Source of the DNA: a virus | Strand: one strand, 5' to 3' | DNA length: 64,000 bases | Virus record (IMG/VR): IMGVR_UViG_3300018933_000004 | Location: 14,791-78,790 of that record | Shown here: piece by piece, positions 1 through 64,000 of the stretch | How positions within the stretch are numbered: the first letter of the stretch is position 1 | How the letters are laid out: every line of letters begins with the position of its first letter | The notes under the pieces: model-generated | Databases searched by the model: none | Told to the model about the DNA's origin: nothing | What the model saw: only the letters and a program-made list of their open reading frames with translations | Translations under genes and position numbers: made by a program

Positions 1-247
1 GCGCGCCTACGCCGAGGCCGCCCGCGAGAGGCAGCGGAAGCTGGACGAGGAGATCTCGGAGATCCCGGGAAGCCGGGTCAACCCGTTCCACGCGCCCCTG
101 CGGCCGATCTGCGGCAGCGAACGCGGCTACAAGCTGCACATGAAGAAGGGTGAACTCCGGCTCGACATGCATCCAGAATGCACCTGTCGACGGGCCCATG
201 CTGAACACCGCGCTGAGAAGCGCCAGGAAGTGAAGGTTGCCGCATGA
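1..247 (+). CDS. Partial (5'-truncated) small Cys/His zinc-finger protein
   Basis: Frame from base 2 is open to TGA at 245-247 (...ICGSERGYKLHMKKGE...CTCRRAH...VAA*), a CG..GY..H.C..AH motif common in actinophage proteins; ATGA overlap with the next gene. Confidence 0.6.
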   Translation, partial: RAYAEAARERQRKLDEEISEIPGSRVNPFHAPLRPICGSERGYKLHMKKGELRLDMHPECTCRRAHAEHRAEKRQEVKVAA

Positions 248-543
248 CCGTCACCGCGCGCGGTCCCTGGCTCATCCCCTTCACCGGCGAGCCCGCAGGC
301 CGATGCCCGAAGTGCCTGACCACCCCGGCCACCACAGAATGGCACGACTCGGTCGTCGTCGGCATGTGCAAGGAGCGCCGCGACACCATCGCCGCCATGG
401 CCGACGAACCCGAGACCGTGCCGGACGAGACCACCGAGCACCTGTGCCGGGCCTGCCCCGAGTGCTTCTACACCTGGTCCGAGCACGTGGCCACCAAGGA
501 GGACCTGGCCCGGGTCAAGGCCGAGGGCAGCTATGTCGACTGA
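244..543 (+). CDS. Hypothetical zinc-ribbon protein
   Basis: CPKC and CPEC motifs; overlaps both neighbours as expected in an operon. Confidence 0.65.
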   Translation: MTVTARGPWLIPFTGEPAGRCPKCLTTPATTEWHDSVVVGMCKERRDTIAAMADEPETVPDETTEHLCRACPECFYTWSEHVATKEDLARVKAEGSYVD

Positions 544-1648
544 CCTGGACGAGCTGGCCGCGCTGCCGGACGACCACAAGTCCCAGCTCGCCCAGGGCGT
601 TCTCGACTCCCTCGGCATCCAGGTCAAGCGACAGGTTCGCGACGAACTGATCATCCCGTGTCCGGTCGGCCTCTTCCACAACGACCAGGAGCGCAACCCC
701 ACCGCCGCGCTGAACGCCTCGAAGCTGCTGTTCAACTGCCTGGGCTGCGAGTCGCGCGGCACCATCCTGTGGCTCATCGCCACGGTGCGCGGCGACATCA
801 CCATCGACGAGGCCCGCGAATGGCTCCTCGGCGAAGCCGGACTCACCCGGGCCGTCGGCCTGCCAGACATGCTGGCGTTCTTCGACGCGCTCTACACCCC
901 GAAGTCCCGGCCGCCCATGCCGGTCTACAGCCCCCGCATGCTGGAGCGCTGGCAGGACATCCCCGTCGACTACATCGTCCGGGAGCGCGGCATCTCCATG
1001 AATACCGCGCTGGCGATGCGGATTCGCCTCGACCCTGATGGCTTCATGGGCCCGCCGGAGGCCCGCGTGCGTACTGGGCCGCGAGCCGTCATCCCGCACT
1101 TCTGGAGGGGCCAGCTTGTTGGCTGGCAGTCCCGCCGCCTCCCTGGCGCCGACCCCACAGCGCCGAAGTATTTGAGCACGCCCGCCTTCCCGCGCGACGA
1201 GACGCTCTACGGGATGCCAGCCGAGGGTGTACTAGGGGCGGAGGAACTCGTTGTCGTCGAGTCGCCCATGAGCGTGCTCCGCCATCTAGGAAGGCGCATG
1301 ACCGCCACCTTCGGCGCCGTCGTCACCGACGAACAGATCGAGCACCTGGTGCGCGGCCGGAAGAAGCTGATCTGGTTCATGGACAACGACCCGGCCGGAT
1401 GGCGCGCCGTTGCGGGCCGCACCTTCAACGGCCGGTTCTTCCCCGGCGCTCCCGAGCGGGCCTCCCGCTGGTGCCAGAACTGGGTCGTCCAGAACCCGTT
1501 CGCCGCCGACCCCGCCGATATGTCCGACGAGCTGTACGACCTCCTCGTCCGCGAGCACGCGGTGCCCTGGCAAGTCTGGGAGCAGCCGAAGGTCCTCTAC
1601 TGCCACCGCTGCTTCAAGCCCGACCACACCGGAGCCTGTCGTGCCTGA
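533..1648 (+). CDS. DNA primase (CHC2 zinc finger + Toprim)
   Basis: CPVGLFHNDQERNPT...FNCLGC zinc-binding domain; PKYLSTP; VVVESPMS; WFMDNDPAG Toprim DxD motif. Confidence 0.9.
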   Translation: MSTDLDELAALPDDHKSQLAQGVLDSLGIQVKRQVRDELIIPCPVGLFHNDQERNPTAALNASKLLFNCLGCESRGTILWLIATVRGDITIDEAREWLLGEAGLTRAVGLPDMLAFFDALYTPKSRPPMPVYSPRMLERWQDIPVDYIVRERGISMNTALAMRIRLDPDGFMGPPEARVRTGPRAVIPHFWRGQLVGWQSRRLPGADPTAPKYLSTPAFPRDETLYGMPAEGVLGAEELVVVESPMSVLRHLGRRMTATFGAVVTDEQIEHLVRGRKKLIWFMDNDPAGWRAVAGRTFNGRFFPGAPERASRWCQNWVVQNPFAADPADMSDELYDLLVREHAVPWQVWEQPKVLYCHRCFKPDHTGACRA

Positions 1649-1805
1649 GTGCCCGCCCGGAGTCCACTCGATCTTCGACCCTTGCCCCGGCAACTGCACC
1701 GAGCCCCCCGAGGGCGCGGAGTACCACACCGTAAACGGCCAGCAGTACTTCTGCTACACCGACGACCACTACTGTCCCCCTGGCGCCTGGCCGCCCAAGG
1801 GATGA
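1641..1805 (+). CDS. Small Cys-rich hypothetical protein
   Basis: GTG at 1641 overlapping the primase end, VPECPPGVHSIFDPCPGNC...; typical codon usage. Confidence 0.4.
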   Translation: MPECPPGVHSIFDPCPGNCTEPPEGAEYHTVNGQQYFCYTDDHYCPPGAWPPKG

Positions 1806-1820
1806 CCCCAGGAGGAACGT

Positions 1821-1967
1821 ATGCTGCAGAAGTTCGGCACCGGTGACATCGTTGGCTGCTCGAAGACCGGGATCGAACGCCTGCTCGTCGAGGCCAGCGG
1901 CGAGTTCGGCGAGGCGGAGCGGGCGGAAATCCTTGCTGAGGGTGAAGAGGAGAGCGAGGGAGAGTAG
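1821..1967 (+). CDS. Small acidic hypothetical protein (48 aa)
   Basis: AGGAGG RBS before ATG 1821; MLQKFGTGDIVGCSKTGIERLL...EEESEGE*; below the ORF-track size cutoff. Confidence 0.5.
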   Translation: MLQKFGTGDIVGCSKTGIERLLVEASGEFGEAERAEILAEGEEESEGE

Positions 1968-1970
1968 GCG

Positions 1971-2720
1971 ATGACGGGACTGCAGTTGGTCGGCCGTCCC
2001 GAGCATGCCATCGTCTCCACCAGCACCGCCCTCGTAGCCGCCCCGCCCCGTCCGACGCCGGTCGTCCACGACGTGAATGGCTACTACGCCAAGCTCGGCG
2101 TGCCGCCGACTGCGACCAAGCGGGAGCTCCGCGAGGCGTACCAGGCTCTGGACGGCCAGGGCAGCGTCGAGCTCACCCGGATCTTCAAGATCCTGATCAA
2201 TGCCAAGACGCGGGCCGCGTACGACGCCAAGCCGCCCGGCTCGACATACTTCGACGCGGCCGCCGTCGAGACACTCCTGCGCCAAGCGGCCGTCCAGGCT
2301 GCCCGGCAGAACGCCGAATACGGCACGGAGACGACCGCCCAAGACATTCTTGAAACTCTGGCGGAGCGCACCGGAAAGCCACTTCTTCAATTCCTTGATT
2401 CGGGGCCCGGTGAAGGATTTCATGATGACGGAGAGAGGGGCCGCCATCCCTCATCCGACACCTCAGACGCATGGGCGTACTCCTACCTGCTCCTGGGCTC
2501 TACCTGCGACGACGTCGCCAGACTGACCCTGTGGCAGCAAGGTCTCACCCGCGCGCTGGCAGACCGTCGATGCCCCCAGTTCACGGTGGGATTCCACGCG
2601 ATGCCGGGACGGCCATTTCTTGTGGCGAAGGACCTCGGAATCCCCGTGTTCTTCCTCCACGAAGACCAGCCGGTCACTGAGGAGTTGATCGCGGCAGCCG
2701 CCACTGCCGTCGTCTCCTGA
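1971..2720 (+). CDS. DnaJ-like (J-domain) protein lacking the HPD motif
   Basis: YYAKLGVPPTATKRELREAY...ILINAKTRAAYD matches J-domain helices I, II and IV. Confidence 0.7.
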   Translation: MTGLQLVGRPEHAIVSTSTALVAAPPRPTPVVHDVNGYYAKLGVPPTATKRELREAYQALDGQGSVELTRIFKILINAKTRAAYDAKPPGSTYFDAAAVETLLRQAAVQAARQNAEYGTETTAQDILETLAERTGKPLLQFLDSGPGEGFHDDGERGRHPSSDTSDAWAYSYLLLGSTCDDVARLTLWQQGLTRALADRRCPQFTVGFHAMPGRPFLVAKDLGIPVFFLHEDQPVTEELIAAAATAVVS

Positions 2721-2749
2721 CACCTCCATCAAGATCATCAGGAGCCTTC

Positions 2750-3742
2750 GTGACCGCCAACACGAGCCCCGTCATGTCCTTCCGCCGTGGTGGCTCTGCC
2801 GCCGAGCAGGCCGAGAAGGAGGCCAACGTCTCCTCTTCCGGCCGCCGTGGCCCGGACTTCTTCGGCCTGAAGGAGGACGGCGAGTCGACCGTCATCCGCC
2901 TTCTCACCGACCACGACGACTGGATCTGGGTCGACCAGCACAGCTTTGTGCCGACCAAGCCGGGTCCCAAGGACGCTGAGAAGTGGCCGAAGTCGATGAC
3001 CTCGGTCTGCCGCAAGGACAACGCCTTCGAGGGCCACTACAGCGACTGCTACATCTGCGACGCCAAGCTCAAGAACTCCTTCGGCAAGGTCGCCACCCCC
3101 CGCATCCGCGTCTGGGCCCTCGCCATCGAGCGCGAGCTGGTGCGCGGCGACGGCAGCGAGGCCCTCGGCGGCCCGGCCAAGCAGGGCGTCGTCATCGGAG
3201 TCCGCGACAAGGTCGACGAGGTCGACGAGCTCGGCGCCGACGGCAAGGCGACCGGCAACAAGCTGAGCTACCCCCGCATCATCGTGATCAACATGCCGAT
3301 GAAGGGGTTCTTCTCCCACCTCAAGGCCATCCACGGCCTGTACGGCACGGTCGTCGACCGGGACTTCCAGGTCACCCGCAGCGGCACCGGCACCGACACC
3401 GAGTACAAGTTCGCCGCGATCGACCCGATCCGCGACGCCACCGGCACCAACGTCGTCGCCCCCGGCACCCCCGCCTGGGACAAGTACCTCCAGGCCGTCA
3501 ACGAGCGCGAGATCAGCCTGGAAGCCATCGTCGCCGACAAGGCCACCGACGAGTACTACGCCCGATTCTTCGACCCCACCAAGACGGTCGAGAAGGACGG
3601 CACCATCGTCGCCGCCACGGCGGCCACCGCAGGAGTGGTGAACCTCCCGGCCGCCGACGCCGCCAGCGGCGCGGCGAACATTTCGGACGACCTGCGCAGC
3701 CGCATCCAGATGCTCGGCACCCCGCAGGCTCCCGCCGCCTGA
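2750..3742 (+). CDS. Single-stranded DNA-binding protein (T4 gp32-like)
   Basis: VIRLL...QH, C..CxxC zinc site, VTRSGTGTDTEYKF OB-fold turn; position between primase and polymerase; AGGAG RBS. Confidence 0.7.
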   Translation: MTANTSPVMSFRRGGSAAEQAEKEANVSSSGRRGPDFFGLKEDGESTVIRLLTDHDDWIWVDQHSFVPTKPGPKDAEKWPKSMTSVCRKDNAFEGHYSDCYICDAKLKNSFGKVATPRIRVWALAIERELVRGDGSEALGGPAKQGVVIGVRDKVDEVDELGADGKATGNKLSYPRIIVINMPMKGFFSHLKAIHGLYGTVVDRDFQVTRSGTGTDTEYKFAAIDPIRDATGTNVVAPGTPAWDKYLQAVNEREISLEAIVADKATDEYYARFFDPTKTVEKDGTIVAATAATAGVVNLPAADAASGAANISDDLRSRIQMLGTPQAPAA

Positions 3743-3758
3743 CCCAGGCGCACAGACA

Positions 3759-3895
3759 CCGGCCCGCCCCGGGCGCCCGTCAGATACGGGCCCCAGCCCG
3801 CCAAGGGCTGGTTTGTTCGCCCGGGGCGGGCCGGGCCAACCGCTCGCCTCCGCCAAGGCGAGACCCCTCCGCCCGGCCGCAAGGCGGAGAGGCGG
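3759..3895 (+). promoter_or_regulatory. Structured intergenic leader upstream of dnaE
   Basis: 17-bp perfect inverted repeat (3759-3775 / 3818-3834) enclosing two hairpins, followed by two further hairpins. Confidence 0.45.
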
Positions 3896-3966
3896 CGGCA
3901 TGGGGATTGGTGTCGGAAACCCCTGCGCGGCCGTCCCCACATCTACAGGACGCAAGGACCACCACC

Positions 3967-6900
3967 GTGCTGCGCCTTATCAGCTCCTACGCATCCAACG
4001 CCCCTTATGTGCAGATTGGCGAATTTAGTGCCCAACTCCCCGCGCTCGTCGAGCACGAGGATGACGGCACCCGCTGGCTGGTCGTCCCCGCCGCCGCCCC
4101 CGTCATCGTTGCGCCGCTGATCTGGCGCCGCGCGCTCGCCGACGGCGCTGCCGGAGTCATGGAGGCACTGGAGGACGGCGTCGCAGCTGTCCCGGTGCAC
4201 ATGATCGAAGAACAGGACCTCGACGGCGGCAGGCTGTGCCTCGCCTACAGCCGCAACGCACTCTTCGACTCCGAAGACGGCATCCCCACCTACCACGCGG
4301 TCCTCGACCAGCTCGAAGCCAAGCAGGACCCGCCCACGGCGGACTCCGGCTTCGTGCACCTGCACACCCACAGCGAGTACAGCCCGCTCGACGGCCTGTC
4401 CCGCATGGACGAGATCGTCCGCGAGGTCACCGCCCACGGCCAGACCGCGATCGGCATCACCGACCACGGCACCTGTGCCGGGCACCCCGAGCTCCAGCGC
4501 GCGGCCGACAAGGCCGGGATCAAGCCGATCTTCGGCATCGAGGCCAACCTGACCGACGAGCGGAAGCTGCGCGGCCCGGACGTCGCCGACGACCTGCGCT
4601 TCCAGGGCCACACCAGCCGCGAGGGCAAGCCCATTACCCCGGCCCAGGCCCTGCAGAACCACTACTGGCACCTGTGCCTGTTCGCTGAGAGCAACACCGG
4701 CCTGCGCAACATCTGGGCCGCCAGCACCGAGTCCTTCCGCGACGGCTTCTACGGCCGCCCCCGCATGGACTGGGAGACCCTCGCCCGCTTCAACGAGGGC
4801 GTCATCGCCTCCACCGGCTGCCTGCGCGGCCCCGTCGCCGTCGCCATCAAGGCCGGAGACCTGGAGCTGGCCCGCCAGCGCCTCACCCGCCTGATGGACA
4901 TCTATCCCGGCCGCCTCTACGTCGAGCTGCAGCCCAACGACCTGCCCGAGCAGCGCCTGGTCAACGAGACCATGATCGCGCTGGCCCGCGAGTTCGACCT
5001 GCCGCTGCTGGCCACCGTCGACTCCCACTTCCCGACCGCCGACGACGCCCACTCCCACGACGTCTGGATCGCCTGCCAGACCAACAAGGACGTCCAGGAC
5101 GAGGGCGACATCTTCTCCGAGCACCTCGACCTGTACGTCATGGGCGAGGACCAGGTCCGCGCCGGACTCGCCTACCTCGGCCAGGACGCCGTCGAGGAAG
5201 CCGTCGCCAACACGGCCGCCCTCACCGAGCGCTGCAACGCCCGCATCGAGGGCGAGACCGCCACCCCGTCCTTCACCGGCGACCCGGAAGAGGACCACAG
5301 GCGCCTGCACCAGCTGTGCACCGCCAACTGGGACCGCATCCCGGCCAACCTCTCCCACGACGAGACCGCCGCCTACATGGAGCGCTACCAGCGCGAGATG
5401 GAGCTCCTCGTCGACAAGGGCTTCTGCGGCTACTACCTGATGGTCGCGGACTACGTCGGCTGGGCCAAGGATCGCAACATCCTCGTCGGCCCCGGACGCG
5501 GCTCCGGCGGCGGCTCGCTCGTCGCCTACCTCGCCCGCATCACCTCCCTCGACCCGGTCCGGCACGACCTGCTCTTCGAGCGGTTCCTGACCCGGGGCCG
5601 CGCGGGCCTGCCTGACTTCGACGTCGACTTCCCCGCCAGCAAGAAGGCCGAGATCCTCGGCTACCTCCGCGAGCGCTGGGGCGAGCGCAACGTCGTCTCC
5701 ATCGGCTCCGAGCTCCGCCTGAAGAACAAGGCCGTCATCAACGAGCTCGTGCGCACGCTGGCCTCCCAGCTCCCCGAGGGCGCGGCCGCCGACCTCCGCC
5801 AGGTCTCCACCCTCATCGACGAGGCCGAAGCAGGCACCGCCGGGCTCGGCATGTCCTGGGAGGACCTCTGGATCCAGCACGGCGAGCAGCTCCAGCCGTT
5901 CGCCGACCGCTACCCGCAGCTGTTCGCCATGGCCGAGCGCCTCGTCGGCCGACTGAAGTCCTACGGCCGCCACGCGGCCGGTGTCGTCATCTCCACCGGC
6001 GCCCCGCTCACCGACTGGCTGCCGATGCGCACCATCGACGGAGAAGAGCAGATGGTCACCCAGTGGGCCATGGGCGACGTCGAAGCCATCGGCCTGGTCA
6101 AATTCGACATTCTGACCCTGCGCACCCTGGACACCATCCAGCAGACCCTCGACCTCGTGCGCGAACAGCGCCGCTACGAGATCGACCTGGAAGAGTTCGA
6201 GGAGGAGTTCGAGGATCCCCTGGTCTGGGAGGAGCTGCAGGCCGCCCACACCCTCGGCGTCTTCCAGATCGAGACCCACTCCGGCACCCGCCTGTGCGAA
6301 CGCATGCGCCCGACCAACGTTGCCGAGCTCGCCGACATGGTCACCATCGTCCGGCCCGGCCCCATGAACTCCGGCCTGACCGACCTCTACCTCCGCCGCC
6401 GCGCGGGTGAGCAGGCCGTCTCCTACCCCGACCTCCGCCTGGAACAGGTCCTGGCGCCCACCTACGGCGCCATGATCTACCAGGAGCAGGTCATGGCCGT
6501 CACCCGCCTGCTGGCCGGGTACGACGAGTCCGAGGCCGACGGCGTGCGCCGCATCCTCGGCAAGAAGAAGGTCTCCGCCATCGCCGACGCCGGGAAGGAG
6601 TTCCTGGAGCGCGTCGACATGGCCCGCGACGCCGCCGAACGCCTGTGGGCCCAGATGGCCGAGTTCTCCAAGTACGGCTTCAACAAGAGCCACGCCTACG
6701 CCTACGCGTTCCTCGCCTACTGGACCGCGTTCCTCAAGGTCAACTACCCCCGCGAGTTCCTCGTCGCCGCCATGTCCACCGTCGACAAGGACCGCGTCCC
6801 GGAGTTCGTCAAGGAGGCCCGCCGCCTGGACGTCCAGGTGCTCCCCCCGGACATCAACCACTCCGGCCCCGGCTTCACCGCCGACCCCGAGCGCTACGCC

Positions 6901-7704
6901 GTCCGCTACGGCCTCGGCTCCGTCAAGGGCGTCGGCGACGTCGCCGTCCGCGCCCTCGTCGAGCACCAGCCGTACGCCTCCTGGGAGGACTTCGAGACCC
7001 GCCGCAGCCCCAAGGCCAACGCGGGCGTCGTGGCCCTCCTGGCACGCGTCGGCGCCTTCGACACCCTCGTGGCGAACCGGCGCGGCCTGGAGGCCAAGCT
7101 ACTCGCTGCCAAGACTGGCGAGGCCGCTCGTTGCACACACTGGAGCGACGACCCCGAGCGCCTGGAACCGCTGGCACACCTCGGCGGCCCGCCGGTGTGT
7201 GCGTTCAACTGGGCCAACGAGCCCGCCCGGGTCAACAGGCGCACCAACAAGGTCCTCAACCGCAAAGCCCCTCCGAAACGCTGCACCAAGGCCTGCCGCC
7301 AGTACACCGCGCCGCCGCCGCTGCAGATCGAGACCGTCGACCCCTACAGCCCGGTCGACGTCCGGACCATCGAGCACGAGATGCTCGGCACCTACCTCAG
7401 CTCCACGCCGTTCGACGACCTCGACCCGAACGACCGTGCCGTCTGCCGCGCCCAGGCCGAGCAGCTGGCCACCGGCCCCAACGGCACTTACTACGTCGCC
7501 GCGATCGTCACCGGAGCCCGCCCCCACAAGACGGGCGAGATGGGCTTTCTGACCCTTGAGACCGAACTGTCCAATCTCCGTGTCGCGGTCTTCCGCGACG
7601 CCTGGGCCGTCGAGCAGCGCCGCTTCGTCAAGGGCGCCCTCTGCCTGGCCGAACTCCGCAAGAACGACCGAGGCCTCAGCCTCGTCACCTACCAGCCCCT
7701 GTGA
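3967..7704 (+). CDS. dnaE: DNA polymerase III alpha subunit (family C)
   Basis: PHP domain FVHLHTHSEYSPLDG; GPGRGSGGGS; LPDFDVDF; GLVKFDIL; YGFNKSH; C-terminal OB fold. Start taken at GTG 3967 after AAGGA, not at the ORF-track start 2983. Confidence 0.95.
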   Translation: MLRLISSYASNAPYVQIGEFSAQLPALVEHEDDGTRWLVVPAAAPVIVAPLIWRRALADGAAGVMEALEDGVAAVPVHMIEEQDLDGGRLCLAYSRNALFDSEDGIPTYHAVLDQLEAKQDPPTADSGFVHLHTHSEYSPLDGLSRMDEIVREVTAHGQTAIGITDHGTCAGHPELQRAADKAGIKPIFGIEANLTDERKLRGPDVADDLRFQGHTSREGKPITPAQALQNHYWHLCLFAESNTGLRNIWAASTESFRDGFYGRPRMDWETLARFNEGVIASTGCLRGPVAVAIKAGDLELARQRLTRLMDIYPGRLYVELQPNDLPEQRLVNETMIALAREFDLPLLATVDSHFPTADDAHSHDVWIACQTNKDVQDEGDIFSEHLDLYVMGEDQVRAGLAYLGQDAVEEAVANTAALTERCNARIEGETATPSFTGDPEEDHRRLHQLCTANWDRIPANLSHDETAAYMERYQREMELLVDKGFCGYYLMVADYVGWAKDRNILVGPGRGSGGGSLVAYLARITSLDPVRHDLLFERFLTRGRAGLPDFDVDFPASKKAEILGYLRERWGERNVVSIGSELRLKNKAVINELVRTLASQLPEGAAADLRQVSTLIDEAEAGTAGLGMSWEDLWIQHGEQLQPFADRYPQLFAMAERLVGRLKSYGRHAAGVVISTGAPLTDWLPMRTIDGEEQMVTQWAMGDVEAIGLVKFDILTLRTLDTIQQTLDLVREQRRYEIDLEEFEEEFEDPLVWEELQAAHTLGVFQIETHSGTRLCERMRPTNVAELADMVTIVRPGPMNSGLTDLYLRRRAGEQAVSYPDLRLEQVLAPTYGAMIYQEQVMAVTRLLAGYDESEADGVRRILGKKKVSAIADAGKEFLERVDMARDAAERLWAQMAEFSKYGFNKSHAYAYAFLAYWTAFLKVNYPREFLVAAMSTVDKDRVPEFVKEARRLDVQVLPPDINHSGPGFTADPERYAVRYGLGSVKGVGDVAVRALVEHQPYASWEDFETRRSPKANAGVVALLARVGAFDTLVANRRGLEAKLLAAKTGEAARCTHWSDDPERLEPLAHLGGPPVCAFNWANEPARVNRRTNKVLNRKAPPKRCTKACRQYTAPPPLQIETVDPYSPVDVRTIEHEMLGTYLSSTPFDDLDPNDRAVCRAQAEQLATGPNGTYYVAAIVTGARPHKTGEMGFLTLETELSNLRVAVFRDAWAVEQRRFVKGALCLAELRKNDRGLSLVTYQPL

Positions 7705-7712
7705 GGCCCACC

Positions 7713-8207
7713 ATGACCCGCGTCATCCGGAACACCACCACCGAGGCCCAGCACGACTGGCCCGAGGACGTCTTCATCCAGGGCGGCGAGCGTGGCGTGG
7801 TCCTCGGCGGGCCCAACGGCGCCTACCAGACCGCCTTCTTCGAGGCCTTCCCCCAGGACCCCCGCAGCGGCTTCATGCGCGGAGAAGGCAAGACCCTCGC
7901 CGAGGCCGAGGAGAGCGCCTGGAGGCAGTACCAGGTCTGGCTCAACTGCGATAACACCGGCCAGGGACACGGCCCCTACGAGCGCCGCCAGTACCGCAAC
8001 GGCGCCGGGTTCTGCACCCGCTGCGGCATCTGGATGAGCAAGGTCTTCGAGCCCCTCCCCGACGAAGACGAGCCCGGCAGGAAGCGCAGCCTCGCAGAGC
8101 GCGTCTTCGTCGACCAGGAACCCGAGGCGATCGAAGAGGTCCTCACCACCATGGCGAACGCCGCCGACCTGCCCCACGCCCCGACCGGTGACCACAACCA
8201 GGAGTAG
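7713..8207 (+). CDS. Hypothetical protein with Cys motif
   Basis: ATG 7713; C...GFCTRCG; operon context. Confidence 0.7.
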   Translation: MTRVIRNTTTEAQHDWPEDVFIQGGERGVVLGGPNGAYQTAFFEAFPQDPRSGFMRGEGKTLAEAEESAWRQYQVWLNCDNTGQGHGPYERRQYRNGAGFCTRCGIWMSKVFEPLPDEDEPGRKRSLAERVFVDQEPEAIEEVLTTMANAADLPHAPTGDHNQE

Positions 8208-8212
8208 CCACC

Positions 8213-8848
8213 ATGCCCTTGATCCCCTCCATCAGCCACCCGTACTGGACTCCTCTCGGAGACGCCTGCCGCAAGGCCCGTACCGGCCTGCAGATCTCCC
8301 AGTCCAGGATCGCCGCCCTGGTCGGCCTGACAGTCCGCGAGTACGCCGCCCTGGAGTCCGGCTTCATCCCGCCGGAGATCGCTGACTCCCTCGGCCGCCT
8401 CGACCTGGCCCGCCTCGACGCGGCCTTCGGCTGGGACTCAGGCACCGCGCGCGGCTACGTCGACGAAGCCCTCGCAGCTGCCGCGCGCCCCGGCACGACC
8501 ATCCTGGTGTTCCAGAGCAGCCAGGTCACCCCCGAAGGCGACCGTTCCACTTACCCGCCCGCCGCCTGGGCCCGGCTCGGCAAGGCCGTTCGCGCGACCC
8601 GCCTGGCGGAGAAGCTGTCCCGCGCCGAGCTGGCCTACGCCATGAAGTCCTCCAGCAAGACGATCATGCGCCTGGAGGAGGGCCGCATCTACGGCGACCC
8701 GCGCACCGCCCCGCCCGGCGACTACAACTCCGAGCGGTACATCCTGCGCCGCCTGGTCCTCATGGAGTTCTACTTGGGCTGGGAGAGGGACCAGGCCCTG
8801 CGAATCCTGCAGGGCGAGAATCGCGACTCTGTCAGTCCCGCCGCGTAA
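8213..8848 (+). CDS. Tandem XRE-type helix-turn-helix regulator
   Basis: Two HTH_3-like units: ACRKARTGLQISQSRIAALVG...YAALESG and AVRATRLAEKLSRAELAYAM...IMRLEEG. Confidence 0.8.
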   Translation: MPLIPSISHPYWTPLGDACRKARTGLQISQSRIAALVGLTVREYAALESGFIPPEIADSLGRLDLARLDAAFGWDSGTARGYVDEALAAAARPGTTILVFQSSQVTPEGDRSTYPPAAWARLGKAVRATRLAEKLSRAELAYAMKSSSKTIMRLEEGRIYGDPRTAPPGDYNSERYILRRLVLMEFYLGWERDQALRILQGENRDSVSPAA

Positions 8849-8924
8849 GCTCCGATACCGAGCCGACCCGCCATTGGCCACAGCTGACCGCCATCAGCTA
8901 CTCCTGCCGCCAAGGAGCCCCTGC

Positions 8925-10052
8925 ATGCCCCCCAAGTCCCGCCTTTCCAAGCTGCGTGCGGACCTGACCAAGGTCTACGGAGACCGCGTCACCCGGCGCG
9001 ACACCATGACCCGCCCCGACTTCATCTCCAGTGGATCCCTAACCCTCGACTACGCCCTCGGTGGCGGCTTCGCCCTGAAGCGCACCCACGAGATCGTCGG
9101 CCCCGAGGGCATGGGCAAGACGACCCAGACGATCCTCGCCATGGTCGACGCCCAGCGGAAGTACCCCGACCGGGGCGTCGCCGTCATCGACATGGAGCAG
9201 TCCTTCGACTTCGACTGGGCCGCCCTGCTCGGCCTCGATCTCGACGAGGACCGCTTCATTCACGTCTACCCGGACCACTCCGAGGACGTCTCCGACCAGA
9301 TCAGCATGTTGCTACGCGACGGGGACATCTCCCTCGTCGTCGTCGACTCCGTCGGCGGCATGGAGTCCAAGGCCGCCTTCGAGAAACGTGCCGAGGACTC
9401 CGCCATGGGTAAGAACTCCCAGGTCATCTCCCGCATGGTCAAGCGCGTCGCGGGTCTGTGCCGCCAGCAGAACGCCGCCGTGATCTTCGTGAACCAGTAC
9501 CGGGCCGACATCGGCAACCCGCGCGGCGGCCAGAAGTCCGCCGGACCCTCCGCCCTGAAGTACAACACCACCACCAAGATCAAGATGAGCCGCACCGGCG
9601 AACCGACAAAGAAGATCTCCATCTCGGACGCCGTCTCCAAGGCCCCCGCCGAACTCGAAGTCGGCCGCCAGATCCGCGCCAAGGTCGAGCGCAACAAGCT
9701 CGCCCCCCAGGGCCGCGTCGCCGACTACTGGTTCTTCAACAAGGCCAGCAGCAAGTACGGACCCGTCGGCATCGACCGCGCCGACGAGGCCATCACCCTC
9801 GGCATCGCCACCGGCGCCATCAAGCGCCTGTCCACCGTGTCGTACGAGTTCCCCGACGGCACCACCGTCAAGGGCGGCCGCCCCGGCGTCGAGGCCGCCA
9901 TCGCCGAGCGGCCCGAGCTGGTCGAGGTGATCCGGGAGCGGGCGCTGGCCTCCATCTCCGGCGACGTCAAGGCCGACCACACCGTCTCCTACGACGACAT
10001 CCCCGACGGCGTCGACCCCAGCACCGGCGAGATCCTGGAGGACGCCGCATGA
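8925..10052 (+). CDS. recA: RecA/UvsX-like recombinase
   Basis: ISSGSLTLDYALGGG; Walker A GPEGMGKT; VVVDSVGGM; IFVNQYR; GPSALKY; VERNKLAP; AAGGAG RBS before ATG 8925. Confidence 0.95.
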   Translation: MPPKSRLSKLRADLTKVYGDRVTRRDTMTRPDFISSGSLTLDYALGGGFALKRTHEIVGPEGMGKTTQTILAMVDAQRKYPDRGVAVIDMEQSFDFDWAALLGLDLDEDRFIHVYPDHSEDVSDQISMLLRDGDISLVVVDSVGGMESKAAFEKRAEDSAMGKNSQVISRMVKRVAGLCRQQNAAVIFVNQYRADIGNPRGGQKSAGPSALKYNTTTKIKMSRTGEPTKKISISDAVSKAPAELEVGRQIRAKVERNKLAPQGRVADYWFFNKASSKYGPVGIDRADEAITLGIATGAIKRLSTVSYEFPDGTTVKGGRPGVEAAIAERPELVEVIRERALASISGDVKADHTVSYDDIPDGVDPSTGEILEDAA

Positions 10053-10462
10053 AGCCTCTCAAGCGCCTGTGGGACGCCACCGGCACCACGACCGCGTTCT
10101 TCGCCACCATGGCGGGCTCCCTGGCCATCCAAGGCTGGTACTGGCACGACATCAGCCAGCGCTACGACCTGGACCAGCTCGCGTCCACCACCGCCTACAC
10201 CCTCGGCGTACTCAGTCTTGTGACCTGCGCCACCGTCCTGGGCGCCCTTGCCATGACCATAGGGGCCCTCCTCCGCCGCTACCGGCCCCGGCCGCTGCCG
10301 GTCGACCCGGACCTTCCGCCCACCCAGCTGGTCTACCTCCAGGGCGACGGCGAACCTGAGCGCTGCTTCTGCCACGGCAAGCCGATCGAGGACGGCACCC
10401 TGATCTGGCACTGGCCCCAGCCCGCCAAGCTCGTCTGTGTCAAGGAGGGCGACGCCGGGTGA
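10049..10462 (+). CDS. Hypothetical membrane protein
   Basis: ATGA-coupled to recA; two hydrophobic segments; C-terminal CFCHG...C. Confidence 0.65.
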   Translation: MKPLKRLWDATGTTTAFFATMAGSLAIQGWYWHDISQRYDLDQLASTTAYTLGVLSLVTCATVLGALAMTIGALLRRYRPRPLPVDPDLPPTQLVYLQGDGEPERCFCHGKPIEDGTLIWHWPQPAKLVCVKEGDAG

Positions 10463-10914
10463 GCGACAAGGGCCTGAACAAGCGCATGGGCGACGCCCAC
10501 GAGGGGCGTCTGGCCGAGGTGCTCGGCATGCGCCAGACCCGGGGCAGCGGCAACCAGTGGCGCGACCAGATGGACGCGAAGCACGACCACACGACGTGCA
10601 CCTTCGCCTTCGCGGTCGACGGCAAGTCCACCCTGGCCAAGTCCATCAGCATCACCCGCGCCATGTGGGAGAAAGCCGGTGAGCAGGCCAGCGGCGAACG
10701 CCCCATGCTTGCCCTGCGCTTCTACAACAACGCCTCCCTGGAGGTCCACGCCGACCTTGCCGTCTGCGACCTCCTCGACTTCGCCGAGATGCGCGAGGAT
10801 GCCGAGCGCTGGCACAAGGCCAAGCCCATCCTCCTCGCGCTCGTTGAGCAGGACCCCCGCTGTATCCCCGTCCTCGTCGGCCTGGCCCGCCACCTGCTCA
10901 ACGAGGCTGTGTAA
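10459..10914 (+). CDS. PD-(D/E)xK nuclease, Holliday-junction-resolvase-like
   Basis: HEGRLAEVLG...RGSGNQ..DQMD...VDGKST pattern of Hjc-like phage resolvases. Confidence 0.65.
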   Translation: MSDKGLNKRMGDAHEGRLAEVLGMRQTRGSGNQWRDQMDAKHDHTTCTFAFAVDGKSTLAKSISITRAMWEKAGEQASGERPMLALRFYNNASLEVHADLAVCDLLDFAEMREDAERWHKAKPILLALVEQDPRCIPVLVGLARHLLNEAV

Positions 10915-10946
10915 CCCATCAACCTCCGTCAACGAATCGAGACTCC

Positions 10947-11354
10947 ATGAACCTGCACATGAACCTCGACGACACCTGGAACTACATCCTCGGCGGCATC
11001 GACCTCGTCGGCCTCGTCGCCCTGCGCGCCGTCGGCAAGAAGAAGGCCGTCGGCTGGATCTGGGCGATGTTCACCCAAGCCGTCTGGATCGTCTACTCCA
11101 TCGCCACCTTCCAGTGGGGCTTCCTCGTCCCGGCCGCCATCAAGTTCGCCATCTACACCTGGAACTACGTCTCCTGGGCCCGCAGCGACAAGGCGGAGGC
11201 GAAGCCGAAGACGCACGAGGAACGGGCGATGGCCTGGGCGGACGAGCTGATCCCCGACGCCGACGAACTCACCCGGCTCAAGGCCGCCTCCTTCCTCGTG
11301 AAGGCGATCAAGGTCGTCGAGCTCTATCCGGAGAAAGTGGGACAGACCACGTGA
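10947..11354 (+). CDS. Small PnuC-like membrane protein
   Basis: Three hydrophobic helices; GWIWAMFTQAVWIVYSI..QWGF...IYTWNY..W resembles short phage PnuC-like proteins. Confidence 0.5.
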   Translation: MNLHMNLDDTWNYILGGIDLVGLVALRAVGKKKAVGWIWAMFTQAVWIVYSIATFQWGFLVPAAIKFAIYTWNYVSWARSDKAEAKPKTHEERAMAWADELIPDADELTRLKAASFLVKAIKVVELYPEKVGQTT

Positions 11355-13246
11355 CCTTCACCCCCACCTTCCGCCGGGGCGCGTCCTTCAGCCGCGACCT
11401 GGTCCTGGTTCCGCTGATCGAGAACGCCGTCCAGCAGTGCGCCTTCCCCAAGGACTTCACCGTGCGCCTACAGTCGTACGCCGCCAAGCGCGAGCCCGAC
11501 GGCTGGTTCCACCCCTCCACGCACCCCACGATGGACGAGCGGAAGCTGTACTACTACCTCGCCCGCCCCGAGAAGTGGGACGAGGAGGAGTTCGACTACG
11601 GCCCCCGCATGTCCGTTCTCGTCGGCACCGTTATGCACGAGGTCGTCCAGACCGTCATGACGAAGATGGGACTCCTCGTCCCGCCGAAGGGCACCTGCGT
11701 GTGCTGCCGCCGCCCCCACGGCAAGGGCAAGGACAAGTGTGACGAATGGGGCGTCCGCGACGACCTCCTCGGCCGACGCGGCCACATCGACGGCCTCCTC
11801 GACCTCCCCGGCTGGTCCGACCCCGGAGGCTCGATCTTCGACCTGAAGTGCCTGACCCCCGACGTCCCTGTCTCCTACGCCGACGGCACCGTCCGCCCGG
11901 CCGGAGAGGTCAAGGTCGGCGACGTCATCGTGGGCTGGGACGAGGAGAACGACAAGCTCGTGCCCTGCCCGGTCAAGGCCGTCTGGGACAACGGCATCCA
12001 GCCCGTGTGGAGCGTGAAGACCCGCGAGGGCCGCGAGATCACCACCACCGACGAGCACCCCTTCTACACCCAGCGCGGCTGGGTCTTCGCCAAGGACCTC
12101 AAGCCCGGCGACATGGTCAAGACGGCCTTCGAGTCCGGCTGGTTCCAGGGCGAAGAAGGCGACCCCGACCGGGCCCGCTTCCTCGGCGTCCTCATCGGTG
12201 ACGGCACGCTGTACGGACGCGCCCCCCGGGTCACCTCGGTCGACGAAGGCGTCCTGGCGTTCATGCGCGAGCACTCCGCCACCTTCGGCGCCCGGCTCAC
12301 TCCGGAGACGCTGGACCAGATCACCTACACCATCCGGATGCCCCGCTCGGGAGGGAAGAAGAGCCCCCTCCTCGCCTTCCTCCGCGAGGAGGGCATGCTG
12401 GGCCAGACCTCCCACACCAAGCGCGTCCCGACGAGCGTCTGGAAGGGCGGCCCGGCCGCCTGGGCCGCGTTCCTCTCCGGCTACTTCGACGCCGACGGCT
12501 CCGTGTGCGACAAGGCCAGCTACCCGCACCTGAAGTGGAGCAGCGTCAACCGCGCCCTCCTGCAGGACTGCCAGCTGCTCCTCGGCTACCTCGGCATCCG
12601 GTCGAGCGTGACCAAGCACGTCAGCCGCTACAAGGGCGAGCCCCACATCTCCTGGACGCTCTACGTACGCGACTCGCCGTCCGTACGCCGCGCGCAAAAG
12701 GTCCTGATGCTCAAGTCGGCCAAGGCAGAGCGGCTCGCCGCGCTGAAGCCGAAGCAGGCGCCGCTGAAGGGCAAGGGCGCGCACCTCGCGGCCCAGCCGG
12801 GATGGGACCAGGTCTCCGAGGTCGGAGAGAAACTCGCACGGCCGACTGTCGGCATCGAGATCGACGGCGGCACGCATGTCACCAACGGACTCGTCACCCA
12901 CAACACCTGCGCACCTCCGGTCATCCGGGGTATCGAGAGCCACGACCTGGACGCCTTCAAGCTCAAGTGGCCCAAGTACTACGGCCAGGCCCAGGACTAC
13001 ATGGCCCTCACCGGCAAGACCAAGGCTCTCGTCCTCTTCATGGCCATGAGCGAGGGCTGGAAGATGATCGAGTTCACCATCCCCCGCGACGACCTGTACA
13101 TCGCCCGCCTGGAGGCGAAGTACCGCACGGTCCGCCGCCACGTCGAGTGGGGCACCCCGCCGCCCGTCGCCTGCTGCAGCACCCGGGCCGCTGCCCGCAA
13201 GTGCCCCGCCACCGCATGCCCTGTCAAGATCGGAATCGCCGCATGA
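11351..13246 (+). CDS. Cas4-like PD-(D/E)xK exonuclease containing an intein
   Basis: FHPSTH, GTVMHE, GHIDG, DLK|T, YYGQAQDYM, C-terminal Cys cluster; interrupted by a LAGLIDADG intein. Confidence 0.85.
   Translation: MTFTPTFRRGASFSRDLVLVPLIENAVQQCAFPKDFTVRLQSYAAKREPDGWFHPSTHPTMDERKLYYYLARPEKWDEEEFDYGPRMSVLVGTVMHEVVQTVMTKMGLLVPPKGTCVCCRRPHGKGKDKCDEWGVRDDLLGRRGHIDGLLDLPGWSDPGGSIFDLKCLTPDVPVSYADGTVRPAGEVKVGDVIVGWDEENDKLVPCPVKAVWDNGIQPVWSVKTREGREITTTDEHPFYTQRGWVFAKDLKPGDMVKTAFESGWFQGEEGDPDRARFLGVLIGDGTLYGRAPRVTSVDEGVLAFMREHSATFGARLTPETLDQITYTIRMPRSGGKKSPLLAFLREEGMLGQTSHTKRVPTSVWKGGPAAWAAFLSGYFDADGSVCDKASYPHLKWSSVNRALLQDCQLLLGYLGIRSSVTKHVSRYKGEPHISWTLYVRDSPSVRRAQKVLMLKSAKAERLAALKPKQAPLKGKGAHLAAQPGWDQVSEVGEKLARPTVGIEIDGGTHVTNGLVTHNTCAPPVIRGIESHDLDAFKLKWPKYYGQAQDYMALTGKTKALVLFMAMSEGWKMIEFTIPRDDLYIARLEAKYRTVRRHVEWGTPPPVACCSTRAAARKCPATACPVKIGIAA
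11849..12904 (+). mobile_element. Intein with LAGLIDADG homing endonuclease (352 aa)
   Basis: Starts CLTPDVPV, block B TTDEHPF, LAGLIDADG helices FLGVLIGDG and FLSGYFDADG, ends VTHN followed by Thr. Confidence 0.92.
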
Positions 13247-13581
13247 CCGCCGCCACGGAACTGCAGGCGCCATACGACCGCTACGGCAACCTCATCGGAT
13301 ACATCGGGAACAACCCGCCCTTCGTCTGGCGGGCGAACCAGCCCTTCCTCGCCACCCTGCGCCTGGAGGAGGTCAAGCGCCGCATCTCCTCCGCCCGCGC
13401 CGTCTGGCGGGACACCGAGACCAACCTGCGCTACCCGATGCTGCTGCCCGCCATCGAAGACCTGCTCATGAACGGCACCATCACCGAGGGCTCCGCCACC
13501 GGCTGGTGGCTCGTCGAGCAGCGCGGCAAGAACTTCGGCATCCGCCGGGCCACCGAAGACGAGCTCCAGGAACTCCTGTGA
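13243..13581 (+). CDS. Hypothetical protein
   Basis: ATG 13243 overlapping the upstream stop; MTAATELQAPYDRYG...; typical codon usage. Confidence 0.7.
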   Translation: MTAATELQAPYDRYGNLIGYIGNNPPFVWRANQPFLATLRLEEVKRRISSARAVWRDTETNLRYPMLLPAIEDLLMNGTITEGSATGWWLVEQRGKNFGIRRATEDELQELL

Positions 13582-13686
13582 GCATCCGCAGCCTCCTCGC
13601 GCACGTGGCATCGACACCACCGGCCGAGACATCCACGTCGGCGACGCCTCGTCGACCCCGCCCCTTCGACCGCCATCGGAGACCCC

Positions 13687-14322
13687 GTGAACAACCAGCT
13701 CACCATCCCCGGACTCAAGCTGCCCAAGGGCTGGCAGCCGCCCACGCTCGACAGATTCGCCCACGGCCTCGTCCAGGCCTTCGATCAGACCCTGACGAAC
13801 ACCGGCGTCGTGCTGATCAAGTCCAACGAGCTCGGGCTGCACCTGCTGTCCGCCGCGATGATCAAGCCTCCCCAGGAGGTCCTCGACATCCCCTCCACCG
13901 AGGGCAGCTACGCCCGCGCCGAGAGCATCCACACGGGCATCCTCCGCCACCGCACCGGGTTCGCCGCCAACGCCGACGCCATCGTCTACGAACGCAAGCC
14001 GGTCTCCGGGATGCGCACCGACTCCATCTTCCTGGCCGGGCGCGAGGTTCACCGGGCCACCGAGGGGCGCGCCGTCATGATGGACAACCGGCACGCCAAG
14101 AAGGTCCTCGTCGGCACGGCCGGAAGCCGCGACCGCAAGGTCACCAAGGCCGACGTCAAGGAAGCCGTCGAGCGATACATCACCCCGCCCAAGGACAGCG
14201 GCAGGCTCATGCCCTGGAACGAGCACATCCGCGACGCCTGCATGCTCGCCCTCGCCTGGCTCCTGGACGAGAAGACGCGCCAGGACCAGGCCGCCGCCAT
14301 GCCTCTGGCCGCCGCCGCATGA
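13687..14322 (+). CDS. RuvC-like (RNase H fold) resolvase
   Basis: AFDQTLTNTGVV, IVYERKP, KADVKEAV, HIRDACMLA. Confidence 0.75.
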   Translation: MNNQLTIPGLKLPKGWQPPTLDRFAHGLVQAFDQTLTNTGVVLIKSNELGLHLLSAAMIKPPQEVLDIPSTEGSYARAESIHTGILRHRTGFAANADAIVYERKPVSGMRTDSIFLAGREVHRATEGRAVMMDNRHAKKVLVGTAGSRDRKVTKADVKEAVERYITPPKDSGRLMPWNEHIRDACMLALAWLLDEKTRQDQAAAMPLAAAA

Positions 14323-14462
14323 CGGCCCGGCACGCCCACGGCATCGACTGCTGCTGGCCGTGCTTCAACGGCCGCGCCACCCACCCCGTGAACGACGCGG
14401 ACGGTGAGCCGGACCCCCACTGCGACGAGAACTGCCCTGTGCCAGACGAGGAAAAGGCATGA
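14319..14462 (+). CDS. Small Cys-rich hypothetical protein
   Basis: MTARHAHGIDCCWPC...HCDENCP; ATGA overlaps on both sides. Confidence 0.45.
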   Translation: MTARHAHGIDCCWPCFNGRATHPVNDADGEPDPHCDENCPVPDEEKA

Positions 14463-15163
14463 GCGAGCTCAACGACACGGCGATGATCGACAACACGCGC
14501 GCCTCCGAACAGGCAGGCCGCATCATCGGGGAGATCGCCCGCGAGGCCGACGAACCGCTCTCCCCGGACATCGACCCCGACCGCACCCGGGAGACCGCTC
14601 GCACCGGCTTCTCCCGGATGCGGACCGACTGGAGGTCCGGCGAGGGCGCGGAGATCGCGGGGATCACCCAGCAGGCCCAGGGCCTCATCCACCGGGCCTT
14701 CCCCGACGCCTACCTGATCATGAACGAGCTGTGGATGCTCGTCCGCGAGCCGGTCGTCAACGAGACCACCGGCGAGGTCGTCACCGACCTCTTCGGCTGG
14801 CCCCAGTGGAAGAAGTGGCCCTCCGGCGCCTACATCGAGGACTACACCAAGCTCACCAACAGCGAGAAGGACGACTTCCTGCTGCGCATCACCACGCACT
14901 TGCTGGAGTGGGAACAGAAGTCCTCCACGCTGTGGCTGGAGGCCATGCTGGCCAAGGGCCGCTGGGAGGAGGCCATGGCCAGCGGCTTCGTCACGCCGAC
15001 CGGCCGGGTCACCGTCGAGGAGCGCACCCAGCGCGGCCGTGCCTACGCGGCCGAGGACCGCTACCACGCCATCTTCCGCGCCGCCGTCTCCCGCTCCGCC
15101 GAGGCCCTCGTGAAGAGCCTGGAACGGATCGGCCAGCGCCTGAAGGACTCTCTGACGGCCTGA
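14459..15163 (+). CDS. Hypothetical helical protein
   Basis: 234-aa ORF, operon context, typical codon usage. Confidence 0.75.
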   Translation: MSELNDTAMIDNTRASEQAGRIIGEIAREADEPLSPDIDPDRTRETARTGFSRMRTDWRSGEGAEIAGITQQAQGLIHRAFPDAYLIMNELWMLVREPVVNETTGEVVTDLFGWPQWKKWPSGAYIEDYTKLTNSEKDDFLLRITTHLLEWEQKSSTLWLEAMLAKGRWEEAMASGFVTPTGRVTVEERTQRGRAYAAEDRYHAIFRAAVSRSAEALVKSLERIGQRLKDSLTA

Positions 15164-15311
15164 CTGCTGTCTGTGGTCCAACTCCGAACGACGAAAAGCT
15201 GGAGTTGCGGGCGGGGTCCTGTTTACGCTGACAAAGAATTCCGGGTGCACTGCCGCCACATGAGCACCCGGAAGGCGCGACCGCCACGCGTCAGTAAAGG
15301 AACCCGCCTGC

Positions 15312-15707
15312 ATGAACGCGACCATCGACGTGCGCGTACTTCGGGAACTGTTCCGGCATCTCCAGGCGTGGAACACCCTCTACGAAACAGAGGGTACGGA
15401 CACGATAAAGGGACCGGACGGTACCGAGTACTGCATCCACGACATCATCCGACTCTACGAGAACGCCGTGAACGGACGCGGCGCCAACGGAAAGCACCTG
15501 CTTTCCCCGCGCCAGCGTGAAGCAATCCAGCTGTTCCTCATCGAGAACCGGCCGGAGCGAGAAGTCGCCCGCCTCATGGGCGTCTCCGAGGACAACCCCG
15601 TCGCCTCCTACGCCACTCAAGGCCTCGTCCGCCTGAACGAGCTCATCAAGGCAGGCGTCATCCCCGGCAACGGCACGGCCGACGAGCCGGAGGCGGTGGC
15701 CGCATGA
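15312..15707 (+). CDS. Sigma70 region 4-like HTH protein
   Basis: LSPRQREAIQLFLIENRPEREVARLMGVS. Confidence 0.7.
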   Translation: MNATIDVRVLRELFRHLQAWNTLYETEGTDTIKGPDGTEYCIHDIIRLYENAVNGRGANGKHLLSPRQREAIQLFLIENRPEREVARLMGVSEDNPVASYATQGLVRLNELIKAGVIPGNGTADEPEAVAA

Positions 15708-15997
15708 GCGACCGAGTCCGCTACGGCGTCGACCACGACCTCGAAGCCGAGGCCGACGCGATCCTGCGCCAGTCCTTCCTCGACAACCCCGACCCCGAGG
15801 AAAAGGCCAAGATCCTCACCCCCTACATGCTGCAGAACCGGCTCCGCCGCGAGGTCTACGTGTCCGGCGGAACCCCCGACGGCGCCGTCCGCAAGGGCAG
15901 CTTCAACCGCAGCATCAACCGGCTGTACCCCCACCTCAACGCCTCCGAAGGCGTCGCCCGGCCCCAGCCCCGCATCCCGCTGAAGGCCGAAGAGTGA
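15704..15997 (+). CDS. Hypothetical protein
   Basis: ATGA-coupled 97-aa ORF. Confidence 0.65.
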   Translation: MSDRVRYGVDHDLEAEADAILRQSFLDNPDPEEKAKILTPYMLQNRLRREVYVSGGTPDGAVRKGSFNRSINRLYPHLNASEGVARPQPRIPLKAEE

Positions 15998-16638
15998 GCA
16001 CCAACCTGCCCGTCCCGACGGACCCGGACGAGACCGGCCCGGCCAGCATGGTGCTGGTCCGCGTCGGCAACCGCACCGTGCCCGCCAAGACCGGCGCCCG
16101 CTGCCGCGTCTGCCAGTCCCCCCACCGCGCGCAGATCGAGGCCTGGATCCTGGAGGCCTACACCCGCCCCACGATCCTGGCGTACCTGGAAGACCTGGAG
16201 CCCGGCCCCCTCGGCCACCCCACCGAGAAGGCCCTGCGGGTCCACACCGACAGGCACCTCCCGCTCGGCGCCCGCGCCGAAGCCGCCATCCTCGACCGCC
16301 GCGCCGAACTGCTCGGCGATGAGATCGAAAAATATGGCGGCCGCGTCGCCGACCACAACTCCGTCCTGGATATGGTCGTACTCAAGGGCTTCGACGGGAT
16401 CCAGCGCGGCGACATCAAGGTCGACGGCCCCACCCTCATGAAGGCCATCGACCTCAAGCACAAAATCGATATGCAAGTCGAGGGCGGCATGGACGCCAAC
16501 GTCTGGCGTGACGCCCTCATGGAGTACATGAAAATCGCCGTACCCTTCATCCCGGTCGAACGACGCAAGGAATTCGCAGCCGCCCTCAGCGAAAGCCCCG
16601 TCCTCGCCGCGCTGTCAAAAGGCCAGCAGACAAACTAA
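15994..16638 (+). CDS. Hypothetical protein, possible terminase small subunit
   Basis: CRVCQSPHRAQIE...H..RH motif followed by a helical C-terminus; the TerS assignment is an inference. Confidence 0.45.
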   Translation: MSTNLPVPTDPDETGPASMVLVRVGNRTVPAKTGARCRVCQSPHRAQIEAWILEAYTRPTILAYLEDLEPGPLGHPTEKALRVHTDRHLPLGARAEAAILDRRAELLGDEIEKYGGRVADHNSVLDMVVLKGFDGIQRGDIKVDGPTLMKAIDLKHKIDMQVEGGMDANVWRDALMEYMKIAVPFIPVERRKEFAAALSESPVLAALSKGQQTN

Positions 16639-16700
16639 AAACTCCGGCCCGCCAGCCGGAGCCACCACCACTCCTTCCGCCAGAGGAGAACGAGCCCGTC

Positions 16701-17693
16701 ATGCACCTGCGCGAAATCCCCACCACCACCCTCGCCGACCTCGACACGTCCTGGAAGAACCGCGACCGCGAGTGGACCAGCGACGCCTGCGTCCCCTCCG
16801 TCGACTTCCCCAACGACGCCCGGGTCGAGCCCACCGTCCTCCTCGGCGACCACGAGATCACCCTGGACGAACAGGCCATCGACCTCCTGTGCGCCTTCTA
16901 CCAGATCCCCACCGCGTACTTCCGGCGGATCACCCCCGAAGAGCGGCACTACGTCATGAACATGCGCATGAACAACGCGCTGGGCGAAGTCACGATCACG
17001 TACAACGACCTCGGCGTCACCGACGTCCGCAAGCCGACCAAGCCCCGCCTGGAGCCCGAGGAGTTCGTCCGCATCGCCCACCGGCTCTACCCCGCCAGCT
17101 CCACCGTCCTGGACGCCTGGGTCACCGCCGACGAGCTCCACCTGGACGTCCTGGACCGCACGGTCGAGCACGGCATCCTCGGCGGCTTGCGCTTCCGCCA
17201 GAACCGCAAGCAGAACCTCGCCCCCACCGTGGCACCGATCCTCCTCCACCTGGAGACCACCACGGTCATCGAGGTCCCCGACCCCTCGCTGAAGATCGAC
17301 GCGCGCGGCGTGTCCGTCGACAAGATCGGCGAGCGGCTGGCCGCAGAAGCGCTGCGCGCCGACGCCCGCCTGGCCAAGGACGCCGAACACCTCCTCGACC
17401 TCGGCCGCACCTCCATCGCCGGTGACCGCATCATGCGCCTGCACCGCGTCGCCGCCGAGCACGGCCTGCCCGTCCGCCCGCTCGCCGACATCACCGTGGC
17501 GCTCTCCCGCAGCGACGAGCCGACCATGCTCGACCTCGCCCTGGCGATCGGCAACGCGGCCAACAACCCCAAGATCGCCGCCGACCCCACCAAGCGAGCC
17601 GTCCGGGCCAAACTCCAGGCCATCGCCGGGGCCATCGTCGCCGACGAAGCCGAACGCTGCCAGTCCTGCCACGCCCTCGTCGCCGCCGCCTGA
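16701..17693 (+). CDS. Hypothetical protein (330 aa)
   Basis: GAGGAG RBS; C-terminal CQSCH; family not confidently recognised. Confidence 0.75.
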   Translation: MHLREIPTTTLADLDTSWKNRDREWTSDACVPSVDFPNDARVEPTVLLGDHEITLDEQAIDLLCAFYQIPTAYFRRITPEERHYVMNMRMNNALGEVTITYNDLGVTDVRKPTKPRLEPEEFVRIAHRLYPASSTVLDAWVTADELHLDVLDRTVEHGILGGLRFRQNRKQNLAPTVAPILLHLETTTVIEVPDPSLKIDARGVSVDKIGERLAAEALRADARLAKDAEHLLDLGRTSIAGDRIMRLHRVAAEHGLPVRPLADITVALSRSDEPTMLDLALAIGNAANNPKIAADPTKRAVRAKLQAIAGAIVADEAERCQSCHALVAAA

Positions 17694-17711
17694 CCCGCCA
17701 CAGGAGACCTC

Positions 17712-17795
17712 ATGGACGACAACACCCGCCGGGTGATCACCACCATCGCCTGGCTCGCCTTCTGCGCCTTCCTCTTCTGGGCGGACGCCCGATGA
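17712..17795 (+). CDS. Tiny membrane peptide (27 aa)
   Basis: AGGAG RBS; MDDNTRRVITTIAWLAFCAFLFWADAR. Confidence 0.45.
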   Translation: MDDNTRRVITTIAWLAFCAFLFWADAR

Positions 17796-18361
17796 CCGAG
17801 AGCCTCCGCCAGCGCCCTGGCGACCAACCGCTGCCCACTGAGGGCAAGTTGAACGTCCAGGACGCCCTCATCCGCCACATCGAGCAGCGCCGGAAACTCG
17901 GCATCGAGCGCTACGGCCGCCCGCTGCAGACCTTCAACGGCCGGAACGCCGTGCTGGACCTGGTCGAAGAACTCCTCGACGGCGCCACCTACGCCATGCA
18001 GGTCGAGATGGAGAACAAGGCCGTCCAGGCCCGCATCCACGAGGCTCTGCACCTGCACCGCGCCGACGACCTGGGCCTGTGCGCCTCCTGCAAGGTGCTG
18101 GCTCCATGCGCCACCCGCCGGATCTTCCTGAGCATCCAGCTCCCGCCTGTCACGATCACCCGCGTCGATCCGGTCGAGGAGGTGGCCTGCTCGCCGGACG
18201 CCATCGTCTACGTGCGTGAGCACTTCCAGATCACGCCCGTCCAGGACGAGCGCTGTATCCCGCCCGCGCCGCTCGGCGAGTACATGGGCCTGCCCGTCTA
18301 CGTGGACGACGAGCTGCCGCCGCGCACTGTCCGCCTGCGCCCCAGCACATCCAAGCAGTAG
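17792..18361 (+). CDS. Hypothetical protein with all-alpha NTP-pyrophosphohydrolase-like N-terminus
   Basis: LGIERYGRPLQTFNGRNAVLDLVEELLDGATY resembles the phage G..KYG...EE.LD..Y motif. Confidence 0.5.
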   Translation: MTESLRQRPGDQPLPTEGKLNVQDALIRHIEQRRKLGIERYGRPLQTFNGRNAVLDLVEELLDGATYAMQVEMENKAVQARIHEALHLHRADDLGLCASCKVLAPCATRRIFLSIQLPPVTITRVDPVEEVACSPDAIVYVREHFQITPVQDERCIPPAPLGEYMGLPVYVDDELPPRTVRLRPSTSKQ

Positions 18362-18392
18362 CCACCCGCCCTCCTTCCGCCAGAGGAGCACC

Positions 18393-18872
18393 ATGACCGC
18401 CAGCCACCAGTCCGGCCTCATCCTGCCGCCGGGCGTGACGTCCTCCAGCCCGTTCGGGCCCGCCGCCGACCGCTTCGACCGCGAGTACGGCGGCGTCCAC
18501 CAGCGCCAGGAGCTGGCCCAGGGCGACATCCTCGACAGCGAGATCCTGCAGCTGGAAGCGATCTTCGCTGACATGCAGTACCGCTACGGCGCGAAGGCCT
18601 TCAGCGTCGATGACTTCGAGCGCGAGGCCAAGGAGCGCTGCCACTCCCAGCTCGGCCTGGCCATCGACATCCGCTGGAAGGGCGTCGCCGACGCCACCGG
18701 CCGGATCCTCGAAGGCGTCGCCAGCCCCGAGATCGAGATCGTCGGCCGCGTCGACAAGAAGACCTTCGACCACGACCGGAAGGTTCACGAGGTCACCCAC
18801 GACATCGCCGACCTCGGCACCCAGGGCGTCATCAAGTCCGAGGAGCCCGCACGCGGAGGACACCCCCACTGA
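18393..18872 (+). CDS. Hypothetical protein
   Basis: GAGGAG RBS before ATG 18393 (MTASHQSGLILPPG). Confidence 0.7.
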   Translation: MTASHQSGLILPPGVTSSSPFGPAADRFDREYGGVHQRQELAQGDILDSEILQLEAIFADMQYRYGAKAFSVDDFEREAKERCHSQLGLAIDIRWKGVADATGRILEGVASPEIEIVGRVDKKTFDHDRKVHEVTHDIADLGTQGVIKSEEPARGGHPH

Positions 18873-18990
18873 TGACCTTCCTGCGCGCCTTTCTGATCAA
18901 GAAGCATGGCCTGCCGCCGGAGTGGGCCGCCCAGTACTCGATCTCGCAGTTGTGGCACTGGCACGCCACCGGCGAAGAGCCGAGGCGCTG

Positions 18991-19254
18991 ATGAGCCGCC
19001 TCTACGACTGGGACGACGACAGCGTCACCGTCGCCATCGTCCCGCAGACCTGCCGCGCCTGCGGAAGCCAAACCGACCGCGTCCGGATGTCTCTCGACGT
19101 CGTCGTCTCCGAGACGTCCGGCTTCGTCGGCATCCGCACGCTGGCCGAGACCCCCTGTTGCGGTGGTAAGCGCAGCGCCCCCTACCCGGCCGAGCGCCTC
19201 GCCGAGCTCCTGGATCACCTCAAGCACTGCCCCAAGCACGAGAAAAAACCGTAA
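18991..19254 (+). CDS. Hypothetical zinc-binding protein
   Basis: MSRLYDW...CRACG...PCCGG...HCPKH. Confidence 0.55.
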   Translation: MSRLYDWDDDSVTVAIVPQTCRACGSQTDRVRMSLDVVVSETSGFVGIRTLAETPCCGGKRSAPYPAERLAELLDHLKHCPKHEKKP

Positions 19255-19281
19255 AACCGTCGACCCGTTGAGGAGAAGGTC

Positions 19282-19752
19282 ATGTACGCGCCCGACCCCA
19301 TCACCCCCGGCAAGATCGCCAAGCTCAGCGGCCTCGGCCTGCTCGCCCTCGTCCTGCTCGTCGGCCTCATCATGGGCTCCATCGCAGGCTTCAAGGGCTT
19401 CAACCGCTACCAGGCCACCGCCGACGCCAACAACCGTGCCAAGGTCGCCCAGATCAAGGCCAACAGCAACGTCAAGGTCACCGAGATCCAGATCCGCAAC
19501 CAGAAGCAGCGAGTCAAGGTCGCCGAGCAGCAGGCCGAGATCCGGCTGAAGAACGCCCAGGGCGTCCGCAAGGCACAGGACGAGATCGCCAAGACCCTGA
19601 CCCCGCTCTACGTGCAGTTCGAGTACGCCGAGGCGCTCAAGGAGATCGCCAAGAGCGGCAAGAACTCCTCCGTCATCTACATCCCGTCCGGCGAGGGCGG
19701 TGTGCCACTGGTCTCCGGCCTGCCCGGCCAGCCGTCGGTCGGCAAGAAGTAA
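19282..19752 (+). CDS. Membrane-anchored coiled-coil protein (SPFH C-terminus-like)
   Basis: N-terminal TM helix, coiled coil, YVQFEYAEAL...VIYIPSGEGGVPL. Confidence 0.65.
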   Translation: MYAPDPITPGKIAKLSGLGLLALVLLVGLIMGSIAGFKGFNRYQATADANNRAKVAQIKANSNVKVTEIQIRNQKQRVKVAEQQAEIRLKNAQGVRKAQDEIAKTLTPLYVQFEYAEALKEIAKSGKNSSVIYIPSGEGGVPLVSGLPGQPSVGKK

Positions 19753-19762
19753 TCCAGAGACC

Positions 19763-19798
19763 GAAGCCCCTCCCCGACGAGCACCGGGGAGGGGCTTC
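19763..19798. terminator. Bidirectional intrinsic terminator hairpin
   Basis: GAAGCCCCTCCCCG / CGGGGAGGGGCTTC between convergent genes. Confidence 0.8.
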
Positions 19799-19804
19799 GC
19801 TGTG

Positions 19805-20356
19805 TCAGCGGTCGGCCGCGTCCAGCAACTTCAGCAGGTCCTCGACCGAGATCTCGACCTGGCCGCCGATGAGGGAGGGGCGCACGCTGACCCCGTGGGC
19901 GGCGACGCGCTGGTGGAGCATCGACCAGAAGGCGTCGCGCTCCTCGCTGGCCCGCTGGCGCTCCTGCGCCTGCTGCTCCTCGCGGGCGTGGACCTCGTCC
20001 CACGGTCCCGGCAGCTGCTGGCCGCTGACCAGGACCAGGTAGACGCCCTTGGGCAGGGAGTCGTCGAACGCGCGCAGGGCCTCGGCGGCGGGCGTGCGTC
20101 CGTACAGCTCCGGCAGTTCCAGCTCCTGCAGCTGGCGGACCGCGTCCTCGTGCCGCGCGTGACAGGTGACGGCCAGGTATCCGGCCTTGGCGCCGTAGAT
20201 GGACGGCCGCGTCGACTGGGCGGGGGAGTACACGCCCTTGTTGAGCTGCCACGGGGTGCGGTCGTCGACCAGCCGCACCGGCCGCGACCGGTCGTAGGTG
20301 CCTCGGCCGGTGCGGTGGGCGTAGATGGTGCCGCGCTGCAGGTCTTCGCGCTTCAT
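19805..20356 (-). CDS. Hypothetical protein
   Basis: 183-aa ORF with GAGGAG RBS; coding strand C-rich like other genes. Confidence 0.75.
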   Translation of the reverse strand: MKREDLQRGTIYAHRTGRGTYDRSRPVRLVDDRTPWQLNKGVYSPAQSTRPSIYGAKAGYLAVTCHARHEDAVRQLQELELPELYGRTPAAEALRAFDDSLPKGVYLVLVSGQQLPGPWDEVHAREEQQAQERQRASEERDAFWSMLHQRVAAHGVSVRPSLIGGQVEISVEDLLKLLDAADR

Positions 20357-20673
20357 CGGGTTCTCCTCGAACTGGCGGGATTACAAGGAGGGTTGGCCAA
20401 CCCGGTGACACCACAGTAGAGGGACGAAGGTCCAGGTCAAAGCCTCGTCGCGGCGGCCGGGAAACGGCTGCGGGAGCCCGATCCGGCGATTCTCGCCTCC
20501 GATGGCCGCCGCAGCATGGCCGTGAAGCACTCTCGGAGCGCGAACGGGTGCCGAGAAGGGCGTACGCGGGTCAGAACCGCTACCCGCACCTTGTTCATAA
20601 CAGTCAGGTAACGGTTGTGGGGTGCTGTGCAGAGCCTCCCCGCCGCCACCAAGGGGCGAGGAGGGCGCCCCGC

Positions 20674-22872
20674 ATGAGCAGCAAGTACGAGGACACCTCG
20701 CCGCTGGCGAGCTTCGACCCACTAGCCATCCACCAGCTGTACCTCGGGCTTGAGGTGCCCGACCCGATCACGTTCGTGGTCTCCCCGAAGTACCTGAACC
20801 GGCCGAACCTCTATCCGCGCCAGGCCACCCTCATGAAGGTGTTCTTCCTGCGCGAGGACCTCTTCACCGAGTACGACTACCGGGTCGTCGCCGAGTGGGA
20901 CGAGTCCTACCGCACCGCCAAGAGCGCCAACGAGCAGCGCGCCGCCCGCGCCGCCGAGCTCGCCGAGCAGAACGCCGAAGAGGCCCTCGCGGCCGAAGTC
21001 GACGGCATCATGACCGACGCCCTCGACGAGCTCGCCGCGCAAGCCCTGCTGGAGGGCAACGAGGACGCTCCCAAAATGCCCCTGTCCGGCTCCCCGGACC
21101 TCCTGGGCCGCATGCGCGCCTGCAAGGCCCTCGGCTACCGCTGGTTCAAGGAAATCCTGCTGGTCATGGGCCGCCGAGCAGGCAAGGGCCACATCTCCGC
21201 CATCGCCATGAGCTACGTCCTGTGGTGCTACATGGCCAAGGGCGACCCCCAGGAGTTCTACGGCGTCGACCGCGACAAAAAACTAGCAGTGCTAATTTTT
21301 GCCGGTAAGCGCGACCAGGCCAAGCAGAACCTCTGGCGCGACCTCGTCAACGTCGTCACCGGCGCCCCGTGCTTCGCCCCCTACATCGCCAGCTCCCTCG
21401 GCGAGAAGCTCAGCGTGTACGCGCCGAACGACTACATCCGCATGGACGAGATGCGTAAGAAGGGCATCAAGACGGCCATGGACATGGCCACCTTCGAGAT
21501 CCTCCCGAAGGAGTCCACCGTCATGGCCGGTCGAGGCCCGGCCTCCATGATCCTCGGCTTCGACGAGATGGCCCACGTCGTCGCCTCCGGCGCCAACCGC
21601 TCCGCAGGCGAGGTCTACGACGCCTCCGTCCCCTCCCTCGACCAGTTCGGCAAGGACGGCTTCATCGTCGAACCCAGCTCGCCGTGGGAGATGAGCGGCA
21701 AGTTCTACGACAACTGGCTGCGCGCCACCCAGTTCGAGGTCGACGGCACCCCCACCTACCCCTCCGTCATGATGATCCAGCTCCCCAGCTGGGACATCTA
21801 CCTCGACTGGCAGATCGCCCACGAACTGCCCCTCTTCCCCGAGGGCTTCACCGGCGACAACGGCGAGTACGCCGACTGCGAACCGCCCGGCTTCAAGCCA
21901 CTCAAGGGCGCCATCCAGAACTACGACGAAGAGATGCGCAAGCTGGAGAAGGCGGACCCCGACACCTTCGCCGTCGAGCGCCGCGCCCAGTGGGCCACCG
22001 TCCTGGACGCCTACCTGAATCCGGACAAGGTCGAGGCCGTCTTCGGCCCCTGGTACGAGCGCCCCGCCCAGTACGGAGGCCCGCTCATCCTCCCCACCCA
22101 GCAGGGCATCCTCTCCTACGCCTACAAGGGCCACGCCGACCCCAGCTCCGTGAACTGCCGCTTCGGTGTCGCCGTCGCCCACACCGAGGTCGACACCGAA
22201 GGCCGCCCCCACGTCGTCTTCGACAAGATCCACTACTTCGACCCGGCCGACTTCCCCGGGCACACCATCGACTACGAGCAGGTCGAGGACTGGATCTGGG
22301 ACGAGATCATCGCCCCCTACCAGCCCGAGGAATTCACCTTCGACCAATACCAGAGCGTCGGCAGCATCCAGAAACTGGTCAAGAAGGTCGCCCGCACCCG
22401 CCTGGCCAAGCCGGTCTCCATCTACGAGCGCACCGCCACCAACGCGATCAACTGGAAGTACGCCGAGACCTTCAAGGCCGCGATCAACATGGGCCTGGTC
22501 CACGCCCCCGATCACAACGAGGGCATGCTGGAACTGAAGTTCCTCCAGAAGCCGCCGGGCATCAACCGCGTCGACCACCCCACCGTCGGCCCCGTCCAGA
22601 CCAAGGACATCGCCGACGCCATCATGATCACCACCTACGCCCTCATCGGCGACTGGATCGCGGGCTACAAGGAGATGCTCAACGCCGCCACACCGACCGG
22701 CGTACTCCAGGGCGGCCTGCACGGCACCAGCGCCCGCACCCCCGACATGGCCGCCCCCGACTACGACATGCAGGCACGCCTGGATGCCCTGCGCAGCTTC
22801 ACCCGCACCCGTACAGGACGCATGGGCTGGGAACAAGGCCTCGGCCGCACAAGGACCGGATATCGCCGCTGA
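20674..22872 (+). CDS. terL: Terminase large subunit
   Basis: YPRQ adenine motif; Walker A MGRRAGKG; Walker B ILGFDEMAH; SSPWEMSGKFY; RNase H-like C-terminus ending KDIADAI; GAGGAGG RBS before ATG 20674. Confidence 0.85.
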   Translation: MSSKYEDTSPLASFDPLAIHQLYLGLEVPDPITFVVSPKYLNRPNLYPRQATLMKVFFLREDLFTEYDYRVVAEWDESYRTAKSANEQRAARAAELAEQNAEEALAAEVDGIMTDALDELAAQALLEGNEDAPKMPLSGSPDLLGRMRACKALGYRWFKEILLVMGRRAGKGHISAIAMSYVLWCYMAKGDPQEFYGVDRDKKLAVLIFAGKRDQAKQNLWRDLVNVVTGAPCFAPYIASSLGEKLSVYAPNDYIRMDEMRKKGIKTAMDMATFEILPKESTVMAGRGPASMILGFDEMAHVVASGANRSAGEVYDASVPSLDQFGKDGFIVEPSSPWEMSGKFYDNWLRATQFEVDGTPTYPSVMMIQLPSWDIYLDWQIAHELPLFPEGFTGDNGEYADCEPPGFKPLKGAIQNYDEEMRKLEKADPDTFAVERRAQWATVLDAYLNPDKVEAVFGPWYERPAQYGGPLILPTQQGILSYAYKGHADPSSVNCRFGVAVAHTEVDTEGRPHVVFDKIHYFDPADFPGHTIDYEQVEDWIWDEIIAPYQPEEFTFDQYQSVGSIQKLVKKVARTRLAKPVSIYERTATNAINWKYAETFKAAINMGLVHAPDHNEGMLELKFLQKPPGINRVDHPTVGPVQTKDIADAIMITTYALIGDWIAGYKEMLNAATPTGVLQGGLHGTSARTPDMAAPDYDMQARLDALRSFTRTRTGRMGWEQGLGRTRTGYRR

Positions 22873-23087
22873 CAAGGAAGGGTCGCCTTGCTTGCAAGGA
22901 AAGCCACGTGGCACGATGAGCCTGTCTCGTGCATGGGGCTGTTGGATCTTTCCCCGCGTTTGAGGGATTGCCGCAGTCCGGCGGGCGTGCCTTGCGTATT
23001 CCGGCGTCAGACCGACCAGGTCGGCCGGGCAGGGTGTGGTGGCGTCTGGCGGGATTGACTACCACTTAAAACGTCGCGCGAGACACT

Positions 23088-23119
23088 GAGCCCCCCGGCC
23101 TGGTACCACCGGGGGGCTC
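23088..23119. terminator. Terminator-like hairpin
   Basis: GAGCCCCCCGG / CCGGGGGGCTC. Confidence 0.7.
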
Positions 23120-23175
23120 CCTTATGCCCATGTCCTCCACCCCTTCACCGACGTGAAGGGCTGGAGGTGCAGGGG

Positions 23176-25824
23176 ATGACGGACATCAGCGCGACCAGCT
23201 TCTTCCGCCAGGCCAGTGCGGCCGACAGTGGCGGCATCGACTTCGAGCACGAGGAGATCGACACCGGCGGCAGCAAGCGCCCCACCAAGATCCACCTGCA
23301 TGCCGTCGACCCCGACTCCGGCGACCGCATGGGCACCCTCACCTATCACGTACCCCGCCGCAAGGCCGACAAGATCCTCGTCGAGCACCTCGGCACCGAG
23401 GAGACCCACCAGGGCAAGGGCGTCGCCTCCGCCCTCATGGACGAGATGCAGCGCCGCCACCCCGCCACCCCCATAGATCACGGCGACCGCACTGACGCGG
23501 GCAAGGGCTGGTGGAACAAGTACACCGACGGCAAGACCGTCCGACGCGGACGCACCATGGCCTCTCGTACCACGGCCACCGTCCCAGAGACGTACGCGCG
23601 CGGGGAAGGCGAGGACTGGCTGGACCACCAGAACCGCGTCCGGCGCGGCCTGTCTCTCGGTCACCTCACCTACATGCAGGCGCGCGACCACGGCTACAGC
23701 GGCGACGCACGCCAGGACACACGCGACGACTGGACCGGCCAGCACACCGAGGGCAAAGGCTGGCAGCCGCTTCCGCCCAATCTCTACCACACCACCACCG
23801 ACGCCGCCGGAGTCATGGCCCACGGCCTCAAGAGCGGCAACGAACTCGGCCAGAAACGTGGCCACGGCCTGGGCGGCACACCTGAGTGGCTGTCCATGAC
23901 CGACCGCGAAGACCACGCCCACAGCATGCTCGACGCCCTGCACGAGTACCACGCCCACCTCAACGGCAAGACCACCTACGCCGACCTGCACCGCGCGGCC
24001 CAGAACGCCGAGGGCGCCGAGAAGCCCTTCCACGACGCGTTCGAGCAGGGCGTCACCGGCGGCCACAACGACCACGCCAAGGACTCCATCCGGCGCGGCA
24101 AACGCCTGGAGCCCGGCTTCGCCTCCTACGACGAGGCCAAGGAGAAGGGCTGGACACCCCACCCGACGCTCCACCGCAACCTCGGAGTCGGCAAGAACGA
24201 CCAGGAGTTCGGCACCGGCTGGGAACGCGAACCCACCGTTGAGGAACGCCACGATGAGTACGGCGCCTTCTCCCGCGCCCGCCAGTGGTCCGGCAAGGGC
24301 AAGCCGTCGATCTTGTTCACCTCCAACGACCGCGAGGAATTCGCCAAGAAAGACCCCTCCAACTTCGCCGTTCTCCACGTCCGCCCCCGGCCCGGTGCCC
24401 ACGGCTTCCCCATGAAGACCGAGCACGAGTGGCGCACCGGCACCGGCGACGCCGTCGAGGTCCACGGCGAACCCATCCGCCGCCAGGCCGCCGCCACCAA
24501 GCTGTGCCCCTGCTGCGGCGGCACCGGCGAGCACGACACTGGCTTCGAGTGCTACCACTGCGACGGCGGCCCCGACGACGCCACCTGCGACGGACGCCTC
24601 CTCGACGGCGGCCACAGCAAGACGGCCGCCCTGCGGACGATGCAGCCCGAGGAATACCGGGCCCTCTCCTTCCCTGACCACCCCGGCCGCAGCCTCGACC
24701 AGGTCGCCCAGCGCCTTCAGAAGGCCAGCCCCGAGTACTACACCCAGCTCAAAGAGCACGCTGCACAGCACGGCATCCAGACCCCTGTGCTGCTCGACGG
24801 CAGCCAGGTGATGGACGGCCACCACCGGCTTTCCGTCGCCCATGAGCTGGGCCTGCCCGTGCCGGTCGGCGACTACAACAACGAGACGCACTACAACCAG
24901 GCGATGGACCACCCCCTGGCCAAGGAGTGGTACCGCAAGCGCACCGACCTCGGCGTCCGCCGGATCGCCTTCGCCACCCCTGTCCCGGACAACCGCGAGC
25001 CCTACCAGCACGAGCACCCCTGGCTGCCCCGAGACCACTTCTTCGCCCCCGGCGAAAAGGACCTGGACCCGCGCCTGTTCGACGAGAACGATCGCATGCA
25101 CCCCATCGTCCGCCAGCACATCCTCAGCCTGCTCAACGGCTTCTGGGCGCCCAAGTACGGCGACGCCTGGCAGTCCTGGGCCCGCGTCTACCTCGCCGGA
25201 TCCGAGGCCAGCCACTTCTACGGCAACGGCGACCTCGACATCCTCATCGGCGTCGACTACGCCCGCGCCCGCGAACACGCCCCAGCCCTCGCCAGCCTCT
25301 CCGACGAGGAGATCAGCACCCACCTCACCGACGAGCTGCGCCACGGCCTCAACGACGACGCCCGCATGCTCCCCGGCCCGGACGGCAAAGAGACCGGCCC
25401 CTGGGAAAATACTTGGTATGTGAACGAATCGTCGTTCGATATCAGGGCGATCAAGCCGTACGCCGCCTACGACATCACCCGAGACGAATGGGCCGTCAAG
25501 CCGGTAGAGGTACCTGACGACTTCGGGCCCGAGAAGCTCCCCGAAAGCACTTGGGACGTGTTCGAAGCAGTGCAGAAGCTGATCGGCGCCATCCGGGAAC
25601 TTCCCGACGGTGTACGTGAAAGAGAAGGGGCTGCACTGTACGATTACCTCCACACTGACCGCCACAGTGCATTCGGGCCCGAGGGATCGGGCCTCTACGA
25701 CCCTGCAAACGCCGTCTGGAAAGCTCTCGACAAGGCCCCAGGCCAGCCGCTGCAGCAGCTCATCGACTGGAAGCACGCCCACGACGGCGTGGCCGCCGCC
25801 ACGGACCAGGAGAAGGCCGCATGA
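23176..25824 (+). CDS. Polyvalent protein: GNAT-like, ART-like, Zn finger, ParB-like, nucleotidyltransferase
   Basis: HQGKGVASALM (GNAT motif A); LYHTT...GLKSG (ART-like); CPCCGGTG...CYHCDG; VMDGHHRL (ParB/Srx); LAGSEAS...GDLDILI (Pol-beta NTase). Confidence 0.75.
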   Translation: MTDISATSFFRQASAADSGGIDFEHEEIDTGGSKRPTKIHLHAVDPDSGDRMGTLTYHVPRRKADKILVEHLGTEETHQGKGVASALMDEMQRRHPATPIDHGDRTDAGKGWWNKYTDGKTVRRGRTMASRTTATVPETYARGEGEDWLDHQNRVRRGLSLGHLTYMQARDHGYSGDARQDTRDDWTGQHTEGKGWQPLPPNLYHTTTDAAGVMAHGLKSGNELGQKRGHGLGGTPEWLSMTDREDHAHSMLDALHEYHAHLNGKTTYADLHRAAQNAEGAEKPFHDAFEQGVTGGHNDHAKDSIRRGKRLEPGFASYDEAKEKGWTPHPTLHRNLGVGKNDQEFGTGWEREPTVEERHDEYGAFSRARQWSGKGKPSILFTSNDREEFAKKDPSNFAVLHVRPRPGAHGFPMKTEHEWRTGTGDAVEVHGEPIRRQAAATKLCPCCGGTGEHDTGFECYHCDGGPDDATCDGRLLDGGHSKTAALRTMQPEEYRALSFPDHPGRSLDQVAQRLQKASPEYYTQLKEHAAQHGIQTPVLLDGSQVMDGHHRLSVAHELGLPVPVGDYNNETHYNQAMDHPLAKEWYRKRTDLGVRRIAFATPVPDNREPYQHEHPWLPRDHFFAPGEKDLDPRLFDENDRMHPIVRQHILSLLNGFWAPKYGDAWQSWARVYLAGSEASHFYGNGDLDILIGVDYARAREHAPALASLSDEEISTHLTDELRHGLNDDARMLPGPDGKETGPWENTWYVNESSFDIRAIKPYAAYDITRDEWAVKPVEVPDDFGPEKLPESTWDVFEAVQKLIGAIRELPDGVREREGAALYDYLHTDRHSAFGPEGSGLYDPANAVWKALDKAPGQPLQQLIDWKHAHDGVAAATDQEKAA

Positions 25825-27587
25825 CCGAGTTCAACGCCGTCGCGTACTTCCGACAGACTGGAGGCATGGCGGAACAGCCTCGCTACTTCCATGGGACTCG
25901 TTATCCCTTCAAGCCCGGGGATCTGATCGAGCCGGGCCGGAAGTCGAACCAGGGGTACGGCCAGGCCAACGACCGGGTCTTCTTCACCCACCGTCCTGAG
26001 ATCGCCAAGCATTTCGCAGACTCTGCCGACGACCCCGAAGGCCACGAGGGTGCCCGCCCCCGGGTGTATGAGGTCGAGCCGACCGGCCCGCACGAGCTGG
26101 ACACGGACGAACTGCCCGAAGACGCTGAGCGCGCAGGCTCTCGCCAGAGCCGCCACCCCCTCCGGGTCGTCCAGGAGCACCACTCCACATGGGAGCCGGA
26201 CGAGGATGATCACTTCGATGCCAGCGAGTTCGAGGACGAAGGGTGCGGGGAGTGCGGCAAGGCCATGACGAAGGAGCCGTGGTGCAAGAACTGTGGTGAT
26301 CAGCACCACACGGTCTGCTGCGAGGAGGGCGATGAGCAGCACCACACGGCATCAGTTTCGATCACCGCGACCGCGTTCTTCAAGAAGACGCACGATGCCC
26401 TCGAAGGAGGCAGCAATGGACGAGCCGACCAGGAAAGCGCCCGAACCGCAGGACAAGGACGGCCACGCCGTCAGCCCGGAGCTGGAGGCGAAGCTGCAGG
26501 AGCGGGCCAGGACGCCGCAGGAGGAGCACCTGCCGTGGGAGCCGATCAAGGAGGAGCTGGGCCTGTAGGCCCGCGCCAGGTCTCCTTCCACCCGGCGGCG
26601 AAGAAGGAGCTGCTCAAGCTCGACGGCGCCAGCCGCAAGCGCGTCGCCGCCACCATCAACGCCCTGCAGCGCGGCGACGAGGGCCTGCAGACCCACGCCC
26701 TGACCCAGCCGCTCAAGGGCTGGAGCTCCACCAAAGCCTCGCGCGGCCACCGCGTCATTCACCGCGACCTCGATGACGGCACCCTGCACATCGGATACAT
26801 CGGCCTCCACGAGTACGACAAGGCCATCAACCGGCTCTCCTCGCTGACGGACTTCTTCCGCACGGCGGACCTGCGGGAGACTGCTTCCGTGGACGACGAT
26901 TACCGCATGCAGCACCGGGCTCCCGGCCCGCAGCACGCTCCGCTGCACGACCCGATGACCCACGACGAGTTCGGGCCGTCCGAGACCGTCGACCTCACCC
27001 ACCTCACTCCTCGCACCTCGGCCCTGCAGCTGACTGAGCCCGAGGAGCGCCTGCTGCAGCGTGAGGCGGCCGCCGTCGCCCACGACCACGGCGTCATGGT
27101 CGCCCTCGTCCCGCCGCGCGAGATAGCCGAGCAGCTGGCCATGGCCGACGGGCAGCCGGTCGACGACCTGCACATCACTCTGGCCTACCTGGGCAACGTC
27201 GCCGACTACCGCCCTGACCAGCTCGCCCGGCTCCCGAGGGTCGTCGCGGCCTGGGCATCCGGCCAGCGGCCGGTGACCGTCCGGGTCGGCGGAGTCGGCA
27301 CCTTCAACAACGCCTACAAGGACCAGCACGTCCTGTACGCCGCCATGGACATCCCCGGCGGCGCCCAGGTGCACACCAGCCTCGCCCAGCACCTGGAGAG
27401 GCACGGCTACCGGCTCCCCAGCGAGCACGGATGGACGCCCCACATGACCCTGCGGTACGTCGACCGGCACCACCGGTTCATGCCGCAACTGGACGGACAC
27501 AACTGGGAAGCGACCGAGGTGGTCACCTACCTCTGTGGAGAACGCCACCCGGCCTGCCTCGGCATCCGTCCCACCACCACGCTGTAA
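25821..27587 (+). CDS. Polyvalent protein: Arr-like ADP-ribosyltransferase, RelE/ParE-like toxin, 2H phosphoesterase
   Basis: YFHGT...PGDLIEPG...VYEVEPTG; FHPAAKKELLKLD...HRVIHR; HITL and HMTL 2H motifs. Confidence 0.8.
   Translation: MTEFNAVAYFRQTGGMAEQPRYFHGTRYPFKPGDLIEPGRKSNQGYGQANDRVFFTHRPEIAKHFADSADDPEGHEGARPRVYEVEPTGPHELDTDELPEDAERAGSRQSRHPLRVVQEHHSTWEPDEDDHFDASEFEDEGCGECGKAMTKEPWCKNCGDQHHTVCCEEGDEQHHTASVSITATAFFKKTHDALEGGSNGRADQESARTAGQGRPRRQPGAGGEAAGAGQDAAGGAPAVGADQGGAGPVGPRQVSFHPAAKKELLKLDGASRKRVAATINALQRGDEGLQTHALTQPLKGWSSTKASRGHRVIHRDLDDGTLHIGYIGLHEYDKAINRLSSLTDFFRTADLRETASVDDDYRMQHRAPGPQHAPLHDPMTHDEFGPSETVDLTHLTPRTSALQLTEPEERLLQREAAAVAHDHGVMVALVPPREIAEQLAMADGQPVDDLHITLAYLGNVADYRPDQLARLPRVVAAWASGQRPVTVRVGGVGTFNNAYKDQHVLYAAMDIPGGAQVHTSLAQHLERHGYRLPSEHGWTPHMTLRYVDRHHRFMPQLDGHNWEATEVVTYLCGERHPACLGIRPTTTL
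26416..26568 (+). CDS. Nested antitoxin-like ORF (50 aa, alternate frame)
   Basis: GAAGGAGG RBS 5 nt before ATG 26416; VSPELEAKLQER...LPWEPIKEELGL; ends just before the RelE-like domain. Confidence 0.6.
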   Translation: MDEPTRKAPEPQDKDGHAVSPELEAKLQERARTPQEEHLPWEPIKEELGL

Positions 27588-27625
27588 CGTCCCGCCAGAC
27601 GTACGGCAGTCAGGAGAACACCGCT

Positions 27626-28387
27626 GTGACCACCGCCGCCAAGCCCATCCCGGAGCACATCAAGAACGTCCAGAGGGACGCCGATGCGATGGGCTGGGAC
27701 GTGCAGACCACTCCCACCAGCGTCAAGATCACTCCGCCGAACGCCAAGAAGAACCAGGCGATCACCATCTCGCTGAACCCCCCGCCCGCCCCGCCGCAGA
27801 TGCAGGCCCAGCTGGCCAAGGGCGGCTTCCTCGCGGCGCTGCAGGCCTGGAGTCGCGAGCAGGACGGCAAGAAGCAGGAGACCGACCAGCCGACCGACGG
27901 CAAGCGGATCTGCCCTGAGTGCAAGGCCGACGGCGCGAAGGAGCCCTACACCAGCGACCGCGTCCAGAGCATGGCCGCGCACCGCCGCAAGGCCCACGGC
28001 ATCCTCGGCAAGAGCGCGGAGGCCGTGCGCCGCCGCGAGCAGCTGGCCGCTGCCAAGAAGGCCGCCGCGAAGAAGGCGGCCCCGAAGAAGCCCGCGCCCA
28101 AGGCGGCCGTCCCGACCCAGCGCGCTGAGCCCGAACCCAAGGCCGAGCCCACTGCCGCCCTGCAGGTCAACGTGGACCTCCTGCCCAACCCGGTCGCCGA
28201 GGCCGTGAGCACGCTGCTCACCGCCGTCAAGGAGGCCACCGGCGGTACCGACGCTCTCCGCAAGGAGGTCGAGGAGCTGCGCGACTTCCGCAACAAGGTC
28301 GTCGAGCTCGTCAATGACGGGACCAAGGCCCCCGTCCACGTCGTGGCCTTTATCCTCGACCTGGCCAACGCCACCGAGGAGCTGTAG
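27626..28387 (+). CDS. Putative DNA-binding protein with C2H2 finger and AKK-rich histone-like tract
   Basis: CPEC...HRRKAH; AAAKKAAAKKAAPKKPAPKA; AGGAG RBS before GTG 27626. Confidence 0.65.
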   Translation: MTTAAKPIPEHIKNVQRDADAMGWDVQTTPTSVKITPPNAKKNQAITISLNPPPAPPQMQAQLAKGGFLAALQAWSREQDGKKQETDQPTDGKRICPECKADGAKEPYTSDRVQSMAAHRRKAHGILGKSAEAVRRREQLAAAKKAAAKKAAPKKPAPKAAVPTQRAEPEPKAEPTAALQVNVDLLPNPVAEAVSTLLTAVKEATGGTDALRKEVEELRDFRNKVVELVNDGTKAPVHVVAFILDLANATEEL

Positions 28388-28413
28388 TCCGCACCGGCCG
28401 AACGCCCCCATCC

Positions 28414-28442
28414 TTGCAACGCATCTTTGGATGCGTTACGGT
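28414..28442 (+). promoter_or_regulatory. Conserved promoter/palindrome, copy 1
   Basis: TTGCAA-17-TACGGT with the AACGCATC-TTTG-GATGCGTT palindrome in the spacer. Confidence 0.75.
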
Positions 28443-28482
28443 GGGGGCGTTCCCTTGTCCAGCAACATGAAGGAGGCGCCCT

Positions 28483-28983
28483 GTGGCTCCCAAAAAGCAT
28501 CCGCCGCGCAGGACTCAGGGCGTCAACCCGTACCTGGTCGACATGACCGAGATCCCTCAGACCCCGGCCATCACCGCCGTGCACGAGATCGCCAAGCTGG
28601 CCTTCCAGGTCAGCCAGCTCCACGAGTCACTCGGCGAACTCGTCATCGACGGCACCGAGCTCGGCCTGGCCGAAGGCCAGATGCAGAGCCACGTCATCCG
28701 CGCCCAGGGCAGGCCCTTCAGCTGGCGCTCCCAGCTGACCAGGATCCTGGAGAGGGATCGCGGGTACGACTCCTCCCAGCCCTGGCGCGAGCGCACCAAG
28801 GACATCAGGCCCGAGGAGATCCCCTCCTACCTCAGCCCAGAGTCCGTCGCCGCCATCCGCGAGGGCGTCCAGGCCCTGGCCCGGGTGATCGCGGACGTCG
28901 AGGAGGCCCGCAAGAGGGAGTACCCGGCCGTCCACGCCCGCGCCAAGGCAGCCATCGAGGGCGTCTCCGCCAAGGCCAGCTGA
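28483..28983 (+). CDS. Hypothetical protein
   Basis: AAGGAGG RBS; directly downstream of the conserved promoter. Confidence 0.75.
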   Translation: MAPKKHPPRRTQGVNPYLVDMTEIPQTPAITAVHEIAKLAFQVSQLHESLGELVIDGTELGLAEGQMQSHVIRAQGRPFSWRSQLTRILERDRGYDSSQPWRERTKDIRPEEIPSYLSPESVAAIREGVQALARVIADVEEARKREYPAVHARAKAAIEGVSAKAS

Positions 28984-29082
28984 CAGAACAGCGCCCCCGA
29001 CAGGGTCCCTGGTCCGGACCGAGTCGGAGGCGCTGCGGCGAGGCCATCCACCCGAACATCCCGCCTAGGAGCACAAGCAGAC

Positions 29083-30072
29083 ATGGCCACCATCACCAAG
29101 AGTACCCGCATGGGCGGCGCGCTGTCCCGCACCGACTGGGACAAGACCCTCACCGACGGCGGCATCTACCTCCTCGCCGTCGGCGGCTTCTACGTCGGCT
29201 ACCAGACCCTCTACACCCAGGCCCTGCGCGTCGGCTTCCCCGAGGACCAGGCCGTCGTCGTCGCCGCCCTCGCCGACCTCGCCATCCTGCTGTACTCCCG
29301 CAAGGCCGTCCGCGAGGTCAAGGCCGGACGATCCGCCCGCATCATCCGCACCATCGTCGCCCTCTTCTCCCTGGCCACCTTCGCCCTCCAGCTCCGCGCC
29401 GCATGGGGCGACACCCTCTCCGTCACCTTCCACGCCCTGCCCCCGGCCGTCTGGATCATCGGCCACGAGATGATGCTGCGCGGCCGCCTGCGCGACGCCA
29501 AGGCCGCCCGCCGCACCGCCGAGATCAAAGCAGGCCTGCGCCCCGCCCCCCTGCCACGCATCCGCCGCGCCTGGTGGCTCCTGGACCCGGCCCACACCTT
29601 CACCGTCTGGCGCCTGTCCAAGATGTGGGAGAAGGACCCCGCCACCGTCATCCGCCACGAGGCCGCCAAGCGCCAAGCCGAGGGTAAGGACATCCCCCTC
29701 GCCTGGCAGGGCTTCCTCCTCGACACCCCGGCCCCGGACGCGCCCGTTCGCCACGAGATCTGCGGCGCCGCCACCCTCTTCACGCCCGAGGTCCCCGAGC
29801 TGCCCGCGCCGCCGGTCAGCGCCGTCCTGTACCGACAGTCCAACGACCGCGAAGAAGTCCCGGCCAACGAGGTCGCCGTGTTCCTCCGCACCCTGCCTGT
29901 CGCCCCGCTCAAGGGCCGCCCGAAGGACAAGGCCATGGAGTACATCCGCGAGGTCGAGGCGCTCGGCGCCCAGTACGACATCAAGGTCACCGGCAAGCTC
30001 CTCGCCGAACTGCTCCAGGTCGACGAGGGCCGCGTCTCCAAGATCCGCAAGGACATGGTCCCCACCCCCTGA
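29083..30072 (+). CDS. DUF2637-like membrane protein (Streptomyces plasmid/AICE type)
   Basis: Four TM helices, HALPPAVW, PLPRI..AWWLLDP..TF.VWR, C-terminal HTH-like segment. Confidence 0.7.
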   Translation: MATITKSTRMGGALSRTDWDKTLTDGGIYLLAVGGFYVGYQTLYTQALRVGFPEDQAVVVAALADLAILLYSRKAVREVKAGRSARIIRTIVALFSLATFALQLRAAWGDTLSVTFHALPPAVWIIGHEMMLRGRLRDAKAARRTAEIKAGLRPAPLPRIRRAWWLLDPAHTFTVWRLSKMWEKDPATVIRHEAAKRQAEGKDIPLAWQGFLLDTPAPDAPVRHEICGAATLFTPEVPELPAPPVSAVLYRQSNDREEVPANEVAVFLRTLPVAPLKGRPKDKAMEYIREVEALGAQYDIKVTGKLLAELLQVDEGRVSKIRKDMVPTP

Positions 30073-30143
30073 CCCGCAGTAGCCTGAACAGCAGCAGGGC
30101 CCAGGAGAACGTGACGGATCTCCTGGGCCCTGCTGCCGCACTC

Positions 30144-30503
30144 TCAGAGGGTGTAGGTGTCCCCGTTCAGCTGGTACAGCTCAACAGCCACCCGGCCCAG
30201 CAGATCGTCGCTGGCGCCCCGGTTGCACATCTCTCCCAGGTCCACCCGGAACTGCCGGATCGCCGCCGTCGAGGGCGCCCACCCGCCGTCCGTGTCCTCA
30301 ACCGTCCCCCTGGCACTGGCCAGCAGCGACTCGGCCGCGTCCCACTGCTCGCCGTCGTCCATCCGGCCAGCCCAGTCCGAACACGACCGCGCGCCCGGCG
30401 GCACCTCACTCTGCCCGCCGCCGTCCTCGCCGCCCGGATCTCCGCACGCGGTCACGGTGACCGCCAGCACGACGGCCGAGACGATCAAACCCACTCTGCA
30501 CAT
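30144..30503 (-). CDS. Putative lipoprotein
   Basis: Signal peptide with lipobox VTVTAC; conserved Cys pair. Confidence 0.65.
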   Translation of the reverse strand: MCRVGLIVSAVVLAVTVTACGDPGGEDGGGQSEVPPGARSCSDWAGRMDDGEQWDAAESLLASARGTVEDTDGGWAPSTAAIRQFRVDLGEMCNRGASDDLLGRVAVELYQLNGDTYTL

Positions 30504-30575
30504 CGCTCTCCCCTCCCGCCAAACCCTCCCCGGCCTGGCGGGAGACATTCAACCACCCGCCCCCACCACGAGAAG

Positions 30576-31361
30576 ATGAGCCGCATGACCGCGAAGGCGA
30601 AGAAGGCATGGGACGAGCTGAACAAACGTCAGCAGACCTACATGGAAGCCATCTACCACGCCGACCAGGCCGTCGAGGCAGCCCACCGCAAGGAGGCCGC
30701 CCGCACCTGGAGTAACACCCCCGCCCGCGTATGGCGCCGCCTGCCCTTCAACGGGCCCTACTCTCACATCGCGCCCGCGCTGCGCCACCACAAGGTCTAC
30801 GACACCGGCGCCGGAGCCACCCTGGCAGCGCTCCGCGACCGAGGGCTGATCGAGAGCGAGACCTGGACCGGCCTGCTCACCGACCCGGTCTACGTCTGGA
30901 TCACCCGCGAGGGGCGGGCGGCCGTACGGGCCGGGCTCGGTCTGCAGTCGGCGCGCACCAGCAAGCCCAAGTGGGCCCTGTCGGAGTGGCTCTGGAAGGA
31001 ACTGGTCAAGGTGGCCGCCGCCGGACCCGAGGGCCTCCAGCGCGGAGGGCTCTATGGCGACTCCCACCTCTATCTCTCCAAGGGACATAAAGGCCGCCGG
31101 GGCAACCGCCCCTACGTAGACGGCTCGAACTACCGGTGGGTCACCTACGACGCCTACGTCAGCCTCGGCAGCTCCGAGACGTACAAGAAGTCCGAGCCGG
31201 TGTACTACTACATCCTCACCGACGAGGGCCGCGCCCACTACGCCGAATACCTGGAGCAGTACCGCGAGCTGTACCCGGACATCGACGCCCCCGACCTACA
31301 GGATCCAGGCGGCCAGGAGGACGAGGAGCAGGACGGAGCCCCAGAAGCCGCCGACCAGTAG
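30576..31361 (+). CDS. Hypothetical winged-helix-like protein
   Basis: GATLAALRDRGLIE...VWITREGRAAVRA resembles wHTH ends; Streptomyces plasmid-type protein. Confidence 0.65.
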   Translation: MSRMTAKAKKAWDELNKRQQTYMEAIYHADQAVEAAHRKEAARTWSNTPARVWRRLPFNGPYSHIAPALRHHKVYDTGAGATLAALRDRGLIESETWTGLLTDPVYVWITREGRAAVRAGLGLQSARTSKPKWALSEWLWKELVKVAAAGPEGLQRGGLYGDSHLYLSKGHKGRRGNRPYVDGSNYRWVTYDAYVSLGSSETYKKSEPVYYYILTDEGRAHYAEYLEQYRELYPDIDAPDLQDPGGQEDEEQDGAPEAADQ

Positions 31362-31457
31362 CAGGGCAGCGCGGACGTACGGGTGGTGCGGTGTGTGGCG
31401 GGTCACGGCGTCCAGTGTGCCCTGGAATCTCCGGCTCCACCGAACGGGCCGGGAAAG

Positions 31458-31495
31458 GCCGAAGGCCCCCGAACGAGTCAACGGGGGCCTTCGGC
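31458..31495. terminator. Terminator hairpin between convergent units
   Basis: GCCGAAGGCCCCCG / CGGGGGCCTTCGGC. Confidence 0.75.
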
Positions 31496-31556
31496 TGCTT
31501 GGGCGCCTTGAGAGGTGCCTTCAGCGTTGCGATCCTCGCCCTGGGCGGATGGCTGT

Positions 31557-31630
31557 CTGCAACACCCCGCATCGGCGGGGACAACTGCAAGCAGTCAGCC
31601 GGGACATCCCCGCTGACGCGGGGGAATCAC
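31557..31630 (-). CRISPR. Two type I-E-like repeats separated by 15 nt (mini-array or solitary-repeat-like); no cas genes in window
   Basis: Minus strand: GTGATTCCCCCGCGTCAGCGGGGATGTCCC and GTTGTCCCCGCCGATGCGGGGTGTTGCAG, both with the CCCCGC-N4-GCGGGG stem and I-E-like flanks. Confidence 0.5.
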
Positions 31631-31727
31631 CTCACGGCGGCAAGGTGACCGGCCCGGTCCCAGGGCCCGTGCCGGTAAAAAGAACTCTAGCGGCTCCGGG
31701 CTGTTGGTGCGGGCGAGTTGGAGAGAT

Positions 31728-33149
31728 TCACTCTGCGGGGTGTCGGCGTCCCCGAAGGAAGGGGTAGCGCACTTCAAGGCCGAGGATGACAGTCGGCGGC
31801 CGCTGCAGGTACCGCCCCCACAGCGTCTCGTCCCGGTCCTGGCTGGGGCCGCGAACCGGCGCAGCTGCGGAGCTTTTCGTGGATCCCTCGTAGTTGTTGC
31901 AGGCTGCACACAGCAGGCCACGGACGAGTCCGGTGTCGTGGTCGTGGTCTTCGTGGTGCTCGGTACGGCCGGGGAGTATGCCGCACATCGCGCACCGGTT
32001 CTGGTGGAAGGCGAGGAGCCGGTCGACGGGGTGCTGGTCAGGGTCGTACGGCGGCACGGGCCAGGACCAGCAGTCGGGTTCGTAGCTCGCCCAGCGCTGC
32101 TCCCAGTCGTCCCAGCGCTGCTGGTACGCCCGGCACTCGGGGCAGGTGTCTGCCTCTTCGGGGGTGCGGTGGGCGTGCATGGGACTGGCGCCGAGGGTCT
32201 CTTCCAGGTCGCGCTGCATGCGCAGGGCGAGAGGAAGGTCTGTGGGCTGGGGGGTGTCGGTCCAGGTGCCGTCGCCCGCGCGGTGGCGGCGCTTGACGGT
32301 CGTGAGGGCGGCGGGCAGGCCGTCGGTGAAGGGAGTCGGGGAGAGGGCGATCTGGTCGGGTGTGACGCGGTCGGGCAGCAGCCGGTTGTCGCCTGCCGCG
32401 AGGACGGCGCGCAGCGCGGCGGCGGGGGTGACGTGGGGGTCGAGGCGGGCGCCGCTGCGGGAGGTGATGAGGGGTTCGGTGGGGTCGTCGGTGGGTGAGG
32501 GGACGCGGTGGGGGAGGTAGGCGCGGATGGCCCGTTCGAGCTCGCGGCTGATGCGGTAGACCTTGACGCCCTCGCCCTTGGGGAAGGGGGCTCGGACCTG
32601 CGGGGGGCGGTTGTCGAGGAGGGGGATGCTGTCGAGGTTGAGGCCGACGATCTGCCGGGGGCGGAAGCCGTCGAGCATGGCGTAGACGAGTGTCTTGTCG
32701 CGGTGGCCGTGGCGGGCGCCGCTGGCGGCGTGCAGCCGGGCGAGGAAGGCGATGGCGATGGTCTGGCGGCGGTCGAGGGCGGGGGTACGGGGCAGGTCGG
32801 TGGTGCGCAGCCGGGCGGGGTCGAAGGGCATCTCGTCCAGGCGGCCGGTGCGGACGGCGTAGTCGTAGAAGCTGGACAGGGCGCTGAGGCGGCGCATGCG
32901 GCTGTGGGCTGAGCCCTTGAGGCGGTCGCGGGCGCGGCGGCTGTGGGTGGCGAAGTCGGCCCAGGTCTGGACGTGGGCCTCGCTGGCGTTCCAGGCGCCG
33001 ATGCCCATGGCGTCCTCAATGAAGTCGAGCCAGGCGGTGACGTCCTCGCGGTAGCGGGCGGGCGTGGTGCCCTGGAAGGCGCGGTCCTGACGGCCGCGCT
33101 GGTGCTCGGTGAGCCACTCTTCCATGACGGCGTAGGGGTCGTCGGCCAA
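31728..33149 (-). CDS. Tyrosine-recombinase-like domain fused to recombination Endonuclease VII
   Basis: SAM-like N-domain (RRLSALSSFYDY), box I GFRPRQI, no HxxR or catalytic Tyr; C-terminal CAMC...EDHDHDTGLVRGLLCAACN. Confidence 0.8.
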   Translation of the reverse strand: MADDPYAVMEEWLTEHQRGRQDRAFQGTTPARYREDVTAWLDFIEDAMGIGAWNASEAHVQTWADFATHSRRARDRLKGSAHSRMRRLSALSSFYDYAVRTGRLDEMPFDPARLRTTDLPRTPALDRRQTIAIAFLARLHAASGARHGHRDKTLVYAMLDGFRPRQIVGLNLDSIPLLDNRPPQVRAPFPKGEGVKVYRISRELERAIRAYLPHRVPSPTDDPTEPLITSRSGARLDPHVTPAAALRAVLAAGDNRLLPDRVTPDQIALSPTPFTDGLPAALTTVKRRHRAGDGTWTDTPQPTDLPLALRMQRDLEETLGASPMHAHRTPEEADTCPECRAYQQRWDDWEQRWASYEPDCWSWPVPPYDPDQHPVDRLLAFHQNRCAMCGILPGRTEHHEDHDHDTGLVRGLLCAACNNYEGSTKSSAAAPVRGPSQDRDETLWGRYLQRPPTVILGLEVRYPFLRGRRHPAE

Positions 33150-33157
33150 GGTGATCC

Positions 33158-33310
33158 TCCCCGGATACAGCTTCTTTAGACAATTGCCAAGCCATCACCC
33201 TAGATGCCGTCGTGGTGCCCGTGCACGGAACAGTGCGGGGCGGCGCCGCGCGCGCACTTCTCTGAGAGGGGCGTGGCTCGGCGATTGTCTAAAGAAGCTG
33301 TATCCGGGGA
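33158..33310. repeat. 27-bp perfect inverted repeat pair with 99-bp spacer
   Basis: TCCCCGGATACAGCTTCTTTAGACAAT (33158-33184) / ATTGTCTAAAGAAGCTGTATCCGGGGA (33284-33310). Confidence 0.9.
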
Positions 33311-33494
33311 AAACGCGGTGACACCCGGGGTGGTTCACGAAGGATCGACGGCTGGCGGACCGCGTGGCGGAGAACCCGATCCTCCCACGGCCAGCACGGC
33401 GAACGCCAGAAACGCCGCGCCGTATCGTGTGGTCCATGCCCCGGCCTGCGTCAGTTCCTCCCCGACGGCTGACCGCTGCCGATAAGCTCCCTCC

Positions 33495-33908
33495 ATGAGG
33501 AGCACCGAGCCCGATCAGCCCGCCGACCCCGCCGACTTCCCTCCCGAAGTGCGGGACGCCCTGCGCAAGAGGAGTGAGCGCGGCCCCGTGGTCGATATGG
33601 CCACAGGCGAGCGCGTCGCCGAGGACGGCCGCCTGGTCTCCGACGAGCAGCTGGTCGCCTGTCTCGAATGCGCCCGCGCCATCGCCCTGGGCTGGTGGGG
33701 CGCCATCGCACGCCACTTCGGCAATCCCGATGCCCCTGTCTGCGCCCTGTGCGGCGAAGGCGAAGCCACCCTCACCCCCACCCAGTGGTTCGCCCAGGTC
33801 ACCCAGCTCATGCAGGCTCACATCGCCGCCGGGAAGCACCACAGCTGGCGTGAGGACTCTCTCACGCGCCTCGGCATCGCCAGCCCGGGAGCAGACGGCC
33901 GTGGATGA
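33495..33908 (+). CDS. Hypothetical protein
   Basis: 137 aa, two CxxC motifs. Confidence 0.6.
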   Translation: MRSTEPDQPADPADFPPEVRDALRKRSERGPVVDMATGERVAEDGRLVSDEQLVACLECARAIALGWWGAIARHFGNPDAPVCALCGEGEATLTPTQWFAQVTQLMQAHIAAGKHHSWREDSLTRLGIASPGADGRG

Positions 33909-34275
33909 CGTCGACCTCCTGCAGCACGCCACCCGCTTGCACAACGAGTGGCAGCACACGGCCTACCTCACCCTCGGCCGTCTGCTCAGCCGTGCTCACC
34001 GGGACGGCCTGCCCCCGCTCGAATGGACTGTCCTGCCCCACGGCGCGCTGCGCGGCGAGGTGCCCCACCGCGACTCTCGCGGTGAGGAGTACACCCCGGC
34101 GACGGGCCTGGCACTGTACGAGCGCTGGTGTGCCTACCTCGGGCCGGTCAAGCATGAGAAGGACAGGGTCTACTCCTTGCTGGGCAAGACGATCAAGACC
34201 GCGCGGGCCAGTGGCGCCCAGCCGTGGATGAAGGACACTCACATCGTCCTCCGCGTCGAGCTACGCGAGGAATGA
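33901..34275 (+). CDS. Hypothetical protein
   Basis: GTG 33901 overlapping the upstream gene end; VDDVDLLQHATRLHNEW... Confidence 0.6.
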   Translation: MDDVDLLQHATRLHNEWQHTAYLTLGRLLSRAHRDGLPPLEWTVLPHGALRGEVPHRDSRGEEYTPATGLALYERWCAYLGPVKHEKDRVYSLLGKTIKTARASGAQPWMKDTHIVLRVELREE

Positions 34276-34329
34276 CACCACCGGCGCGGCGATAGTCTGA
34301 GCCCACTCCATCCCGCCAAGGAGACGCTC

Positions 34330-34848
34330 ATGAAGCCGCTGTCCGAGGAGGAACCCGTGACAGCCAAAGCACACATCCCCACCCGCATGTGCCCGCACCC
34401 CTGGTGCCGCCCCGTCCACGGCGTCACCGCCGCCATGGTCGTCCTCGCCCTGCTCCCCTCCCTGGGGAACATCTGGCTCTGGATCGCCCTGCCCGCGCTC
34501 GGCGTCCTCGTGTACGCCCTTGTCCGGCTGCTGGTCGACCGCAACGCCGACCGTGATCAGGAGCACCGCGAGGAGATCGCCGCCCGGGACGGCATTCAGC
34601 TCGCCCGCCGGGCCATCCGCCCGGCCTGGGCCCGTGCTGCCGTCACCCTCGACATCCTGCTCCTGTTCGGCTCCGCCGCCGTCCTCGCCTTGACCCTGAG
34701 CACCGACCCCAGCCTCCCCGCAGAAGGACTCCAGGCGACCCTGAGCGACCTCCCCCTCTTGCTGCCCCCGCTGGCGCTGATCCTCGTCATCGAGTACTGC
34801 CACAAGAAGGCCACGGTCGTTGAGCAGCCCGTCGTCGGCAAGGGGTAG
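34330..34848 (+). CDS. Hypothetical membrane protein
   Basis: AAGGAG RBS; four hydrophobic segments. Confidence 0.7.
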   Translation: MKPLSEEEPVTAKAHIPTRMCPHPWCRPVHGVTAAMVVLALLPSLGNIWLWIALPALGVLVYALVRLLVDRNADRDQEHREEIAARDGIQLARRAIRPAWARAAVTLDILLLFGSAAVLALTLSTDPSLPAEGLQATLSDLPLLLPPLALILVIEYCHKKATVVEQPVVGKG

Positions 34849-35061
34849 GACGTCAGCGGCCCCGCCGGAGCGCACCATCGGGGGGGGAGGATCGTACGCA
34901 GCATCGGCGGGGCCTGGGGAGCGTGTACCCGGGTCTCGTTTGTTCATGCGCGCGCACGACAGACCCCGCTCCTGCGCCACAGAGGAGGGGTGGGGGCGCA
35001 AGAGCGGGGTCTGGCTCTGGGGGGTCAGCTCATGGGGACTTGGCGTTCAGCGGTGGTCGCG

Positions 35062-35259
35062 TCAGCTGGCATTGCATTGCGCGCACGGGATGGAGATGGG
35101 CTCCTTGGTTTCGGGGTTGACCATCATGATGGTGCCCAGGCCGTGCAGGCATGCGGGGCAGGGGTGGACGGGGCCGCGCCGGACGCGTTCCTGCTGCATG
35201 TGGCTCCACCTCTCAACCAGGTCCGCGTAGCGGGGGTCGATCCATGTGGTTCCGTCCAT
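35062..35259 (-). CDS. Small protein with two CxxC motifs
   Basis: GGGAG RBS; CPAC...CAQC. Confidence 0.6.
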   Translation of the reverse strand: MDGTTWIDPRYADLVERWSHMQQERVRRGPVHPCPACLHGLGTIMMVNPETKEPISIPCAQCNAS

Positions 35260-35325
35260 GTTCCCTCCCGGTGCCGGGTACCGAGTGTATGGCTTTCGGT
35301 ACCCGGCGTGATGGGTGTTGCGGAA

Positions 35326-35841
35326 TCAGGCGGTGGTGGTGGCCAGGCCGAAGACCTGCGGGGCTGTGCAGGCGCCGTCCTGGTTGCACTCGCTGTGCAT
35401 GCAGTCGCCGCCCTTGATCTCGGTCTCGGCCTTCATGCCCCACAGGTACTCGTTGGGGGCGTATCCGGCGTTGCGGATGGCCTCGACGGTGTTGTCGAGG
35501 GTGGTGGCGTCGCGACGAAGCGTCTCCGGGCCCTCGGGGCGGTGGTGGAGGTAGCGGCCGAGGCCGTGGCACAGCTTGAAGTAGATCTCGGTGTGGAGGA
35601 TCAGCGCGTGCCAGCCCATGTCGACGACGCGGGAGGGGCGCAGGGCTTTGCCCTTGTTCTTGCCGTTGGCGGCGGCGGCGAGGAACTTGAGGGCCTCGTC
35701 CACGATGCTCAGGGCGGTGGCCTGGTCCTCGACGCCCTCGTTGTCGCGGACGACCAGTGCGGCGACGCGGTTGGCCTCGTCCTCGGTGAGCATGTCGAGG
35801 GCGGAGGTCTTCAGGGTGGGGGCCTCGGGCGTGATGGTCAT
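35326..35841 (-). CDS. Glycine-rich-domain (GRDP/DUF1399-like) protein
   Basis: EALKFL...PSRVVDMGWHALILHTEIYFKLC...YLHHRP; Cys-rich tail. Confidence 0.7.
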   Translation of the reverse strand: MTITPEAPTLKTSALDMLTEDEANRVAALVVRDNEGVEDQATALSIVDEALKFLAAAANGKNKGKALRPSRVVDMGWHALILHTEIYFKLCHGLGRYLHHRPEGPETLRRDATTLDNTVEAIRNAGYAPNEYLWGMKAETEIKGGDCMHSECNQDGACTAPQVFGLATTTA

Positions 35842-36038
35842 GTGCCGGTCCTTCCGTCAGATGGGAAGCCCACGAGGCAGGTACAGGCATGAGGCATGGC
35901 GGTACCTGTTGCCCGTGTGTAGCCGGACGGCTACTGGCAGCTCTGACTGTAGTGACATTTTCTCCCCGTGGCTACGGGTTCGCGGGACCTGCTGTCGACG
36001 GCCGCAGGTGCCGCCCTAGGGGGCGGAGAGGAGCCCTC

Positions 36039-36287
36039 ATGCCGCCCCGTCAGAAGAAGCCCGTCCGCACCGCCGTCCGCACGCCCGTCTGGCCCGAGCG
36101 GGCCTGCCGCGACCTGGTGGCCGGGGAGTTCGCGAACCACTCCTGCGACGTCGTCGAAGGCCACCTGGGTCCGCACGCCTCGCTGTCCGTACCGGCCTCG
36201 GTCGAGCAGCGGCTGGCGTGGGAGAACCGCAACCTCGACAAGCTGGAGCCGACGTCGGCCGCTGACCCGTTCGTGAACTCCTCGTGA
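36039..36287 (+). CDS. Hypothetical protein
   Basis: GAGGAG RBS before ATG 36039. Confidence 0.55.
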   Translation: MPPRQKKPVRTAVRTPVWPERACRDLVAGEFANHSCDVVEGHLGPHASLSVPASVEQRLAWENRNLDKLEPTSAADPFVNSS

Positions 36288-36487
36288 GCGCCGCAGGAGC
36301 CTTCCCGCCGCCCCCTGCGCAGGATCCGGCGTCTGGCCTTCACGACGAGGCCGTGGCGGCGCTGCAGCGCCTGCACAACTACCTCGCCACGGACCGGCCC
36401 AAGGCGCTGGCGGCAGGCGCTGCAGGCGGCCAGGACGCAGTCACCGTGGCGATCGTCCTGCTTCAGCGGCTCCCGATGGAGCGGTGA
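36284..36487 (+). CDS. Hypothetical protein
   Basis: GTGA-coupled 67-aa ORF. Confidence 0.5.
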   Translation: MSAAGAFPPPPAQDPASGLHDEAVAALQRLHNYLATDRPKALAAGAAGGQDAVTVAIVLLQRLPMER

Positions 36488-36890
36488 ATATGCCGTTGCC
36501 TCGTGCCAGTTCCGGCGGATTCCCGGGAAACTGAGAAAATGTCACACGCCCGGGTGCACACTGGTCTCACTCCGGCCGTACGGCTGGAGCGGCAAGGCGA
36601 CCGCAGGACTCAGGTCGCGCATACGGTGCGTCAGGCTCTGCCGCCGTACGCGCTTCGCGGTCGAGCGCATGTGACAGTGCAAGGCCCCCGCCGCACTCCC
36701 CTGTCGGCGGGGGCCTACTGCTGTCCGGTGGGCAGGCGATGAAAGAGGCCGGGCCCCGTGCGGAGGGAACCACCCCTCCCGGGCCCGGCCTCTACCCATT
36801 CGGTGTGCCGTGTCTCAGCAGCGCCATCAGAAAACCACAGCGCAGGTACCAGTGCCACCCCTGACCTGCGGAAATCCCTGCTGGCAGGGA

Positions 36891-37367
36891 TTAGTTGTCG
36901 AAAATCTCCCCGGACTCCTCGGCCGCCATGCGCTCCAGCTCCTCCTCGAATCGGCGCATGACCGGCCCCTTGCGGGGTTCGACCGGGACGCCGGTCTCCT
37001 CCTGGAGGCGGCGAGCCTCGGCCGCCATCTCCGCCTCCTCGCGCAGCAGGATGCGCCACAGGGCAAGGGTGCCGTTCTGGACCTTGTACTGCTTGCCCTG
37101 GTAGCGGGCCTGGAACGTCAGCAGGTGCGCGTTCAGCGGACCGGGAACGATGAGGGTCTTCTTCAGGGGGGCGGTCCGGCCTCCCATCATGCCGCCGGGC
37201 GGCAGGAGGAAGTTGATCCCGTCGTCCTCCGGCTCCGGCTCCGGCTCGGCGGCAAGGTCGGGAACAGCCTGCAGCTGGCGCTCGGCGGCACGCTTCGCCT
37301 CCAGCCGCTCCTTCTCCGCCCGGAGTTTCTCCTGGTGACGGCGCTTCCGAGCCTCGCTCGCGGGCAT
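36891..37367 (-). CDS. Hypothetical protein (possible partition/DNA-binding adaptor)
   Basis: AGGAGG RBS; charged N-terminal helix; function inferred only weakly. Confidence 0.6.
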   Translation of the reverse strand: MPASEARKRRHQEKLRAEKERLEAKRAAERQLQAVPDLAAEPEPEPEDDGINFLLPPGGMMGGRTAPLKKTLIVPGPLNAHLLTFQARYQGKQYKVQNGTLALWRILLREEAEMAAEARRLQEETGVPVEPRKGPVMRRFEEELERMAAEESGEIFDN

Positions 37368-37444
37368 CAGTCCTCCTGCTCGTAATGGACCTCCAGTCTA
37401 TCCCGATCAACGGTTCCACGGGTCAACGGTGAGACGGTTTTCTG

Positions 37445-38392
37445 TCAGGCCGCCATCAGGAACTTGGCCAGGTCGTACACCGGCGAGGCGTCCACGTCGT
37501 TGCGGGCCAGGTCGTAGCGGTTCGTCGTCCTGGGGTCGGCATGGCCGAGGAGCCGCTGGACGTTGCGCAGCGGCACCTTGGCGTCCAGCATCAGCGTGGC
37601 GCAGGTGTGCCGCAGGCCATGAGGGCTGATCACTTTGATGTGGGCGCCCCGGCAGGAACGGGCGACGATGACGGAGATGCGCCGGTTGGTCAGCCGGGCG
37701 CCGTCGGCGCACAGGATCAACGCATCGTCCGGCCTGCGGTTCGGCCGCCGGGCGTGGTGGGCGTCGATCGCCCGCGCGGCCTCGGGCGGCACGACCAGCG
37801 TCTGGACCTTCGTCCGTTTGCGGGTGATCTTCAGGGTGCGGTGGCCGCGCGCGCGGCCGTAGTCCTGCACGTTGGCCTTCTCCAGCTCCGACGAGCGCAG
37901 GCCCATCCCCAGCAGCACCTCGACGACGGCGGCGTCGACCGGACCGTACTCCCAGGCCACCGCGCGGAGGGCGCGGGCCTCGGCCTTGTCCAGGCCGAGC
38001 GTCTGGGACTCGTCGGACACCTCAACGCGGTGCTTCTTGCGGTACGGCGAGCGCCGAATCTCGTACGCCTGCTCGTACTCGTCCAGCCCGTACTCGTACC
38101 AGCCGCTCATGGCGCTGAGCGCCTGGTTCACCGAGGAGGGAGCGAGCACCTCCTGCAGGTCGGCCGACCACTGCGCGGAATGCTCCCGGCGGGCCGCCAG
38201 CGGGGAGACGCCGTTGTCGAGGGTCCAGTCGAACCAGTTCTCGATGCACCGCTTGTAGGCGGTGCGGGTGTGGGCGTTGCGGTGCTCCAGCAGCCACTGC
38301 CGCTCGATCTCCCCGCACACCCGGCGGATGTACGCCTCGTGCTCGTCGAGCAGCAGCGCACCCGCCGGGGCGACGACCAGGTCAGTGGTCAT
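37445..38392 (-). CDS. Tyrosine recombinase (XerC/D-like), intact catalytic set
   Basis: GLRSSEL, RKRTK, SPHGLRHTCAT, LLGHADPRTTNRY; start at ATG 38392. Confidence 0.92.
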   Translation of the reverse strand: MTTDLVVAPAGALLLDEHEAYIRRVCGEIERQWLLEHRNAHTRTAYKRCIENWFDWTLDNGVSPLAARREHSAQWSADLQEVLAPSSVNQALSAMSGWYEYGLDEYEQAYEIRRSPYRKKHRVEVSDESQTLGLDKAEARALRAVAWEYGPVDAAVVEVLLGMGLRSSELEKANVQDYGRARGHRTLKITRKRTKVQTLVVPPEAARAIDAHHARRPNRRPDDALILCADGARLTNRRISVIVARSCRGAHIKVISPHGLRHTCATLMLDAKVPLRNVQRLLGHADPRTTNRYDLARNDVDASPVYDLAKFLMAA

Positions 38393-38787
38393 GAGGTGCG
38401 TCCGGGGCGTCGAGAGGGAGGGATGGGGATGTGGTAGTAGGTAATCGCGGTGAGGTCGACGGAGATCTCGATCCGGGGTGGCCACGGATCACCTCGCCGT
38501 GCCCCTCGTTTGGCGGTACTGACCCTCCACCTGTTGCTGTGGAGCCGTACTCCCCAACCCCTCACCGTAAGGATCTCTCGGAGTAGGTCCCGCAACTCGC
38601 GCCGCGCCCGTCTGTCGCTGCACCGGTTGGGCTGGCTCTTGGCGTACGCAGCCACTGCCGCCCGCCGGATGGCCATGTGTGCGACGTCATCCGGCACCAG
38701 GGGAGGAAAGTCCTCCACCGGCTTGCGGTAGTGCCGGAGGTTGCGCTTCTCATCCCAGCCGTACTCCGCCAGGTCCTCGGCGGTCAC
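38389..38787 (-). CDS. Hypothetical protein
   Basis: Overlap-coupled to the recombinase gene. Confidence 0.55.
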   Translation of the reverse strand: MTAEDLAEYGWDEKRNLRHYRKPVEDFPPLVPDDVAHMAIRRAAVAAYAKSQPNRCSDRRARRELRDLLREILTVRGWGVRLHSNRWRVSTAKRGARRGDPWPPRIEISVDLTAITYYHIPIPPSRRPGRTS

Positions 38788-39176
38788 CGCAGCGACTCCA
38801 AGGTGACGACGGCCTCAGCCTCGAACAGGGCCTCCATCGCGGCGGCAGTCCGAGGCGCCTGCTGATGGACCTGGTGGTAGATCCAGTGCTCGGCGTGCAC
38901 CTGGGGGTGGTCGTAGGTGGAGGCCACTTCCTCGTCCAGTCCGTACACCTCGATGGCGCAGGCGTGGTGGGCGAGCTGAGCCAGCTGCTCGGCCGGGAGT
39001 AGCCAGGCGATGGCGTCCAGGCCCTGGTCGACGGCTCGGCCGCACACGTCCCGAGCAGCGGTGAACGCCTCCGGGGACCGAGCGAACTGGCCGCCGTCGT
39101 GCAGCGTCTTCACTACGGCGGCAACGTGCCGGGGCTCGATGGCGACAGTCTCGCCGAAGTCAGCGACGGTGGTCAC
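38784..39176 (-). CDS. Hypothetical protein
   Basis: GTGA overlap with the upstream gene at 39173-39176. Confidence 0.6.
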   Translation of the reverse strand: MTTVADFGETVAIEPRHVAAVVKTLHDGGQFARSPEAFTAARDVCGRAVDQGLDAIAWLLPAEQLAQLAHHACAIEVYGLDEEVASTYDHPQVHAEHWIYHQVHQQAPRTAAAMEALFEAEAVVTLESLR

Positions 39177-39580
39177 AGCTTCCCGTACCTCTCTTCGATC
39201 TCGGCCTTGCAGGGCTTGCAGGTGCTGTGGCCGTACGTCCAGGCCGTCTTGTCGAACTGGTCGAGGTCGAGCCAGCGGAAGCACGAGCCGCATAGCTCCT
39301 GGCCCTTCGTGGGCGGCCCGGAGTGCAGGCGCCAGCCGGTCTTGCGCTCCTTGCCGGTTGCGGTGGTGCCGGTCTCATGCAGGTTGCGGCGCGCGATCCA
39401 GCGGAAGCCGCCCAGGCGCTGGCCGCCGGACGGGTCCCAGACCTTGACCCGGTCGCCGTCCACGCTCCACACGACGAATGGCTTGTGACGCGTCTCGCCC
39501 CAGAGGTAGTCCGTCTTGCACGGCACGTACGTCTGCTCCGGCAGCACCTCGAAGGTGGCGGCCTTCGACTCATCGGTCAT
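39173..39580 (-). CDS. Hypothetical protein with C-terminal zinc ribbon
   Basis: CGSC...F...CKPCKAE, an HNH-associated-like Zn ribbon. Confidence 0.6.
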   Translation of the reverse strand: MTDESKAATFEVLPEQTYVPCKTDYLWGETRHKPFVVWSVDGDRVKVWDPSGGQRLGGFRWIARRNLHETGTTATGKERKTGWRLHSGPPTKGQELCGSCFRWLDLDQFDKTAWTYGHSTCKPCKAEIEERYGKL

Positions 39581-39864
39581 GCGTCCCACGCCTCCTGGAC
39601 GATGCAGCAGTCCTCCGGCGAGAGCGCCAGCGGGATAGCAGGGGTGCCGAGGAGCGGCAGTGCGCTGAGGCCCTCCCAGCCGGGCTCGATAGCAAGAGAG
39701 CCGCGCAACGCCTTGGCGAAGATCACTCTCTTGACGTCGCCGCGATCGAGGAAGGCAGGCCGATTAGGCCAGTCCTCCAGGACCAGGAGGTCAACGCCAG
39801 CCGTGGGACCGTCGGCGTCGAGGACGGTGATCGTGCTGTACGCCCAGTCTTCGGTGGTGGTCAT
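39577..39864 (-). CDS. Hypothetical protein
   Basis: MTTTEDWAYSTITVLD...; ATGA-coupled. Confidence 0.6.
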   Translation of the reverse strand: MTTTEDWAYSTITVLDADGPTAGVDLLVLEDWPNRPAFLDRGDVKRVIFAKALRGSLAIEPGWEGLSALPLLGTPAIPLALSPEDCCIVQEAWDA

Positions 39865-40133
39865 GCCTGCTTGGTCCTCTCGTGCATAAGGGTCACCAGG
39901 TCCACCGCATCCCTGCGGCGCTCGTGCAGCTCGTCGTCGGCCGAGCCGGTGTCGGCGGACCAGCGGGTGACCCGTCTCGGGGTGTAGTGCGGACGTTGCC
40001 GCGAACCGACGTTCCTCTCCCCGGGCATGTCGTACTTGGTCACGGTTCCGATCACCTCGTCGTCCTCCAGGACCTCGTACGTAGCGACGGCCCACTCGGA
40101 GTCTCGCGTCGCGGTCTTCCTGAGTGTGGTCAC
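39861..40133 (-). CDS. Hypothetical protein (paralog of 40130-40393)
   Basis: Shares LRK.AT..E..AVATYE...D..V.GTVTK. Confidence 0.65.
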   Translation of the reverse strand: MTTLRKTATRDSEWAVATYEVLEDDEVIGTVTKYDMPGERNVGSRQRPHYTPRRVTRWSADTGSADDELHERRRDAVDLVTLMHERTKQA

Positions 40134-40393
40134 GAGGAGACCCCCGCTGCGCTCTCCAGGCTCTTTACGGCGTCCTTGCGGGTGTCGTGGCTGATGCCCT
40201 TCTCCCTGCTGTTCCCCCAGGAGACGTTCCGGAGAACGCCGTCCCTGCCTCCCGTCATCGTGTGGGATGGCTCCGCGAACTTGGTGACGGTTCCGAGGAC
40301 CTTGCCGTCACGGACAGCTTCGTAGGTGGCGACGGCGCCGTACTCGGGGCTAGTGGCGATCTTGCGCAGTCGGGTCTTGCTGTCGGCGGGCAT
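40130..40393 (-). CDS. Hypothetical protein (paralog of 39861-40133)
   Basis: AGGAG RBS before ATG 40393; shared motif. Confidence 0.65.
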   Translation of the reverse strand: MPADSKTRLRKIATSPEYGAVATYEAVRDGKVLGTVTKFAEPSHTMTGGRDGVLRNVSWGNSREKGISHDTRKDAVKSLESAAGVSS

Positions 40394-40486
40394 CAGGGGC
40401 TCCTGCTCATGGCGGTGGCAGTCAACGGACGACATTTTTACATACCCCTCGGGGGTTGCGGTCGATAATGCCAGTTATCGACCGGC

Positions 40487-40807
40487 CTACAGGCTCAGGA
40501 AGCCGTGCTTGCGCAGGAGCGCCGCCACGGCGTCGGGCTCCATGCCGAGGTCGGTGGCGAGTCCTTCCGGGGACCTGGCGGGACGCCCTCGTGAGTACGT
40601 GCCGTCGCCCTGCCGCGATTCCAGCCAGCCGTCGCGCTTGAGGAGTTCCAGGGCTCGCACAACTGTCGGCCGGGACATGCCGTACTCCTGCGCCAGCCAT
40701 GTCTCGCTGGGGATGCGGGTGCCCGGCGGGTACGTGCCCGCCTTGATGTCCTGCTGGAGACGCTGTGCCAGCGCCAGGTACTTCGGTGGGGTCATCTCGT
40801 AGGCCAT
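40487..40807 (-). CDS. GntR-family HTH regulator (no effector domain)
   Basis: PKYLALAQRLQQDIKAGTYPPGTRIPSE..LAQEYGMSRPTVVRALELLKRDGWLESRQGDGTY. Confidence 0.9.
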   Translation of the reverse strand: MAYEMTPPKYLALAQRLQQDIKAGTYPPGTRIPSETWLAQEYGMSRPTVVRALELLKRDGWLESRQGDGTYSRGRPARSPEGLATDLGMEPDAVAALLRKHGFLSL

Positions 40808-40832
40808 GCGCGCACCCTTGGTCATCAAGTCA

Positions 40833-40846
40833 ACTGGTCAACCAGT
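40833..40846. promoter_or_regulatory. Putative GntR operator palindrome
   Basis: ACTGGT-CA-ACCAGT just upstream of the gntR-like gene. Confidence 0.5.
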
Positions 40847-41531
40847 CTTTCGGTAACGGAGGTTACCGCAACTATCGAGGTCCGGCAGGCGAACGAAACG
40901 GCCCCCTCCGCTGGCTTGGGAGGGGGCCGCTGCTCGCGCCCGCCGTGGGGAATTGCTGCGCCCGGCGTACCGGCGGGTTCCCAGCGTCGGTGTCCGGCGA
41001 GCCTGCGGGCCGACGTGGAACCTTCCCCACGGTGGTGCCGTCGCGAGAGGGGCGTGGTCCTGTCCGCCAGGGCATGGAGTCTGTTCCCTCGCGACGGCGC
41101 CACCACAGTACCGGCTCAAGGGCGGCGGCACAGCTTCTCCACGACGCCTTCACGCCAGGTACCGCAACCACGTTCGAGCACCCGTCGTTGACGTTGTCGG
41201 CGGCATAGTCATGGCCGTTCCACGCCTCGAACGAAGGTTCGATAACGTGGGGCGCAGGAGGAGGGAGGTGGCCCGAGCCGTCCGAGCGCAGGATCGCTCT
41301 CACAGAACTGTGTCGACATCAAGAGGTTGAGAAGTTGAGGGTCGCTCAACATGCACTCAACCTGCTCAAACGTTGCACCCGCCCCCTGCTTGGGATAGGT
41401 TCCGGATGCCTTGACATTCAACTATCTGCCTCGATGTGTCGTGAGATCGCCCGGCACCCGCCACCGGGCGAATAACACCATCGAGAGAAGTAGGCGATAC
41501 CTCCCGCACATTTCGAGAGAAAAGGCAGGCA

Positions 41532-42008
41532 ATGAGTGGGGAGTCCATTGCCGAAAATGGTTCAGAATCCCGCCCTGAATCATTTCGGCACGAGTATAGA
41601 AAAACCCCGAAGCGTGCATTCCTGATGGGAGCCTGCGGCCTTGTGCTGGGACTCTTCGCCGGGTATTCGATCGGGGCCGAGTCCATTCCCCCGGCCGCGC
41701 TGCCGATACCCGGCAGCGCCCGCACTCTTCAGCAGCCCACCGAGGATCTGATCCCCGGTGACGGTACCTTCCTCGTCGGCACCGAGGAGGAACCGGCCGA
41801 CGTCCAGCCGGGCCTGTACCGGTCCTCGGGCAACGTCACCCCGTGCACCTGGCGCCGAGCCAAGGATGCCACCGGGGAGAGCGACTCCATCATCGCCCGT
41901 GACACCTCGCTCGGAGATGCCTACGTCCAGCTCCAGGGCGGGGAGTTCTTCGACAGCACCGACTGCACCACCTGGCGTCGTGTGCCGTCCTTCGCCGAGC
42001 ACGGCTGA
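41532..42008 (+). CDS. Secreted/membrane-anchored protein
   Basis: TM helix then IPGDGTFLVG...PGLYRS..CTW.R...CTTW, an actinobacterial surface-protein pattern. Confidence 0.75.
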   Translation: MSGESIAENGSESRPESFRHEYRKTPKRAFLMGACGLVLGLFAGYSIGAESIPPAALPIPGSARTLQQPTEDLIPGDGTFLVGTEEEPADVQPGLYRSSGNVTPCTWRRAKDATGESDSIIARDTSLGDAYVQLQGGEFFDSTDCTTWRRVPSFAEHG

Positions 42009-42046
42009 GGGGTGTTGAGGAACGGCCCCGCCTGCCTGATGCTGGA

Positions 42047-42090
42047 ACAGACGACGCCCCGGGCAACTCATCTGCCCGGGGCGTCGCTGT
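42047..42090. terminator. Terminator hairpin between convergent genes
   Basis: GACGCCCCGGGCA / TGCCCGGGGCGTC. Confidence 0.7.
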
Positions 42091-42113
42091 ATGCGCGGCC
42101 GTTCCGCCCTACG

Positions 42114-42317
42114 TCAGCCGGTCACGCCGCCGACGAACGCCGACCACGCGGCCGGGGAGACGGTGACGATGGGGCTCTTGGCGACGTCCTTGCTGTCGCG
42201 GATGTCGACCGCCGTGACGGCGCCGCCCGCCAGCTCCTTGCGCGTCTCGATGCAGGCCTCGCCGGACCCGCCGCTGTAGGAGGACTTCATCCACGGAGTG
42301 GTGCGCTTCTCGGTCAT
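42114..42317 (-). CDS. DUF397 protein
   Basis: WMKSSYSGGSGEACIE...VDIRDSKD...AWSAFV. Confidence 0.92.
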   Translation of the reverse strand: MTEKRTTPWMKSSYSGGSGEACIETRKELAGGAVTAVDIRDSKDVAKSPIVTVSPAAWSAFVGGVTG

Positions 42318-42341
42318 GCTGTACCTCTTCCAATCTCGTTG

Positions 42342-43214
42342 TCAGCCCACAAGTTGCTTGCGGGCCTCGTGCAAGTATCGACGACTGTCGGCCGGTGACA
42401 ACGCCTGGCCCTGGAGAGATTCGTATCTGACTCGATATGAACGGACTCGTTCCTCATCGTCGATGAACAAGCCATCTCCGTACCCTTCGCGGAACACCAT
42501 GTCAACGTTGACGTCGAATGTCAGGATGCTGAACGACCCCGACAGTCCTGAGTGCAGACCGGTATTCATGGGGAGCACCTGGATCTGGACCTGGGTCTCC
42601 CCCAGGTTGAGCAGGTGCTGGATCTGGTCTGCGTGAGCCCTCTTGTCGCCCGGCCGGGGCGGCGTCATCACCGCAGCCTCACCGAGGACGGCCCAGATGC
42701 GCGGAGGCAGCGGATTCTCGCGCCGCAGGAGGTCCTTTCGGGCCTCGCGCAGCTTGAGCAGGTCCGCCTGACGGCTGCTGTCGACGGGGTGCACCGTCGC
42801 ATCCGTGCTGATGACGGCCTGGGAGTACTCCTTCGTCTGGAAGAGGCCGTATATGACGTCCGGCTCGAAGACGCGCATGCCCTCGCACAGCCACTCCGCG
42901 CTGGCGTAGTCACTGAACGTCGGGCCGGGCGTGTTGTCGAACGTCGTCCAGGGGCCTTTCTGCTTGGCCAGCTTGGCCCACTTCAGCCACCTGTCGATCT
43001 CTTCCGGGTCGGTGACCCCGTACAGCTCGGCGTACCGGGGCACCAGATCGGCGCTGACGGCGGCGATCCCTGCCTCGTGCCGGTAGATGGCGGGCACGGA
43101 CAGCCCCAGCGCTTCCTTGACGGCCTCGACCTTCACCCCGGCGGCCAGGCGGGCGCGCTTGAGCATGTTGCCGAGGATCAGTCGCCTGATCGTCGGCCGT
43201 GCGTTGTATGCCAC
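42342..43214 (-). CDS. XRE-HTH + DUF5753 regulator (WhiJ/Scr1-like)
   Basis: RRLILGNMLKRAR HTH; GLFQTKEYS; WAVLGEAA; QIQVLP; GSFSIL. Confidence 0.9.
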   Translation of the reverse strand: MAYNARPTIRRLILGNMLKRARLAAGVKVEAVKEALGLSVPAIYRHEAGIAAVSADLVPRYAELYGVTDPEEIDRWLKWAKLAKQKGPWTTFDNTPGPTFSDYASAEWLCEGMRVFEPDVIYGLFQTKEYSQAVISTDATVHPVDSSRQADLLKLREARKDLLRRENPLPPRIWAVLGEAAVMTPPRPGDKRAHADQIQHLLNLGETQVQIQVLPMNTGLHSGLSGSFSILTFDVNVDMVFREGYGDGLFIDDEERVRSYRVRYESLQGQALSPADSRRYLHEARKQLVG

Positions 43215-43416
43215 TCATCCTCCCCTGTCGTGGCGCGCTGGGCACAGTCTGCACCCCGGGAGCGGGAGATGACCAACGCCCGTACTGAGGATTATCACCC
43301 GGAAGGGCTTGCGTAGATGAGAATTCTCCGCAACGGTGGGTAACAGCCTGCTTGCGCCAGGTACCGCAGAGGCGTGAGCCGGTCTCATCCGCCAACCCTG
43401 TCTTGGGAGTTACCTC

Positions 43417-43968
43417 ATGCACTCCCCGCCTCACCAGGGGCCGCCACCCCTGGGCAATCTGCGCCACATGCGCTACCGCGAGTTCTATCCGCTGCGGGAC
43501 CAGAGCGTTCCGCAGGCCCGGCATGAGTTCCGCGCCGCCGCCTTCCGCAGCGACCTGGACGGCGGCGTCGCCGAAGCAGCCGAGATCTGCTTGTCGGAGC
43601 TGGCCAGCAACGCCGTACAGCACGCCGACGACCCCCGGCCTCGCCGCTGGTTCCATGTCAGCTGCAACGTCCTGGGCGTGTACCGCCGGTACCTGCTGAT
43701 CGGCGTGCACGACGTCGACAGCGGGCACATCCCCCGGATGCCCCGCGTCCCGGTTGACCCCCTCGACGCCTTCGATGACGAGTCCGAGTCCGGGCGCGGG
43801 CTGTTGCTCGTCGCCGGACTGGCCACCGCCGTCCGCATCGAACACGGCCCCGGCGTCAACGGCAAGACGATCTGGTGCCGGTTCGACCTCCCCGTCGGTC
43901 CTCCCACGCTCGGCAACCGGCTTGTGCCCCTCTCCCGCCAGGCCAAGCCCTCCTCCCCCGTCGTCTGA
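43417..43968 (+). CDS. HATPase_c-family ATP-binding (anti-sigma-like) protein
   Basis: SVPQARH, LSELASNAVQHA, ESGRGLLLV, GKTIWC. Confidence 0.88.
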   Translation: MHSPPHQGPPPLGNLRHMRYREFYPLRDQSVPQARHEFRAAAFRSDLDGGVAEAAEICLSELASNAVQHADDPRPRRWFHVSCNVLGVYRRYLLIGVHDVDSGHIPRMPRVPVDPLDAFDDESESGRGLLLVAGLATAVRIEHGPGVNGKTIWCRFDLPVGPPTLGNRLVPLSRQAKPSSPVV

Positions 43969-43990
43969 CGGAAACCCCGCACCCCCACCC

Positions 43991-44019
43991 TTGTAACGCA
44001 TCTCGATATGCGTTACGGT
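43991..44019 (+). promoter_or_regulatory. Conserved promoter/palindrome, copy 2
   Basis: TTGTAA-17-TACGGT; GTAACGCAT-CTCGAT-ATGCGTTAC. Confidence 0.8.
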
Positions 44020-44141
44020 GGGGGTGCTGTTCGTCGGAGTTGTTTACATCTCGCGCCGCCGACCGCCATTGGCAGGCGCGTAGCGTAAACGGCCCGTCAG
44101 TAAGGATTCCCGCCAGTCCTTCACCGTCAGGAGCGTCCTTT

Positions 44142-44963
44142 ATGGACCCCGTTTCCCTTGATCAGCTTTTCCATGAGCTGCGTTCCGTGGAGGCGGAAAC
44201 CGCCACCGTCTCCGCCGCCGATCTGACGCCCGGTTATGTCATCGCCTCCGGCGTGATGGACCGTCACGTCATCGCCGGAAAGCCGACGTCGGATTCCGTC
44301 TCCCGCACTCTCTCTTTCCCGGCCCGCCACCTCCACGGCGGCCACACCGTCCCGTACGTCGTCGGCGAGCGCGCCCAGGTGCGCGTCTACGCCGCCCGCG
44401 TCGGCGCGTCGACCGTCCGCGAGGTACCCGAGGTCCCGGTGTGCGTCATCCCCGACGCTCCGGCCGTCGGGGACCGCGTCGTCCTCCAGCCCTACGTCGC
44501 CCACGCCCTCGGCGTCGCCGACGTCCGGGAGTTCACCGGCCAGCACTGGGAGACCCTTCGGCCCAGCGGCGCCGACCCCATGTCCGTGACCGTCATGCGC
44601 GACATGGTGCGACCGTCCTCCGTCGGCACCCTCACCGGCTGGTACGTCTACCTGCCCGCCGGTCAGCGCCCGTACCTGTACGCCGACGGCCGCCCGGTGC
44701 CCGCGCGGGGCATCGACGGGCTGACCGAGGGCGATGTCATGCTCGTCCCCGGCGGAGGCCGCCTTCAGGTCGAGGGCATCACCCGGCACGCCGACGGCTT
44801 CAGCCTGCGCCTGCGCGTACTGGTGCCGTCCCGGCACGAGATGCGCCACCTGACCTGGGCCAGCGAGGCCGGTGACCTCGTCGAACACCACGACTCGGGC
44901 CTGCGGGGCTACCTGTACCCCACCGAGATGCGAGCCGCCGAGCTGACCGCAAAGGCCGCCTGA
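44142..44963 (+). CDS. Hypothetical protein
   Basis: AGGAG RBS before ATG 44142. Confidence 0.7.
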   Translation: MDPVSLDQLFHELRSVEAETATVSAADLTPGYVIASGVMDRHVIAGKPTSDSVSRTLSFPARHLHGGHTVPYVVGERAQVRVYAARVGASTVREVPEVPVCVIPDAPAVGDRVVLQPYVAHALGVADVREFTGQHWETLRPSGADPMSVTVMRDMVRPSSVGTLTGWYVYLPAGQRPYLYADGRPVPARGIDGLTEGDVMLVPGGGRLQVEGITRHADGFSLRLRVLVPSRHEMRHLTWASEAGDLVEHHDSGLRGYLYPTEMRAAELTAKAA

Positions 44964-44994
44964 CCTGCGCCTTTAAACAGACTGACCCAACGGC

Positions 44995-45025
44995 TTGACG
45001 AACGCATCTCAAGATGCGCTAGGGT
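44995..45025 (+). promoter_or_regulatory. Conserved promoter/palindrome, copy 3
   Basis: TTGACG-19-TAGGGT; AACGCATCTCAAGATGCGCT. Confidence 0.75.
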
Positions 45026-45062
45026 GGGGCCCGTTGAAGTCATTCCCGCCAAGGAGAACGCC

Positions 45063-45881
45063 ATGACCACCACCGAAACCATCGACCCGCGCACCCTCAC
45101 CGACCGACTCGGCCGCGAGATCTTCGAGTCCCTCTTCCCGCACGGCGGCCCGGAGATGGGCGCGCACCGCGCCGACCGCCAGGTGCCCGAGGAAGTCCGC
45201 CTGCCGAAGGTCGAGGGACCGCAGGGCGTCAAGGTCGACGACATCGTCCTCGTGGTCGACAACGAGTCCTGGACCAGCACCCTGGACCGCTTCAGCGCCC
45301 GCGAGGCCCTCAAGCACCACGGAACCTGGATCGGCCGGGTCCGCAAGGTCAGCCCCAAGTCGATCGTCGTCGACCACGTCCGCGAGCCGCGCCGCCACAG
45401 CTTCAGCGCCGACCTCGACGACTTCGGCTCGCCTGCCCACAAGGACAACGGCGAGCGCCTGATGTTCAGCCACGCCACTCGGGAGATCGGCCGCATCGGC
45501 ACGCTGGCCGAGCTGCGCGAGAAGATCGCCGCCCACCCGAAGCTGGACGAGTGGCGCACCGCGCGCGCCGCCGCCATCGACGTCGCCCAGGCGGAGAACG
45601 CCAAGGCCAAGGCCAACCGCGAGGCCAAGGAGGCCCGCCTGACGACGGTGAAGGCGGCCATCGCCGGACTCAACGAGATCGCGGGCGAGCCCCTGGTCGA
45701 GCCGCTGACCTTCAGCGACACCGTCGTCGGGGTGACCCGATGGCTGCATGAGGGCGACTTCCGTCGGCTGCGCGTCTACCTCACCGGACTCCACGCCCTC
45801 GGTCAGCTCACCGGCGCCCAGCACGAGCAGGCCCTGAAGCACCTGGACACGATCATCGCGTACGCCAAGGGGGAGAAGTGA
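45063..45881 (+). CDS. Hypothetical protein
   Basis: AAGGAG RBS before ATG 45063. Confidence 0.75.
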   Translation: MTTTETIDPRTLTDRLGREIFESLFPHGGPEMGAHRADRQVPEEVRLPKVEGPQGVKVDDIVLVVDNESWTSTLDRFSAREALKHHGTWIGRVRKVSPKSIVVDHVREPRRHSFSADLDDFGSPAHKDNGERLMFSHATREIGRIGTLAELREKIAAHPKLDEWRTARAAAIDVAQAENAKAKANREAKEARLTTVKAAIAGLNEIAGEPLVEPLTFSDTVVGVTRWLHEGDFRRLRVYLTGLHALGQLTGAQHEQALKHLDTIIAYAKGEK

Positions 45882-46381
45882 GCGCCCCGCGCGCCTGCCA
45901 CTCCTGCGGCCACGACTCGGCGTTCGTCCGGCGGGTGCGCTGCGGTCGCTGCGGCGACCAGGTACACCCGACGTGCCGGGACATCACCGGAACCTGCTAC
46001 CAGTGCCGTTACCGGCAGGCCCATGCGAACGGCATCGTCGGCGACATGCTGCCGCCGGGCCAGGCCGGGGAGGAACCGTTCAAGGGCAACCAGCCCACCA
46101 CCGTTGCCGAGGGGCAGCCGCTGCCGAAGCTGGCCACCTACCAGAACCCGTTCGGCGCCAGCGCCAACGCCCTGCGTATCGCCACTGCCGCTCTCTACGC
46201 CGGGTGGCACGTCGAGGGCTGGGAGAGCGGCAGCGACCGCGTCATGCTGCGGAAGAAGGGCCGGGGCTACCTCCGTCTCACCTTCACCTGCACCGGCCGC
46301 CTCATCCGCGCCGACACCCAGCGGCTGTACCTCACCCCCAACACCAACCGCGTCCTTGAGTACCTGGAGGCGCCAAAGTGA
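45878..46381 (+). CDS. Hypothetical zinc-finger protein
   Basis: CHSC, CGRC, H.TC, CYQC; GTGA-coupled. Confidence 0.65.
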   Translation: MSAPRACHSCGHDSAFVRRVRCGRCGDQVHPTCRDITGTCYQCRYRQAHANGIVGDMLPPGQAGEEPFKGNQPTTVAEGQPLPKLATYQNPFGASANALRIATAALYAGWHVEGWESGSDRVMLRKKGRGYLRLTFTCTGRLIRADTQRLYLTPNTNRVLEYLEAPK

Positions 46382-46665
46382 CCATGCCGCGTAAGAACCC
46401 GCCCGCGCCGGGCAAGTACTGCGACGCCACGAGGACCCGATATCCGGCCCCGTGCAATGACCCCGCCGTGTGGATCGTCTTCTATGCCCACAAGCGCACC
46501 GGCGAGAAGAAGCAGAAGAACGCGTGTGGTGGCCACCTGAACAAGTTGCTGGCCGACCTCGTGCCGGAGGCCGAGTACTCGCGCGAGATGTTCCGCGTTA
46601 TCCCGTGGGCCACTGCCCTTGCGGAGTACGACAAACGGACGACCACCACGGCAACCACCGCATGA
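46378..46665 (+). CDS. Hypothetical protein
   Basis: C...C...CGGH; overlap-coupled. Confidence 0.6.
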   Translation: MTMPRKNPPAPGKYCDATRTRYPAPCNDPAVWIVFYAHKRTGEKKQKNACGGHLNKLLADLVPEAEYSREMFRVIPWATALAEYDKRTTTTATTA

Positions 46666-46949
46666 CCACTGAGCAGCAGGAGAGCAGGAACATGAGTGGA
46701 TTCCCCAGCGGCAAGCCTGCCGAGCGCTTCACGGGCGCGGGCGCCTATGGGCGTCCCGGGCAGTACGGGAGGGCGCTGCCCGATGACAGCGACATCACGA
46801 GCGCGTCCGTTGCGGACCTGGTCGTGACGTTCTGCTCGGTCATGGAGAGCATGCATCGGACGAACAACACGTCGTCGCTGGCGGACCTCGGCCGGTATGC
46901 CGGTCGGCTCTGGTGGGAGATGACCGGCCGAGGCGTCGAGTTCAAGTGA
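46662..46949 (+). CDS. Hypothetical protein
   Basis: ATGA-coupled at 46662. Confidence 0.5.
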   Translation: MTTEQQESRNMSGFPSGKPAERFTGAGAYGRPGQYGRALPDDSDITSASVADLVVTFCSVMESMHRTNNTSSLADLGRYAGRLWWEMTGRGVEFK

Positions 46950-47197
46950 CCGGCGAGACCTGCGGCGCCGAGCACCCGGAGAAGCCCGGCACGCTGTGCA
47001 CCCGCGAGCCGCACCACAACCAGGGCTTCCACGCCGAGCGCCACACCCGCACCATCTGGCCCGCCGACCCGCTGCCCGCTGTGCAGGGCAGCGGCCGGGC
47101 TGCCCTCGCCGCCATCGCGGCCCGCACCACCCGACACCACCACACCGGCCCCGCCAGCGAGGCCGTCACCACCTGGAGAGACCGCCATGGGGACTGA
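46946..47197 (+). CDS. Small Cys/His protein
   Basis: GTGA-coupled; CGAEH...CTREPHH..GFH. Confidence 0.5.
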   Translation: MTGETCGAEHPEKPGTLCTREPHHNQGFHAERHTRTIWPADPLPAVQGSGRAALAAIAARTTRHHHTGPASEAVTTWRDRHGD

Positions 47198-55826: not shown

Positions 55827-57314
55827 ATGACCGACAAGATCAAGCCGCTCACCCTCCACTTCGAGACCTCCCCCTGCGGCCGTTGCGGCGGTAGCGGGAT
55901 GTTCGGCCCCAAGAGCGTCAAGGGCGGTGTCTGCTTCACGTGCAGTGGTAACGGCAAGCTGCTCACCCGCCGGGGCAAGACCGCCCGCAACCGGTATGAC
56001 TCCCTGCTCGTGGAGCGCCTGGGGCGTCGGGTGTGGGAGCTGGCTGAGGGTGACGTGGTGTGGTCGCACTACTCCGCCTGGGCCGGGTTCACCCCCTACG
56101 ACTCCCCCAAGGCGTGGCGCACGGTCAAGTCGGCCACGTACACCCCTGAGAGCGGCTCGGCGCAGATCATCAAGAACGATGACGGCACCGAGGAGCGCAT
56201 TCCGCACGCCGAGGGGCGCGTGGTCTTCGTGGCCCCCGAGGGTAAGGCCGAGCGCAGCGTAGGTGTGGCCTCCACCCCCGAATACTTCGAAACGTGGCTG
56301 TTCCCCGTGTACGACCGCGCGGTCGTCGAGGAGATCATGCGGCACGTCGCCGCGAAGTGCACCGGCGCCTGGCTGGACGGCGAGGAGCCCCCGGCGCGCC
56401 CCGTGCGCAAGCCGCGCAAGCCCAAGACGGAAGAGCCCGTGAAAGAGGAGCCCAAGCCGCTCGCCGCCAACGTGTACCCGGGCGAGTGCCGCAAGTGCGG
56501 CGGGCACGTCGAAGCCAAGGCGGGCGAGCGCGAGCGCGTTGACGGCCGCTGGGAGGTCCAGCACAAGGACGGGGAGTGCCAGGAGCGCCCGGCCGTCGAG
56601 GAGCCCCTGACGCTGGCCGAGGTGCTCGGGGATGACGTGCTGGGTCGCCGCACCTTGAACGCGCTGCGCGCCAAGGGGGTTGAGACGGTGGCCGACGTCC
56701 GCGCCAAGGGGGTTGCCTGGATCCTCGACTGGACCGGAGTCGGCACTAAGGGCATCAACCGTCTCGCCGAGCGTCTCGGTCTTGACGACCCCCAGGGGCC
56801 CCAGGAGCCCGCCAAGGAGACGCCCGCCGAGGAGACGCCGCAGCGCGAGGAGCGCCCGGCCATGGCGAACAAGTTCGGCGGACGCTGCGCCGACTGTGAC
56901 GTCTGGGTGGAGGCGGGCGAGGGCGTGCGCGTCAACAGCCTTGGCCGCTGGATCACCCGCCACAAGGACGGCGAGTGCGTCAAGGACACCACGGTGAAGG
57001 TGACCGAAGAGGGCCTGTACCGGATCCCCGGCGGCGCCACCCCGCACGCCGACGTGTTCCGCGTCCGGCTGTCGGAGCGCTCCGGCCGCCTGTACGCCGA
57101 GCGGTTCGTGCCCCACACCGAGGAGGGCGGCGGCGCCCGGTTCGTGTACGACCCGGCCGCCGTCTACCGGCTGGAGCCCGCCCACCGCATGACGGCCGAG
57201 GAGGCCGCCGACATCGGCCGGAAGCTCCACACCTGCATGCAGTGCGGCGAACACCTGACCGACCCCAAGAGCATCGCCCGGGGCATCGGCCCCGTCTGCG
57301 CCAAGAAGGTCTGA
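55827..57314 (+). CDS. Multidomain protein: DnaJ-type Zn finger, RNAP alpha-CTD-like HhH, DUF6011-like C-terminus
   Basis: CGRCGGSG/CFTCSGNG; LGRRTLNALRAKGVETVAD...GVGTKGI; CMQCGEHLTDPKSIARGIGPVC. Confidence 0.7.
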   Translation: MTDKIKPLTLHFETSPCGRCGGSGMFGPKSVKGGVCFTCSGNGKLLTRRGKTARNRYDSLLVERLGRRVWELAEGDVVWSHYSAWAGFTPYDSPKAWRTVKSATYTPESGSAQIIKNDDGTEERIPHAEGRVVFVAPEGKAERSVGVASTPEYFETWLFPVYDRAVVEEIMRHVAAKCTGAWLDGEEPPARPVRKPRKPKTEEPVKEEPKPLAANVYPGECRKCGGHVEAKAGERERVDGRWEVQHKDGECQERPAVEEPLTLAEVLGDDVLGRRTLNALRAKGVETVADVRAKGVAWILDWTGVGTKGINRLAERLGLDDPQGPQEPAKETPAEETPQREERPAMANKFGGRCADCDVWVEAGEGVRVNSLGRWITRHKDGECVKDTTVKVTEEGLYRIPGGATPHADVFRVRLSERSGRLYAERFVPHTEEGGGARFVYDPAAVYRLEPAHRMTAEEAADIGRKLHTCMQCGEHLTDPKSIARGIGPVCAKKV

Positions 57315-57392
57315 CCCCCTGCACCACCACGGCGCCCGGTACGACCGCCGGGCGCCCACCCGACCACGACCACACCAGAAAGGGCACAGATC

Positions 57393-57743
57393 ATGAGCAG
57401 TGCGCCGACCGCCCAGACGCCCGCCCGCCGCCCGTACAACGCCGCCAACGTCGCCTACGTCGACCAGGGCACCGTCATCACCGCCGTGTGGGTGTCCGAC
57501 CCCGCCATCGACCCGGCGGAAGCGCTGGACAAGATCCTTCACCGTGACCTGCCGTACGAGGTGGAGGAGATCGCGGAGGCGACGCGCTTCTACAAGAGCG
57601 AGGGGGCCACGTTCTCCGGCTGGATCATCCGCCAGGCCAGCAACGGCAACCACAGCACCGAGCCCATCGCCAACAAGCGCGCCGCCATGAAGGAGCTGCG
57701 CGGCTGGGTCGAGGGCTACTTCGAGCGCAGGGGGAACAGGTGA
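57393..57743 (+). CDS. Hypothetical protein
   Basis: 116-aa ORF after AAGGG RBS. Confidence 0.65.
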   Translation: MSSAPTAQTPARRPYNAANVAYVDQGTVITAVWVSDPAIDPAEALDKILHRDLPYEVEEIAEATRFYKSEGATFSGWIIRQASNGNHSTEPIANKRAAMKELRGWVEGYFERRGNR

Positions 57744-58367
57744 CCACGGCCAACGAGGGATACGCCCCCGTCGACTTCGCGGACGTCGGCGAAGGGGACG
57801 TGCTGAGGTTCGTCACCAGAGACACCGGCTACGGCGGCCGGGGACTGTACGTCCGCGACGGGCGCGTGATCGCCGTGACGCCGAAGACAGTGCGCCTGTG
57901 GTGCGACGACGACACCCCCAGGGGGCACCGTGGCCGTACTGCGCCGCGCCGACTGGAACGGCCGCGCCGTGCTGCGCAAGGTCGCCAACAAGCCCGCCGA
58001 CGCGCCCAGGACGTACACCTACACCGCCGAGACCTACGGGGACACCCCGGGCGAGTATGTGACGCGGGAGTTCACGATCACGGGCCCGCTGTACCACGGG
58101 GGTGGCCGCCGACTGCGCGAGGGTGATCAGCTCACCGCCGGGCGCCGTACGAACCCCTGGGGTGACGAGGGGGCCAGGAGCCGCTACGTCCACTTCACCA
58201 CGCGCCTGGACGTCGCCGCCGAGTACGCCAGGCAGAGCGGGGGCCACGTCTTCGAGGTGGAGCCGACGGGGCCGTTCTCTGTCGGCTACGGCGGCGAGGA
58301 GTACAAGACCGAGCACCCGCTGAACGTCGTGCGGCGGCTGGCCCCCCAGGAGTGGCACGACGCCTAG
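57740..58367 (+). pseudogene. Frameshifted (or two-part) gene with C-terminal Arr-like ADP-ribosyltransferase domain
   Basis: The frame from 57740 joins the frame of 57930-58367 if one G is removed from the G5 run at 57921-57925; LYHGG...EGDQL...VHFT...VFEVEPTG. Confidence 0.6.
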
Positions 58368-58430
58368 GCCCGCCCCGCTCGCGACGACCCCGCCAGAATC
58401 GCCAGACACCCCAGGAGAGGACACACAGCC

Positions 58431-58829
58431 ATGGCGCTGGAGACCACCACGGAGACCTACACCCGCACGACCCTGCGCGACGGTACCCGCGTCGTGGGCG
58501 TGGTCGTCGGCAACGAGGAGGAGGGATACCGCGCGGAGCACTGGATGCCCGCCCTCACCGATGGACGTTGGTACGGCGCCTACGAGGTGGAGGCGTGCCC
58601 GTCGGGCGAGTGGGACACGGTGGCGGATGCGCTGGGCTGGCTGAGGGACCGCTACGCCCTGGAGAGCCACAAGTACGCCGACCGCCCGCAGCAGCCGAAG
58701 ATCTCCAGCACCGTGCCCGCCCAGGACGCGCCGAGGGTGACGTGCAGCGCCCACTACGGGGAGCACAGGCAGGGGGAGGACTGCGAGGAGCCCAAGGGGG
58801 CCCAGGGAGCGCCCCAGGGGGCCGTGTAG
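58431..58829 (+). CDS. Hypothetical protein
   Basis: GAGAGGA RBS; 132 aa. Confidence 0.65.
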   Translation: MALETTTETYTRTTLRDGTRVVGVVVGNEEEGYRAEHWMPALTDGRWYGAYEVEACPSGEWDTVADALGWLRDRYALESHKYADRPQQPKISSTVPAQDAPRVTCSAHYGEHRQGEDCEEPKGAQGAPQGAV

Positions 58830-58993
58830 CCACCCCCTGGGGGCACGAGGGGCCCAGGGCAGGGGCAGAGACGGCGAGCCCGCCCCTGCCGTCTGTATGG
58901 GCTTGTGCGCATATAGGACAGAACGGTTACCCCCGCGAGGGGGCGAAGAGGGGGCCGGGGCCGGGCGCCCGGAATCCTGGGGCACCCCTGCGC

Positions 58994-59022
58994 TTGTAAC
59001 GCATCTTGAGATGCGCTACCGT
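58994..59022 (+). promoter_or_regulatory. Conserved promoter/palindrome, copy 8
   Basis: TTGTAA-17-TACCGT; AACGCATCTTGAGATGCGCT. Confidence 0.8.
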
Positions 59023-59061
59023 GGGCCACCCCGCCAGACAGACAGAGACGAGGAGCACCGA

Positions 59062-60795
59062 ATGGGCGAGATCATCGACATCAAGCGCAAGCCGACCACC
59101 GTGCAGGTCGAGGCGCTGCGCAAGGGCGCGGTGCAGCGCAACGGGATCATCGCGCTGGGAGACCAGAACGACCGCACCCAGGAGGGCCTGGCGCGCCGGG
59201 GCATGGGTGAGTGGAGGTCGGCGACGGACATGGGCGAGCGCGGTACGCACTCGTGGTTCGTGATCACCCAGCGCGGCCGGGACTACCTGGCCAAGGGGGA
59301 GCGGGTCGCGGCGGAGGCGGCCGAGGAGCGCCGGGAGTCTGCGCCGGTGGTGTCCGGGAACGTGTGCGCCGAGTCGACAGAGTCGTGCTCGGGTGCGGTG
59401 GAGTACCGGCGTACCGGTACGCATCGGCGGGGGGCGTACCTGTGCGTGGTGCACGGTGGGGCGCAGCGTGCTGCGGTGGAGGCCGTGAGCGCCCCCGTGG
59501 CGGCCGAGGAGCGGGCGGAGCTGCCCGAGGTTCCGGAGAGTGCTGCGCCGCGCAGCATGGCGGATGCCATTGCGTTCCTGGGGTCTTTGAAGGTGGGTGA
59601 CCGGGTGCGGGTGACGCGTGAGGGGCGCACGGCGGATCTGACGGTGTCTCGGGGGCCGCGCCGTTCCGATGGGGCGTTCGGGTCGCCGGAGTCGCTGGGG
59701 GTGACGGTGTCGTACGGGGTGGGGCGTTACAGCTTTGAGGTAAACGCTGGGCATCTGTTCGCGCAGCGGGCGGGGCGGCACACCACCTACGGGGGCACCC
59801 GCATGATGCGTCTGCCCGCTGAGGCGCCCGCGCCGAAGACGGCGGCTGACAACGCGTCGGAGGTGTCGGCTCGGTTCGCTGCCCGCCAGAGGGGCCAGGA
59901 GGGCGTGGAGAGGGACATGGGGAGCATGAGCGAGCCGGAGCACGCCAGCGCGCTCAGTGCCCGTTTCGCTGAGGCGCAGCGCCCGGGGGGCGTGGGTGAG
60001 TCCGAGGTCGCCGAGGACGGTCGCGCGGTCGGCTTCTACGTCACGGTGCGCCACGGCAAGCAGCGGGGGTTCCTGCTGGGCCCGTACGCGACCAAGCAGG
60101 ACGCGGACGGCAACGTGAGCCGCGCCCGTCGGCACGCCGAGGAGCAGGTCAACGAAGCGTGCTTCTACGAGTACGGTACGGCGCGCGCCGTGGCCAAGCC
60201 TGGCCGTGCGCTGCCGGAGGGAAAGTTCAACGACAGCATCGGCCTGCGGGCCGAGGAGGAGGGGGAGACCGTGAGCGCTGAGGAGACGCCGGTGGAGCGG
60301 ATCAAGCGGGCCAGGACGGGGGCGGGGGTGCTGGGGGCGCTGCGCGCGCCGCATACTCCGCACGGGGATGCGGGTGACCGGGTGTTCACCATTGAGGTCA
60401 CCACGCGTGTGGTGAGCGGTGAGGCGGAGTCGTGCCGCTTCGAGGGTGAGGGTGACCCGGAGCACGAGTGCACGGGGGACTGCACGTCGCTGGAGGGGGA
60501 CGTGAGGGAGTTGGAGGCGCCGCGCACCGAGGAGGTCACGGCCGACGGGGATGACCTTGAGGTGTTCGGGGGTGACCCGGTGGCGTGGGCGGTGGATTAC
60601 ATCCGGACCAAGACGGATGCGGTGGAGCCGTCGGCGAGCCCGGTGGGTGACAGGGCGCGTGAGCACGAGTGGCTGAGCGGCGTCTACGTGGACCCGTACG
60701 ACAACAGTCGTGAGACGCACACGAGCGTGCGCCTGACGGGTGACTGGTCCGAGGAGGAGCGGGCGCGGGTGTTCAAGGGCGTGCGGGGGGTCTAG
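59062..60795 (+). CDS. Large hypothetical multidomain protein (G-rich codons)
   Basis: GAGGAG RBS before ATG 59062. Confidence 0.75.
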   Translation: MGEIIDIKRKPTTVQVEALRKGAVQRNGIIALGDQNDRTQEGLARRGMGEWRSATDMGERGTHSWFVITQRGRDYLAKGERVAAEAAEERRESAPVVSGNVCAESTESCSGAVEYRRTGTHRRGAYLCVVHGGAQRAAVEAVSAPVAAEERAELPEVPESAAPRSMADAIAFLGSLKVGDRVRVTREGRTADLTVSRGPRRSDGAFGSPESLGVTVSYGVGRYSFEVNAGHLFAQRAGRHTTYGGTRMMRLPAEAPAPKTAADNASEVSARFAARQRGQEGVERDMGSMSEPEHASALSARFAEAQRPGGVGESEVAEDGRAVGFYVTVRHGKQRGFLLGPYATKQDADGNVSRARRHAEEQVNEACFYEYGTARAVAKPGRALPEGKFNDSIGLRAEEEGETVSAEETPVERIKRARTGAGVLGALRAPHTPHGDAGDRVFTIEVTTRVVSGEAESCRFEGEGDPEHECTGDCTSLEGDVRELEAPRTEEVTADGDDLEVFGGDPVAWAVDYIRTKTDAVEPSASPVGDRAREHEWLSGVYVDPYDNSRETHTSVRLTGDWSEEERARVFKGVRGV

Positions 60796-60885
60796 GAGGG
60801 TCTGGGAGCGCCCGGTGGCCGTGTGGTTGCCGGGCGTTCCTGTTGGGGGCGTGGCGGGGCGTGTGGGCGTGGGGCACCCCTACGC

Positions 60886-60914
60886 TTGTAACGCATCTTG
60901 AGATGCGCTACGGT
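60886..60914 (+). promoter_or_regulatory. Conserved promoter/palindrome, copy 9
   Basis: TTGTAA-17-TACGGT; AACGCATCTTGAGATGCGCT. Confidence 0.8.
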
Positions 60915-60956
60915 GGGCACCCCCGCCAGACAGACAGCAGCAACGAGGAGCACACC

Positions 60957-62249
60957 ATGGCGATCATCTACCGGGACAGCAACGGCAACGAGGAGCGCCG
61001 GGAGTTCGTGGGCGCGGTGCTGGGCAAGCGCGAGCAGAACCTGTACCACGACAGCTACTTTCACGCGATCGTGTGGGACGAAGAGCGCAGCGAGGTGCGC
61101 AGCGTCGAGTACGGGGCGACGGCCTACTACTCGAACACCGGGGTCACGGTGGACGCGACCCGCGAGGTGATCGAAAAGGCCGTGGCGCAGCGCGCGGCTC
61201 AGTACCTGGCCGACTGGGAGCGTGAGCACAACGACACGGTCCGCAAGGGCTACACCGCGCGGGTCACGGTGCGCGGTGAGGGCACCGTGGAGGGCGTTGT
61301 GGCGTGGGAGGCCCGCTACGGCACGCCCACGCCCCGATACGGCATCCGGGTGGAGGGTCGCAAGGGCCTGGTCTTCCGCGACAAGGGCGCCAAGAGCCTG
61401 AAGGTGGACGTCCCCGCGTGGACGGCTGAGGACCGCGCGGAGATGACGGAGCGCGCCGAGACCCTCGCGCGCCACGACTTCAGCGAGGCGCTGCGCCTGG
61501 CGGACGAGCGGGAGCCGCTGGAGCCCGTGCCGGGCCCGGGGACCGTGGTGGACTCCCAGGAGGCGGACGCGGACGGGTTCCGCCTGTACGCGTTCGGGGA
61601 GTCGTTCGCCGAGGAGTCGTTCACGCGGGGTGTGGCGGAGGCCGTGATCGACCAGGGCGCGGCTGGCTACACCGTGACGGGGCGGCGGGCGGACGGCACC
61701 GCGATCACGGCCCGCGAGGTGACCGTGCTCCAGGCGCTGGGGCGTGTGGCGCACTGGGCGGAGTCGGACGTGACCCGCATCGAGCACGACGGGCGGGGCG
61801 TGGTGCGCATGGTGCGCCCGAACGGGGCGCGGCTCGTCCTGGTCCCGGTGTACCCGGTCGTCCCGGCGGCCGGGGAGGGGCCTCAGAAGGCCGTGAGCGC
61901 CCCCGTGGCGGCCCAGGAGCGGCCGGAGGGCGAGGAGGCCGCCGACGGCGCCCGGGAGGCCCTGGAGGCGGCGCGGGGGACGGAGGGTGACCCGGAGTGG
62001 GTGGCGCGCCGGGATGCGGCGCTGGAGCGGGTGCTGCGGCTGCTGGACGGGGAGGCGGCGCGGTACCGGCGGACGGTGATCACCCGTGAGGGTCTGCCGG
62101 GGGCGGGGGACACGCTGCCGACGGATGCGGCGTGGGTGTATCTGGCCGAGGAGGTTGCCGACGGGGGGCAGGTGGAGGACCTGCGGCGCGGCGAGGTGAG
62201 GCTGACGCGGGCGAACGGTGCGCGGCTGAGGTTGAACCCGGTGGCCTGA
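60957..62249 (+). CDS. Hypothetical multidomain protein (G-rich codons)
   Basis: GAGGAG RBS before ATG 60957; N-terminal REQNLYHDSYF.A.VWD motif. Confidence 0.75.
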   Translation: MAIIYRDSNGNEERREFVGAVLGKREQNLYHDSYFHAIVWDEERSEVRSVEYGATAYYSNTGVTVDATREVIEKAVAQRAAQYLADWEREHNDTVRKGYTARVTVRGEGTVEGVVAWEARYGTPTPRYGIRVEGRKGLVFRDKGAKSLKVDVPAWTAEDRAEMTERAETLARHDFSEALRLADEREPLEPVPGPGTVVDSQEADADGFRLYAFGESFAEESFTRGVAEAVIDQGAAGYTVTGRRADGTAITAREVTVLQALGRVAHWAESDVTRIEHDGRGVVRMVRPNGARLVLVPVYPVVPAAGEGPQKAVSAPVAAQERPEGEEAADGAREALEAARGTEGDPEWVARRDAALERVLRLLDGEAARYRRTVITREGLPGAGDTLPTDAAWVYLAEEVADGGQVEDLRRGEVRLTRANGARLRLNPVA

Positions 62250-62347
62250 CGACGGATTTCGTTGTGCGCCCGCTAGGGCGAGCCACGATATTCGTTGCGG
62301 CTCGCCCCTGTGGGTGCGGATTCCGTTGTTTCCCCAAGACCCGCCCC

Positions 62348-62372
62348 TACGCATCCCAAGATGCGCTAGGGT
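62348..62372 (+). promoter_or_regulatory. Conserved palindrome/promoter, copy 10
   Basis: TACGCATCCCAAGATGCGC followed by TAGGGT; -35 not evident. Confidence 0.7.
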
Positions 62373-62403
62373 GGGGTACCCCGCCACTGATAAGGAGCCC
62401 AAG

Positions 62404-64000
62404 ATGACCTCCACCACCGCCCGCAAGAGCGACATCACCCGCACACTGCGCCGCATCCTCGACCCCACCCGCTTCCCCGAGGGCGCCAGCAACGGATGGA
62501 CCACCCGCCAGGAAGGCTCCCGCGTGGAGATCACCCTGAACTTCTTCAGCGGCTCCGAGGACCGCACCGCGCTGGACATCATCCGCGAGCACCTCGACAC
62601 CCGCTACGCCCTCGACTTCGCCGCCACCCTCACCGAGGACGAATACGAGGTGCTCGGCGAGGACTACGCCGGGTGCAGCATCATCACCGTCACCCGCCGC
62701 ACCCCCGCCCCCCAGAAGGAGGCCACCACCGTGACCGACACCGTGACCCTGCGCATCCCCGCCCGCGTCGCCGACTTCTTCGAGGAGCAGAGCCCCGACC
62801 TCGCCCACAGCCTCGACGCCATGGACCGCGACATGGCCCGCGCCCTGGCCGACGCCGAAACCCGCCCCCACGGCAAGAACGGCACCGTCAAGGTCATGAC
62901 CACCACCCGCACCATCGCCGCCGCGTTCCTGGCCACCCTGGAAAGCAAGGCCAACATCGAATTCGACGCCGACGACGCCGACACCAAGAGCGCCACCGCC
63001 GCCCTCGCCTACGTCCAGCGCTGCCAGACCCAGGGCATCACCCCCTACGCCCCGCCCGCCGACTACCGCATGACCGACCCCCAGGCCCAGGCCCAGCTCG
63101 ACGCCGAGATTGCAAAGGAAACCCAGGCGCAGCACCAGCGCGCCGCCCAGGAAGCCGACAACGCCACCCACCGCGCCGCCTGGGAAACCCTCACCCGCGA
63201 GGAGCGCGCCACCCGCACCCAGGAACTCCTCGACGCCGCGTGCACGGTGCTCGGCTTCCAGCGCACCGACACCCGCAACTGGCTCGACATGGGCAGCGTC
63301 GCCGCATCCGTCGAAGACGGCCGGTTCTACATGGAGGCCCGCCGCCTCGCCGACCCCACCGCCCGCCCCGCCCTCGACGCCGCCCGCAAGGCCCTCACCG
63401 CCGCCGGATGGACCATCACCGACTGGGGCACCCACTTCTACGCCCAGGCCCCCCAGCAGGCCACCGAGGGCCCCCAGGAGCGCCCCGCCGTCGTCGACAC
63501 CGACCCGGCCCCCACCGCCACCCGGTGGGCCCCCCGAGACGCCGAGAGGGCCCCCGCCCCCGCGTCCGTGTGGGTCACCACCGAGGGCGGAGAGCGCATC
63601 GAATACGCCTACATCCCCAACGGCGACCCCGCCCGCATCGAGCACTTCCTGAACGCCGCCCGCGCCATCCCCACCTTCCGGGACATCAGCACCCAGCAGG
63701 CCCCCACGCCCCCCCAGGACACCTACCAGGGCCCCGCCCCGGTCATGGCCCGCGTCGAGTGGACCAAGACCGTACGCGGCCACCACAAGGGCGTCATGCG
63801 GTTCCCCAACGGCGCCACCTACAAGATCACCCACATCACCCAGGCCCGCGCCAGCCGGGGCGCCAAGGGCGACCACCTCGCCCGCCCCGCCACCGGCGCC
63901 CAGCCCGAAGAGGGCCCCGCGATCACCTGGGGACTCGCCGACCTCGCCGCCGAGTGCGCCCAGCACGCCGGATACACCGGCCCCGTCACCATCGAGCAGA
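62404..64000 (+). CDS. Hypothetical protein, 3'-truncated by the window edge (C-rich codons)
   Basis: AAGGAG RBS, ATG 62404 (MTSTTARKSDITRTL...); the frame appears open to the window end, so it is absent from the ORF track. Confidence 0.75.
   Translation, partial: MTSTTARKSDITRTLRRILDPTRFPEGASNGWTTRQEGSRVEITLNFFSGSEDRTALDIIREHLDTRYALDFAATLTEDEYEVLGEDYAGCSIITVTRRTPAPQKEATTVTDTVTLRIPARVADFFEEQSPDLAHSLDAMDRDMARALADAETRPHGKNGTVKVMTTTRTIAAAFLATLESKANIEFDADDADTKSATAALAYVQRCQTQGITPYAPPADYRMTDPQAQAQLDAEIAKETQAQHQRAAQEADNATHRAAWETLTREERATRTQELLDAACTVLGFQRTDTRNWLDMGSVAASVEDGRFYMEARRLADPTARPALDAARKALTAAGWTITDWGTHFYAQAPQQATEGPQERPAVVDTDPAPTATRWAPRDAERAPAPASVWVTTEGGERIEYAYIPNGDPARIEHFLNAARAIPTFRDISTQQAPTPPQDTYQGPAPVMARVEWTKTVRGHHKGVMRFPNGATYKITHITQARASRGAKGDHLARPATGAQPEEGPAITWGLADLAAECAQHAGYTGPVTIEQ

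Follow-up and report, generated by a model that had tools for sequence, protein, structure and literature searches.

The open reading frame P0001, on the plus strand of the 64,000-nucleotide stretch of viral DNA analysed here (the window), encodes a 588-aa polyvalent protein of a Streptomyces phage-plasmid-like element of roughly 155 kb, and the linker ahead of its RelE-fold domain contains, in the +1 frame, a conserved 50-codon gene, P0002, whose product is a candidate antidote to that domain. The explanation favoured here, which is considered probable though by no means secure, is that of a polyvalent protein with a two-frame linker, in which an acidic 50-aa peptide neutralises the RelE-fold domain in the producing cell. 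Ribosomes starting at 25821 would read the shared stretch as a linker that includes the conserved short motif RTAGRGKPRRQP, and ribosomes starting at the internal GAAGGAGG-ATG (26416) would make a separate acidic peptide that ends where the toxin fold begins. The peptide would bind and neutralise the RelE-fold domain in the cell making the polyprotein, and the toxin would become active only in the absence of the peptide or after its degradation, as in a newly entered cell, provided that the polyprotein is carried along with the DNA. Lying inside the module's own 5' linker, the antidote gene would move with the toxin domain during recombinational domain shuffling. A broader form of this proposal, to which an even chance is given, holds that the RelE module may be a self-contained toxin and antidote cassette for in-frame shuffling, protecting the producing cell whether it follows an Arr, ParB, GNAT, ART or peptidase domain or a bare leader, with about 150 nt shared by an outer-frame 5' linear motif and an inner-frame 3' binding segment.

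Architecture of the polyvalent protein

P0001 combines an Arr-type ART domain, a RelE fold and a 2H phosphoesterase domain in one chain (Table 1), the 2H part carrying its two HxT motifs as HITL (27171-27182) and HMTL (27441-27452). The architecture varies among relatives, since homologues of P0001 carry the Pfam ART-PolyVal, Arr-ms and 2H domains in shuffled order, and the RelE module is preceded by an Arr, ParB-like, ART, GNAT or HExxH peptidase domain, or simply by a bare MTE..FFR leader. No peptidase domain is present in P0001 itself, and the Cys cluster downstream of its ART domain gave no family match. Between the upstream domains and the RelE fold lies the low-complexity linker noticed in the first-pass annotation as Gly/Ala-rich, which is rich in Gly, Ala, Pro and Arg over about residues 195-252 and predicted to be disordered ahead of the RelE-fold domain. 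The recurrence of FFR-type motifs at domain boundaries suggests that the polyprotein may be processed into its domains. A terL-like gene lies close upstream, and this neighbour, taken with the polyvalent-protein literature, is consistent with delivery of the polyprotein in the virion.

The domain following the linker had been called RelE/ParE-like from its sequence, an assignment borne out by structure prediction and profile comparison. The AF2 model has a pLDDT of 91.2 and the element order E-H-H-E-E-E-E-H; the top Foldseek matches are YafQ, RelK, YoeB and RelE (TM 0.68-0.81), and all 35 matches at E <=0.001, with TM 0.6-0.8, are RelE-superfamily toxins except the insecticidal toxin Txp40. 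A profile of the domain searched against PDB found RelK (E 0.004) and YoeB best, and four candidate catalytic residues, H292, R311, H330 and Y332, are invariant or nearly so, aligning by HMM to YoeB E46/R65/H83/Y84 or to the His positions of YafQ. Membership of the RelE/ParE superfamily (BECR fold) is supported by the model, and the basic domain (pI 9.9) would be expected to act as an RNase.

Family models detect the domain faintly. No match above cut-off to PF05016, PF06769, TIGR02385 or TIGR00053 was obtained; sub-threshold matches were seen to ParE_toxin in 8 of 18 members of the RelE-domain family (best E 0.0076) and, among NCBIfam models, to RelE_StbE in 9 of 18 and YafQ in 4 of 18. The domain of P0001 itself reaches TIGR02385 at E 0.059, and its RelE segment alone gave nothing in Pfam at E <=1. 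The family affiliation is visible only through alignment members, NCBIfam and fold search.

The RelE-domain family is uncommon, and its members are limited to Streptomyces replicons of some 150-157 kb. Among sequencing runs, the locus was listed only in a biocrust metagenome, which may be the source of this DNA, and in no RNA data set. Profile scans recovered three loci in genome contigs and two in viral contigs, a search of plasmid DNA matched the 2H part only, and the search for stand-alone monodomain relatives returned a single match, a contig-truncated fragment. The first-pass annotation had taken the arrangement for a whole TA pair captured in frame, but no close free-standing relative of the toxin domain or of the small protein was found. 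Some relatives carry two tandem RelE-fold domains, and in these the nested ORF occurs at the first domain only.

Table 1. Features of the polyvalent-protein gene and of the gene nested in its linker (window coordinates)
Feature	Position	Strand	Evidence or remark
P0001 polyvalent-protein gene	25821..27587	+	ATG overlaps stop of upstream polyvalent gene (ATGA)
N-terminal leader motif NAVAYFRQ, type MTExxAxxFFRQ	25833..25856	+	recurs also at domain boundaries
Arr-type (rifampin ADP-ribosyltransferase-like) ART domain, residues 22-120	25884..26180	+	Pfam PF12120, E 1.9e-13
Cys cluster (CxxC...CxxC...CC), possible zinc ribbon	26244..26321	+	read from sequence
Domain-boundary motif SITATAFFKK	26358..26387	+	sequence
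Shine-Dalgarno GAAGGAGG of nested ORF	26403..26410	+	5 nt before ATG; Glu-Gly-Gly in polyprotein frame
Nested 50-codon gene P0002, candidate antitoxin/immunity protein	26416..26568	+	+1 frame inside linker
Polyprotein-frame motif RTAGQGRPRRQP (consensus RTAGRGKPRRQP)	26442..26477	+	overlaps variable 5' half of nested gene
Possible internal start of RelE-2H product	26520..26537	+	GGAGGAG 26520-26526, 8-nt spacer, in-frame GTG 26535-26537
RelE/YoeB/YafQ-fold domain, residues 250-342	26568..26846	+	AF2, Foldseek, PDB profile, conservation
Domain-boundary motif SSLTDFFRT	26838..26864	+	sequence
2H phosphoesterase (LigT-like) domain	27120..27467	+	PF13563 E 1.3e-12; PF02834 E 6.4e-10

The nested gene and the two-frame linker

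The first-pass annotation had described a 50-aa ORF with a strong ribosome-binding site in another frame of the linker, stopping directly before the RelE domain, and each of these particulars was recovered. The peptide ends in ...LPWEPIKEELGL, its stop codon occupies 26566-26568, and the first strand of the RelE fold (QVSFHP) begins at 26577, leaving a gap of 9 nt. This arrangement is shared by the relatives: an ATG-started small ORF with its stop at the RelE boundary is present in all 15 related loci, even in some with identity under 40%. A good SD-like run stands 4-8 nt before the nested ATG in 13; of the other two, L015 is truncated by the start of its contig, and L018 has masked bases and a weak run. 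The complete set of SD-like purine run, ATG and stop is found in 14 of the 15, irrespective of the domain preceding the module. The related peptides have 47-63 residues and are conserved over about 30 C-terminal residues only, where the key hydrophobic and Pro, Trp and Gly positions are kept and changes are synonymous or conservative (Arg CGG/AGG, L/I/V). Taken together, these features support the nested ORF as a conserved gene at the position expected of a type II antitoxin gene, and its peptide is probably translated.

Base composition follows the small frame. Over 26420-26560, GC3 is 0.93-1.00 in the small frame versus 0.41-0.55 in the polyprotein frame, and nowhere else in the correctly delimited genes of the window does GC3 drop to <=0.6 in the gene's own frame and attain >=0.9 in its +1 frame. 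Across 12 lineages the nested gene has a gene-like profile, with GC1/GC2/GC3 of 0.65-0.83 / 0.34-0.53 / 0.87-0.98, and in the polyprotein frame over it 47-66% of codons end in A or T, versus a background of 9% (binomial P <=1e-12 in each lineage). The motif RTAGRGKPRRQP, in turn, is kept in the polyprotein frame, with pN/pS of 0.29-0.35 there versus 0.81-0.91 in the small frame, and it is maintained through synonymous change that draws on all four Thr codons and on several codons each for Gly, Pro and Arg. Since composition follows one frame and the motif is kept in the other, both frames look constrained; judged from the sequences, the two ORFs are an overprinted pair.

Constraint appears to be divided along the stretch, falling mainly on the outer frame in the 5' half and mainly on the inner frame in the 3' half. 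In the conserved 3' half, the summed Nei-Gojobori pN/pS of the small frame is about 1.0, and pN/pS and codon-position diversity (about 1.0 versus 0.84) do not discriminate between the frames, so that the case for selection is made by composition, by the conservation of start and stop, and by individual columns. Entry into the small frame by a programmed frameshift during translation of the Arr frame was set aside: the ATG is ideally spaced from a strong SD, composition ahead of it in the small frame is non-coding, and no slippery site was seen. A second, weak linker match in the window (53683-53766) was judged compositional because its frame closes soon after.

Antitoxin identity and alternative readings

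An ordinary bicistronic antitoxin-toxin pair, in which the working toxin is a RelE-2H protein of about 350 aa started at the GTG and the read-through from Arr is secondary or incidental, is regarded as unlikely, even though it accounts for several observations. The first-pass annotation had stated that the RelE domain has no start codon nearby, which proved incorrect: an in-frame GTG (26535-26537, codon V239) follows GGAGGAG at a distance of 8 nt. A toxin gene started there would share 34 nt with the 3' end of the small gene, and in type II operons the end of the antitoxin gene often overlaps the toxin start. In 10 of 12 lineages the RelE strand is preceded, at a distance of 12-18 codons, by an in-frame GTG, which occupies the aligned position in seven, further placements resting on alignment, and gene callers have used this start in at least seven relatives (P0008, P0009, P0011 and P0014-P0017). 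Against this reading, the GTG, where present, is forced by the Pro-Trp codons of the peptide, and two lineages (L010 and L021) have no in-frame start codon near the RelE domain. The motif RTAGRGKPRRQP, moreover, lies upstream of the GTG and is under purifying selection in the polyprotein frame. In at least eight lineages the frame runs free of stops from the upstream domains into the RelE domain, so ribosomes coming from those domains must enter it, and in L007, L012 and L014 the linker is preceded by an in-frame MTE..FFR leader with an ATGA overlap, like every other polyvalent gene start.

The favoured reading, of a peptide that neutralises the RelE-fold domain, further requires that P0002 be an antitoxin, for which profile comparisons provide tentative indications. 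The TIGR02574 addiction-module antitoxin model (curated cut-off 31.9 bits) matches 3 of 19 family members below its cut-off, with a best E of 0.0065, a RelB-like model gives sub-threshold matches in 2 of 19, and hhalign aligns the family with TIGR02574 at 42% probability (P 2.7e-4) over the C-terminal 31 residues. P0002 itself matched no curated antitoxin model, and searches of Pfam (with P0002 and its family), PHROGs and PDB profiles gave no meaningful match. Matches of the small protein to Rod_cone_degen and mS53 were attributed to chance. The nearest language-model clusters are antitoxin families (scores 0.77-0.80), which serve as leads only. When a complex of the small protein and the RelE domain was predicted, its score was equalled by that of one unrelated control, so the prediction counts neither for nor against binding. 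Acidic values (pI 4.2-4.9) were obtained for the peptide in 8 of 12 lineages, that of L022 being an exception at pI 9.3. As in type II toxin-antitoxin systems, the small gene is fixed next to the toxin domain, in 15 loci, and nesting implies that the two are co-transcribed. These lines of evidence hint that P0002 may be an antitoxin, and binding and neutralisation of the RelE-fold domain by the peptide would follow from that identity.

Some of the same evidence would also suit a small protein that is real but does not neutralise, perhaps acting as the module's chaperone or packaging adaptor, or an ORF whose translation serves only to tune ribosome traffic and initiation on the polyprotein message, a reading considered rather improbable. 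It draws on the absence of the small protein from curated antitoxin families, on its lack of a DNA-binding domain (Pfam, NCBIfam and PDB profile searches found no RHH, HTH, AbrB or Phd domain in the peptide) and on the limitation of conservation to the C-terminal residues. It is opposed by the C-terminal pattern, which resembles that of TIGR02574 antitoxins, and by the fixed and strict linkage to the RelE-fold domain, the small protein having been seen nowhere else in a search that gave 11 matches among 1.84 billion representatives; the five whose DNA was read (P0026, P0027, P0030, P0032 and P0034) all lie ahead of a RelE-fold domain. For a purely cis-acting ORF, the conservation of amino acids is a further objection. 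That the small ORF goes untranslated and results simply from the low complexity of a linker in a GC-rich genome is very hard to credit. In favour of this reading, a linker rich in Gly, Ala, Pro and Arg seldom has stops in its +1 frame, the polyprotein needs indels in multiples of three regardless, and the summed small-frame pN/pS is near 1. It is contradicted by the A/T-ending codons of the polyprotein frame in each of 12 lineages, by the retention of ATG and boundary stop in 15 loci and of a good SD-like run in 13, and by a frame-switch signature unique within the window.

Relation to known systems

Like the RelBE, YefM-YoeB and DinJ-YafQ operons, the locus places a gene for a small, mostly acidic protein directly 5' of a RelE-fold toxin, with its end overlapping a possible toxin start. 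It differs from them in that the toxin forms part of a 588-aa protein with several enzymatic domains, the small gene lies wholly inside in another frame, and the small protein lacks a DNA-binding domain, no regulator having been identified. The paaR2-paaA2-parE2 module likewise includes a small antitoxin, PaaA2, without a DNA-binding domain, and by analogy the present peptide would consist of the neutralising segment only. Its C-terminal pattern xPExEaELxxR ... hPWExhkxxL aligns with the C-terminal half of TIGR02574 / PF09720 (Unstab_antitox, 'putative addiction module component'), where the corresponding segment reads xLTxEQxAELDRRL...WEEV..RL; unlike in that family, the N-terminal helix (ERLxLxEELWESL) is missing, and all matches of the small-protein family to it are below threshold. 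In the TIGR02574 genes sampled, ParE_toxin genes are next in line.

Among overlapping phage genes, the lambda Rz/Rz1 spanin genes, whose products cooperate in lysis, are likewise arranged with one wholly embedded in the +1 frame of the other. The function here is unrelated to theirs, and constraint appears to be partitioned between the outer-frame 5' half and the inner-frame 3' half, which, if the proposal is true, would make the locus a clean natural case of overlapping genes dividing sequence constraint.

Polyvalent proteins of phages and conjugative elements were described by Iyer, Burroughs, Anand, de Souza and Aravind in 2017 (PMC5512222), with 2H, ART, GNAT and BECR-fold RNase domains among their parts. 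P0001 and its relatives resemble them in their unrelated effector domains (ART, GNAT, ParB-like, RNase, 2H), their packaging-gene neighbour and their reshuffled order. They depart from them in that the RNase is of the RelE/YoeB/YafQ type and would probably fall outside the PBECR families, and in that a candidate immunity gene is present in the alternate frame of the linker. That account describes neither an immunity gene nor an antitoxin gene for any of the domains, the term 'immunity protein' occurring in it 0 times; polyvalent proteins are regarded as weapons that phages and plasmids inject, and the survival of the producing cell is not addressed there (PMC5512222). A hidden out-of-frame antidote gene, if the proposal is true, would answer the question of producer survival for one domain type.

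In-frame fused antitoxin-toxin 'mono-gene' modules and multidomain RelE/ParE toxins were surveyed by Gerdes in 2025 (PMC11980606). The present locus is like the mono-gene modules in having a RelE-superfamily domain in a larger protein, with toxin and candidate antidote in one gene-length stretch; their antitoxin, however, is a domain of the same frame, whereas here it would be the separate product of another. Multidomain RelE proteins without an identifiable antitoxin gene or domain were set aside in that survey (PMC11980606), which an out-of-frame nested gene would escape, and the proposal, if true, would explain such missing antitoxins. In the open-access literature no description of an out-of-frame nested antitoxin was found. 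Standard gene calling errs at this locus, either missing the small gene or truncating the polyprotein at the internal GTG, as in at least seven database entries.

A toxin-like domain within a polyvalent protein

The source virus record (79 kb, 69% G+C) contains an ORF that reads as a 588-aa protein, P0001, in which a Cys cluster, a Gly/Ala/Pro/Arg-rich stretch and a 93-residue segment without a Pfam match of its own lie between an Arr-type ADP-ribosyltransferase and a 2H/LigT phosphoesterase. A 774-aa terL-like ORF immediately precedes the two polyvalent genes of the window, whose other genes include a DnaE-type polymerase, RecA, Toprim, two tyrosine recombinases and DUF2637. Related replicons, circular and 150-157 kb in size, were deposited as Streptomyces plasmids. 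A published account of polyvalent proteins covers ART, GNAT, ParB, BECR-fold RNase and 2H domains and makes no mention of an immunity gene (PMC5512222).

The 93-residue segment had been called RelE-like by the first-pass annotation, and this is borne out by structure prediction and by a profile from an alignment of 18 homologous segments. Its AlphaFold2 model (pLDDT 91.2) follows the order strand-helix-helix-four strands-helix, and the top Foldseek PDB matches are YafQ, RelK (Rv3358), YoeB and RelE (TM 0.68-0.81). All 35 matches at E <=0.001 are RelE-superfamily toxins except the insecticidal toxin Txp40, while the sequence profile ranks RelK (E 0.004) and YoeB top in the PDB. Curated models were matched below threshold only, by 8/18 (ParE_toxin), 9/18 (RelE_StbE) and 4/18 (YafQ) members. 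Residues H292, R311, H330 and Y332, which HMM alignments place at YoeB E46, R65, H83 and Y84, are invariant or nearly invariant among the homologues. Together, the fold matches and these conserved candidate catalytic residues make an active RNase plausible.

Features of the polyprotein gene, the overlap and related loci (window positions unless stated)
Feature	Location	Detail
774-aa ORF	20548-22872	weak terminase-large-subunit match, PHROG 2, E 8e-14
Polyprotein ORF	25821-27587 (+)	588 aa
Arr-type ADP-ribosyltransferase	residues 22-120	Pfam, E 1.9e-13
Gly/Ala/Pro/Arg-rich stretch	residues ~195-252	between Arr and 2H
RelE-fold domain	residues 250-342
2H/LigT phosphoesterase	residues ~434-549	Pfam, E 1e-12
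Cys cluster		between Arr and 2H
Small ORF	26416-26568 (+)	+1 frame vs polyprotein; 50-aa peptide
Shine-Dalgarno of small ORF	26403-26410	GAAGGAGG
RTAGRGKPRRQP motif	26442-26477	polyprotein frame; 12-lineage alignment
[ST]xTA/DxFF[RK]-type motif	23188, 25833-25856, 26358-26387, 26838-26864	also L005, L007, L010, L012, L014
Domain read into RelE-fold, window		Arr
Domain read into RelE-fold, L005		ParB-like domain
Domain read into RelE-fold, L016, L017		ART-type domains
Domain read into RelE-fold, L010		GNAT
Domain read into RelE-fold, plasmid pRLB1-9.1		HExxH peptidase

A small gene nested out of frame

The 50-aa ORF proposed earlier in another frame of the polyprotein gene, with its ribosome-binding site, was correctly placed. 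Between 26420 and 26560, GC3 reaches 0.93-1.00 in the small frame versus 0.41-0.55 in the polyprotein frame, a frame switch seen in no other properly delimited gene of the window. Relatives were gathered from viral contigs, genomes, plasmids and assemblies. All 15 loci, including some whose peptides are <40% identical to that of the window (P0002), carry an ATG-started +1-frame ORF of 47-63 codons that stops where the RelE-fold domain begins. In 13 of them, the nested ATG follows a good Shine-Dalgarno-like purine run at a distance of 4-8 nt; the exceptions are L015, which is cut at the contig start, and L018, which has masked bases and a weak run only. Across 12 lineages, the small frame is gene-like in GC1/GC2/GC3, and the polyprotein frame uses 47-66% A/T-ending codons in the overlap, versus 9% in window genes (P <=1e-12 each). 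Small-frame Pro, Glu, Trp, Gly and Leu columns are invariant despite third-position change, Arg is preserved via CGG/AGG, and three L/I/V columns share an invariant middle T. These sequence signatures mark the small ORF as a conserved gene. The peptide family is very rare, with 11 matches among 1.84 billion cluster representatives; the five with DNA context (P0026, P0027, P0030, P0032, P0034) each precede a RelE-fold domain.

The accompanying claim that the RelE domain has no start codon nearby was mistaken: a GTG that could serve as start stands at 26535 with GGAGGAG 8 nt upstream, and 10/12 lineages have an in-frame GTG 12-18 codons ahead of the RelE strand. A second product, RelE-2H, could possibly be made from it. 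Gene callers took the internal GTG as the start in at least seven database proteins (P0008, P0009, P0011, P0014-P0017). In public calls, the RelE polyprotein is shortened to this GTG where the small ORF is called, and the small ORF is omitted where the long ORF is called; these paired miscalls are an annotation artefact that arises systematically from the overlap.

Constraint on the outer frame

Since the first codon position of the polyprotein frame is the G/C-rich third position of the small frame, stop codons are almost impossible there, so openness across the small ORF proves nothing. Two other observations bear on this frame. Firstly, diverse upstream domains run into the RelE-fold domain without an intervening stop in the window and its relatives. 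L012 and L014, both called from the internal GTG, and L007, whose RelE-fold domain opens the polyprotein, have an upstream in-frame MTE..FFR leader whose ATGA overlaps the preceding gene in the usual way; in L013 a similar leader is accompanied by a GTG with a Shine-Dalgarno. Secondly, in 11/12 lineages (L022 is divergent there) this frame encodes RTAGRGKPRRQP ~35-45 residues N-terminal to the RelE fold, kept through ACC/ACA/ACT/ACG, GGA/GGC/GGT, CCA/CCG and CGN variation. Its pN/pS is 0.29-0.35 in the polyprotein frame; read in the small frame, these nucleotides give 0.81-0.91 and fall within the peptide's variable N-terminal half. The polyprotein frame, judged by these patterns, is real within the overlap too; both genes thus appear to share ~150 nt, with constraint from the outer frame falling on the 5' half and that from the inner frame on the 3' half. 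Within the 3' half, neither summed pN/pS (1.0 vs 0.84) nor codon-position diversity separates the frames.

Because the whole linker is predicted to be disordered (AlphaFold2, pLDDT 42-51), RTAGRGKPRRQP is probably a short linear motif, with a cleavage site, an RNA or ribosome contact and a packaging signal as possible roles. A 28-residue stretch at 53683-53766 matches the overprinted linker at 61% identity (E 1.4e-4); this likeness is probably compositional, and its frame closes soon after.

Antitoxin likeness and a proposed mechanism

The strongest argument for an antitoxin is position, by analogy with relBE, yefM-yoeB and dinJ-yafQ, in which a small gene likewise lies directly 5' of a RelE-fold toxin. 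In the clade of the window, although not in every lineage, the peptide is acidic (pI 4.2-4.7) versus a basic RelE-fold domain (pI 9.9). Comparison with addiction-module antitoxins gave weak, sub-threshold matches: TIGR02574 ('putative addiction module component') was matched by 3/19 family members (best E 0.0065) and a RelB-like antitoxin model by 2/19, while P0002 itself matched no curated model, Pfam included, nor any PDB profile. Against an alignment of 20 actinobacterial TIGR02574 proteins, hhalign placed the last 31 residues of the peptide on the C-terminal half (probability 42%, P 2.7e-4); the N-terminal helix of TIGR02574 is absent. The earlier phrase 'addiction-module-like ending' is therefore fair as a description of sequence likeness rather than of family membership. 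Genes following sampled TIGR02574 genes were ParE_toxin members in 4/6 tested, and a language-model look-up gave RelB3_C and Unstab_antitox as nearest clusters, with scores that serve as leads only. Since the peptide contains no DNA-binding domain, it would, if an antitoxin, be a neutralising segment only, as is the antitoxin PaaA2.

In-frame antitoxin-toxin fusions and multidomain RelE toxins have been described, in a survey that set aside multidomain cases without an identifiable antitoxin (PMC11980606). Searches of open-access text turned up no account of an antitoxin-like gene embedded in another frame of a toxin-bearing gene. Whole nesting of one phage gene in another is shared with Rz/Rz1.

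We infer each step of the following mechanism and consider it, as a whole and with moderate confidence, the most likely one. During polyprotein production, internal initiation at the strong Shine-Dalgarno would supply an excess of the peptide, which would mask the RelE-fold domain; following transfer, or once the labile peptide is gone, the domain would be free to cut RNA, perhaps first being released at the flanking FFR-type boundary motifs. Nesting would keep the antidote with the toxin through the frequent domain shuffling seen among relatives. Capture of a whole toxin-antitoxin pair, as proposed earlier, would be conjectural: cluster-representative and monodomain searches yielded no close relative of the toxin domain or of the peptide that stands by itself. 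Virion delivery, also proposed earlier, is suggested by analogy from the upstream terL-like gene, the 2H head-protein fusions of Streptomyces phages and the published polyvalent-protein model (PMC5512222).

Every polyvalent ORF begins with the [ST]xTA/DxFF[RK]-type motif (as MTExxAxxFFRQ, where an ATGA overlaps the preceding gene), which also occurs between domains and on either side of the RelE module. Its possible roles are a signal for processing or targeting, or a joint at which recombination shuffles domains. Relatives such as pRLB1-9.1 have two tandem, diverged RelE-fold domains per polyprotein (L001:4820-5416, L007:4259-4861), in which the nested ORF precedes the first domain only, the peptide ends in ...NELRHRAAVSAQQQ rather than ...EELGL, and RTAGRGKPRRQP is not kept. 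Two GC-rich stretches at L013:3520-3700, between polyvalent genes, resemble hairpins and contain T-arm-like GGTTCGAxTCC sequences.

Follow-up and report, generated by a model that had tools for sequence, protein, structure and literature searches.

Probable host-type promoters with a built-in palindrome head gene blocks of a Streptomyces phage-plasmid, and a few may double as terminators

Phage-plasmid P1 carries many dispersed operators that are bound by a single repressor, C1. Phage phiC31, studied by Ingham et al. in 1993/1994, reportedly has highly conserved intergenic inverted repeats and a set of early promoters that are nearly identical. Actinobacteria make use of tail-less ('I-shaped') intrinsic terminators, GC-rich stems that follow stop codons and show no clear U-tract, and whose efficiency is debated. 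In mycobacteriophage L5, too, one repressor acting at many dispersed sites, the stoperators, keeps most of a large temperate phage silent (PMC4557955). Closest to the present case are the PeSLs (promoter-early stem-loops) of T4-type phages, in which a stop codon is followed by a stem-loop, a sigma-70-type promoter, a Shine-Dalgarno (SD) sequence, and a start codon (Arbiol et al. 2010, PMC2839356; Comeau et al. 2014, PMC4122927). The stem-loop can lie between the -35 and -10 or overlap them and serves as a terminator or attenuator of upstream transcription. PeSLs cluster in a plastic region whose genes are mostly unknown, and recombination and mini-circles have been shown for them (PMC2839356; PMC4122927).

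The ten repeats considered here lie in a 64,000-nucleotide stretch of viral DNA (the window; positions 14,791 to 78,790 of IMG/VR record IMGVR_UViG_3300018933_000004). They read as promoters of the ordinary host type, each enclosing a palindromic site for a regulator, and they head the gene blocks of a large phage-plasmid. A sequence-only reading had seen in them imperfect hairpins between co-oriented cassettes and had likened them, speculatively, to integron attC sites or else to single-strand promoters.

The repeated promoter and its palindrome

The letters quoted in that reading for 28401-28451 and 43981-44025 match the sequence exactly. The window holds ten matches to the repeat against 0.01 expected by chance. 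Across the whole 79-kb record, the count is ten forward and none reverse, and every repeat is co-oriented with the gene downstream of it. All ten copies are near-identical in sequence, with the same layout from 5' to 3': -35, palindrome in the spacer, -10 (TAnnGT), conserved leader (CCCGCC..AGGAG), SD, and start codon (Table 1). The units so headed comprise one to five or more genes, each unit with its own promoter. The joined element has 13 sites, and the loci of relatives have five to nine each. For comparison, we used 60 sites from eight related Streptomyces elements of ~155 kb. At least 25 genome assemblies carry this phage-plasmid family, and no publication describing it was found in the literature.

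Table 1. Repeats, nearby stem-loops, and selected genes of the window (copies are also named by the position in parentheses)
Feature	Span	Strand	-35; spacer; -10	Particulars
Copy 1 (28421)	28400..28452	+	TTGCAA (28414-28419); TACGGT (28437-28442)	Palindrome ACGCATC-TTTG-GATGCGT; extended hairpin begins 13 nt past stop at 28387, no separate hairpin, stem retained in orthologs; unit 28483-31361
Xer-like tyrosine recombinase	37445..38485	-		Best match XerC-like; not an integron integrase
GntR-type winged-helix protein, small	40487..40807	-		Alternative candidate regulator
DUF397 (BldB-like) protein	42114..42317	-		Partner of WhiJ-like regulator
WhiJ-like regulator (HTH_31 + DUF5753)	42342..43214	-		Divergent from array head; candidate operator-binding protein
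HATPase_c_2 anti-sigma-like gene	43417..43968	+		Ended by copy 2 hairpin (predicted)
Copy 2 (43998)	43979..44027	+	TTGTAA (43991-43996); palindrome; TACGGT (44014-44019)	Extended hairpin GCACCCCCACC / GGTGGGGGTGC, begins 11 nt past HATPase_c_2 gene stop
Copy 3 (45004)	44995..45029	+	TTGACG; 19 nt; TAGGGT	Start codon 45063; outer pairing weak, CAACGG/CCGTTG (p 0.21-0.34; z -1.5)
Stem-loop 5' of copy 4, separate	48269..48298	+		GC-rich; -31 kcal/mol for 48245-48298; putative terminator of preceding unit
Copy 4	48317..48350	+	TAGACA; 18 nt; TACGGT	Start codon 48376; perfect palindrome AGCGCATCT-TG-AGATGCGCT
Copy 5 (50508)	50489..50535	+	TAGACA; TACCGT	Extended hairpin CCCACG/CGTGGG plus GC/GC, begins 11 nt past stop at 50478
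Stem-loop 5' of copy 6, separate	53737..53780	+		-35.7 kcal/mol
Copy 6 (53822)	53813..53847	+	TTGACT; 19 nt; TAGGGT	Start codon 53885
Stem-loop 5' of copy 7, separate	55704..55739	+		15-bp stem, loop of 6; -42.8 kcal/mol for 55690-55739
Copy 7 (55769)	55761..55794	+	TTGGCA; 18 nt; TACGGT	Start codon 55827; flanks unpaired (p 0.72-0.74; z +0.45)
Copy 8	58994..59026	+	TTGTAA; 17 nt; TACCGT	Start codon 59062
Stem-loop 5' of copy 9, separate	60804..60841	+		-34.2 kcal/mol for 60788-60841
Copy 9 (60893)	60886..60918	+	TTGTAA; 17 nt; TACGGT	Start codon 60957
Stem-loop 5' of copy 10, separate	62266..62317	+		-40.3 kcal/mol
Copy 10 (62351)	62336..62376	+	no -35 match; TAGGGT	Start codon 62404; left arm CCCGCCC mirrors GGGTGGG (z -3.4; p 0.18)

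Judged as sequence, what recurs is a sigma-70-type promoter ahead of an SD and a start codon. A match of at least 5/6 to TTGACA is found 16-19 nt from the -10 at 53% of the 60 sites, as against 0.6% of random positions; with at least 4/6 demanded, the figures are 75% and 8%. The spacer measures 17-18 nt in 46 of the 56 scored sites, and the position of the -35 shifts by as much as 3 nt against the fixed palindrome and -10. Throughout the family the -10 is TAnnn(T), and the start codon follows it at a median distance of 38 nt (IQR 33-42). In the window copies, the -35 reads TTGnnn or TAGACA with a spacer of 17-19 nt; it is missing in copy 62351 and in three sites of relatives. The letters CTT, described earlier as a conserved extrahelical bulge, are really there, but the bulge is where the -35 hexamer starts (cTTGtaa / cTTGcaa / cTTGac). 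No match to sigma-70 region 2 was found in 133 of the ~155 kb of the element.

All copies of one genome carry an identical core palindrome; between genomes it differs, with both arms changing together. The eight elements present four types (GCGCATC/GATGCGC, GCGCACT/AGTGCGC, ATGCAyAT/ATrTGCAT, and ATGCATC/GATGCAT), and the -35 and -10 are unchanged between genomes with different types. Within the window, the palindrome does not occur outside the repeats. Because it is constant within a genome and varies between genomes, it points to the site of a sequence-specific regulator and not merely to a fold: one site sequence stands at many promoters, and its specificity differs among related elements.

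Candidate regulators number four in all, and no operator was found in their own promoter regions. The recognition helix of the WhiJ-like HTH domain varies with palindrome type, a correspondence that is confounded by phylogeny. Near-identical motifs also occur as single copies in other genomic settings of Streptomyces, which leaves room for a regulator encoded by the host or common to other elements. Perhaps the palindrome is the long-sought target of WhiJ-type regulators, the WhiJ-like/DUF397/anti-sigma-like triad at the array's head is the master switch of the family, the four operator specificities are immunity types, and the single chromosomal operator-promoters before non-coding stretches are host or satellite loci that sense the regulator. 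That all of this should hold jointly is a long shot.

Flanking stems and the end of the upstream transcript

Every copy has a conserved inner stem of 7-9 bp with a loop of 2-4 nt, just 5' of a strongly conserved box. Pairing of the flanks beyond it was tested with the core palindrome held fixed and the left flank either shuffled or swapped for random genomic 20-mers. Values of p were 0.001-0.002 for 28421, 0.000-0.003 for 43998, 0.07-0.16 for 50508, and 0.17-0.86 for the remaining seven copies. When cognate flanks were compared with non-cognate flanks over all ten copies, p was 0.00035, copies 1 and 2 being the main drivers. Whole folds of 62 nt of single-stranded DNA gave z scores of -6.9 (28421), -7.1 (43998), and -5.6 (50508), then -3.4 (62351), -2.3 (60893), -1.3 to -1.9 (four copies), and +0.45 (55769). 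Flank pairing had been ascribed to the cassette heads, less so at copies 3, 6, and 7. It goes beyond chance at 28421, 43998, and 50508, the last through the CCCACG/CGTGGG pairing that had been singled out there, but it does not hold as a family-wide trait. The extended hairpin belongs to three window copies, perhaps four, and not to the whole family.

In four orthologs of copy 2, the outer stems differ in sequence and remain complementary, and stems that differ yet stay complementary are found at three orthologous positions. The outer arms of orthologs are quite unalike (GCACCCCCACC, GCACCTCCACCC, and CGACGAGCCCA). An ortholog of copy 5 (L028 13730) shows flank pairing at p 0.01. In L035 and L026, the stem has been lost, and a plain hairpin occupies the same place. 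Compensatory changes, which the sequence-only reading had proposed as its own test, are thus present at orthologous sites in relatives, and because the orthologous stems have been kept through them, the comparison supports selection on the flank hairpin at a subset of copies.

The upstream stop codon lies 11-13 nt before the start of copies 28421, 43998, and 50508, and these three are without a separate hairpin. At six others, a gap of 72-171 nt holds a separate hairpin of -30 to -43 kcal/mol; at copy 45004, neither an extended nor a separate hairpin was found. Over the eight elements, a separate strong hairpin accompanies 0 of 12 extended sites versus 34 of 46 others (Mann-Whitney p = 4e-5). 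Embedded and separate hairpins exclude each other, one substituting for the other across the family. The long hairpin of the three copies is predicted, as its most likely function, to end the upstream transcript. Their stems are strong. The hairpins lack a canonical U-tract, their tails holding a few T but no run (TGTTCGT after copy 2), and an automatic scan did not call the extended hairpins as terminators. Fold strength is about equal on both strands, so it does not distinguish action at the RNA level from action at the DNA level.

Proposed design and its competitors

We consider it rather probable (roughly 70%) that the repeats are composite, PeSL-like promoter-operator modules, a few of which double as terminators. 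Each module would consist of an HrdB/sigma-70-type host promoter whose spacer of 16-19 nt is filled by a palindromic operator of 18-20 bp; the conserved leader and the gene that opens a transcription unit would come next. At least 13 units of the arm would be switched together by a single dimeric regulator specific to the element, in the simplest case a repressor that blocks the access of RNA polymerase. Insulation of the upstream units would come from a stem-loop, in most cases a separate GC-rich hairpin placed after the stop codon and before the -35. In modules that directly adjoin the stop codon (28421, 43998, 50508), the flanks of the promoter would pair instead, making the operator the tip of a hairpin of 20-26 bp. 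Both arms should be present only in RNA that reads through from upstream. RNA from the module's own promoter would start past the -10 and lack the left arm, so the hairpin could act only on the upstream transcript, ending or stabilizing it and leaving the module's own transcript unaffected.

It is scarcely credible that the repeats are instead attC-like sites, single-stranded hairpins through which the nearby tyrosine recombinase moves units as integron-type cassettes. The window does encode such a recombinase, as had been noted, imperfect bulged hairpins do form at three of the ten copies, and relatives do differ by whole promoter-headed units (e.g., an extra 517-aa unit in L028). But the enzyme is Xer-like: the integron-integrase model TIGR02249 scores 46.4 bits, far from its cut-off of 265, and only over residues 267-326, the C-terminal catalytic part. 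A distance of 5.5 kb separates its gene from the closest copy, the two are on opposite strands, and there is no attI/Pc layout. The R''/R' core sites are missing (within +/-45 nt, GTTRRRY occurs in 0/10 copies and RYYYAAC in 1/10), seven of ten copies have no significant stem, the 'extrahelical CTT' is a -35 box, and the units own promoters and run to five or more genes. Conserved sequence with variable structure is the reverse of attC. Also, unit order, which was to serve as a check on cassette shuffling, is syntenic in G002, L026, L028, and L029 (protein identity 50-88%). In the assembled contigs of the source metagenome, no joints at motif positions were found. The other earlier suggestion, that an extruded hairpin is itself the promoter, as with phage N4 virion RNA polymerase or the Frpo-type single-strand promoters of conjugative plasmids, fares poorly and is very improbable. 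It would account for a conserved stem and small loop before a conserved box in every copy and would suit the plasmid-like genes of the element, such as DUF2637. However, a sliding -35 with sigma-70-like spacing has no role in such a promoter, the stem varies between genomes where the -35 and -10 stay constant, and the three quarters of family sites without an extended stem still keep -35, -10, and spacing. Folding would also pair the -35 on the left arm with the -10 on the right, destroying the geometry of a duplex promoter. Nor are the extended palindromes likely to be enlarged protein-binding or cruciform sites, that is, high-affinity master operators and not terminators at the RNA level. 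Copies 1 and 2 do have the most perfect inner palindromes and border the leftward gene block, and both strands fold equally well, but outer arms that share no sequence between orthologs and are nonetheless complementary fit structure over recognized sequence, and extended stems replace ordinary hairpins one for one.

The sign of regulation is a separate matter, since position cannot settle it. The protein bound at the palindrome might be an activator, either one for middle or late genes or a MerR-type factor that twists the spacer, and not a repressor. The 19-nt spacers or poor or absent -35 of 45004, 53822, and 62351 would agree with that, as would the operator-free promoters of the candidate regulators. 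We nonetheless think it unlikely: MerR-type control needs 19-20 nt, most spacers are a near-optimal 17-18 nt, and steric repression classically works from a site that fills the spacer. It is possible, though we hold this tentatively, that the modules serve in addition (not exclusively) as PeSL-like points of homologous recombination for gain, loss, and exchange of units. The element offers at least 13 near-identical direct repeats of 35-45 bp in a mosaic arm, where many of the genes lying between conserved anchors lack a homolog in relatives; the extra unit of L028 has a module on each side; orthologous positions of G001 and G002 differ in whether they have a promoter copy; and PeSLs set a precedent. 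Against this, no breakpoint has been mapped inside a module, the available contigs hold no informative joints, and in the one case at hand, that of L028 versus the window, the two become homologous again at the stop codon 5' of the module.

Read as promoter-operator modules, the repeats exchange a speculative integron-like account for a testable regulatory design, in which every promoter along a ~45-kb arm of unknown genes contains the one palindromic operator. The hairpin substitution would show that 50 bp can accommodate a promoter, an operator, and the end of a transcript. With the regulator in hand, the four operator types might provide orthogonal promoter/regulator pairs for Streptomyces engineering. 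The regulatory logic will be familiar to specialists from PeSLs, phiC31, and P1, and the surprise is modest.

Comparison with described systems

Like integron attC sites, the repeats stand between co-oriented genes and are imperfectly inverted, leaving some bases unpaired; they differ in having neither R''/R' sites nor an IntI, and in their own promoters, several genes per unit, conserved sequence, and syntenic order. The extended copies resemble tail-less terminators in placing a GC-rich stem without a clear U-tract right after a stop codon, but here the stem encloses a complete promoter-operator. The sites of L5 and P1 are asymmetric and bound by monomers, and those of L5 block elongation, whereas the sites described here are symmetric and lie in the promoter spacer. 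The sequences are unrelated to those of phiC31, with its c repressor and many inverted repeats, and here operator and promoter are fused, the palindrome lying within the spacer. Unlike PeSLs, the modules belong to a phage-plasmid of a high-GC Streptomyces host, their inner stem is a genome-specific, operator-like palindrome common to all copies, and a stem is embedded in the promoter in a minority of copies, with a separate hairpin in the rest. What the two have in common are repeated intergenic modules with the same order of elements and a stem-loop, here embedded in three copies and separate in six.

A repeated putative promoter with a palindrome in its spacer

The window contains ten matches to GCATC-N5-ATGCGYTASSGTGGG, all on the plus strand, against an expectation of 0.01. 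A profile search adds no copy within the record; in its continuation (record G001) it finds three, in the same orientation. When the copies are aligned on the core, all except 62351 show a -35 hexamer (TTGCAA, TTGTAA, TTGACG, TTGACT, TTGGCA or TAGACA), followed by a spacer of 17 to 19 nt made up of the palindrome (A/G)CGCATC-N4-GATGCG(C/T), which extends to as much as AGCGCATCT-TG-AGATGCGCT. Then come a -10 hexamer (TAGGGT, TACGGT or TACCGT), GGG(G), and a leader with CCCGCC, and in eight of the ten copies an SD sequence leads to a start codon 51 to 64 nt past the core.

The family set comprises 60 sites from eight related elements. At least five of six matches to TTGACA, 16 to 19 nt from the -10, are found at 53% of these sites, compared with 0.6% of random positions. 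The -10 reads TAnnn(T) at every site, with the start codon following at a median distance of 38 nt, and CCGCC lies within the leader at 48 of 56 sites (25% of random 45-mers). With palindrome and -10 taken as fixed points, the hexamer shifts by as much as 2 nt within the window and 3 nt across the family, as expected of an independent -35 box. A consensus promoter/terminator scanner did not call the modules, which do not fit its criteria (TATAAT, T-run). The 133 kb of the element searched gave no match to sigma-70 region 2, and a search for the T7-like RNA polymerase family gave none in the records, nor in any control genome, and is thus uninformative on the presence of such an enzyme.

In several copies, pairing is possible between the leader element and the GGTGGG in the promoter. 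The long leader behind copy 2 (43998) is conserved at the nucleotide level with the related sequence L028 and may represent either a leader RNA or a small ORF; Rfam found no family anywhere in the window, this leader included.

Coordinates of features in the window and in related sequences
Feature	Sequence	Position	Remarks
Weak HTH		8.2-8.8 kb	candidate regulator
Leader element CCCGCC(A/G)AGGAG	window	28446-62400	ten copies, between -10 and start codon
Middle part	window	31.7-43.2 kb	mainly minus strand; Xer-like tyrosine recombinase, recombinase-EndoVII fusion, small GntR-type protein, WhiJ-like HTH_31/DUF5753 regulator with DUF397 partner
WhiJ-like Xre regulator, DUF397 (BldB-like), HATPase_c_2 (anti-sigma-like)	window	42114-43968	triad at array head in every relative examined
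Genes of the array	window	43.4 kb onward	all on plus strand; almost none with known family
Leader from copy 2 to first gene of array	window	44026-44141	unusually long, about 115 nt
tRNA-like repeats	window	51101-52630	three, after stop codons; T-arm (GGTTCGA..CC), common acceptor-like stem
603-aa protein	window	53885-55696	
End overlap	G000 / G001	79321-79450 / 53323-53452	130 nt, 99% identity
Extra promoter-headed unit	L028	12070-13724	517-aa protein without window homolog; module copy on either side
Single near-identical module	L048	3820-3844	
Unrelated repeated palindromes	L058	5840-10500	e.g., CTCCGCTAGTCGACTAGCGGAG, three copies

Flank pairing and putative transcript ends

The sequence-only reading had the flanks of the repeats pairing beyond the core. 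This is borne out at copies 28421 and 43998, where pairing exceeds that of at least 99.7% of shuffled or random genomic left flanks (core held fixed), and marginally, with the same fixed core, at 50508; in the other seven copies it is within chance. The whole hairpins, folded as ssDNA, give z scores of -6.9 (28421), -7.1 (43998), -5.6 (50508) and -3.4 (62351), with the rest ranging from -2.3 to +0.45. Family-wide, flank pairing reaches p <= 0.01 at 12 of 60 sites.

The three extended-stem copies of the window start 11 to 13 nt past the preceding stop codon, a gap without room for another hairpin; the right feet of their hairpins are at 28452, 44027 and 50535. Six others stand 72 to 171 nt past a stop codon, each with a separate stem-loop ahead of it (-30 to -43 kcal/mol), and copy 45004 has neither structure. 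Over the 60 family sites, a strong separate hairpin is present at none of the 12 extended sites versus 34 of 46 others (Mann-Whitney p = 4e-5).

Compensatory changes in the flanking stems, on which the hairpin proposal had partly been staked, are indeed found at orthologous extended stems: the structure is kept and the arms differ. Behind the HATPase_c_2 gene in four genomes, the outer arms are GCACCCCCACC, GCACCTCCACCC, CGACGAGCCCA and ACGTGGCCCAC, each complementary to its own right arm; three genomes with minus-strand genes behind HATPase_c_2 have a plain hairpin instead of the extended stem. Ahead of the 166-aa / DUF2637 unit, the stem persists in four of five genomes, AACGCC/GGCGTT giving way to GCAGCC/GGCTGC or CAGCCCC/GGGGCTG, and a separate hairpin is found in the fifth. 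Even the variable -10 bases of copy 50508 (TACCGT, vs TAGAGT in its L028 ortholog) co-vary with the left arm, and in an ungapped alignment RNAalifold still marks 7 of 16 pairs as having compensatory changes.

The simplest reading is that the extended stem is a putative transcript-end hairpin of the upstream unit, with the operator palindrome as its tip. RNA from the module's own promoter would start past the -10, hence without the left arm. No clear U-tract was seen behind the extended stems. By a test of G-U vs A-C mismatches, both strands fold about equally well, so the fold does not tell a hairpin in RNA from one in DNA.

The repeats had also been likened to integron attC sites, a likeness that does not survive. 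GTTRRRY occurs in none of the ten copies and RYYYAAC in one. The recombinase is Xer-like: the integron-integrase model, whose cut-off is 265 bits, gives it 46 bits, and over its C-terminal catalytic part only; it lies on the opposite strand with several genes between it and the copies, not in an attI-type adjacency. The units differ from integron cassettes in carrying promoters of their own and as many as five or more genes, and sequence is conserved in the modules, not structure as in attC. The order of units among relatives is syntenic, at 37-88% protein identity. Among the joints listed for assembled contigs (from the biocrust metagenome that is the probable source, and from two soil metagenomes), none is at the motif; with sides of 20 to 26 letters they look spurious and do not bear on excised circles. 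As for the extrahelical CTT thought to be conserved, it is the c-TT of cTTGtaa, cTTGcaa or cTTGac, that is, the start of the -35. The proposed hairpin or ssDNA promoter is not supported either: the extended fold would pair the -35 (left arm) with the -10 region (right arm), thereby removing the duplex promoter geometry, and the stem is absent at most sites. It is conceivable, if rather unlikely, that the modules additionally serve an exchange of units between elements, like that of PeSLs (promoter-early stem-loops). In its favor, the arm is a mosaic in which many genes between conserved anchors lack a homolog in relatives, L028 has an extra module-flanked unit between orthologs of the 700-aa and 170-aa genes, and module presence varies at orthologous positions of G001 and the relative G002.

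The palindrome and its candidate regulators

Within one genome the palindrome is identical across all copies, and between genomes both arms differ together: GCGCATC/GATGCGC in the window, G002, L026, L028 and L033; GCGCACT/AGTGCGC in L030, L031 and L034; ATGCAyAT/ATrTGCAT in L029, L032 and L035; and ATGCATC/GATGCAT in L036. The -35 and -10 are unchanged among genomes whose palindromes differ. Within the window, this palindrome is confined to the modules. Since a mere fold would not need identical letters in 5 to 13 copies per genome, the palindrome is better seen as a putative operator, and the pattern fits co-evolution with a predicted sequence-specific dimeric protein.

The WhiJ-like protein is a candidate for this regulator, with a recognition helix that reads YRHE in GCGCATC genomes, YRQE or YRNE in GCGCACT genomes, and YRYE in ATGCAyAT genomes. 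The co-variation is only a hint, because the palindrome groups are also clades. When IMG/VR was scanned with the alignment of WhiJ-like proteins, the hits were two members already known and four distant phages whose repeats are unrelated, so no data were gained on this point. The GntR-type protein, a small HTH_3 protein (G001 part) and the weak HTH are also candidates. The HATPase_c_2 gene is divergent from the WhiJ-like gene, and triads of this kind are typical of Streptomyces developmental loci.

Near-identical modules (TAGCTACA-CGCATC-TATGG-ATGCGTTAGGGTGGGG) also occur, one copy each, in Streptomyces assemblies outside the 155-kb contigs (L048, L051, L046/L052, L050/L055 and L053). No ORF is obvious in the stretch of more than 200 nt that follows them, and the module in L046/L052 adjoins a GntR and HATPase_c_2 gene pair. 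Perhaps they are small-RNA promoters, or they could be satellites answering to the same regulator. The distant phage L058, which carries a WhiJ-like gene, has repeated palindromes of its own, so such operator-like repeats may be common in Streptomyces phages.

The element and known systems

The source record (G000, from IMG/VR) is 79.4 kb long with 69% G+C, and the window covers its bases 14791-78790. At the 3' end it overlaps with G001 (53 kb, also IMG/VR, in reverse complement), by which the two are parts of one element; a 73%-identical paralogous repeat adjoins the break, which makes a duplicated gene the probable point of assembly failure. One window protein is recorded on a 154,557-bp contig, and at least 25 Streptomyces assemblies have homologs on contigs of 150-158 kb. 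Genes for a primase, a DnaE-like polymerase (phage relatives only about 30% identical), a RecA/UvsX-like protein and a large terminase lie in the left part of the window. No GenBank phage matched in a megablast of 20 kb, and an IMG/VR scan with one single protein found no relative. Beyond the end overlap, tblastx of the record against G001 and G002 yielded nothing but high-GC noise, and a tblastn search with window proteins gave no match in the motif-bearing parts of these two. A literature search found no paper on this ~155-kb Streptomyces phage-plasmid family.

The 603-aa protein shares only an N-terminal domain of about 140-160 aa (55-75% identity) with proteins of 649, 1061, 683 and 333 aa in relatives, an arrangement of constant head and variable body like that of polymorphic effector families. 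Relatives L029, L030 and L032 have the tRNA-like repeats in matching positions, and ARAGORN called no tRNA in the window.

P1 follows a multi-site regulator logic like that of the modules here. So do phiC31 and L5, with 18-30 repressor sites per genome (PMC4557955). Among described systems, the PeSL of T4-type phages comes closest: a repeated intergenic module of sigma-70 promoter and stem-loop, in which the stem-loop terminates upstream transcription and which marks plastic regions (PMC2839356; PMC4122927). What is new here, relative to known systems, is the host group and type of element, a putative operator fused with the tip of a putative terminator, the way embedded and separate hairpins replace each other one for one, and the presence of four putative operator types in one family.

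Follow-up and report, generated by a model that had tools for sequence, protein, structure and literature searches.

Host-type promoters with a palindrome in the spacer, a putative operator, head units of fast-evolving accessory genes in a family of Streptomyces phage-plasmids

The temperate Streptomyces phage phiC31 reportedly carries conserved inverted repeats (CIRs) in its intergenic regions, which are connected with the phiC31 c repressor. The early promoters of phiC31 are not known to follow the host consensus, nor are its CIRs known to form part of the spacer between −35 and −10. In the phage-plasmid P1, the C1 repressor controls numerous lytic and accessory operons via dispersed operators that overlap promoters, and in the kor system of RK2 the palindromic operators of KorA and KorB occupy fixed positions in 7–12 promoters, resulting in coordinated global repression. 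In T4-type phages, the ORFan cassettes of hyperplastic regions are reportedly flanked by PeSL modules, each of which combines an early promoter with a stem-loop. The genomes of Cluster A mycobacteriophages contain dozens of stoperators each, the specificities of site and repressor co-diverging; these sites are asymmetric 13–14-mers read by a monomer and located in transcribed regions, where they stop elongation (PMC6550527, PMC9283540).

We analyzed a stretch of 64,000 nucleotides (the window), which represents half of a ~155-kb Streptomyces phage-plasmid with relatives including the circular plasmid pRLB1-9.1. Orthologues were found on at least a dozen contigs of ~150–158 kb, and the family is present in many Streptomyces isolates; the terminase was detected in only two out of 401 species genomes searched and is ~30% identical to that of any sequenced phage. 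Searching IMG/VR for the exact palindrome motif yielded no match, and nothing was retrieved when metagenomes were scanned using a small conserved protein as query. The direct terminal repeat of the relative G003 turned out to be a mere 77-bp assembly overlap, and therefore genome ends support no argument. Functional work on the ~155-kb family is apparently absent from the literature, in which pRLB1-9.1 appears solely as a circular plasmid.

As in phiC31, a temperate phage of Streptomyces, many intergenic copies of one inverted repeat are present in this element; those of phiC31 are read by one phage repressor controlling the early units. Here, however, the promoters are of host type with the palindrome located in the spacer, a location not known for the phiC31 CIRs; moreover, our candidate search found no c-like repressor, and the genes of this 155-kb plasmid-prophage are unrelated to those of phiC31. 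P1 is likewise a plasmid-prophage with dispersed operators overlapping promoters, but its operators are asymmetric 17-mers, in contrast to the symmetric sites described here, which are fixed in a repeated scaffold and concentrated in one arm. The RK2 kor system resembles the locus in its short palindromes at fixed promoter positions of many operons, but belongs to another host group and employs other proteins; a KorA/KorB-like reader was not found in the element. Stoperators, which depend on orientation, likewise occur as many sites per actinophage genome and diverge in site sequence among relatives, whereas the sites found here have dyad symmetry and occupy promoter spacers. As with PeSL modules, repeated promoter modules bound fast-evolving cassettes of shuffled order; the PeSL stem-loop, however, is located beside the promoter with no operator function claimed, and the palindrome analyzed here is inside the spacer. 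By analogy, the control logic is one already known from phiC31 CIRs, P1 C1 operators and RK2 kor, and the group of elements that would employ it here is unstudied.

The ten palindromes listed in an earlier sequence-only reading of this DNA (at 28418, 43995, 45001, 48322, 50505, 53819, 55766, 58998, 60890 and 62348) were all confirmed. They are 20 bp long and show 0–3 mismatches to the consensus, compared to 0 matches in 100 dinucleotide shuffles. No further copy was detected in the 79,454-bp record outside the window, and a near-identical 154,557-bp contig contains three extra copies at the window-equivalent positions ~68320, ~69796 and ~75097. The cassette array had been assigned to 44–64 kb; nine window copies are indeed located there, but the near-identical contig demonstrates that the palindrome family continues past the window end. 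The copies and the units they head are as follows.

28414–28442, + strand: copy 1, TTGCAA, 17-nt spacer, TACGGT; palindrome at 28418–28437
From 28483, + strand: unit of copy 1, a 166-aa protein followed by a DUF2637 protein
43991–44019, + strand: copy 2, TTGTAA, 17 nt, TACGGT; directly after the HATPase_c_2 gene
44142–44963, + strand: unit of copy 2, a gene for 273 aa
44142–64000, + strand: the cargo, nine consecutive units with ~24 genes
44995–45025, + strand: copy 3, TTGACG, 19 nt, TAGGGT
45063–48235, + strand: unit of copy 3, six genes, GmrSD_N in the last
48317–48346, + strand: copy 4, TAGACA, 18 nt, TACGGT; heads a gene for 700 aa (48376–50478)
50500–50529, + strand: copy 5, TAGACA, 18 nt, TACCGT; heads a unit of five small genes (50591–53453)
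53813–53843, + strand: copy 6, TTGACT, 19 nt, TAGGGT; heads a gene for 603 aa (53885–55696)
55761–55790, + strand: copy 7, TTGGCA, 18 nt, TACGGT; heads the following unit
55827–58829, + strand: unit of copy 7, proteins of 495 aa (with a DUF6011 end), 116 aa, 145 aa (Arr-like) and 132 aa
58994–59022, + strand: copy 8, TTGTAA, 17 nt, TACCGT; heads a gene for 577 aa (59062–60795)
60886–60914, + strand: copy 9, TTGTAA, 17 nt, TACGGT; heads a gene for 430 aa (60957–62249)
62348–62372, + strand: copy 10, palindrome and TAGGGT, without a −35-like hexamer
From 62404 to beyond the window end, + strand: unit of copy 10, a gene for 541 aa, then a long unit

All ten palindromes are located between called genes, 27–366 nt past the upstream stop, and share the same orientation, as had been claimed. 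At nine copies a ribosome-binding site and start codon follow 34–66 nt after the palindrome end; at 43995 the distance is 127 nt, or 25 nt when an alternative TTG is used. The gene starts in the window match independent gene calls on the near-identical contig. TACGGT, TACCGT or TAGGGT was confirmed behind every one of the ten palindromes, the last T of the palindrome representing the first base of the hexamer. The upstream −35-like hexamer described earlier is present in nine out of ten copies (as TTGCAA, TTGTAA, TTGACG, TTGACT, TTGGCA or TAGACA), with spacers of 17 nt (four copies), 18 nt (three) and 19 nt (two), but is lacking at 62348; when the near-identical contig is included, the −35 is missing from three of 13 copies. 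The match to a TTGACA-like hexamer amounts to 4–5 of 6 positions in nine of the ten window copies and ranges from 1 to 6 of 6 over 50 sites, and the best window hexamers, TTGACG and TTGACT, are found at the suboptimal spacing of 19 nt. An E. coli-type promoter scan called none of these sites, which is to be expected with −10 boxes of the TANNNT type.

The cargo had been described as consisting of mostly unrecognised genes, and searches of Pfam, PHROGs and the ESM Atlas indeed left nearly all of its proteins unnamed. Downstream of 43995, only GmrSD_N, the Arr-like ADP-ribosyltransferase and DUF6011 were recognised, and DUF2637 was recognised in the unit starting at 28483. The cargo is poorly conserved and its order differs in relatives. 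It would be a candidate for the immediate-early or host-takeover/anti-defence regulon put forward in the sequence-only reading.

Comparison with orthologous promoters in the relatives showed that −35 and −10 are kept while the palindrome differs, with at least five types: CGCATCT-YR-AGATGCG (T1, present in the window), TGCATATCGATATGCA (T2), GCAAC-N4-GTTGC (T3), CGCACT-N4-AGTGCG (T4) and TGCAYCACGTGATGCA (T5). At the promoter orthologous to copy 1 each relative has its own palindrome type, and in G003 the place homologous to copy 6 carries a T2 palindrome. A GCA-N8-TGC core is invariant in all types aligned, and the flanking changes are symmetric around it. In a gapless alignment of 36 promoters with four operator types, the columns without variation are GCA, T.C, T-A and the final T of TANNNT; T30, A31 and T35 never vary, the middle three positions of the −10 are free, and the G after it is nearly invariant. 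Actinobacterial principal sigma factors (HrdB-type) recognise this pattern, T-A-N3-T with a free middle. Between types, 54 cells were observed to have changed on both sides compared to 18 ± 3.3 in shuffles (0 of 500 reached 54), and this symmetry signal collapsed in slid registers. A type-blind detector, which required the invariant core and symmetry in six or more of eight pairs, was run on six genomes and yielded 13, 7, 8, 8, 7 and 15 co-oriented sites; it yielded none in shuffles or in two distant 155-kb relatives. The comparison with the relatives' promoters supports the view that the palindrome filling the −35/−10 spacer would occupy the position of an operator. Furthermore, the invariance of T-A-N3-T together with the spacer dyad in relatives argues for a set of co-regulated cassettes under one sequence-specific regulator, which, as already suggested by the sequence-only reading, appears to be the best interpretation.

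Nucleic-acid structure might offer another explanation, the palindrome forming a hairpin or cruciform that could be a terminator, a site of RNA processing, a hairpin promoter or an attC-like site for recombination. As single strands, the T1 copies do fold well (−6 to −8.4 kcal/mol, z −3.5 to −5.1), bulged outer stems extend some copies, and the symmetric changes between types would preserve a stem as well. Hairpin stability, however, is not conserved, as the T3 arms comprise only 5 bp and neither T3 (−3.6 kcal/mol) nor T4 folds better than shuffles. Where copies of one genome deviate, they do so in one arm only, as in four copies of G001 that combine GCAAC with GATGC; the pairing lost in this way is uncompensated, and copies within a genome share the sequence itself, beyond pairing. 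In addition, the palindrome is not followed by a T-tract, and folding would destroy rather than build the promoter, whose −35 and −10 are on opposite arms; we consider a structural role highly improbable. Differences in cargo order between the window and G003, homology blocks that begin or end at promoters, and the high variability of cargo content might alternatively be explained by portable homology of the T4 PeSL kind, in which the promoter modules serve as cassette-exchange points between relatives with the palindrome as a passenger. This appears very unlikely as an explanation of the palindromes, as it does not account for the symmetry at all ten half-site positions despite sequence change between genomes, and such exchange is compatible with an operator rather than an alternative to it.

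The invariant core in all types, and the fact that our search found no element-encoded reader, would also be expected if a Streptomyces host protein bound GCA-N8-TGC and the type differences represented neutral drift homogenised per genome. Neutral drift, however, would not keep half-site positions 3, 4, 8 and 9 mirror-imaged in every type, and we give this possibility hardly any credence. A protein bound in the spacer might furthermore be an activator, i.e., a MerR-like or class II factor firing weak promoters together. MerR-type operators have their dyad within the −35/−10 spacer, and the dyad described here is placed in the same way; the 19-nt spacing of TTGACG and TTGACT in the window and of TTGACA in relatives, as well as the missing −35 in three of 13 copies, also speak for activation. 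Nevertheless, the spacers comprise 17, 18 or 19 nt instead of the fixed 19–20 nt of the MerR type, and a six-frame search of five group genomes, in which the positive controls were found, detected no MerR_1 domain. Actinobacterial promoters are frequently active without a −35, which weakens the argument from its absence, and activation in place of repression is judged unlikely.

Symmetric type switching, unconserved hairpins and one-sided deviations together point to a dimeric, element-encoded DNA-binding protein with drifting specificity. We regard it as rather probable that the copies are host-type promoters with spacer operators for a dimeric protein encoded by the phage-plasmid, likely a repressor, and that their units are switched jointly. 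Each copy would then represent a promoter at which RNA polymerase with the host principal sigma factor is predicted to start transcription. Besides the −10 TANNNT and a variable −35, it comprises a G-rich discriminator and, farther upstream, a zone slightly richer in AT. The dyad-symmetric operator would fill the spacer, centred 10 nt ahead of the first −10 base (T), and both half-sites would be read by the dimeric protein. Judged from its predicted place between −35 and −10, the bound protein most likely occludes host RNA polymerase and would thus act as a repressor. If the polymerase is blocked from the spacer, the fast-evolving accessory genes of at least 13 units, 10 of them in the window, would switch together, and one regulator probably switches this block as a whole. 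The units would be silent in the plasmid-prophage state, or shut after an early burst, and otherwise open. Among relatives, operator and reader would have split into at least five specificity types, possibly rendering the regulons of co-resident relatives independent, like immunity groups. The promoter-operator scaffold provides a ready map of the accessory transcription units of the family, natural orthogonal operator variants on one Streptomyces promoter chassis and, by DNA pull-down, a direct handle on the master regulator.

Two repressor candidates had been nominated from the sequence, and both had to be abandoned. The sigma-r4-like protein (15312–15707) has an identical HTH in phages with different palindromes, and both recognition helices of the tandem XRE protein (8213–8848) are almost invariant and do not follow operator type, being identical between T1 and a T4 phage and different between two T4 phages. 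The WhiJ-like XRE-DUF5753 protein (42342–43214, minus strand) adjoining the array was promising on four genomes but failed on eight more loci, where T3 and T1-like operators share one helix and T5 is accompanied by a helix that is T1-like. GntR (40487–40807, minus strand) is confined to this phage, yet a typical palindrome of its own lies upstream of it. Operator type was not tracked by a 413-aa protein with a double winged helix located immediately beyond the window, the helix of an ImmR/ImmA-like pair in the other arm of the relatives differs within T4, and the 166-aa protein behind copy 1, which yielded no match in Pfam, PHROGs or the Atlas, is only 47% identical in a relative with the same operator. 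In none of six candidate regulators, compared in up to eight operator contexts, did the DNA-reading residues follow operator type; genome-wide column association and within-type excess identity across 82–91 orthologue families revealed no convincing outlier. Operator type is not reflected in the partition genes, and a search restricted to the RHH_1 family (PF01402) gave no match in six frames of five genomes. Tentatively, the reader might be of a kind unseen by current domain models that co-diversifies with its operator, possibly representing the private switch of a 25–45-kb arm of exchangeable host-manipulation or counter-defence genes in a widespread ~155-kb family.

The ten copies of a palindrome reported from the sequence-only reading (28418, 43995, 45001, 48322, 50505, 53819, 55766, 58998, 60890 and 62348) were recovered exactly by a search with its consensus, which gave no hit in 100 shuffles. 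As had also been proposed, every copy lies between genes on the + strand. The last T of each forms base 1 of a −10 hexamer (TACGGT, TACCGT or TAGGGT). A −35-like hexamer, claimed for most copies, was present in nine out of ten, at a distance of 17 nt in four copies, 18 nt in three and 19 nt in two; copy 62348 is without one. A Shine-Dalgarno sequence and start codon follow 34–66 nt 3′ of the palindrome in nine of the ten. Behind copy 43995 the distance to the ATG (44142) is 127 nt, with a second promoter (TAGCGT) in between. Genes were called with a GC3-based caller, and the calls match independent ones on a near-identical contig of 154,557 bp. No additional copy was detected in the remainder of the 79,454-bp record, of which the window comprises bases 14791–78790. 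Walking along the contig revealed three further copies past the window end, and the total is thus at least 13.

Within the −10 box exactly the T, the A and the final T are conserved, the middle positions being free, a pattern that characterises the actinobacterial principal-sigma −10 in start-site maps of Streptomyces and mycobacteria. A promoter scan with an E. coli-type consensus called none of the palindrome sites, as expected since such TANNNT-type boxes should escape it. A mildly AT-richer zone lies 35–44 nt 5′ of the −10 T. From the sequence we infer that transcription starts at the palindrome promoters. Most right-arm genes additionally carry a CCCGCC(A/G) motif (e.g., 45045–45051) 10–40 nt 5′ of the Shine-Dalgarno sequence, which is seen too in pRLB1-9.1 (G001) and the related genomes G003 and G010. 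Because it also precedes genes lacking a palindrome promoter, it is a conserved leader element.

The large terminase (732 aa, 20674–22872) shows ~30% identity to terminases of large actinophages. Close relatives, with terminases 77–92% identical, include complete records of 154–157 kb and pRLB1-9.1, a circular plasmid of Streptomyces sp. RLB1-9 annotated with, among others, an HK97 capsid protein, baseplate J, ParA, a ParB-like protein and DNA polymerase III alpha; further relatives are a contig of Streptomyces sp. MH60 and a plasmid of Streptomyces sp. cg35. Based on these relatives, the window, which derives from a biocrust metagenome assembly and is collinear with positions 76.5–155 kb of G003, is the right half of a ~155-kb Streptomyces phage-plasmid.

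The window palindrome was found neither in five relatives nor in IMG/VR. At the equivalent places in the relatives, the promoter scaffold is preserved but encloses another palindrome.

Palindrome (operator) types and where they occur (G, genomes compared; L, fetched loci)
T1: CGCATCT-YR-AGATGCG; window
T2: TGCATATCGATATGCA; G002, G003
T3: GCAAC-N4-GTTGC; G001 (~17 copies), G004, G005
T4: CGCACT-N4-AGTGCG; G010, G322, L101
T5 and others: loci fetched through a neighbouring gene

When 36 promoters representing four types were aligned without gaps, GCA and T.C within the half-sites proved constant, as did T-A-N3-T followed by G; the dyad centre always lies 10 nt 5′ of the first −10 T. Every type has an orthologue of copy 28418 ahead of the same 166-aa gene; thus, a new operator has been written into an existing promoter, whose −35 and −10 were retained. 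In the first promoter of pRLB1-9.1 (L030:4816–4858) the operator is a hybrid of a left half resembling the window type and a right half of the plasmid's own type, and may represent a transitional stage of operator turnover. Combining the invariant core with symmetry, a type-blind detector found 7–15 sites per genome, all co-oriented with transcription, and none in shuffles. It found no site in two distant 155-kb relatives, G006 and G007, which have other repeated signals: in G007 (L065–L072) an AT-rich palindrome, GATTTTAAAATC, 5′ of CCTTGGAGTAGAGTGG in ~11 copies, and in G006 (L057–L064), which has many tRNA genes, a CGCACCGGAGGT leader ahead of ~20 start codons.

Mirror positions co-vary between types (54 doubly changed cells versus 18 ± 3.3 in shuffles), a signal that was lost on sliding the register. 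By itself, this co-variation would fit either a dimeric protein or a nucleic-acid stem. We favour a putative protein site, since copies within one genome have a common sequence and not just common pairing, variant copies differ on one arm only, and fold stability is not conserved; T3, with arms of 5 bp, folds no better than shuffled sequence. The copies represent a host-type promoter that recurs along the element and has an operator, variable by type, built into it; the regulator acting on it is most likely a repressor. The same design is known from phiC31, P1 and RK2, whereas the likeness to cluster A mycobacteriophages is looser (PMC6550527, PMC9283540). The novelty lies in the invariant core, in a single scaffold bearing at least five symmetric specificity types, and in ruling out the obvious candidates for the regulator.

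These candidates were judged by whether their DNA-reading residues follow the operator type. Both regulators suggested earlier fell away: the sigma-r4-like protein is invariant across operator types, and the helices of the tandem XRE protein hardly vary and do not match the type. A WhiJ-like regulator adjoins the array head together with DUF397 and HATPase_c_2 partners (42114–43968); it fitted in four genomes but was refuted by eight further loci. Among WhiJ paralogues only WhiJ9 of S. venezuelae has been characterised; it binds direct repeats of CTCAAC, CGxxCTCAAC (PMC10294661), and a GTTGAG/CTCAAC repeat cluster resembling these lies near the phage triad (41325–41371). A 413-aa winged-helix protein, the 166-aa protein behind copy 28418, the GntR-type protein of the window and the ImmR/ImmA-like pair of the other arm failed likewise. 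Six-frame searches yielded no MerR_1, RHH_1 or further HTH_3 genes, and two genome-wide association screens gave no convincing reader. The GntR-type winged-helix protein (106 aa) is encoded on the minus strand at 40487–40807, and orthologues are lacking in five relatives; directly upstream of its gene, at 40833–40846, lies a perfect ACTGGT-CA-ACCAGT palindrome, which is probably its own operator. The ImmR/ImmA-like module (G001 136105–138581, minus strand; orthologues in G002, G003, G010 and G322), on an arm absent from the window, comprises an XRE-like protein of 171–196 aa, an HExxH protease-like protein of ~180 aa and a DUF6545 membrane protein, and is a candidate for the family's lysogeny switch.

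Recognised cargo domains are DUF2637, GmrSD_N, Arr-like ADP-ribosyltransferase and DUF6011; the remaining cargo proteins had no match in Pfam, PHROGs or Atlas. Cargo content and order differ strongly among relatives and homology blocks start at the promoters, which would fit exchangeable accessory cassettes. An anti-defence role is a guess. A Tad2-like gene occurs in the cassette arm of one relative, and an ATP-grasp RiPP pair (tgmA/MvdD-like) in the recombinase region of relatives (loci for gene and pair: L100:5890–6174, G001 69862–71032, L098:16532–17708). Past the window end, a membrane protein and an 81-aa HTH_26 protein (L094:19540–20348) have their own long inverted repeat upstream; in the pRLB1-9.1 annotation, nothing equivalent to this cassette stands between dcd and the genes that follow. 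Two Arr-like domains (rifampin ADP-ribosyltransferase family) are encoded in the window, one after the terminase region and fused to a 2′-5′ RNA ligase-like domain (25821–27587), the other in a small cargo gene (57930–58367). A 631-aa protein (11351–13246) contains an intein with a LAGLIDADG endonuclease; since its orthologues in relatives have ~280 aa, the intein is an insertion specific to the window phage.

Follow-up and report, generated by a model that had tools for sequence, protein, structure and literature searches.

RNA anti-CRISPRs that give Cascade a new target, and do not simply block it, have been described only recently, mainly in Proteobacteria. Virus-borne mini-CRISPR arrays acting in inter-virus conflicts were reportedly described by Medvedeva and colleagues in 2019, with full-length spacers that match rival viruses. 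Cracrs are viral crRNA-like regulatory anti-CRISPR RNAs with shortened guides, and both type I-E and Actinomycetota classes have been reported (Liu et al., 10.1101/2024.10.29.618823). Their guides measure 24 and 21 nt in the two tested I-E examples and mostly 17–21 nt in type I-F, and they are recognized by at least nine PAM-proximal matches to the guide of the host CreR or CreA or to its promoter target (10.1101/2024.10.29.618823). The host design has been shown experimentally for type I-E in Salmonella, where the creR target lies ~140 bp upstream of casA and has an AAG PAM, and where the first pseudo-repeat conserves the 5'-handle part and the second the 3'-handle part (10.1101/2023.03.10.532045). 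Mini-arrays of the cas3-cas8 interval were described by Shmakov et al. (PMC10120712). Racrs are RNA anti-CRISPRs composed of solitary repeat units, and I-E examples have been tested (Camara-Wilpert et al. 2023, PMC10651486).

The locus described here lies on the minus strand (31630–31557) of a 79,454-bp virus record with a G+C content of 69% and a CheckV completeness of ~51%. The analysis covered a 64,000-nt stretch of this record (the window), and the features identified are listed in Table 1. The carrier, a virus by its record, is probably an actinobacterial phage-plasmid. The sequencing runs in which its DNA was found are biocrust metagenome DNA runs only (one run and two further runs of the same study), and no close relatives were found in phage or plasmid collections, IMG/VR or the 401 Streptomyces genomes. 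The hairpin CCCCGC-N4-GCGGGG is present in two copies, 43 nt apart, and occurs nowhere else in the record. By our estimate, composition alone predicts ~0.2 copies per record, so the pair is not attributed to chance. Each copy folds into a 6-bp stem closed by a tetraloop (−15.2 kcal/mol, z −3.4, for the first and −12.9 kcal/mol, z −2.7, for the second). A first-pass annotation had reported them as an orphan pair of I-E-like repeats around a 15-nt spacer, downstream of a recombinase-EndoVII gene and without a cas operon. The pair was recovered on the same strand and at the same coordinates, and the mini-array begins 98 nt past the stop codon of that gene. The record, ~51% complete by CheckV, has no gene for Cas6e, Cas7e or Cse1; like a Cracr, the pair lies on mobile DNA and apart from any cas locus. 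The 15 nt correspond to the whole interval between the units (31600–31586), but in the type I-E register, with an 8-nt 5' handle and a 5-nt 5' flank ahead of the hairpin, the spacer has 14 nt. No Rfam family reached its gathering score anywhere in the window.

Table 1. Coordinates of the viral mini-array and its surroundings in the window, and of the host mini-arrays of Streptomyces
Feature	Position	Strand	Basis or remark
Upstream gene, recombinase-like N-terminus fused to Endonuclease VII	31728..33149	-	Phage_int_SAM_1 and Endonuclease_7 domains
TAGAGT, candidate -10 element, 54 nt before pseudo-repeat 1	31684..31689	-	Weak candidate
Near-palindrome between the stop of the upstream gene and the mini-array	31648..31676		
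Pseudo-repeat 1, 30 nt	31601..31630	-	Hairpin 31623-31608 (CCCCGC GTCA GCGGGG)
Predicted 8-nt 5' handle ATGTCCCG	31600..31607	-	Register from 61-nt arrays with the same handle and from the 15-unit alignment
Pseudo-spacer (guide), 14 nt, GCTGACTGCTTGCA	31586..31599	-	Type I-E register
Pseudo-repeat 2, 29 nt	31557..31585	-	GTTGT and hairpin 31580-31565 (CGAT loop); tail 31564-31557 degenerate
Predicted mature crRNA-like RNA, 43 nt (handle, guide and 3' hairpin)	31565..31607	-	Inferred; equals the block conserved in 15 units
Perfect 14-bp hairpin	31458..31495		~60 nt downstream of pseudo-repeat 2
Host CreR-like mini-array	L215:549-635		
Host CreR-like mini-array	L216:526-612		
Host CreR-like mini-array	L242:668-754		
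Host CreR-like mini-array	L246:676-762		
Host CreR-like mini-array	L248:683-769		
Host CreR-like mini-array	L249:694-780		
Host CreR-like mini-array	L251:668-754		

The 8-nt 5' handle is the part of a type I-E repeat that remains on the crRNA after Cas6e cleavage. In unit 1, the hairpin and the adjoining ATGTCCC are identical to the repeat core of genuine I-E arrays with a 61-nt period in Streptomyces and IMG/VR contigs. These arrays were retrieved by a hairpin-plus-ATGTCCC scan of IMG/VR and of one genome per prokaryote species, and they occur in many Streptomyces, for example S. sedi and S. toxytricini. The identity bears out the likeness to actinobacterial I-E repeats that had been noted at first pass, and indicates that unit 1 has a correct hairpin and a correct 8-nt 5' handle. 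The unit shows the repeat features of a Cas6e substrate, namely a GC stem of 6–7 bp, a tetraloop and then an 8-nt handle as in real arrays. The locus departs from a regular I-E array of several 29-nt repeats and ~32-nt spacers in having two units, a 14-nt spacer and a first unit of 30 nt. The guide is 18 nt shorter than 32 nt, which corresponds to three Cas7 steps below normal. Pseudo-repeat 2 likewise has a correct hairpin and 5' flank, ahead of its degenerate tail, and in it GTTGT and the hairpin make up the predicted 21-nt 3' handle. As in Cracrs, two degenerate repeats that keep only their handle-forming parts enclose a shortened guide. As in CreR, what is preserved in unit 1 is precisely the segment that encodes the handle, and in unit 2 precisely that of the 3' handle, around a short guide.

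The 5' part of pseudo-repeat 1 is degenerate and has two bases more than genuine 29-nt repeats. These extra bases would fit a functionless, decaying remnant of captured host DNA, as would the single copy and the lack of close virus relatives that could show conservation. However, the segments that a Cas6e-processed mature crRNA would keep are the segments intact here, and the degeneracy is restricted to those predicted to be dispensable. The flanks have no homology to host cas loci, and the same design recurs in six unrelated viruses described below. A decaying remnant is therefore considered improbable.

Type I-E systems are common in Streptomyces, and Cse1 was found in 167 of the 401 sampled genomes. 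DNA upstream of cse1 was surveyed from 117 loci, and in seven loci belonging to one Cse1 clade the interval from the end of cas3 to the start of cse1 contains a mini-array transcribed away from cse1 (Table 1). In each, a degenerate hairpin is followed by the handle GTGTTCCN and a 14-nt guide, and then by a second, well-formed hairpin whose tail is degenerate, which matches the layout of Salmonella CreR and of the mini-arrays of Shmakov et al. Every one of the seven guides has a cognate site with an AAG, AAT or AAC flank 119–142 nt upstream of cse1, and these sites abut a −35-like TTGCAA, TTGTAA or TTGCGA. Guide and site pair at positions 1–5 and 7–11 in six of the seven loci, leaving positions 6 and 12–14 unpaired, and they co-vary locus by locus in all seven Streptomyces loci. 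The target type predicted for the viral element is the same as that of CreR, a PAM-flanked site ~130–140 nt upstream of cse1/casA. CreR lies between host cas3 and cse1, whereas the present element is found on a virus record without Cas6e, Cas7e or Cse1. Moreover, the host guides pair at 10 positions only, whereas the present guide resembles the promoter site over all 14. The handle of the carrier virus (ATGTCCCG) also differs from the one shared by host and viral units (GTGTTCCN), which counts against a Cracr-type reading.

Many other Streptomyces Cse1 matches (L098–L127) lie in open frames of 1,500–1,800 aa, which suggests cas3-cse1 fusions. At these long-frame loci, a CRISPR array ends ~3.2–3.5 kb upstream of the Cse1 match, roughly at the frame start (the starts are unmapped). 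Beside the fused cas3-cse1 loci, no mini-array was found within 1.5 kb of cse1.

Counterparts were also identified outside cas loci. A pattern scan detected short-spaced hairpin pairs, multi-unit orphan arrays included, in 20 of 401 Streptomyces genomes, versus 5 with the reversed control. A BLAST match led to an orphan array in a Streptomyces genome without Cse1 (G025; L169:1495-1680 = G025:C34:43788-43943), which has four repeats and guides of 20, 19 and 14 nt. Its last unit shares 11 of the 15 nt between units with the carrier virus and has the same GTTGT flank, which is also common to two viral units (L413 and L414) and one host mini-array (L246). The third guide of this array (14 nt) matches the promoter site of host locus L248 at positions 1–11 beside an AAT PAM. 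An IMG/VR scan for the handle, 14 nt and a second repeat retrieved six further high-GC viral units (L411, L412, L413, L414, L415 and L417). Among these, the guide of L414 matches the L242 promoter site at positions 1–11 beside an AAG PAM. Both the third G025 unit and L414 have at least nine PAM-proximal matches, as Cracrs do. The G025 contig and the six viral carriers are unrelated to the present virus.

Further orphan arrays with guides of 20–23 nt were found in L158 (G276:C486:4451-4617), L157 (G343:C27:4352-4467) and L156 (G120:C99), and each of the three ends in a degenerate repeat and a hairpin. The three guides of L158 (G276) match promoter-proximal sites of different I-E loci, as in a multiplexed array. 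In IMG/VR, more viral mini-arrays with I-E repeats have guides of ~19, 25 and 32 nt (L010:2677-2760, L008:7817 on the minus strand, and L007). A conserved leader with GTGCCATAGTGG or a close variant precedes the first repeat in L411, L412 and L414 (and in L008), and the units of L415 and L417 are embedded in longer arrays. Downstream of the G025 array are a terminator-like hairpin and then a gene with a weak HTH_17 match.

An alignment of 15 units (seven host, six viral, one orphan and the present one) is gapless across the predicted mature RNA, and the flanks diverge. Its two helices are paired in 90% of cells, compared with 51–63% in slid controls. This alignment, together with a guide that falls within the cse1-promoter site family, lends comparative support to the suggestion made at first pass that the locus may encode a crRNA mimic, processed by host Cas6e, that would sequester Cascade or repress a target without cleavage.

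The same alignment bears on whether the units are ordinary GC-rich stem-loops (a terminator, an RNA stabilizer or protein-binding palindromes) whose likeness to I-E repeats is accidental. The mini-array region lies between convergent genes (the plus-strand gene stops at 31361) and is strongly structured (z −5.35), and the two hairpin units can also pair with each other, all of which could be expected of ordinary stem-loops. The 23-mer formed by the unit 1 hairpin and ATGTCCC also occurs unchanged between ylxR and infB in several Streptomyces species (L017, L026, L069 and L075), where it is a conserved leader hairpin, with variants in L018, L020 and L053. This leader belongs to a housekeeping operon and is a CRISPR-repeat look-alike, so the motif alone proves nothing. 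The concern raised at first pass that the motif might be a frequent GC hairpin or REP element does not apply to this genome, where the motif occurs at this locus only, although the 23-mer is shared with the infB leader. Against chance resemblance, there is no U-tract, and each alignment column of the CreR/Cracr family is matched in spacing, handle, 5' flank and guide. Ordinary stem-loops are thus regarded as a very unlikely explanation.

The guide GCTGACTGCTTGCA is identical at 12 of 14 positions to the cse1-promoter protospacer of L248, with the last 10 nt identical and the mismatches at positions 2 and 4, in the seed. Among the 158,882 14-mers of the virus (both strands) compared with the seven protospacers, it is the single best, and it lies on the right strand and in the right register (shuffle p 5e-5). 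With the host guides it shares only 5–8 of 14 positions, and at positions 6 and 12–14 it sides with the protospacer rather than with them. Like a Cracr guide, it is related to the cas-promoter site targeted by the host's own CreR. As it resembles the cse1-promoter site used for cas self-regulation, RNA counter-defence is the most likely role.

A PAM-flanked copy of the spacer in the element or the host, which the first-pass annotation had proposed as a check, did not emerge. The virus genome contains no AAN-flanked guide match with ≤2 mismatches, and the exact cognate site is absent from the DNA upstream of cse1 in the 117 loci. Whole-genome pattern scans did not find the predicted site in 381 Streptomycetaceae genomes or in 5 genomes with ATGTCCC repeats. 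A pattern scan of metagenome contigs gave, among the matches listed, chance ones only, on contigs of ≤66% GC and none Streptomyces-like, and comparison of the biocrust runs with a host CreR locus gave only spurious short pieces. Two partial matches were rejected. One, in L194, agrees at 13/14 positions but falls within a divergent ORF, and chance could account for it; the other, an 8-mer close to the L251 promoter, is flanked by a repeat-like CCC and was considered a coincidence.

The sequence directly shows the architecture, the relationship by homology with units of hosts and viruses, and a guide that resembles a promoter site. On comparative grounds, we consider the mini-array to be probably a viral Cracr-type RNA anti-CRISPR that copies an actinobacterial I-E CreR (probability roughly 0.55). 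Minus-strand transcription would either continue from the upstream gene or start at a weak promoter of its own. Cleavage by host Cas6e at the foot of both hairpins would release a 43-nt RNA composed of the 8-nt handle, the 14-nt guide and the 21-nt hairpin, on which a shortened Cascade with three Cas7 steps fewer could assemble. This complex would occupy a site with an AAN flank, directly next to the −35 element in the cse1 (cas8e) promoter of the host, and shut cas expression without cleavage, and the same RNA would compete with defensive crRNAs for Cas proteins. Compared with described Cracrs, the present guide is shorter (14 nt), and its best pairing among the sampled hosts (12/14, with mismatches at positions 2 and 4) falls short of at least nine PAM-proximal matches. 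The element comprises one unit, not an array of several guides, and no known acr gene is adjacent.

Because no target was identified, the main rival is a pure decoy, in which the RNA is processed, is bound by Cas6e and other Cascade subunits and titrates them, the guide has no target and its promoter likeness is a trace of descent from CreR. This resembles Racrs, which are repeat mimics on viruses that likewise compete for Cas proteins and are documented against type I-E (PMC10651486). It also agrees with the failure to find a cognate site in the 117 loci and the 5 and 381 genomes and with the seed mismatches at positions 2 and 4 to the nearest promoter site. However, a Racr is a solitary repeat without a guide, whereas the present element is a repeat-guide-repeat unit with a promoter-like 14-nt guide. 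This guide fits the promoter protospacers (12/14) better than the host CreR guides (5–8/14), and its agreement with the protospacer where the host guides differ (positions 6 and 12–14) would not be predicted by descent from a CreR gene alone. In addition, the sister elements G025 and L414 match promoters perfectly at positions 1–11. A pure decoy therefore appears a possible but rather unlikely alternative to a Cracr-type repressor.

The guide could also be aimed elsewhere, whether at genes of the host or of the virus itself or at a competing mobile element, with host Cascade borrowed for regulation or inter-element conflict. The lack of an identified target would be compatible with this, as is the existence of virus-borne mini-arrays against rival viruses, which are said to resemble the present element as cas-less repeat-spacer-repeat units on a virus. 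However, those mini-arrays carry full-length spacers against rivals, whereas the present guide has 14 nt and is host-promoter-like. A 14-nt type I-E guide is too short for canonical interference. The virus genome holds no AAN-flanked match with ≤2 mismatches, and the guide falls squarely within the cse1-promoter site family, making a target of another kind doubtful at best.

Within the Cracr-type reading, a more specific model is put forward tentatively, as one that may well not hold. The element would be a 'super-repressor' whose 14-nt guide pairs with all 14 bases of a cse1 promoter site, including the −35 hexamer, in a Cascade with about three Cas7 fewer. It would outcompete the host CreR and lock the cas operon off, and would be too short to license Cas3. 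Guide lengths of 14, 20, 26 and 32 nt form a series in the Streptomyces mini-arrays; if the model is true, this series reflects discrete Cascade stoichiometries exploited by host and virus.

The virus element, the host CreR-like units, the six viral sisters and the orphan arrays extend the idea of Cascade reprogramming to actinobacterial viruses. The kind of element is already known, and the additions are a 14-nt guide class, a Streptomyces CreR family with 5+5 pairing and a spread among actinobacterial viruses. The co-varying series of guides and promoters with 5+5 pairing offers a test bed for the shortest I-E guide that still assembles and binds. In Streptomyces, the prediction follows that certain phages and plasmids act on transcription to turn off the I-E immunity of their hosts.

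Several features surround the mini-array. The TAGAGT upstream of pseudo-repeat 1 is only a weak candidate for a −10 element, because a scan for consensus sigma-70 promoters returned none, and read-through from the recombinase-EndoVII gene may be an alternative. The terminator that had been annotated at 31458–31495 was retained in part. The perfect hairpin is present and probably marks a transcript end or acts as a stabilizer, but a terminator scan of 31200–31900 called no terminator-like site, neither there nor at the two units; the hairpin was missed because it has a short T-run and no U-tract. An attP site for the adjacent recombinase-like gene was considered and set aside, as the family alignment accounts for every conserved column. 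On the minus strand (31549–31600), the guide is complementary to the tail that follows unit 2 (GGCTGACTGC with GCAGACAGCC). This pairing could close the guide of the precursor into a longer stem around the second hairpin, and it is not conserved in the G025 homologue. Just downstream of the 14-bp hairpin, a short ORF (31296–31406, minus strand) runs into the 3' end of the convergent plus-strand gene (stop at 31361); the ORF has high third-position GC and a hydrophobic helix, and possibly encodes a small membrane peptide.
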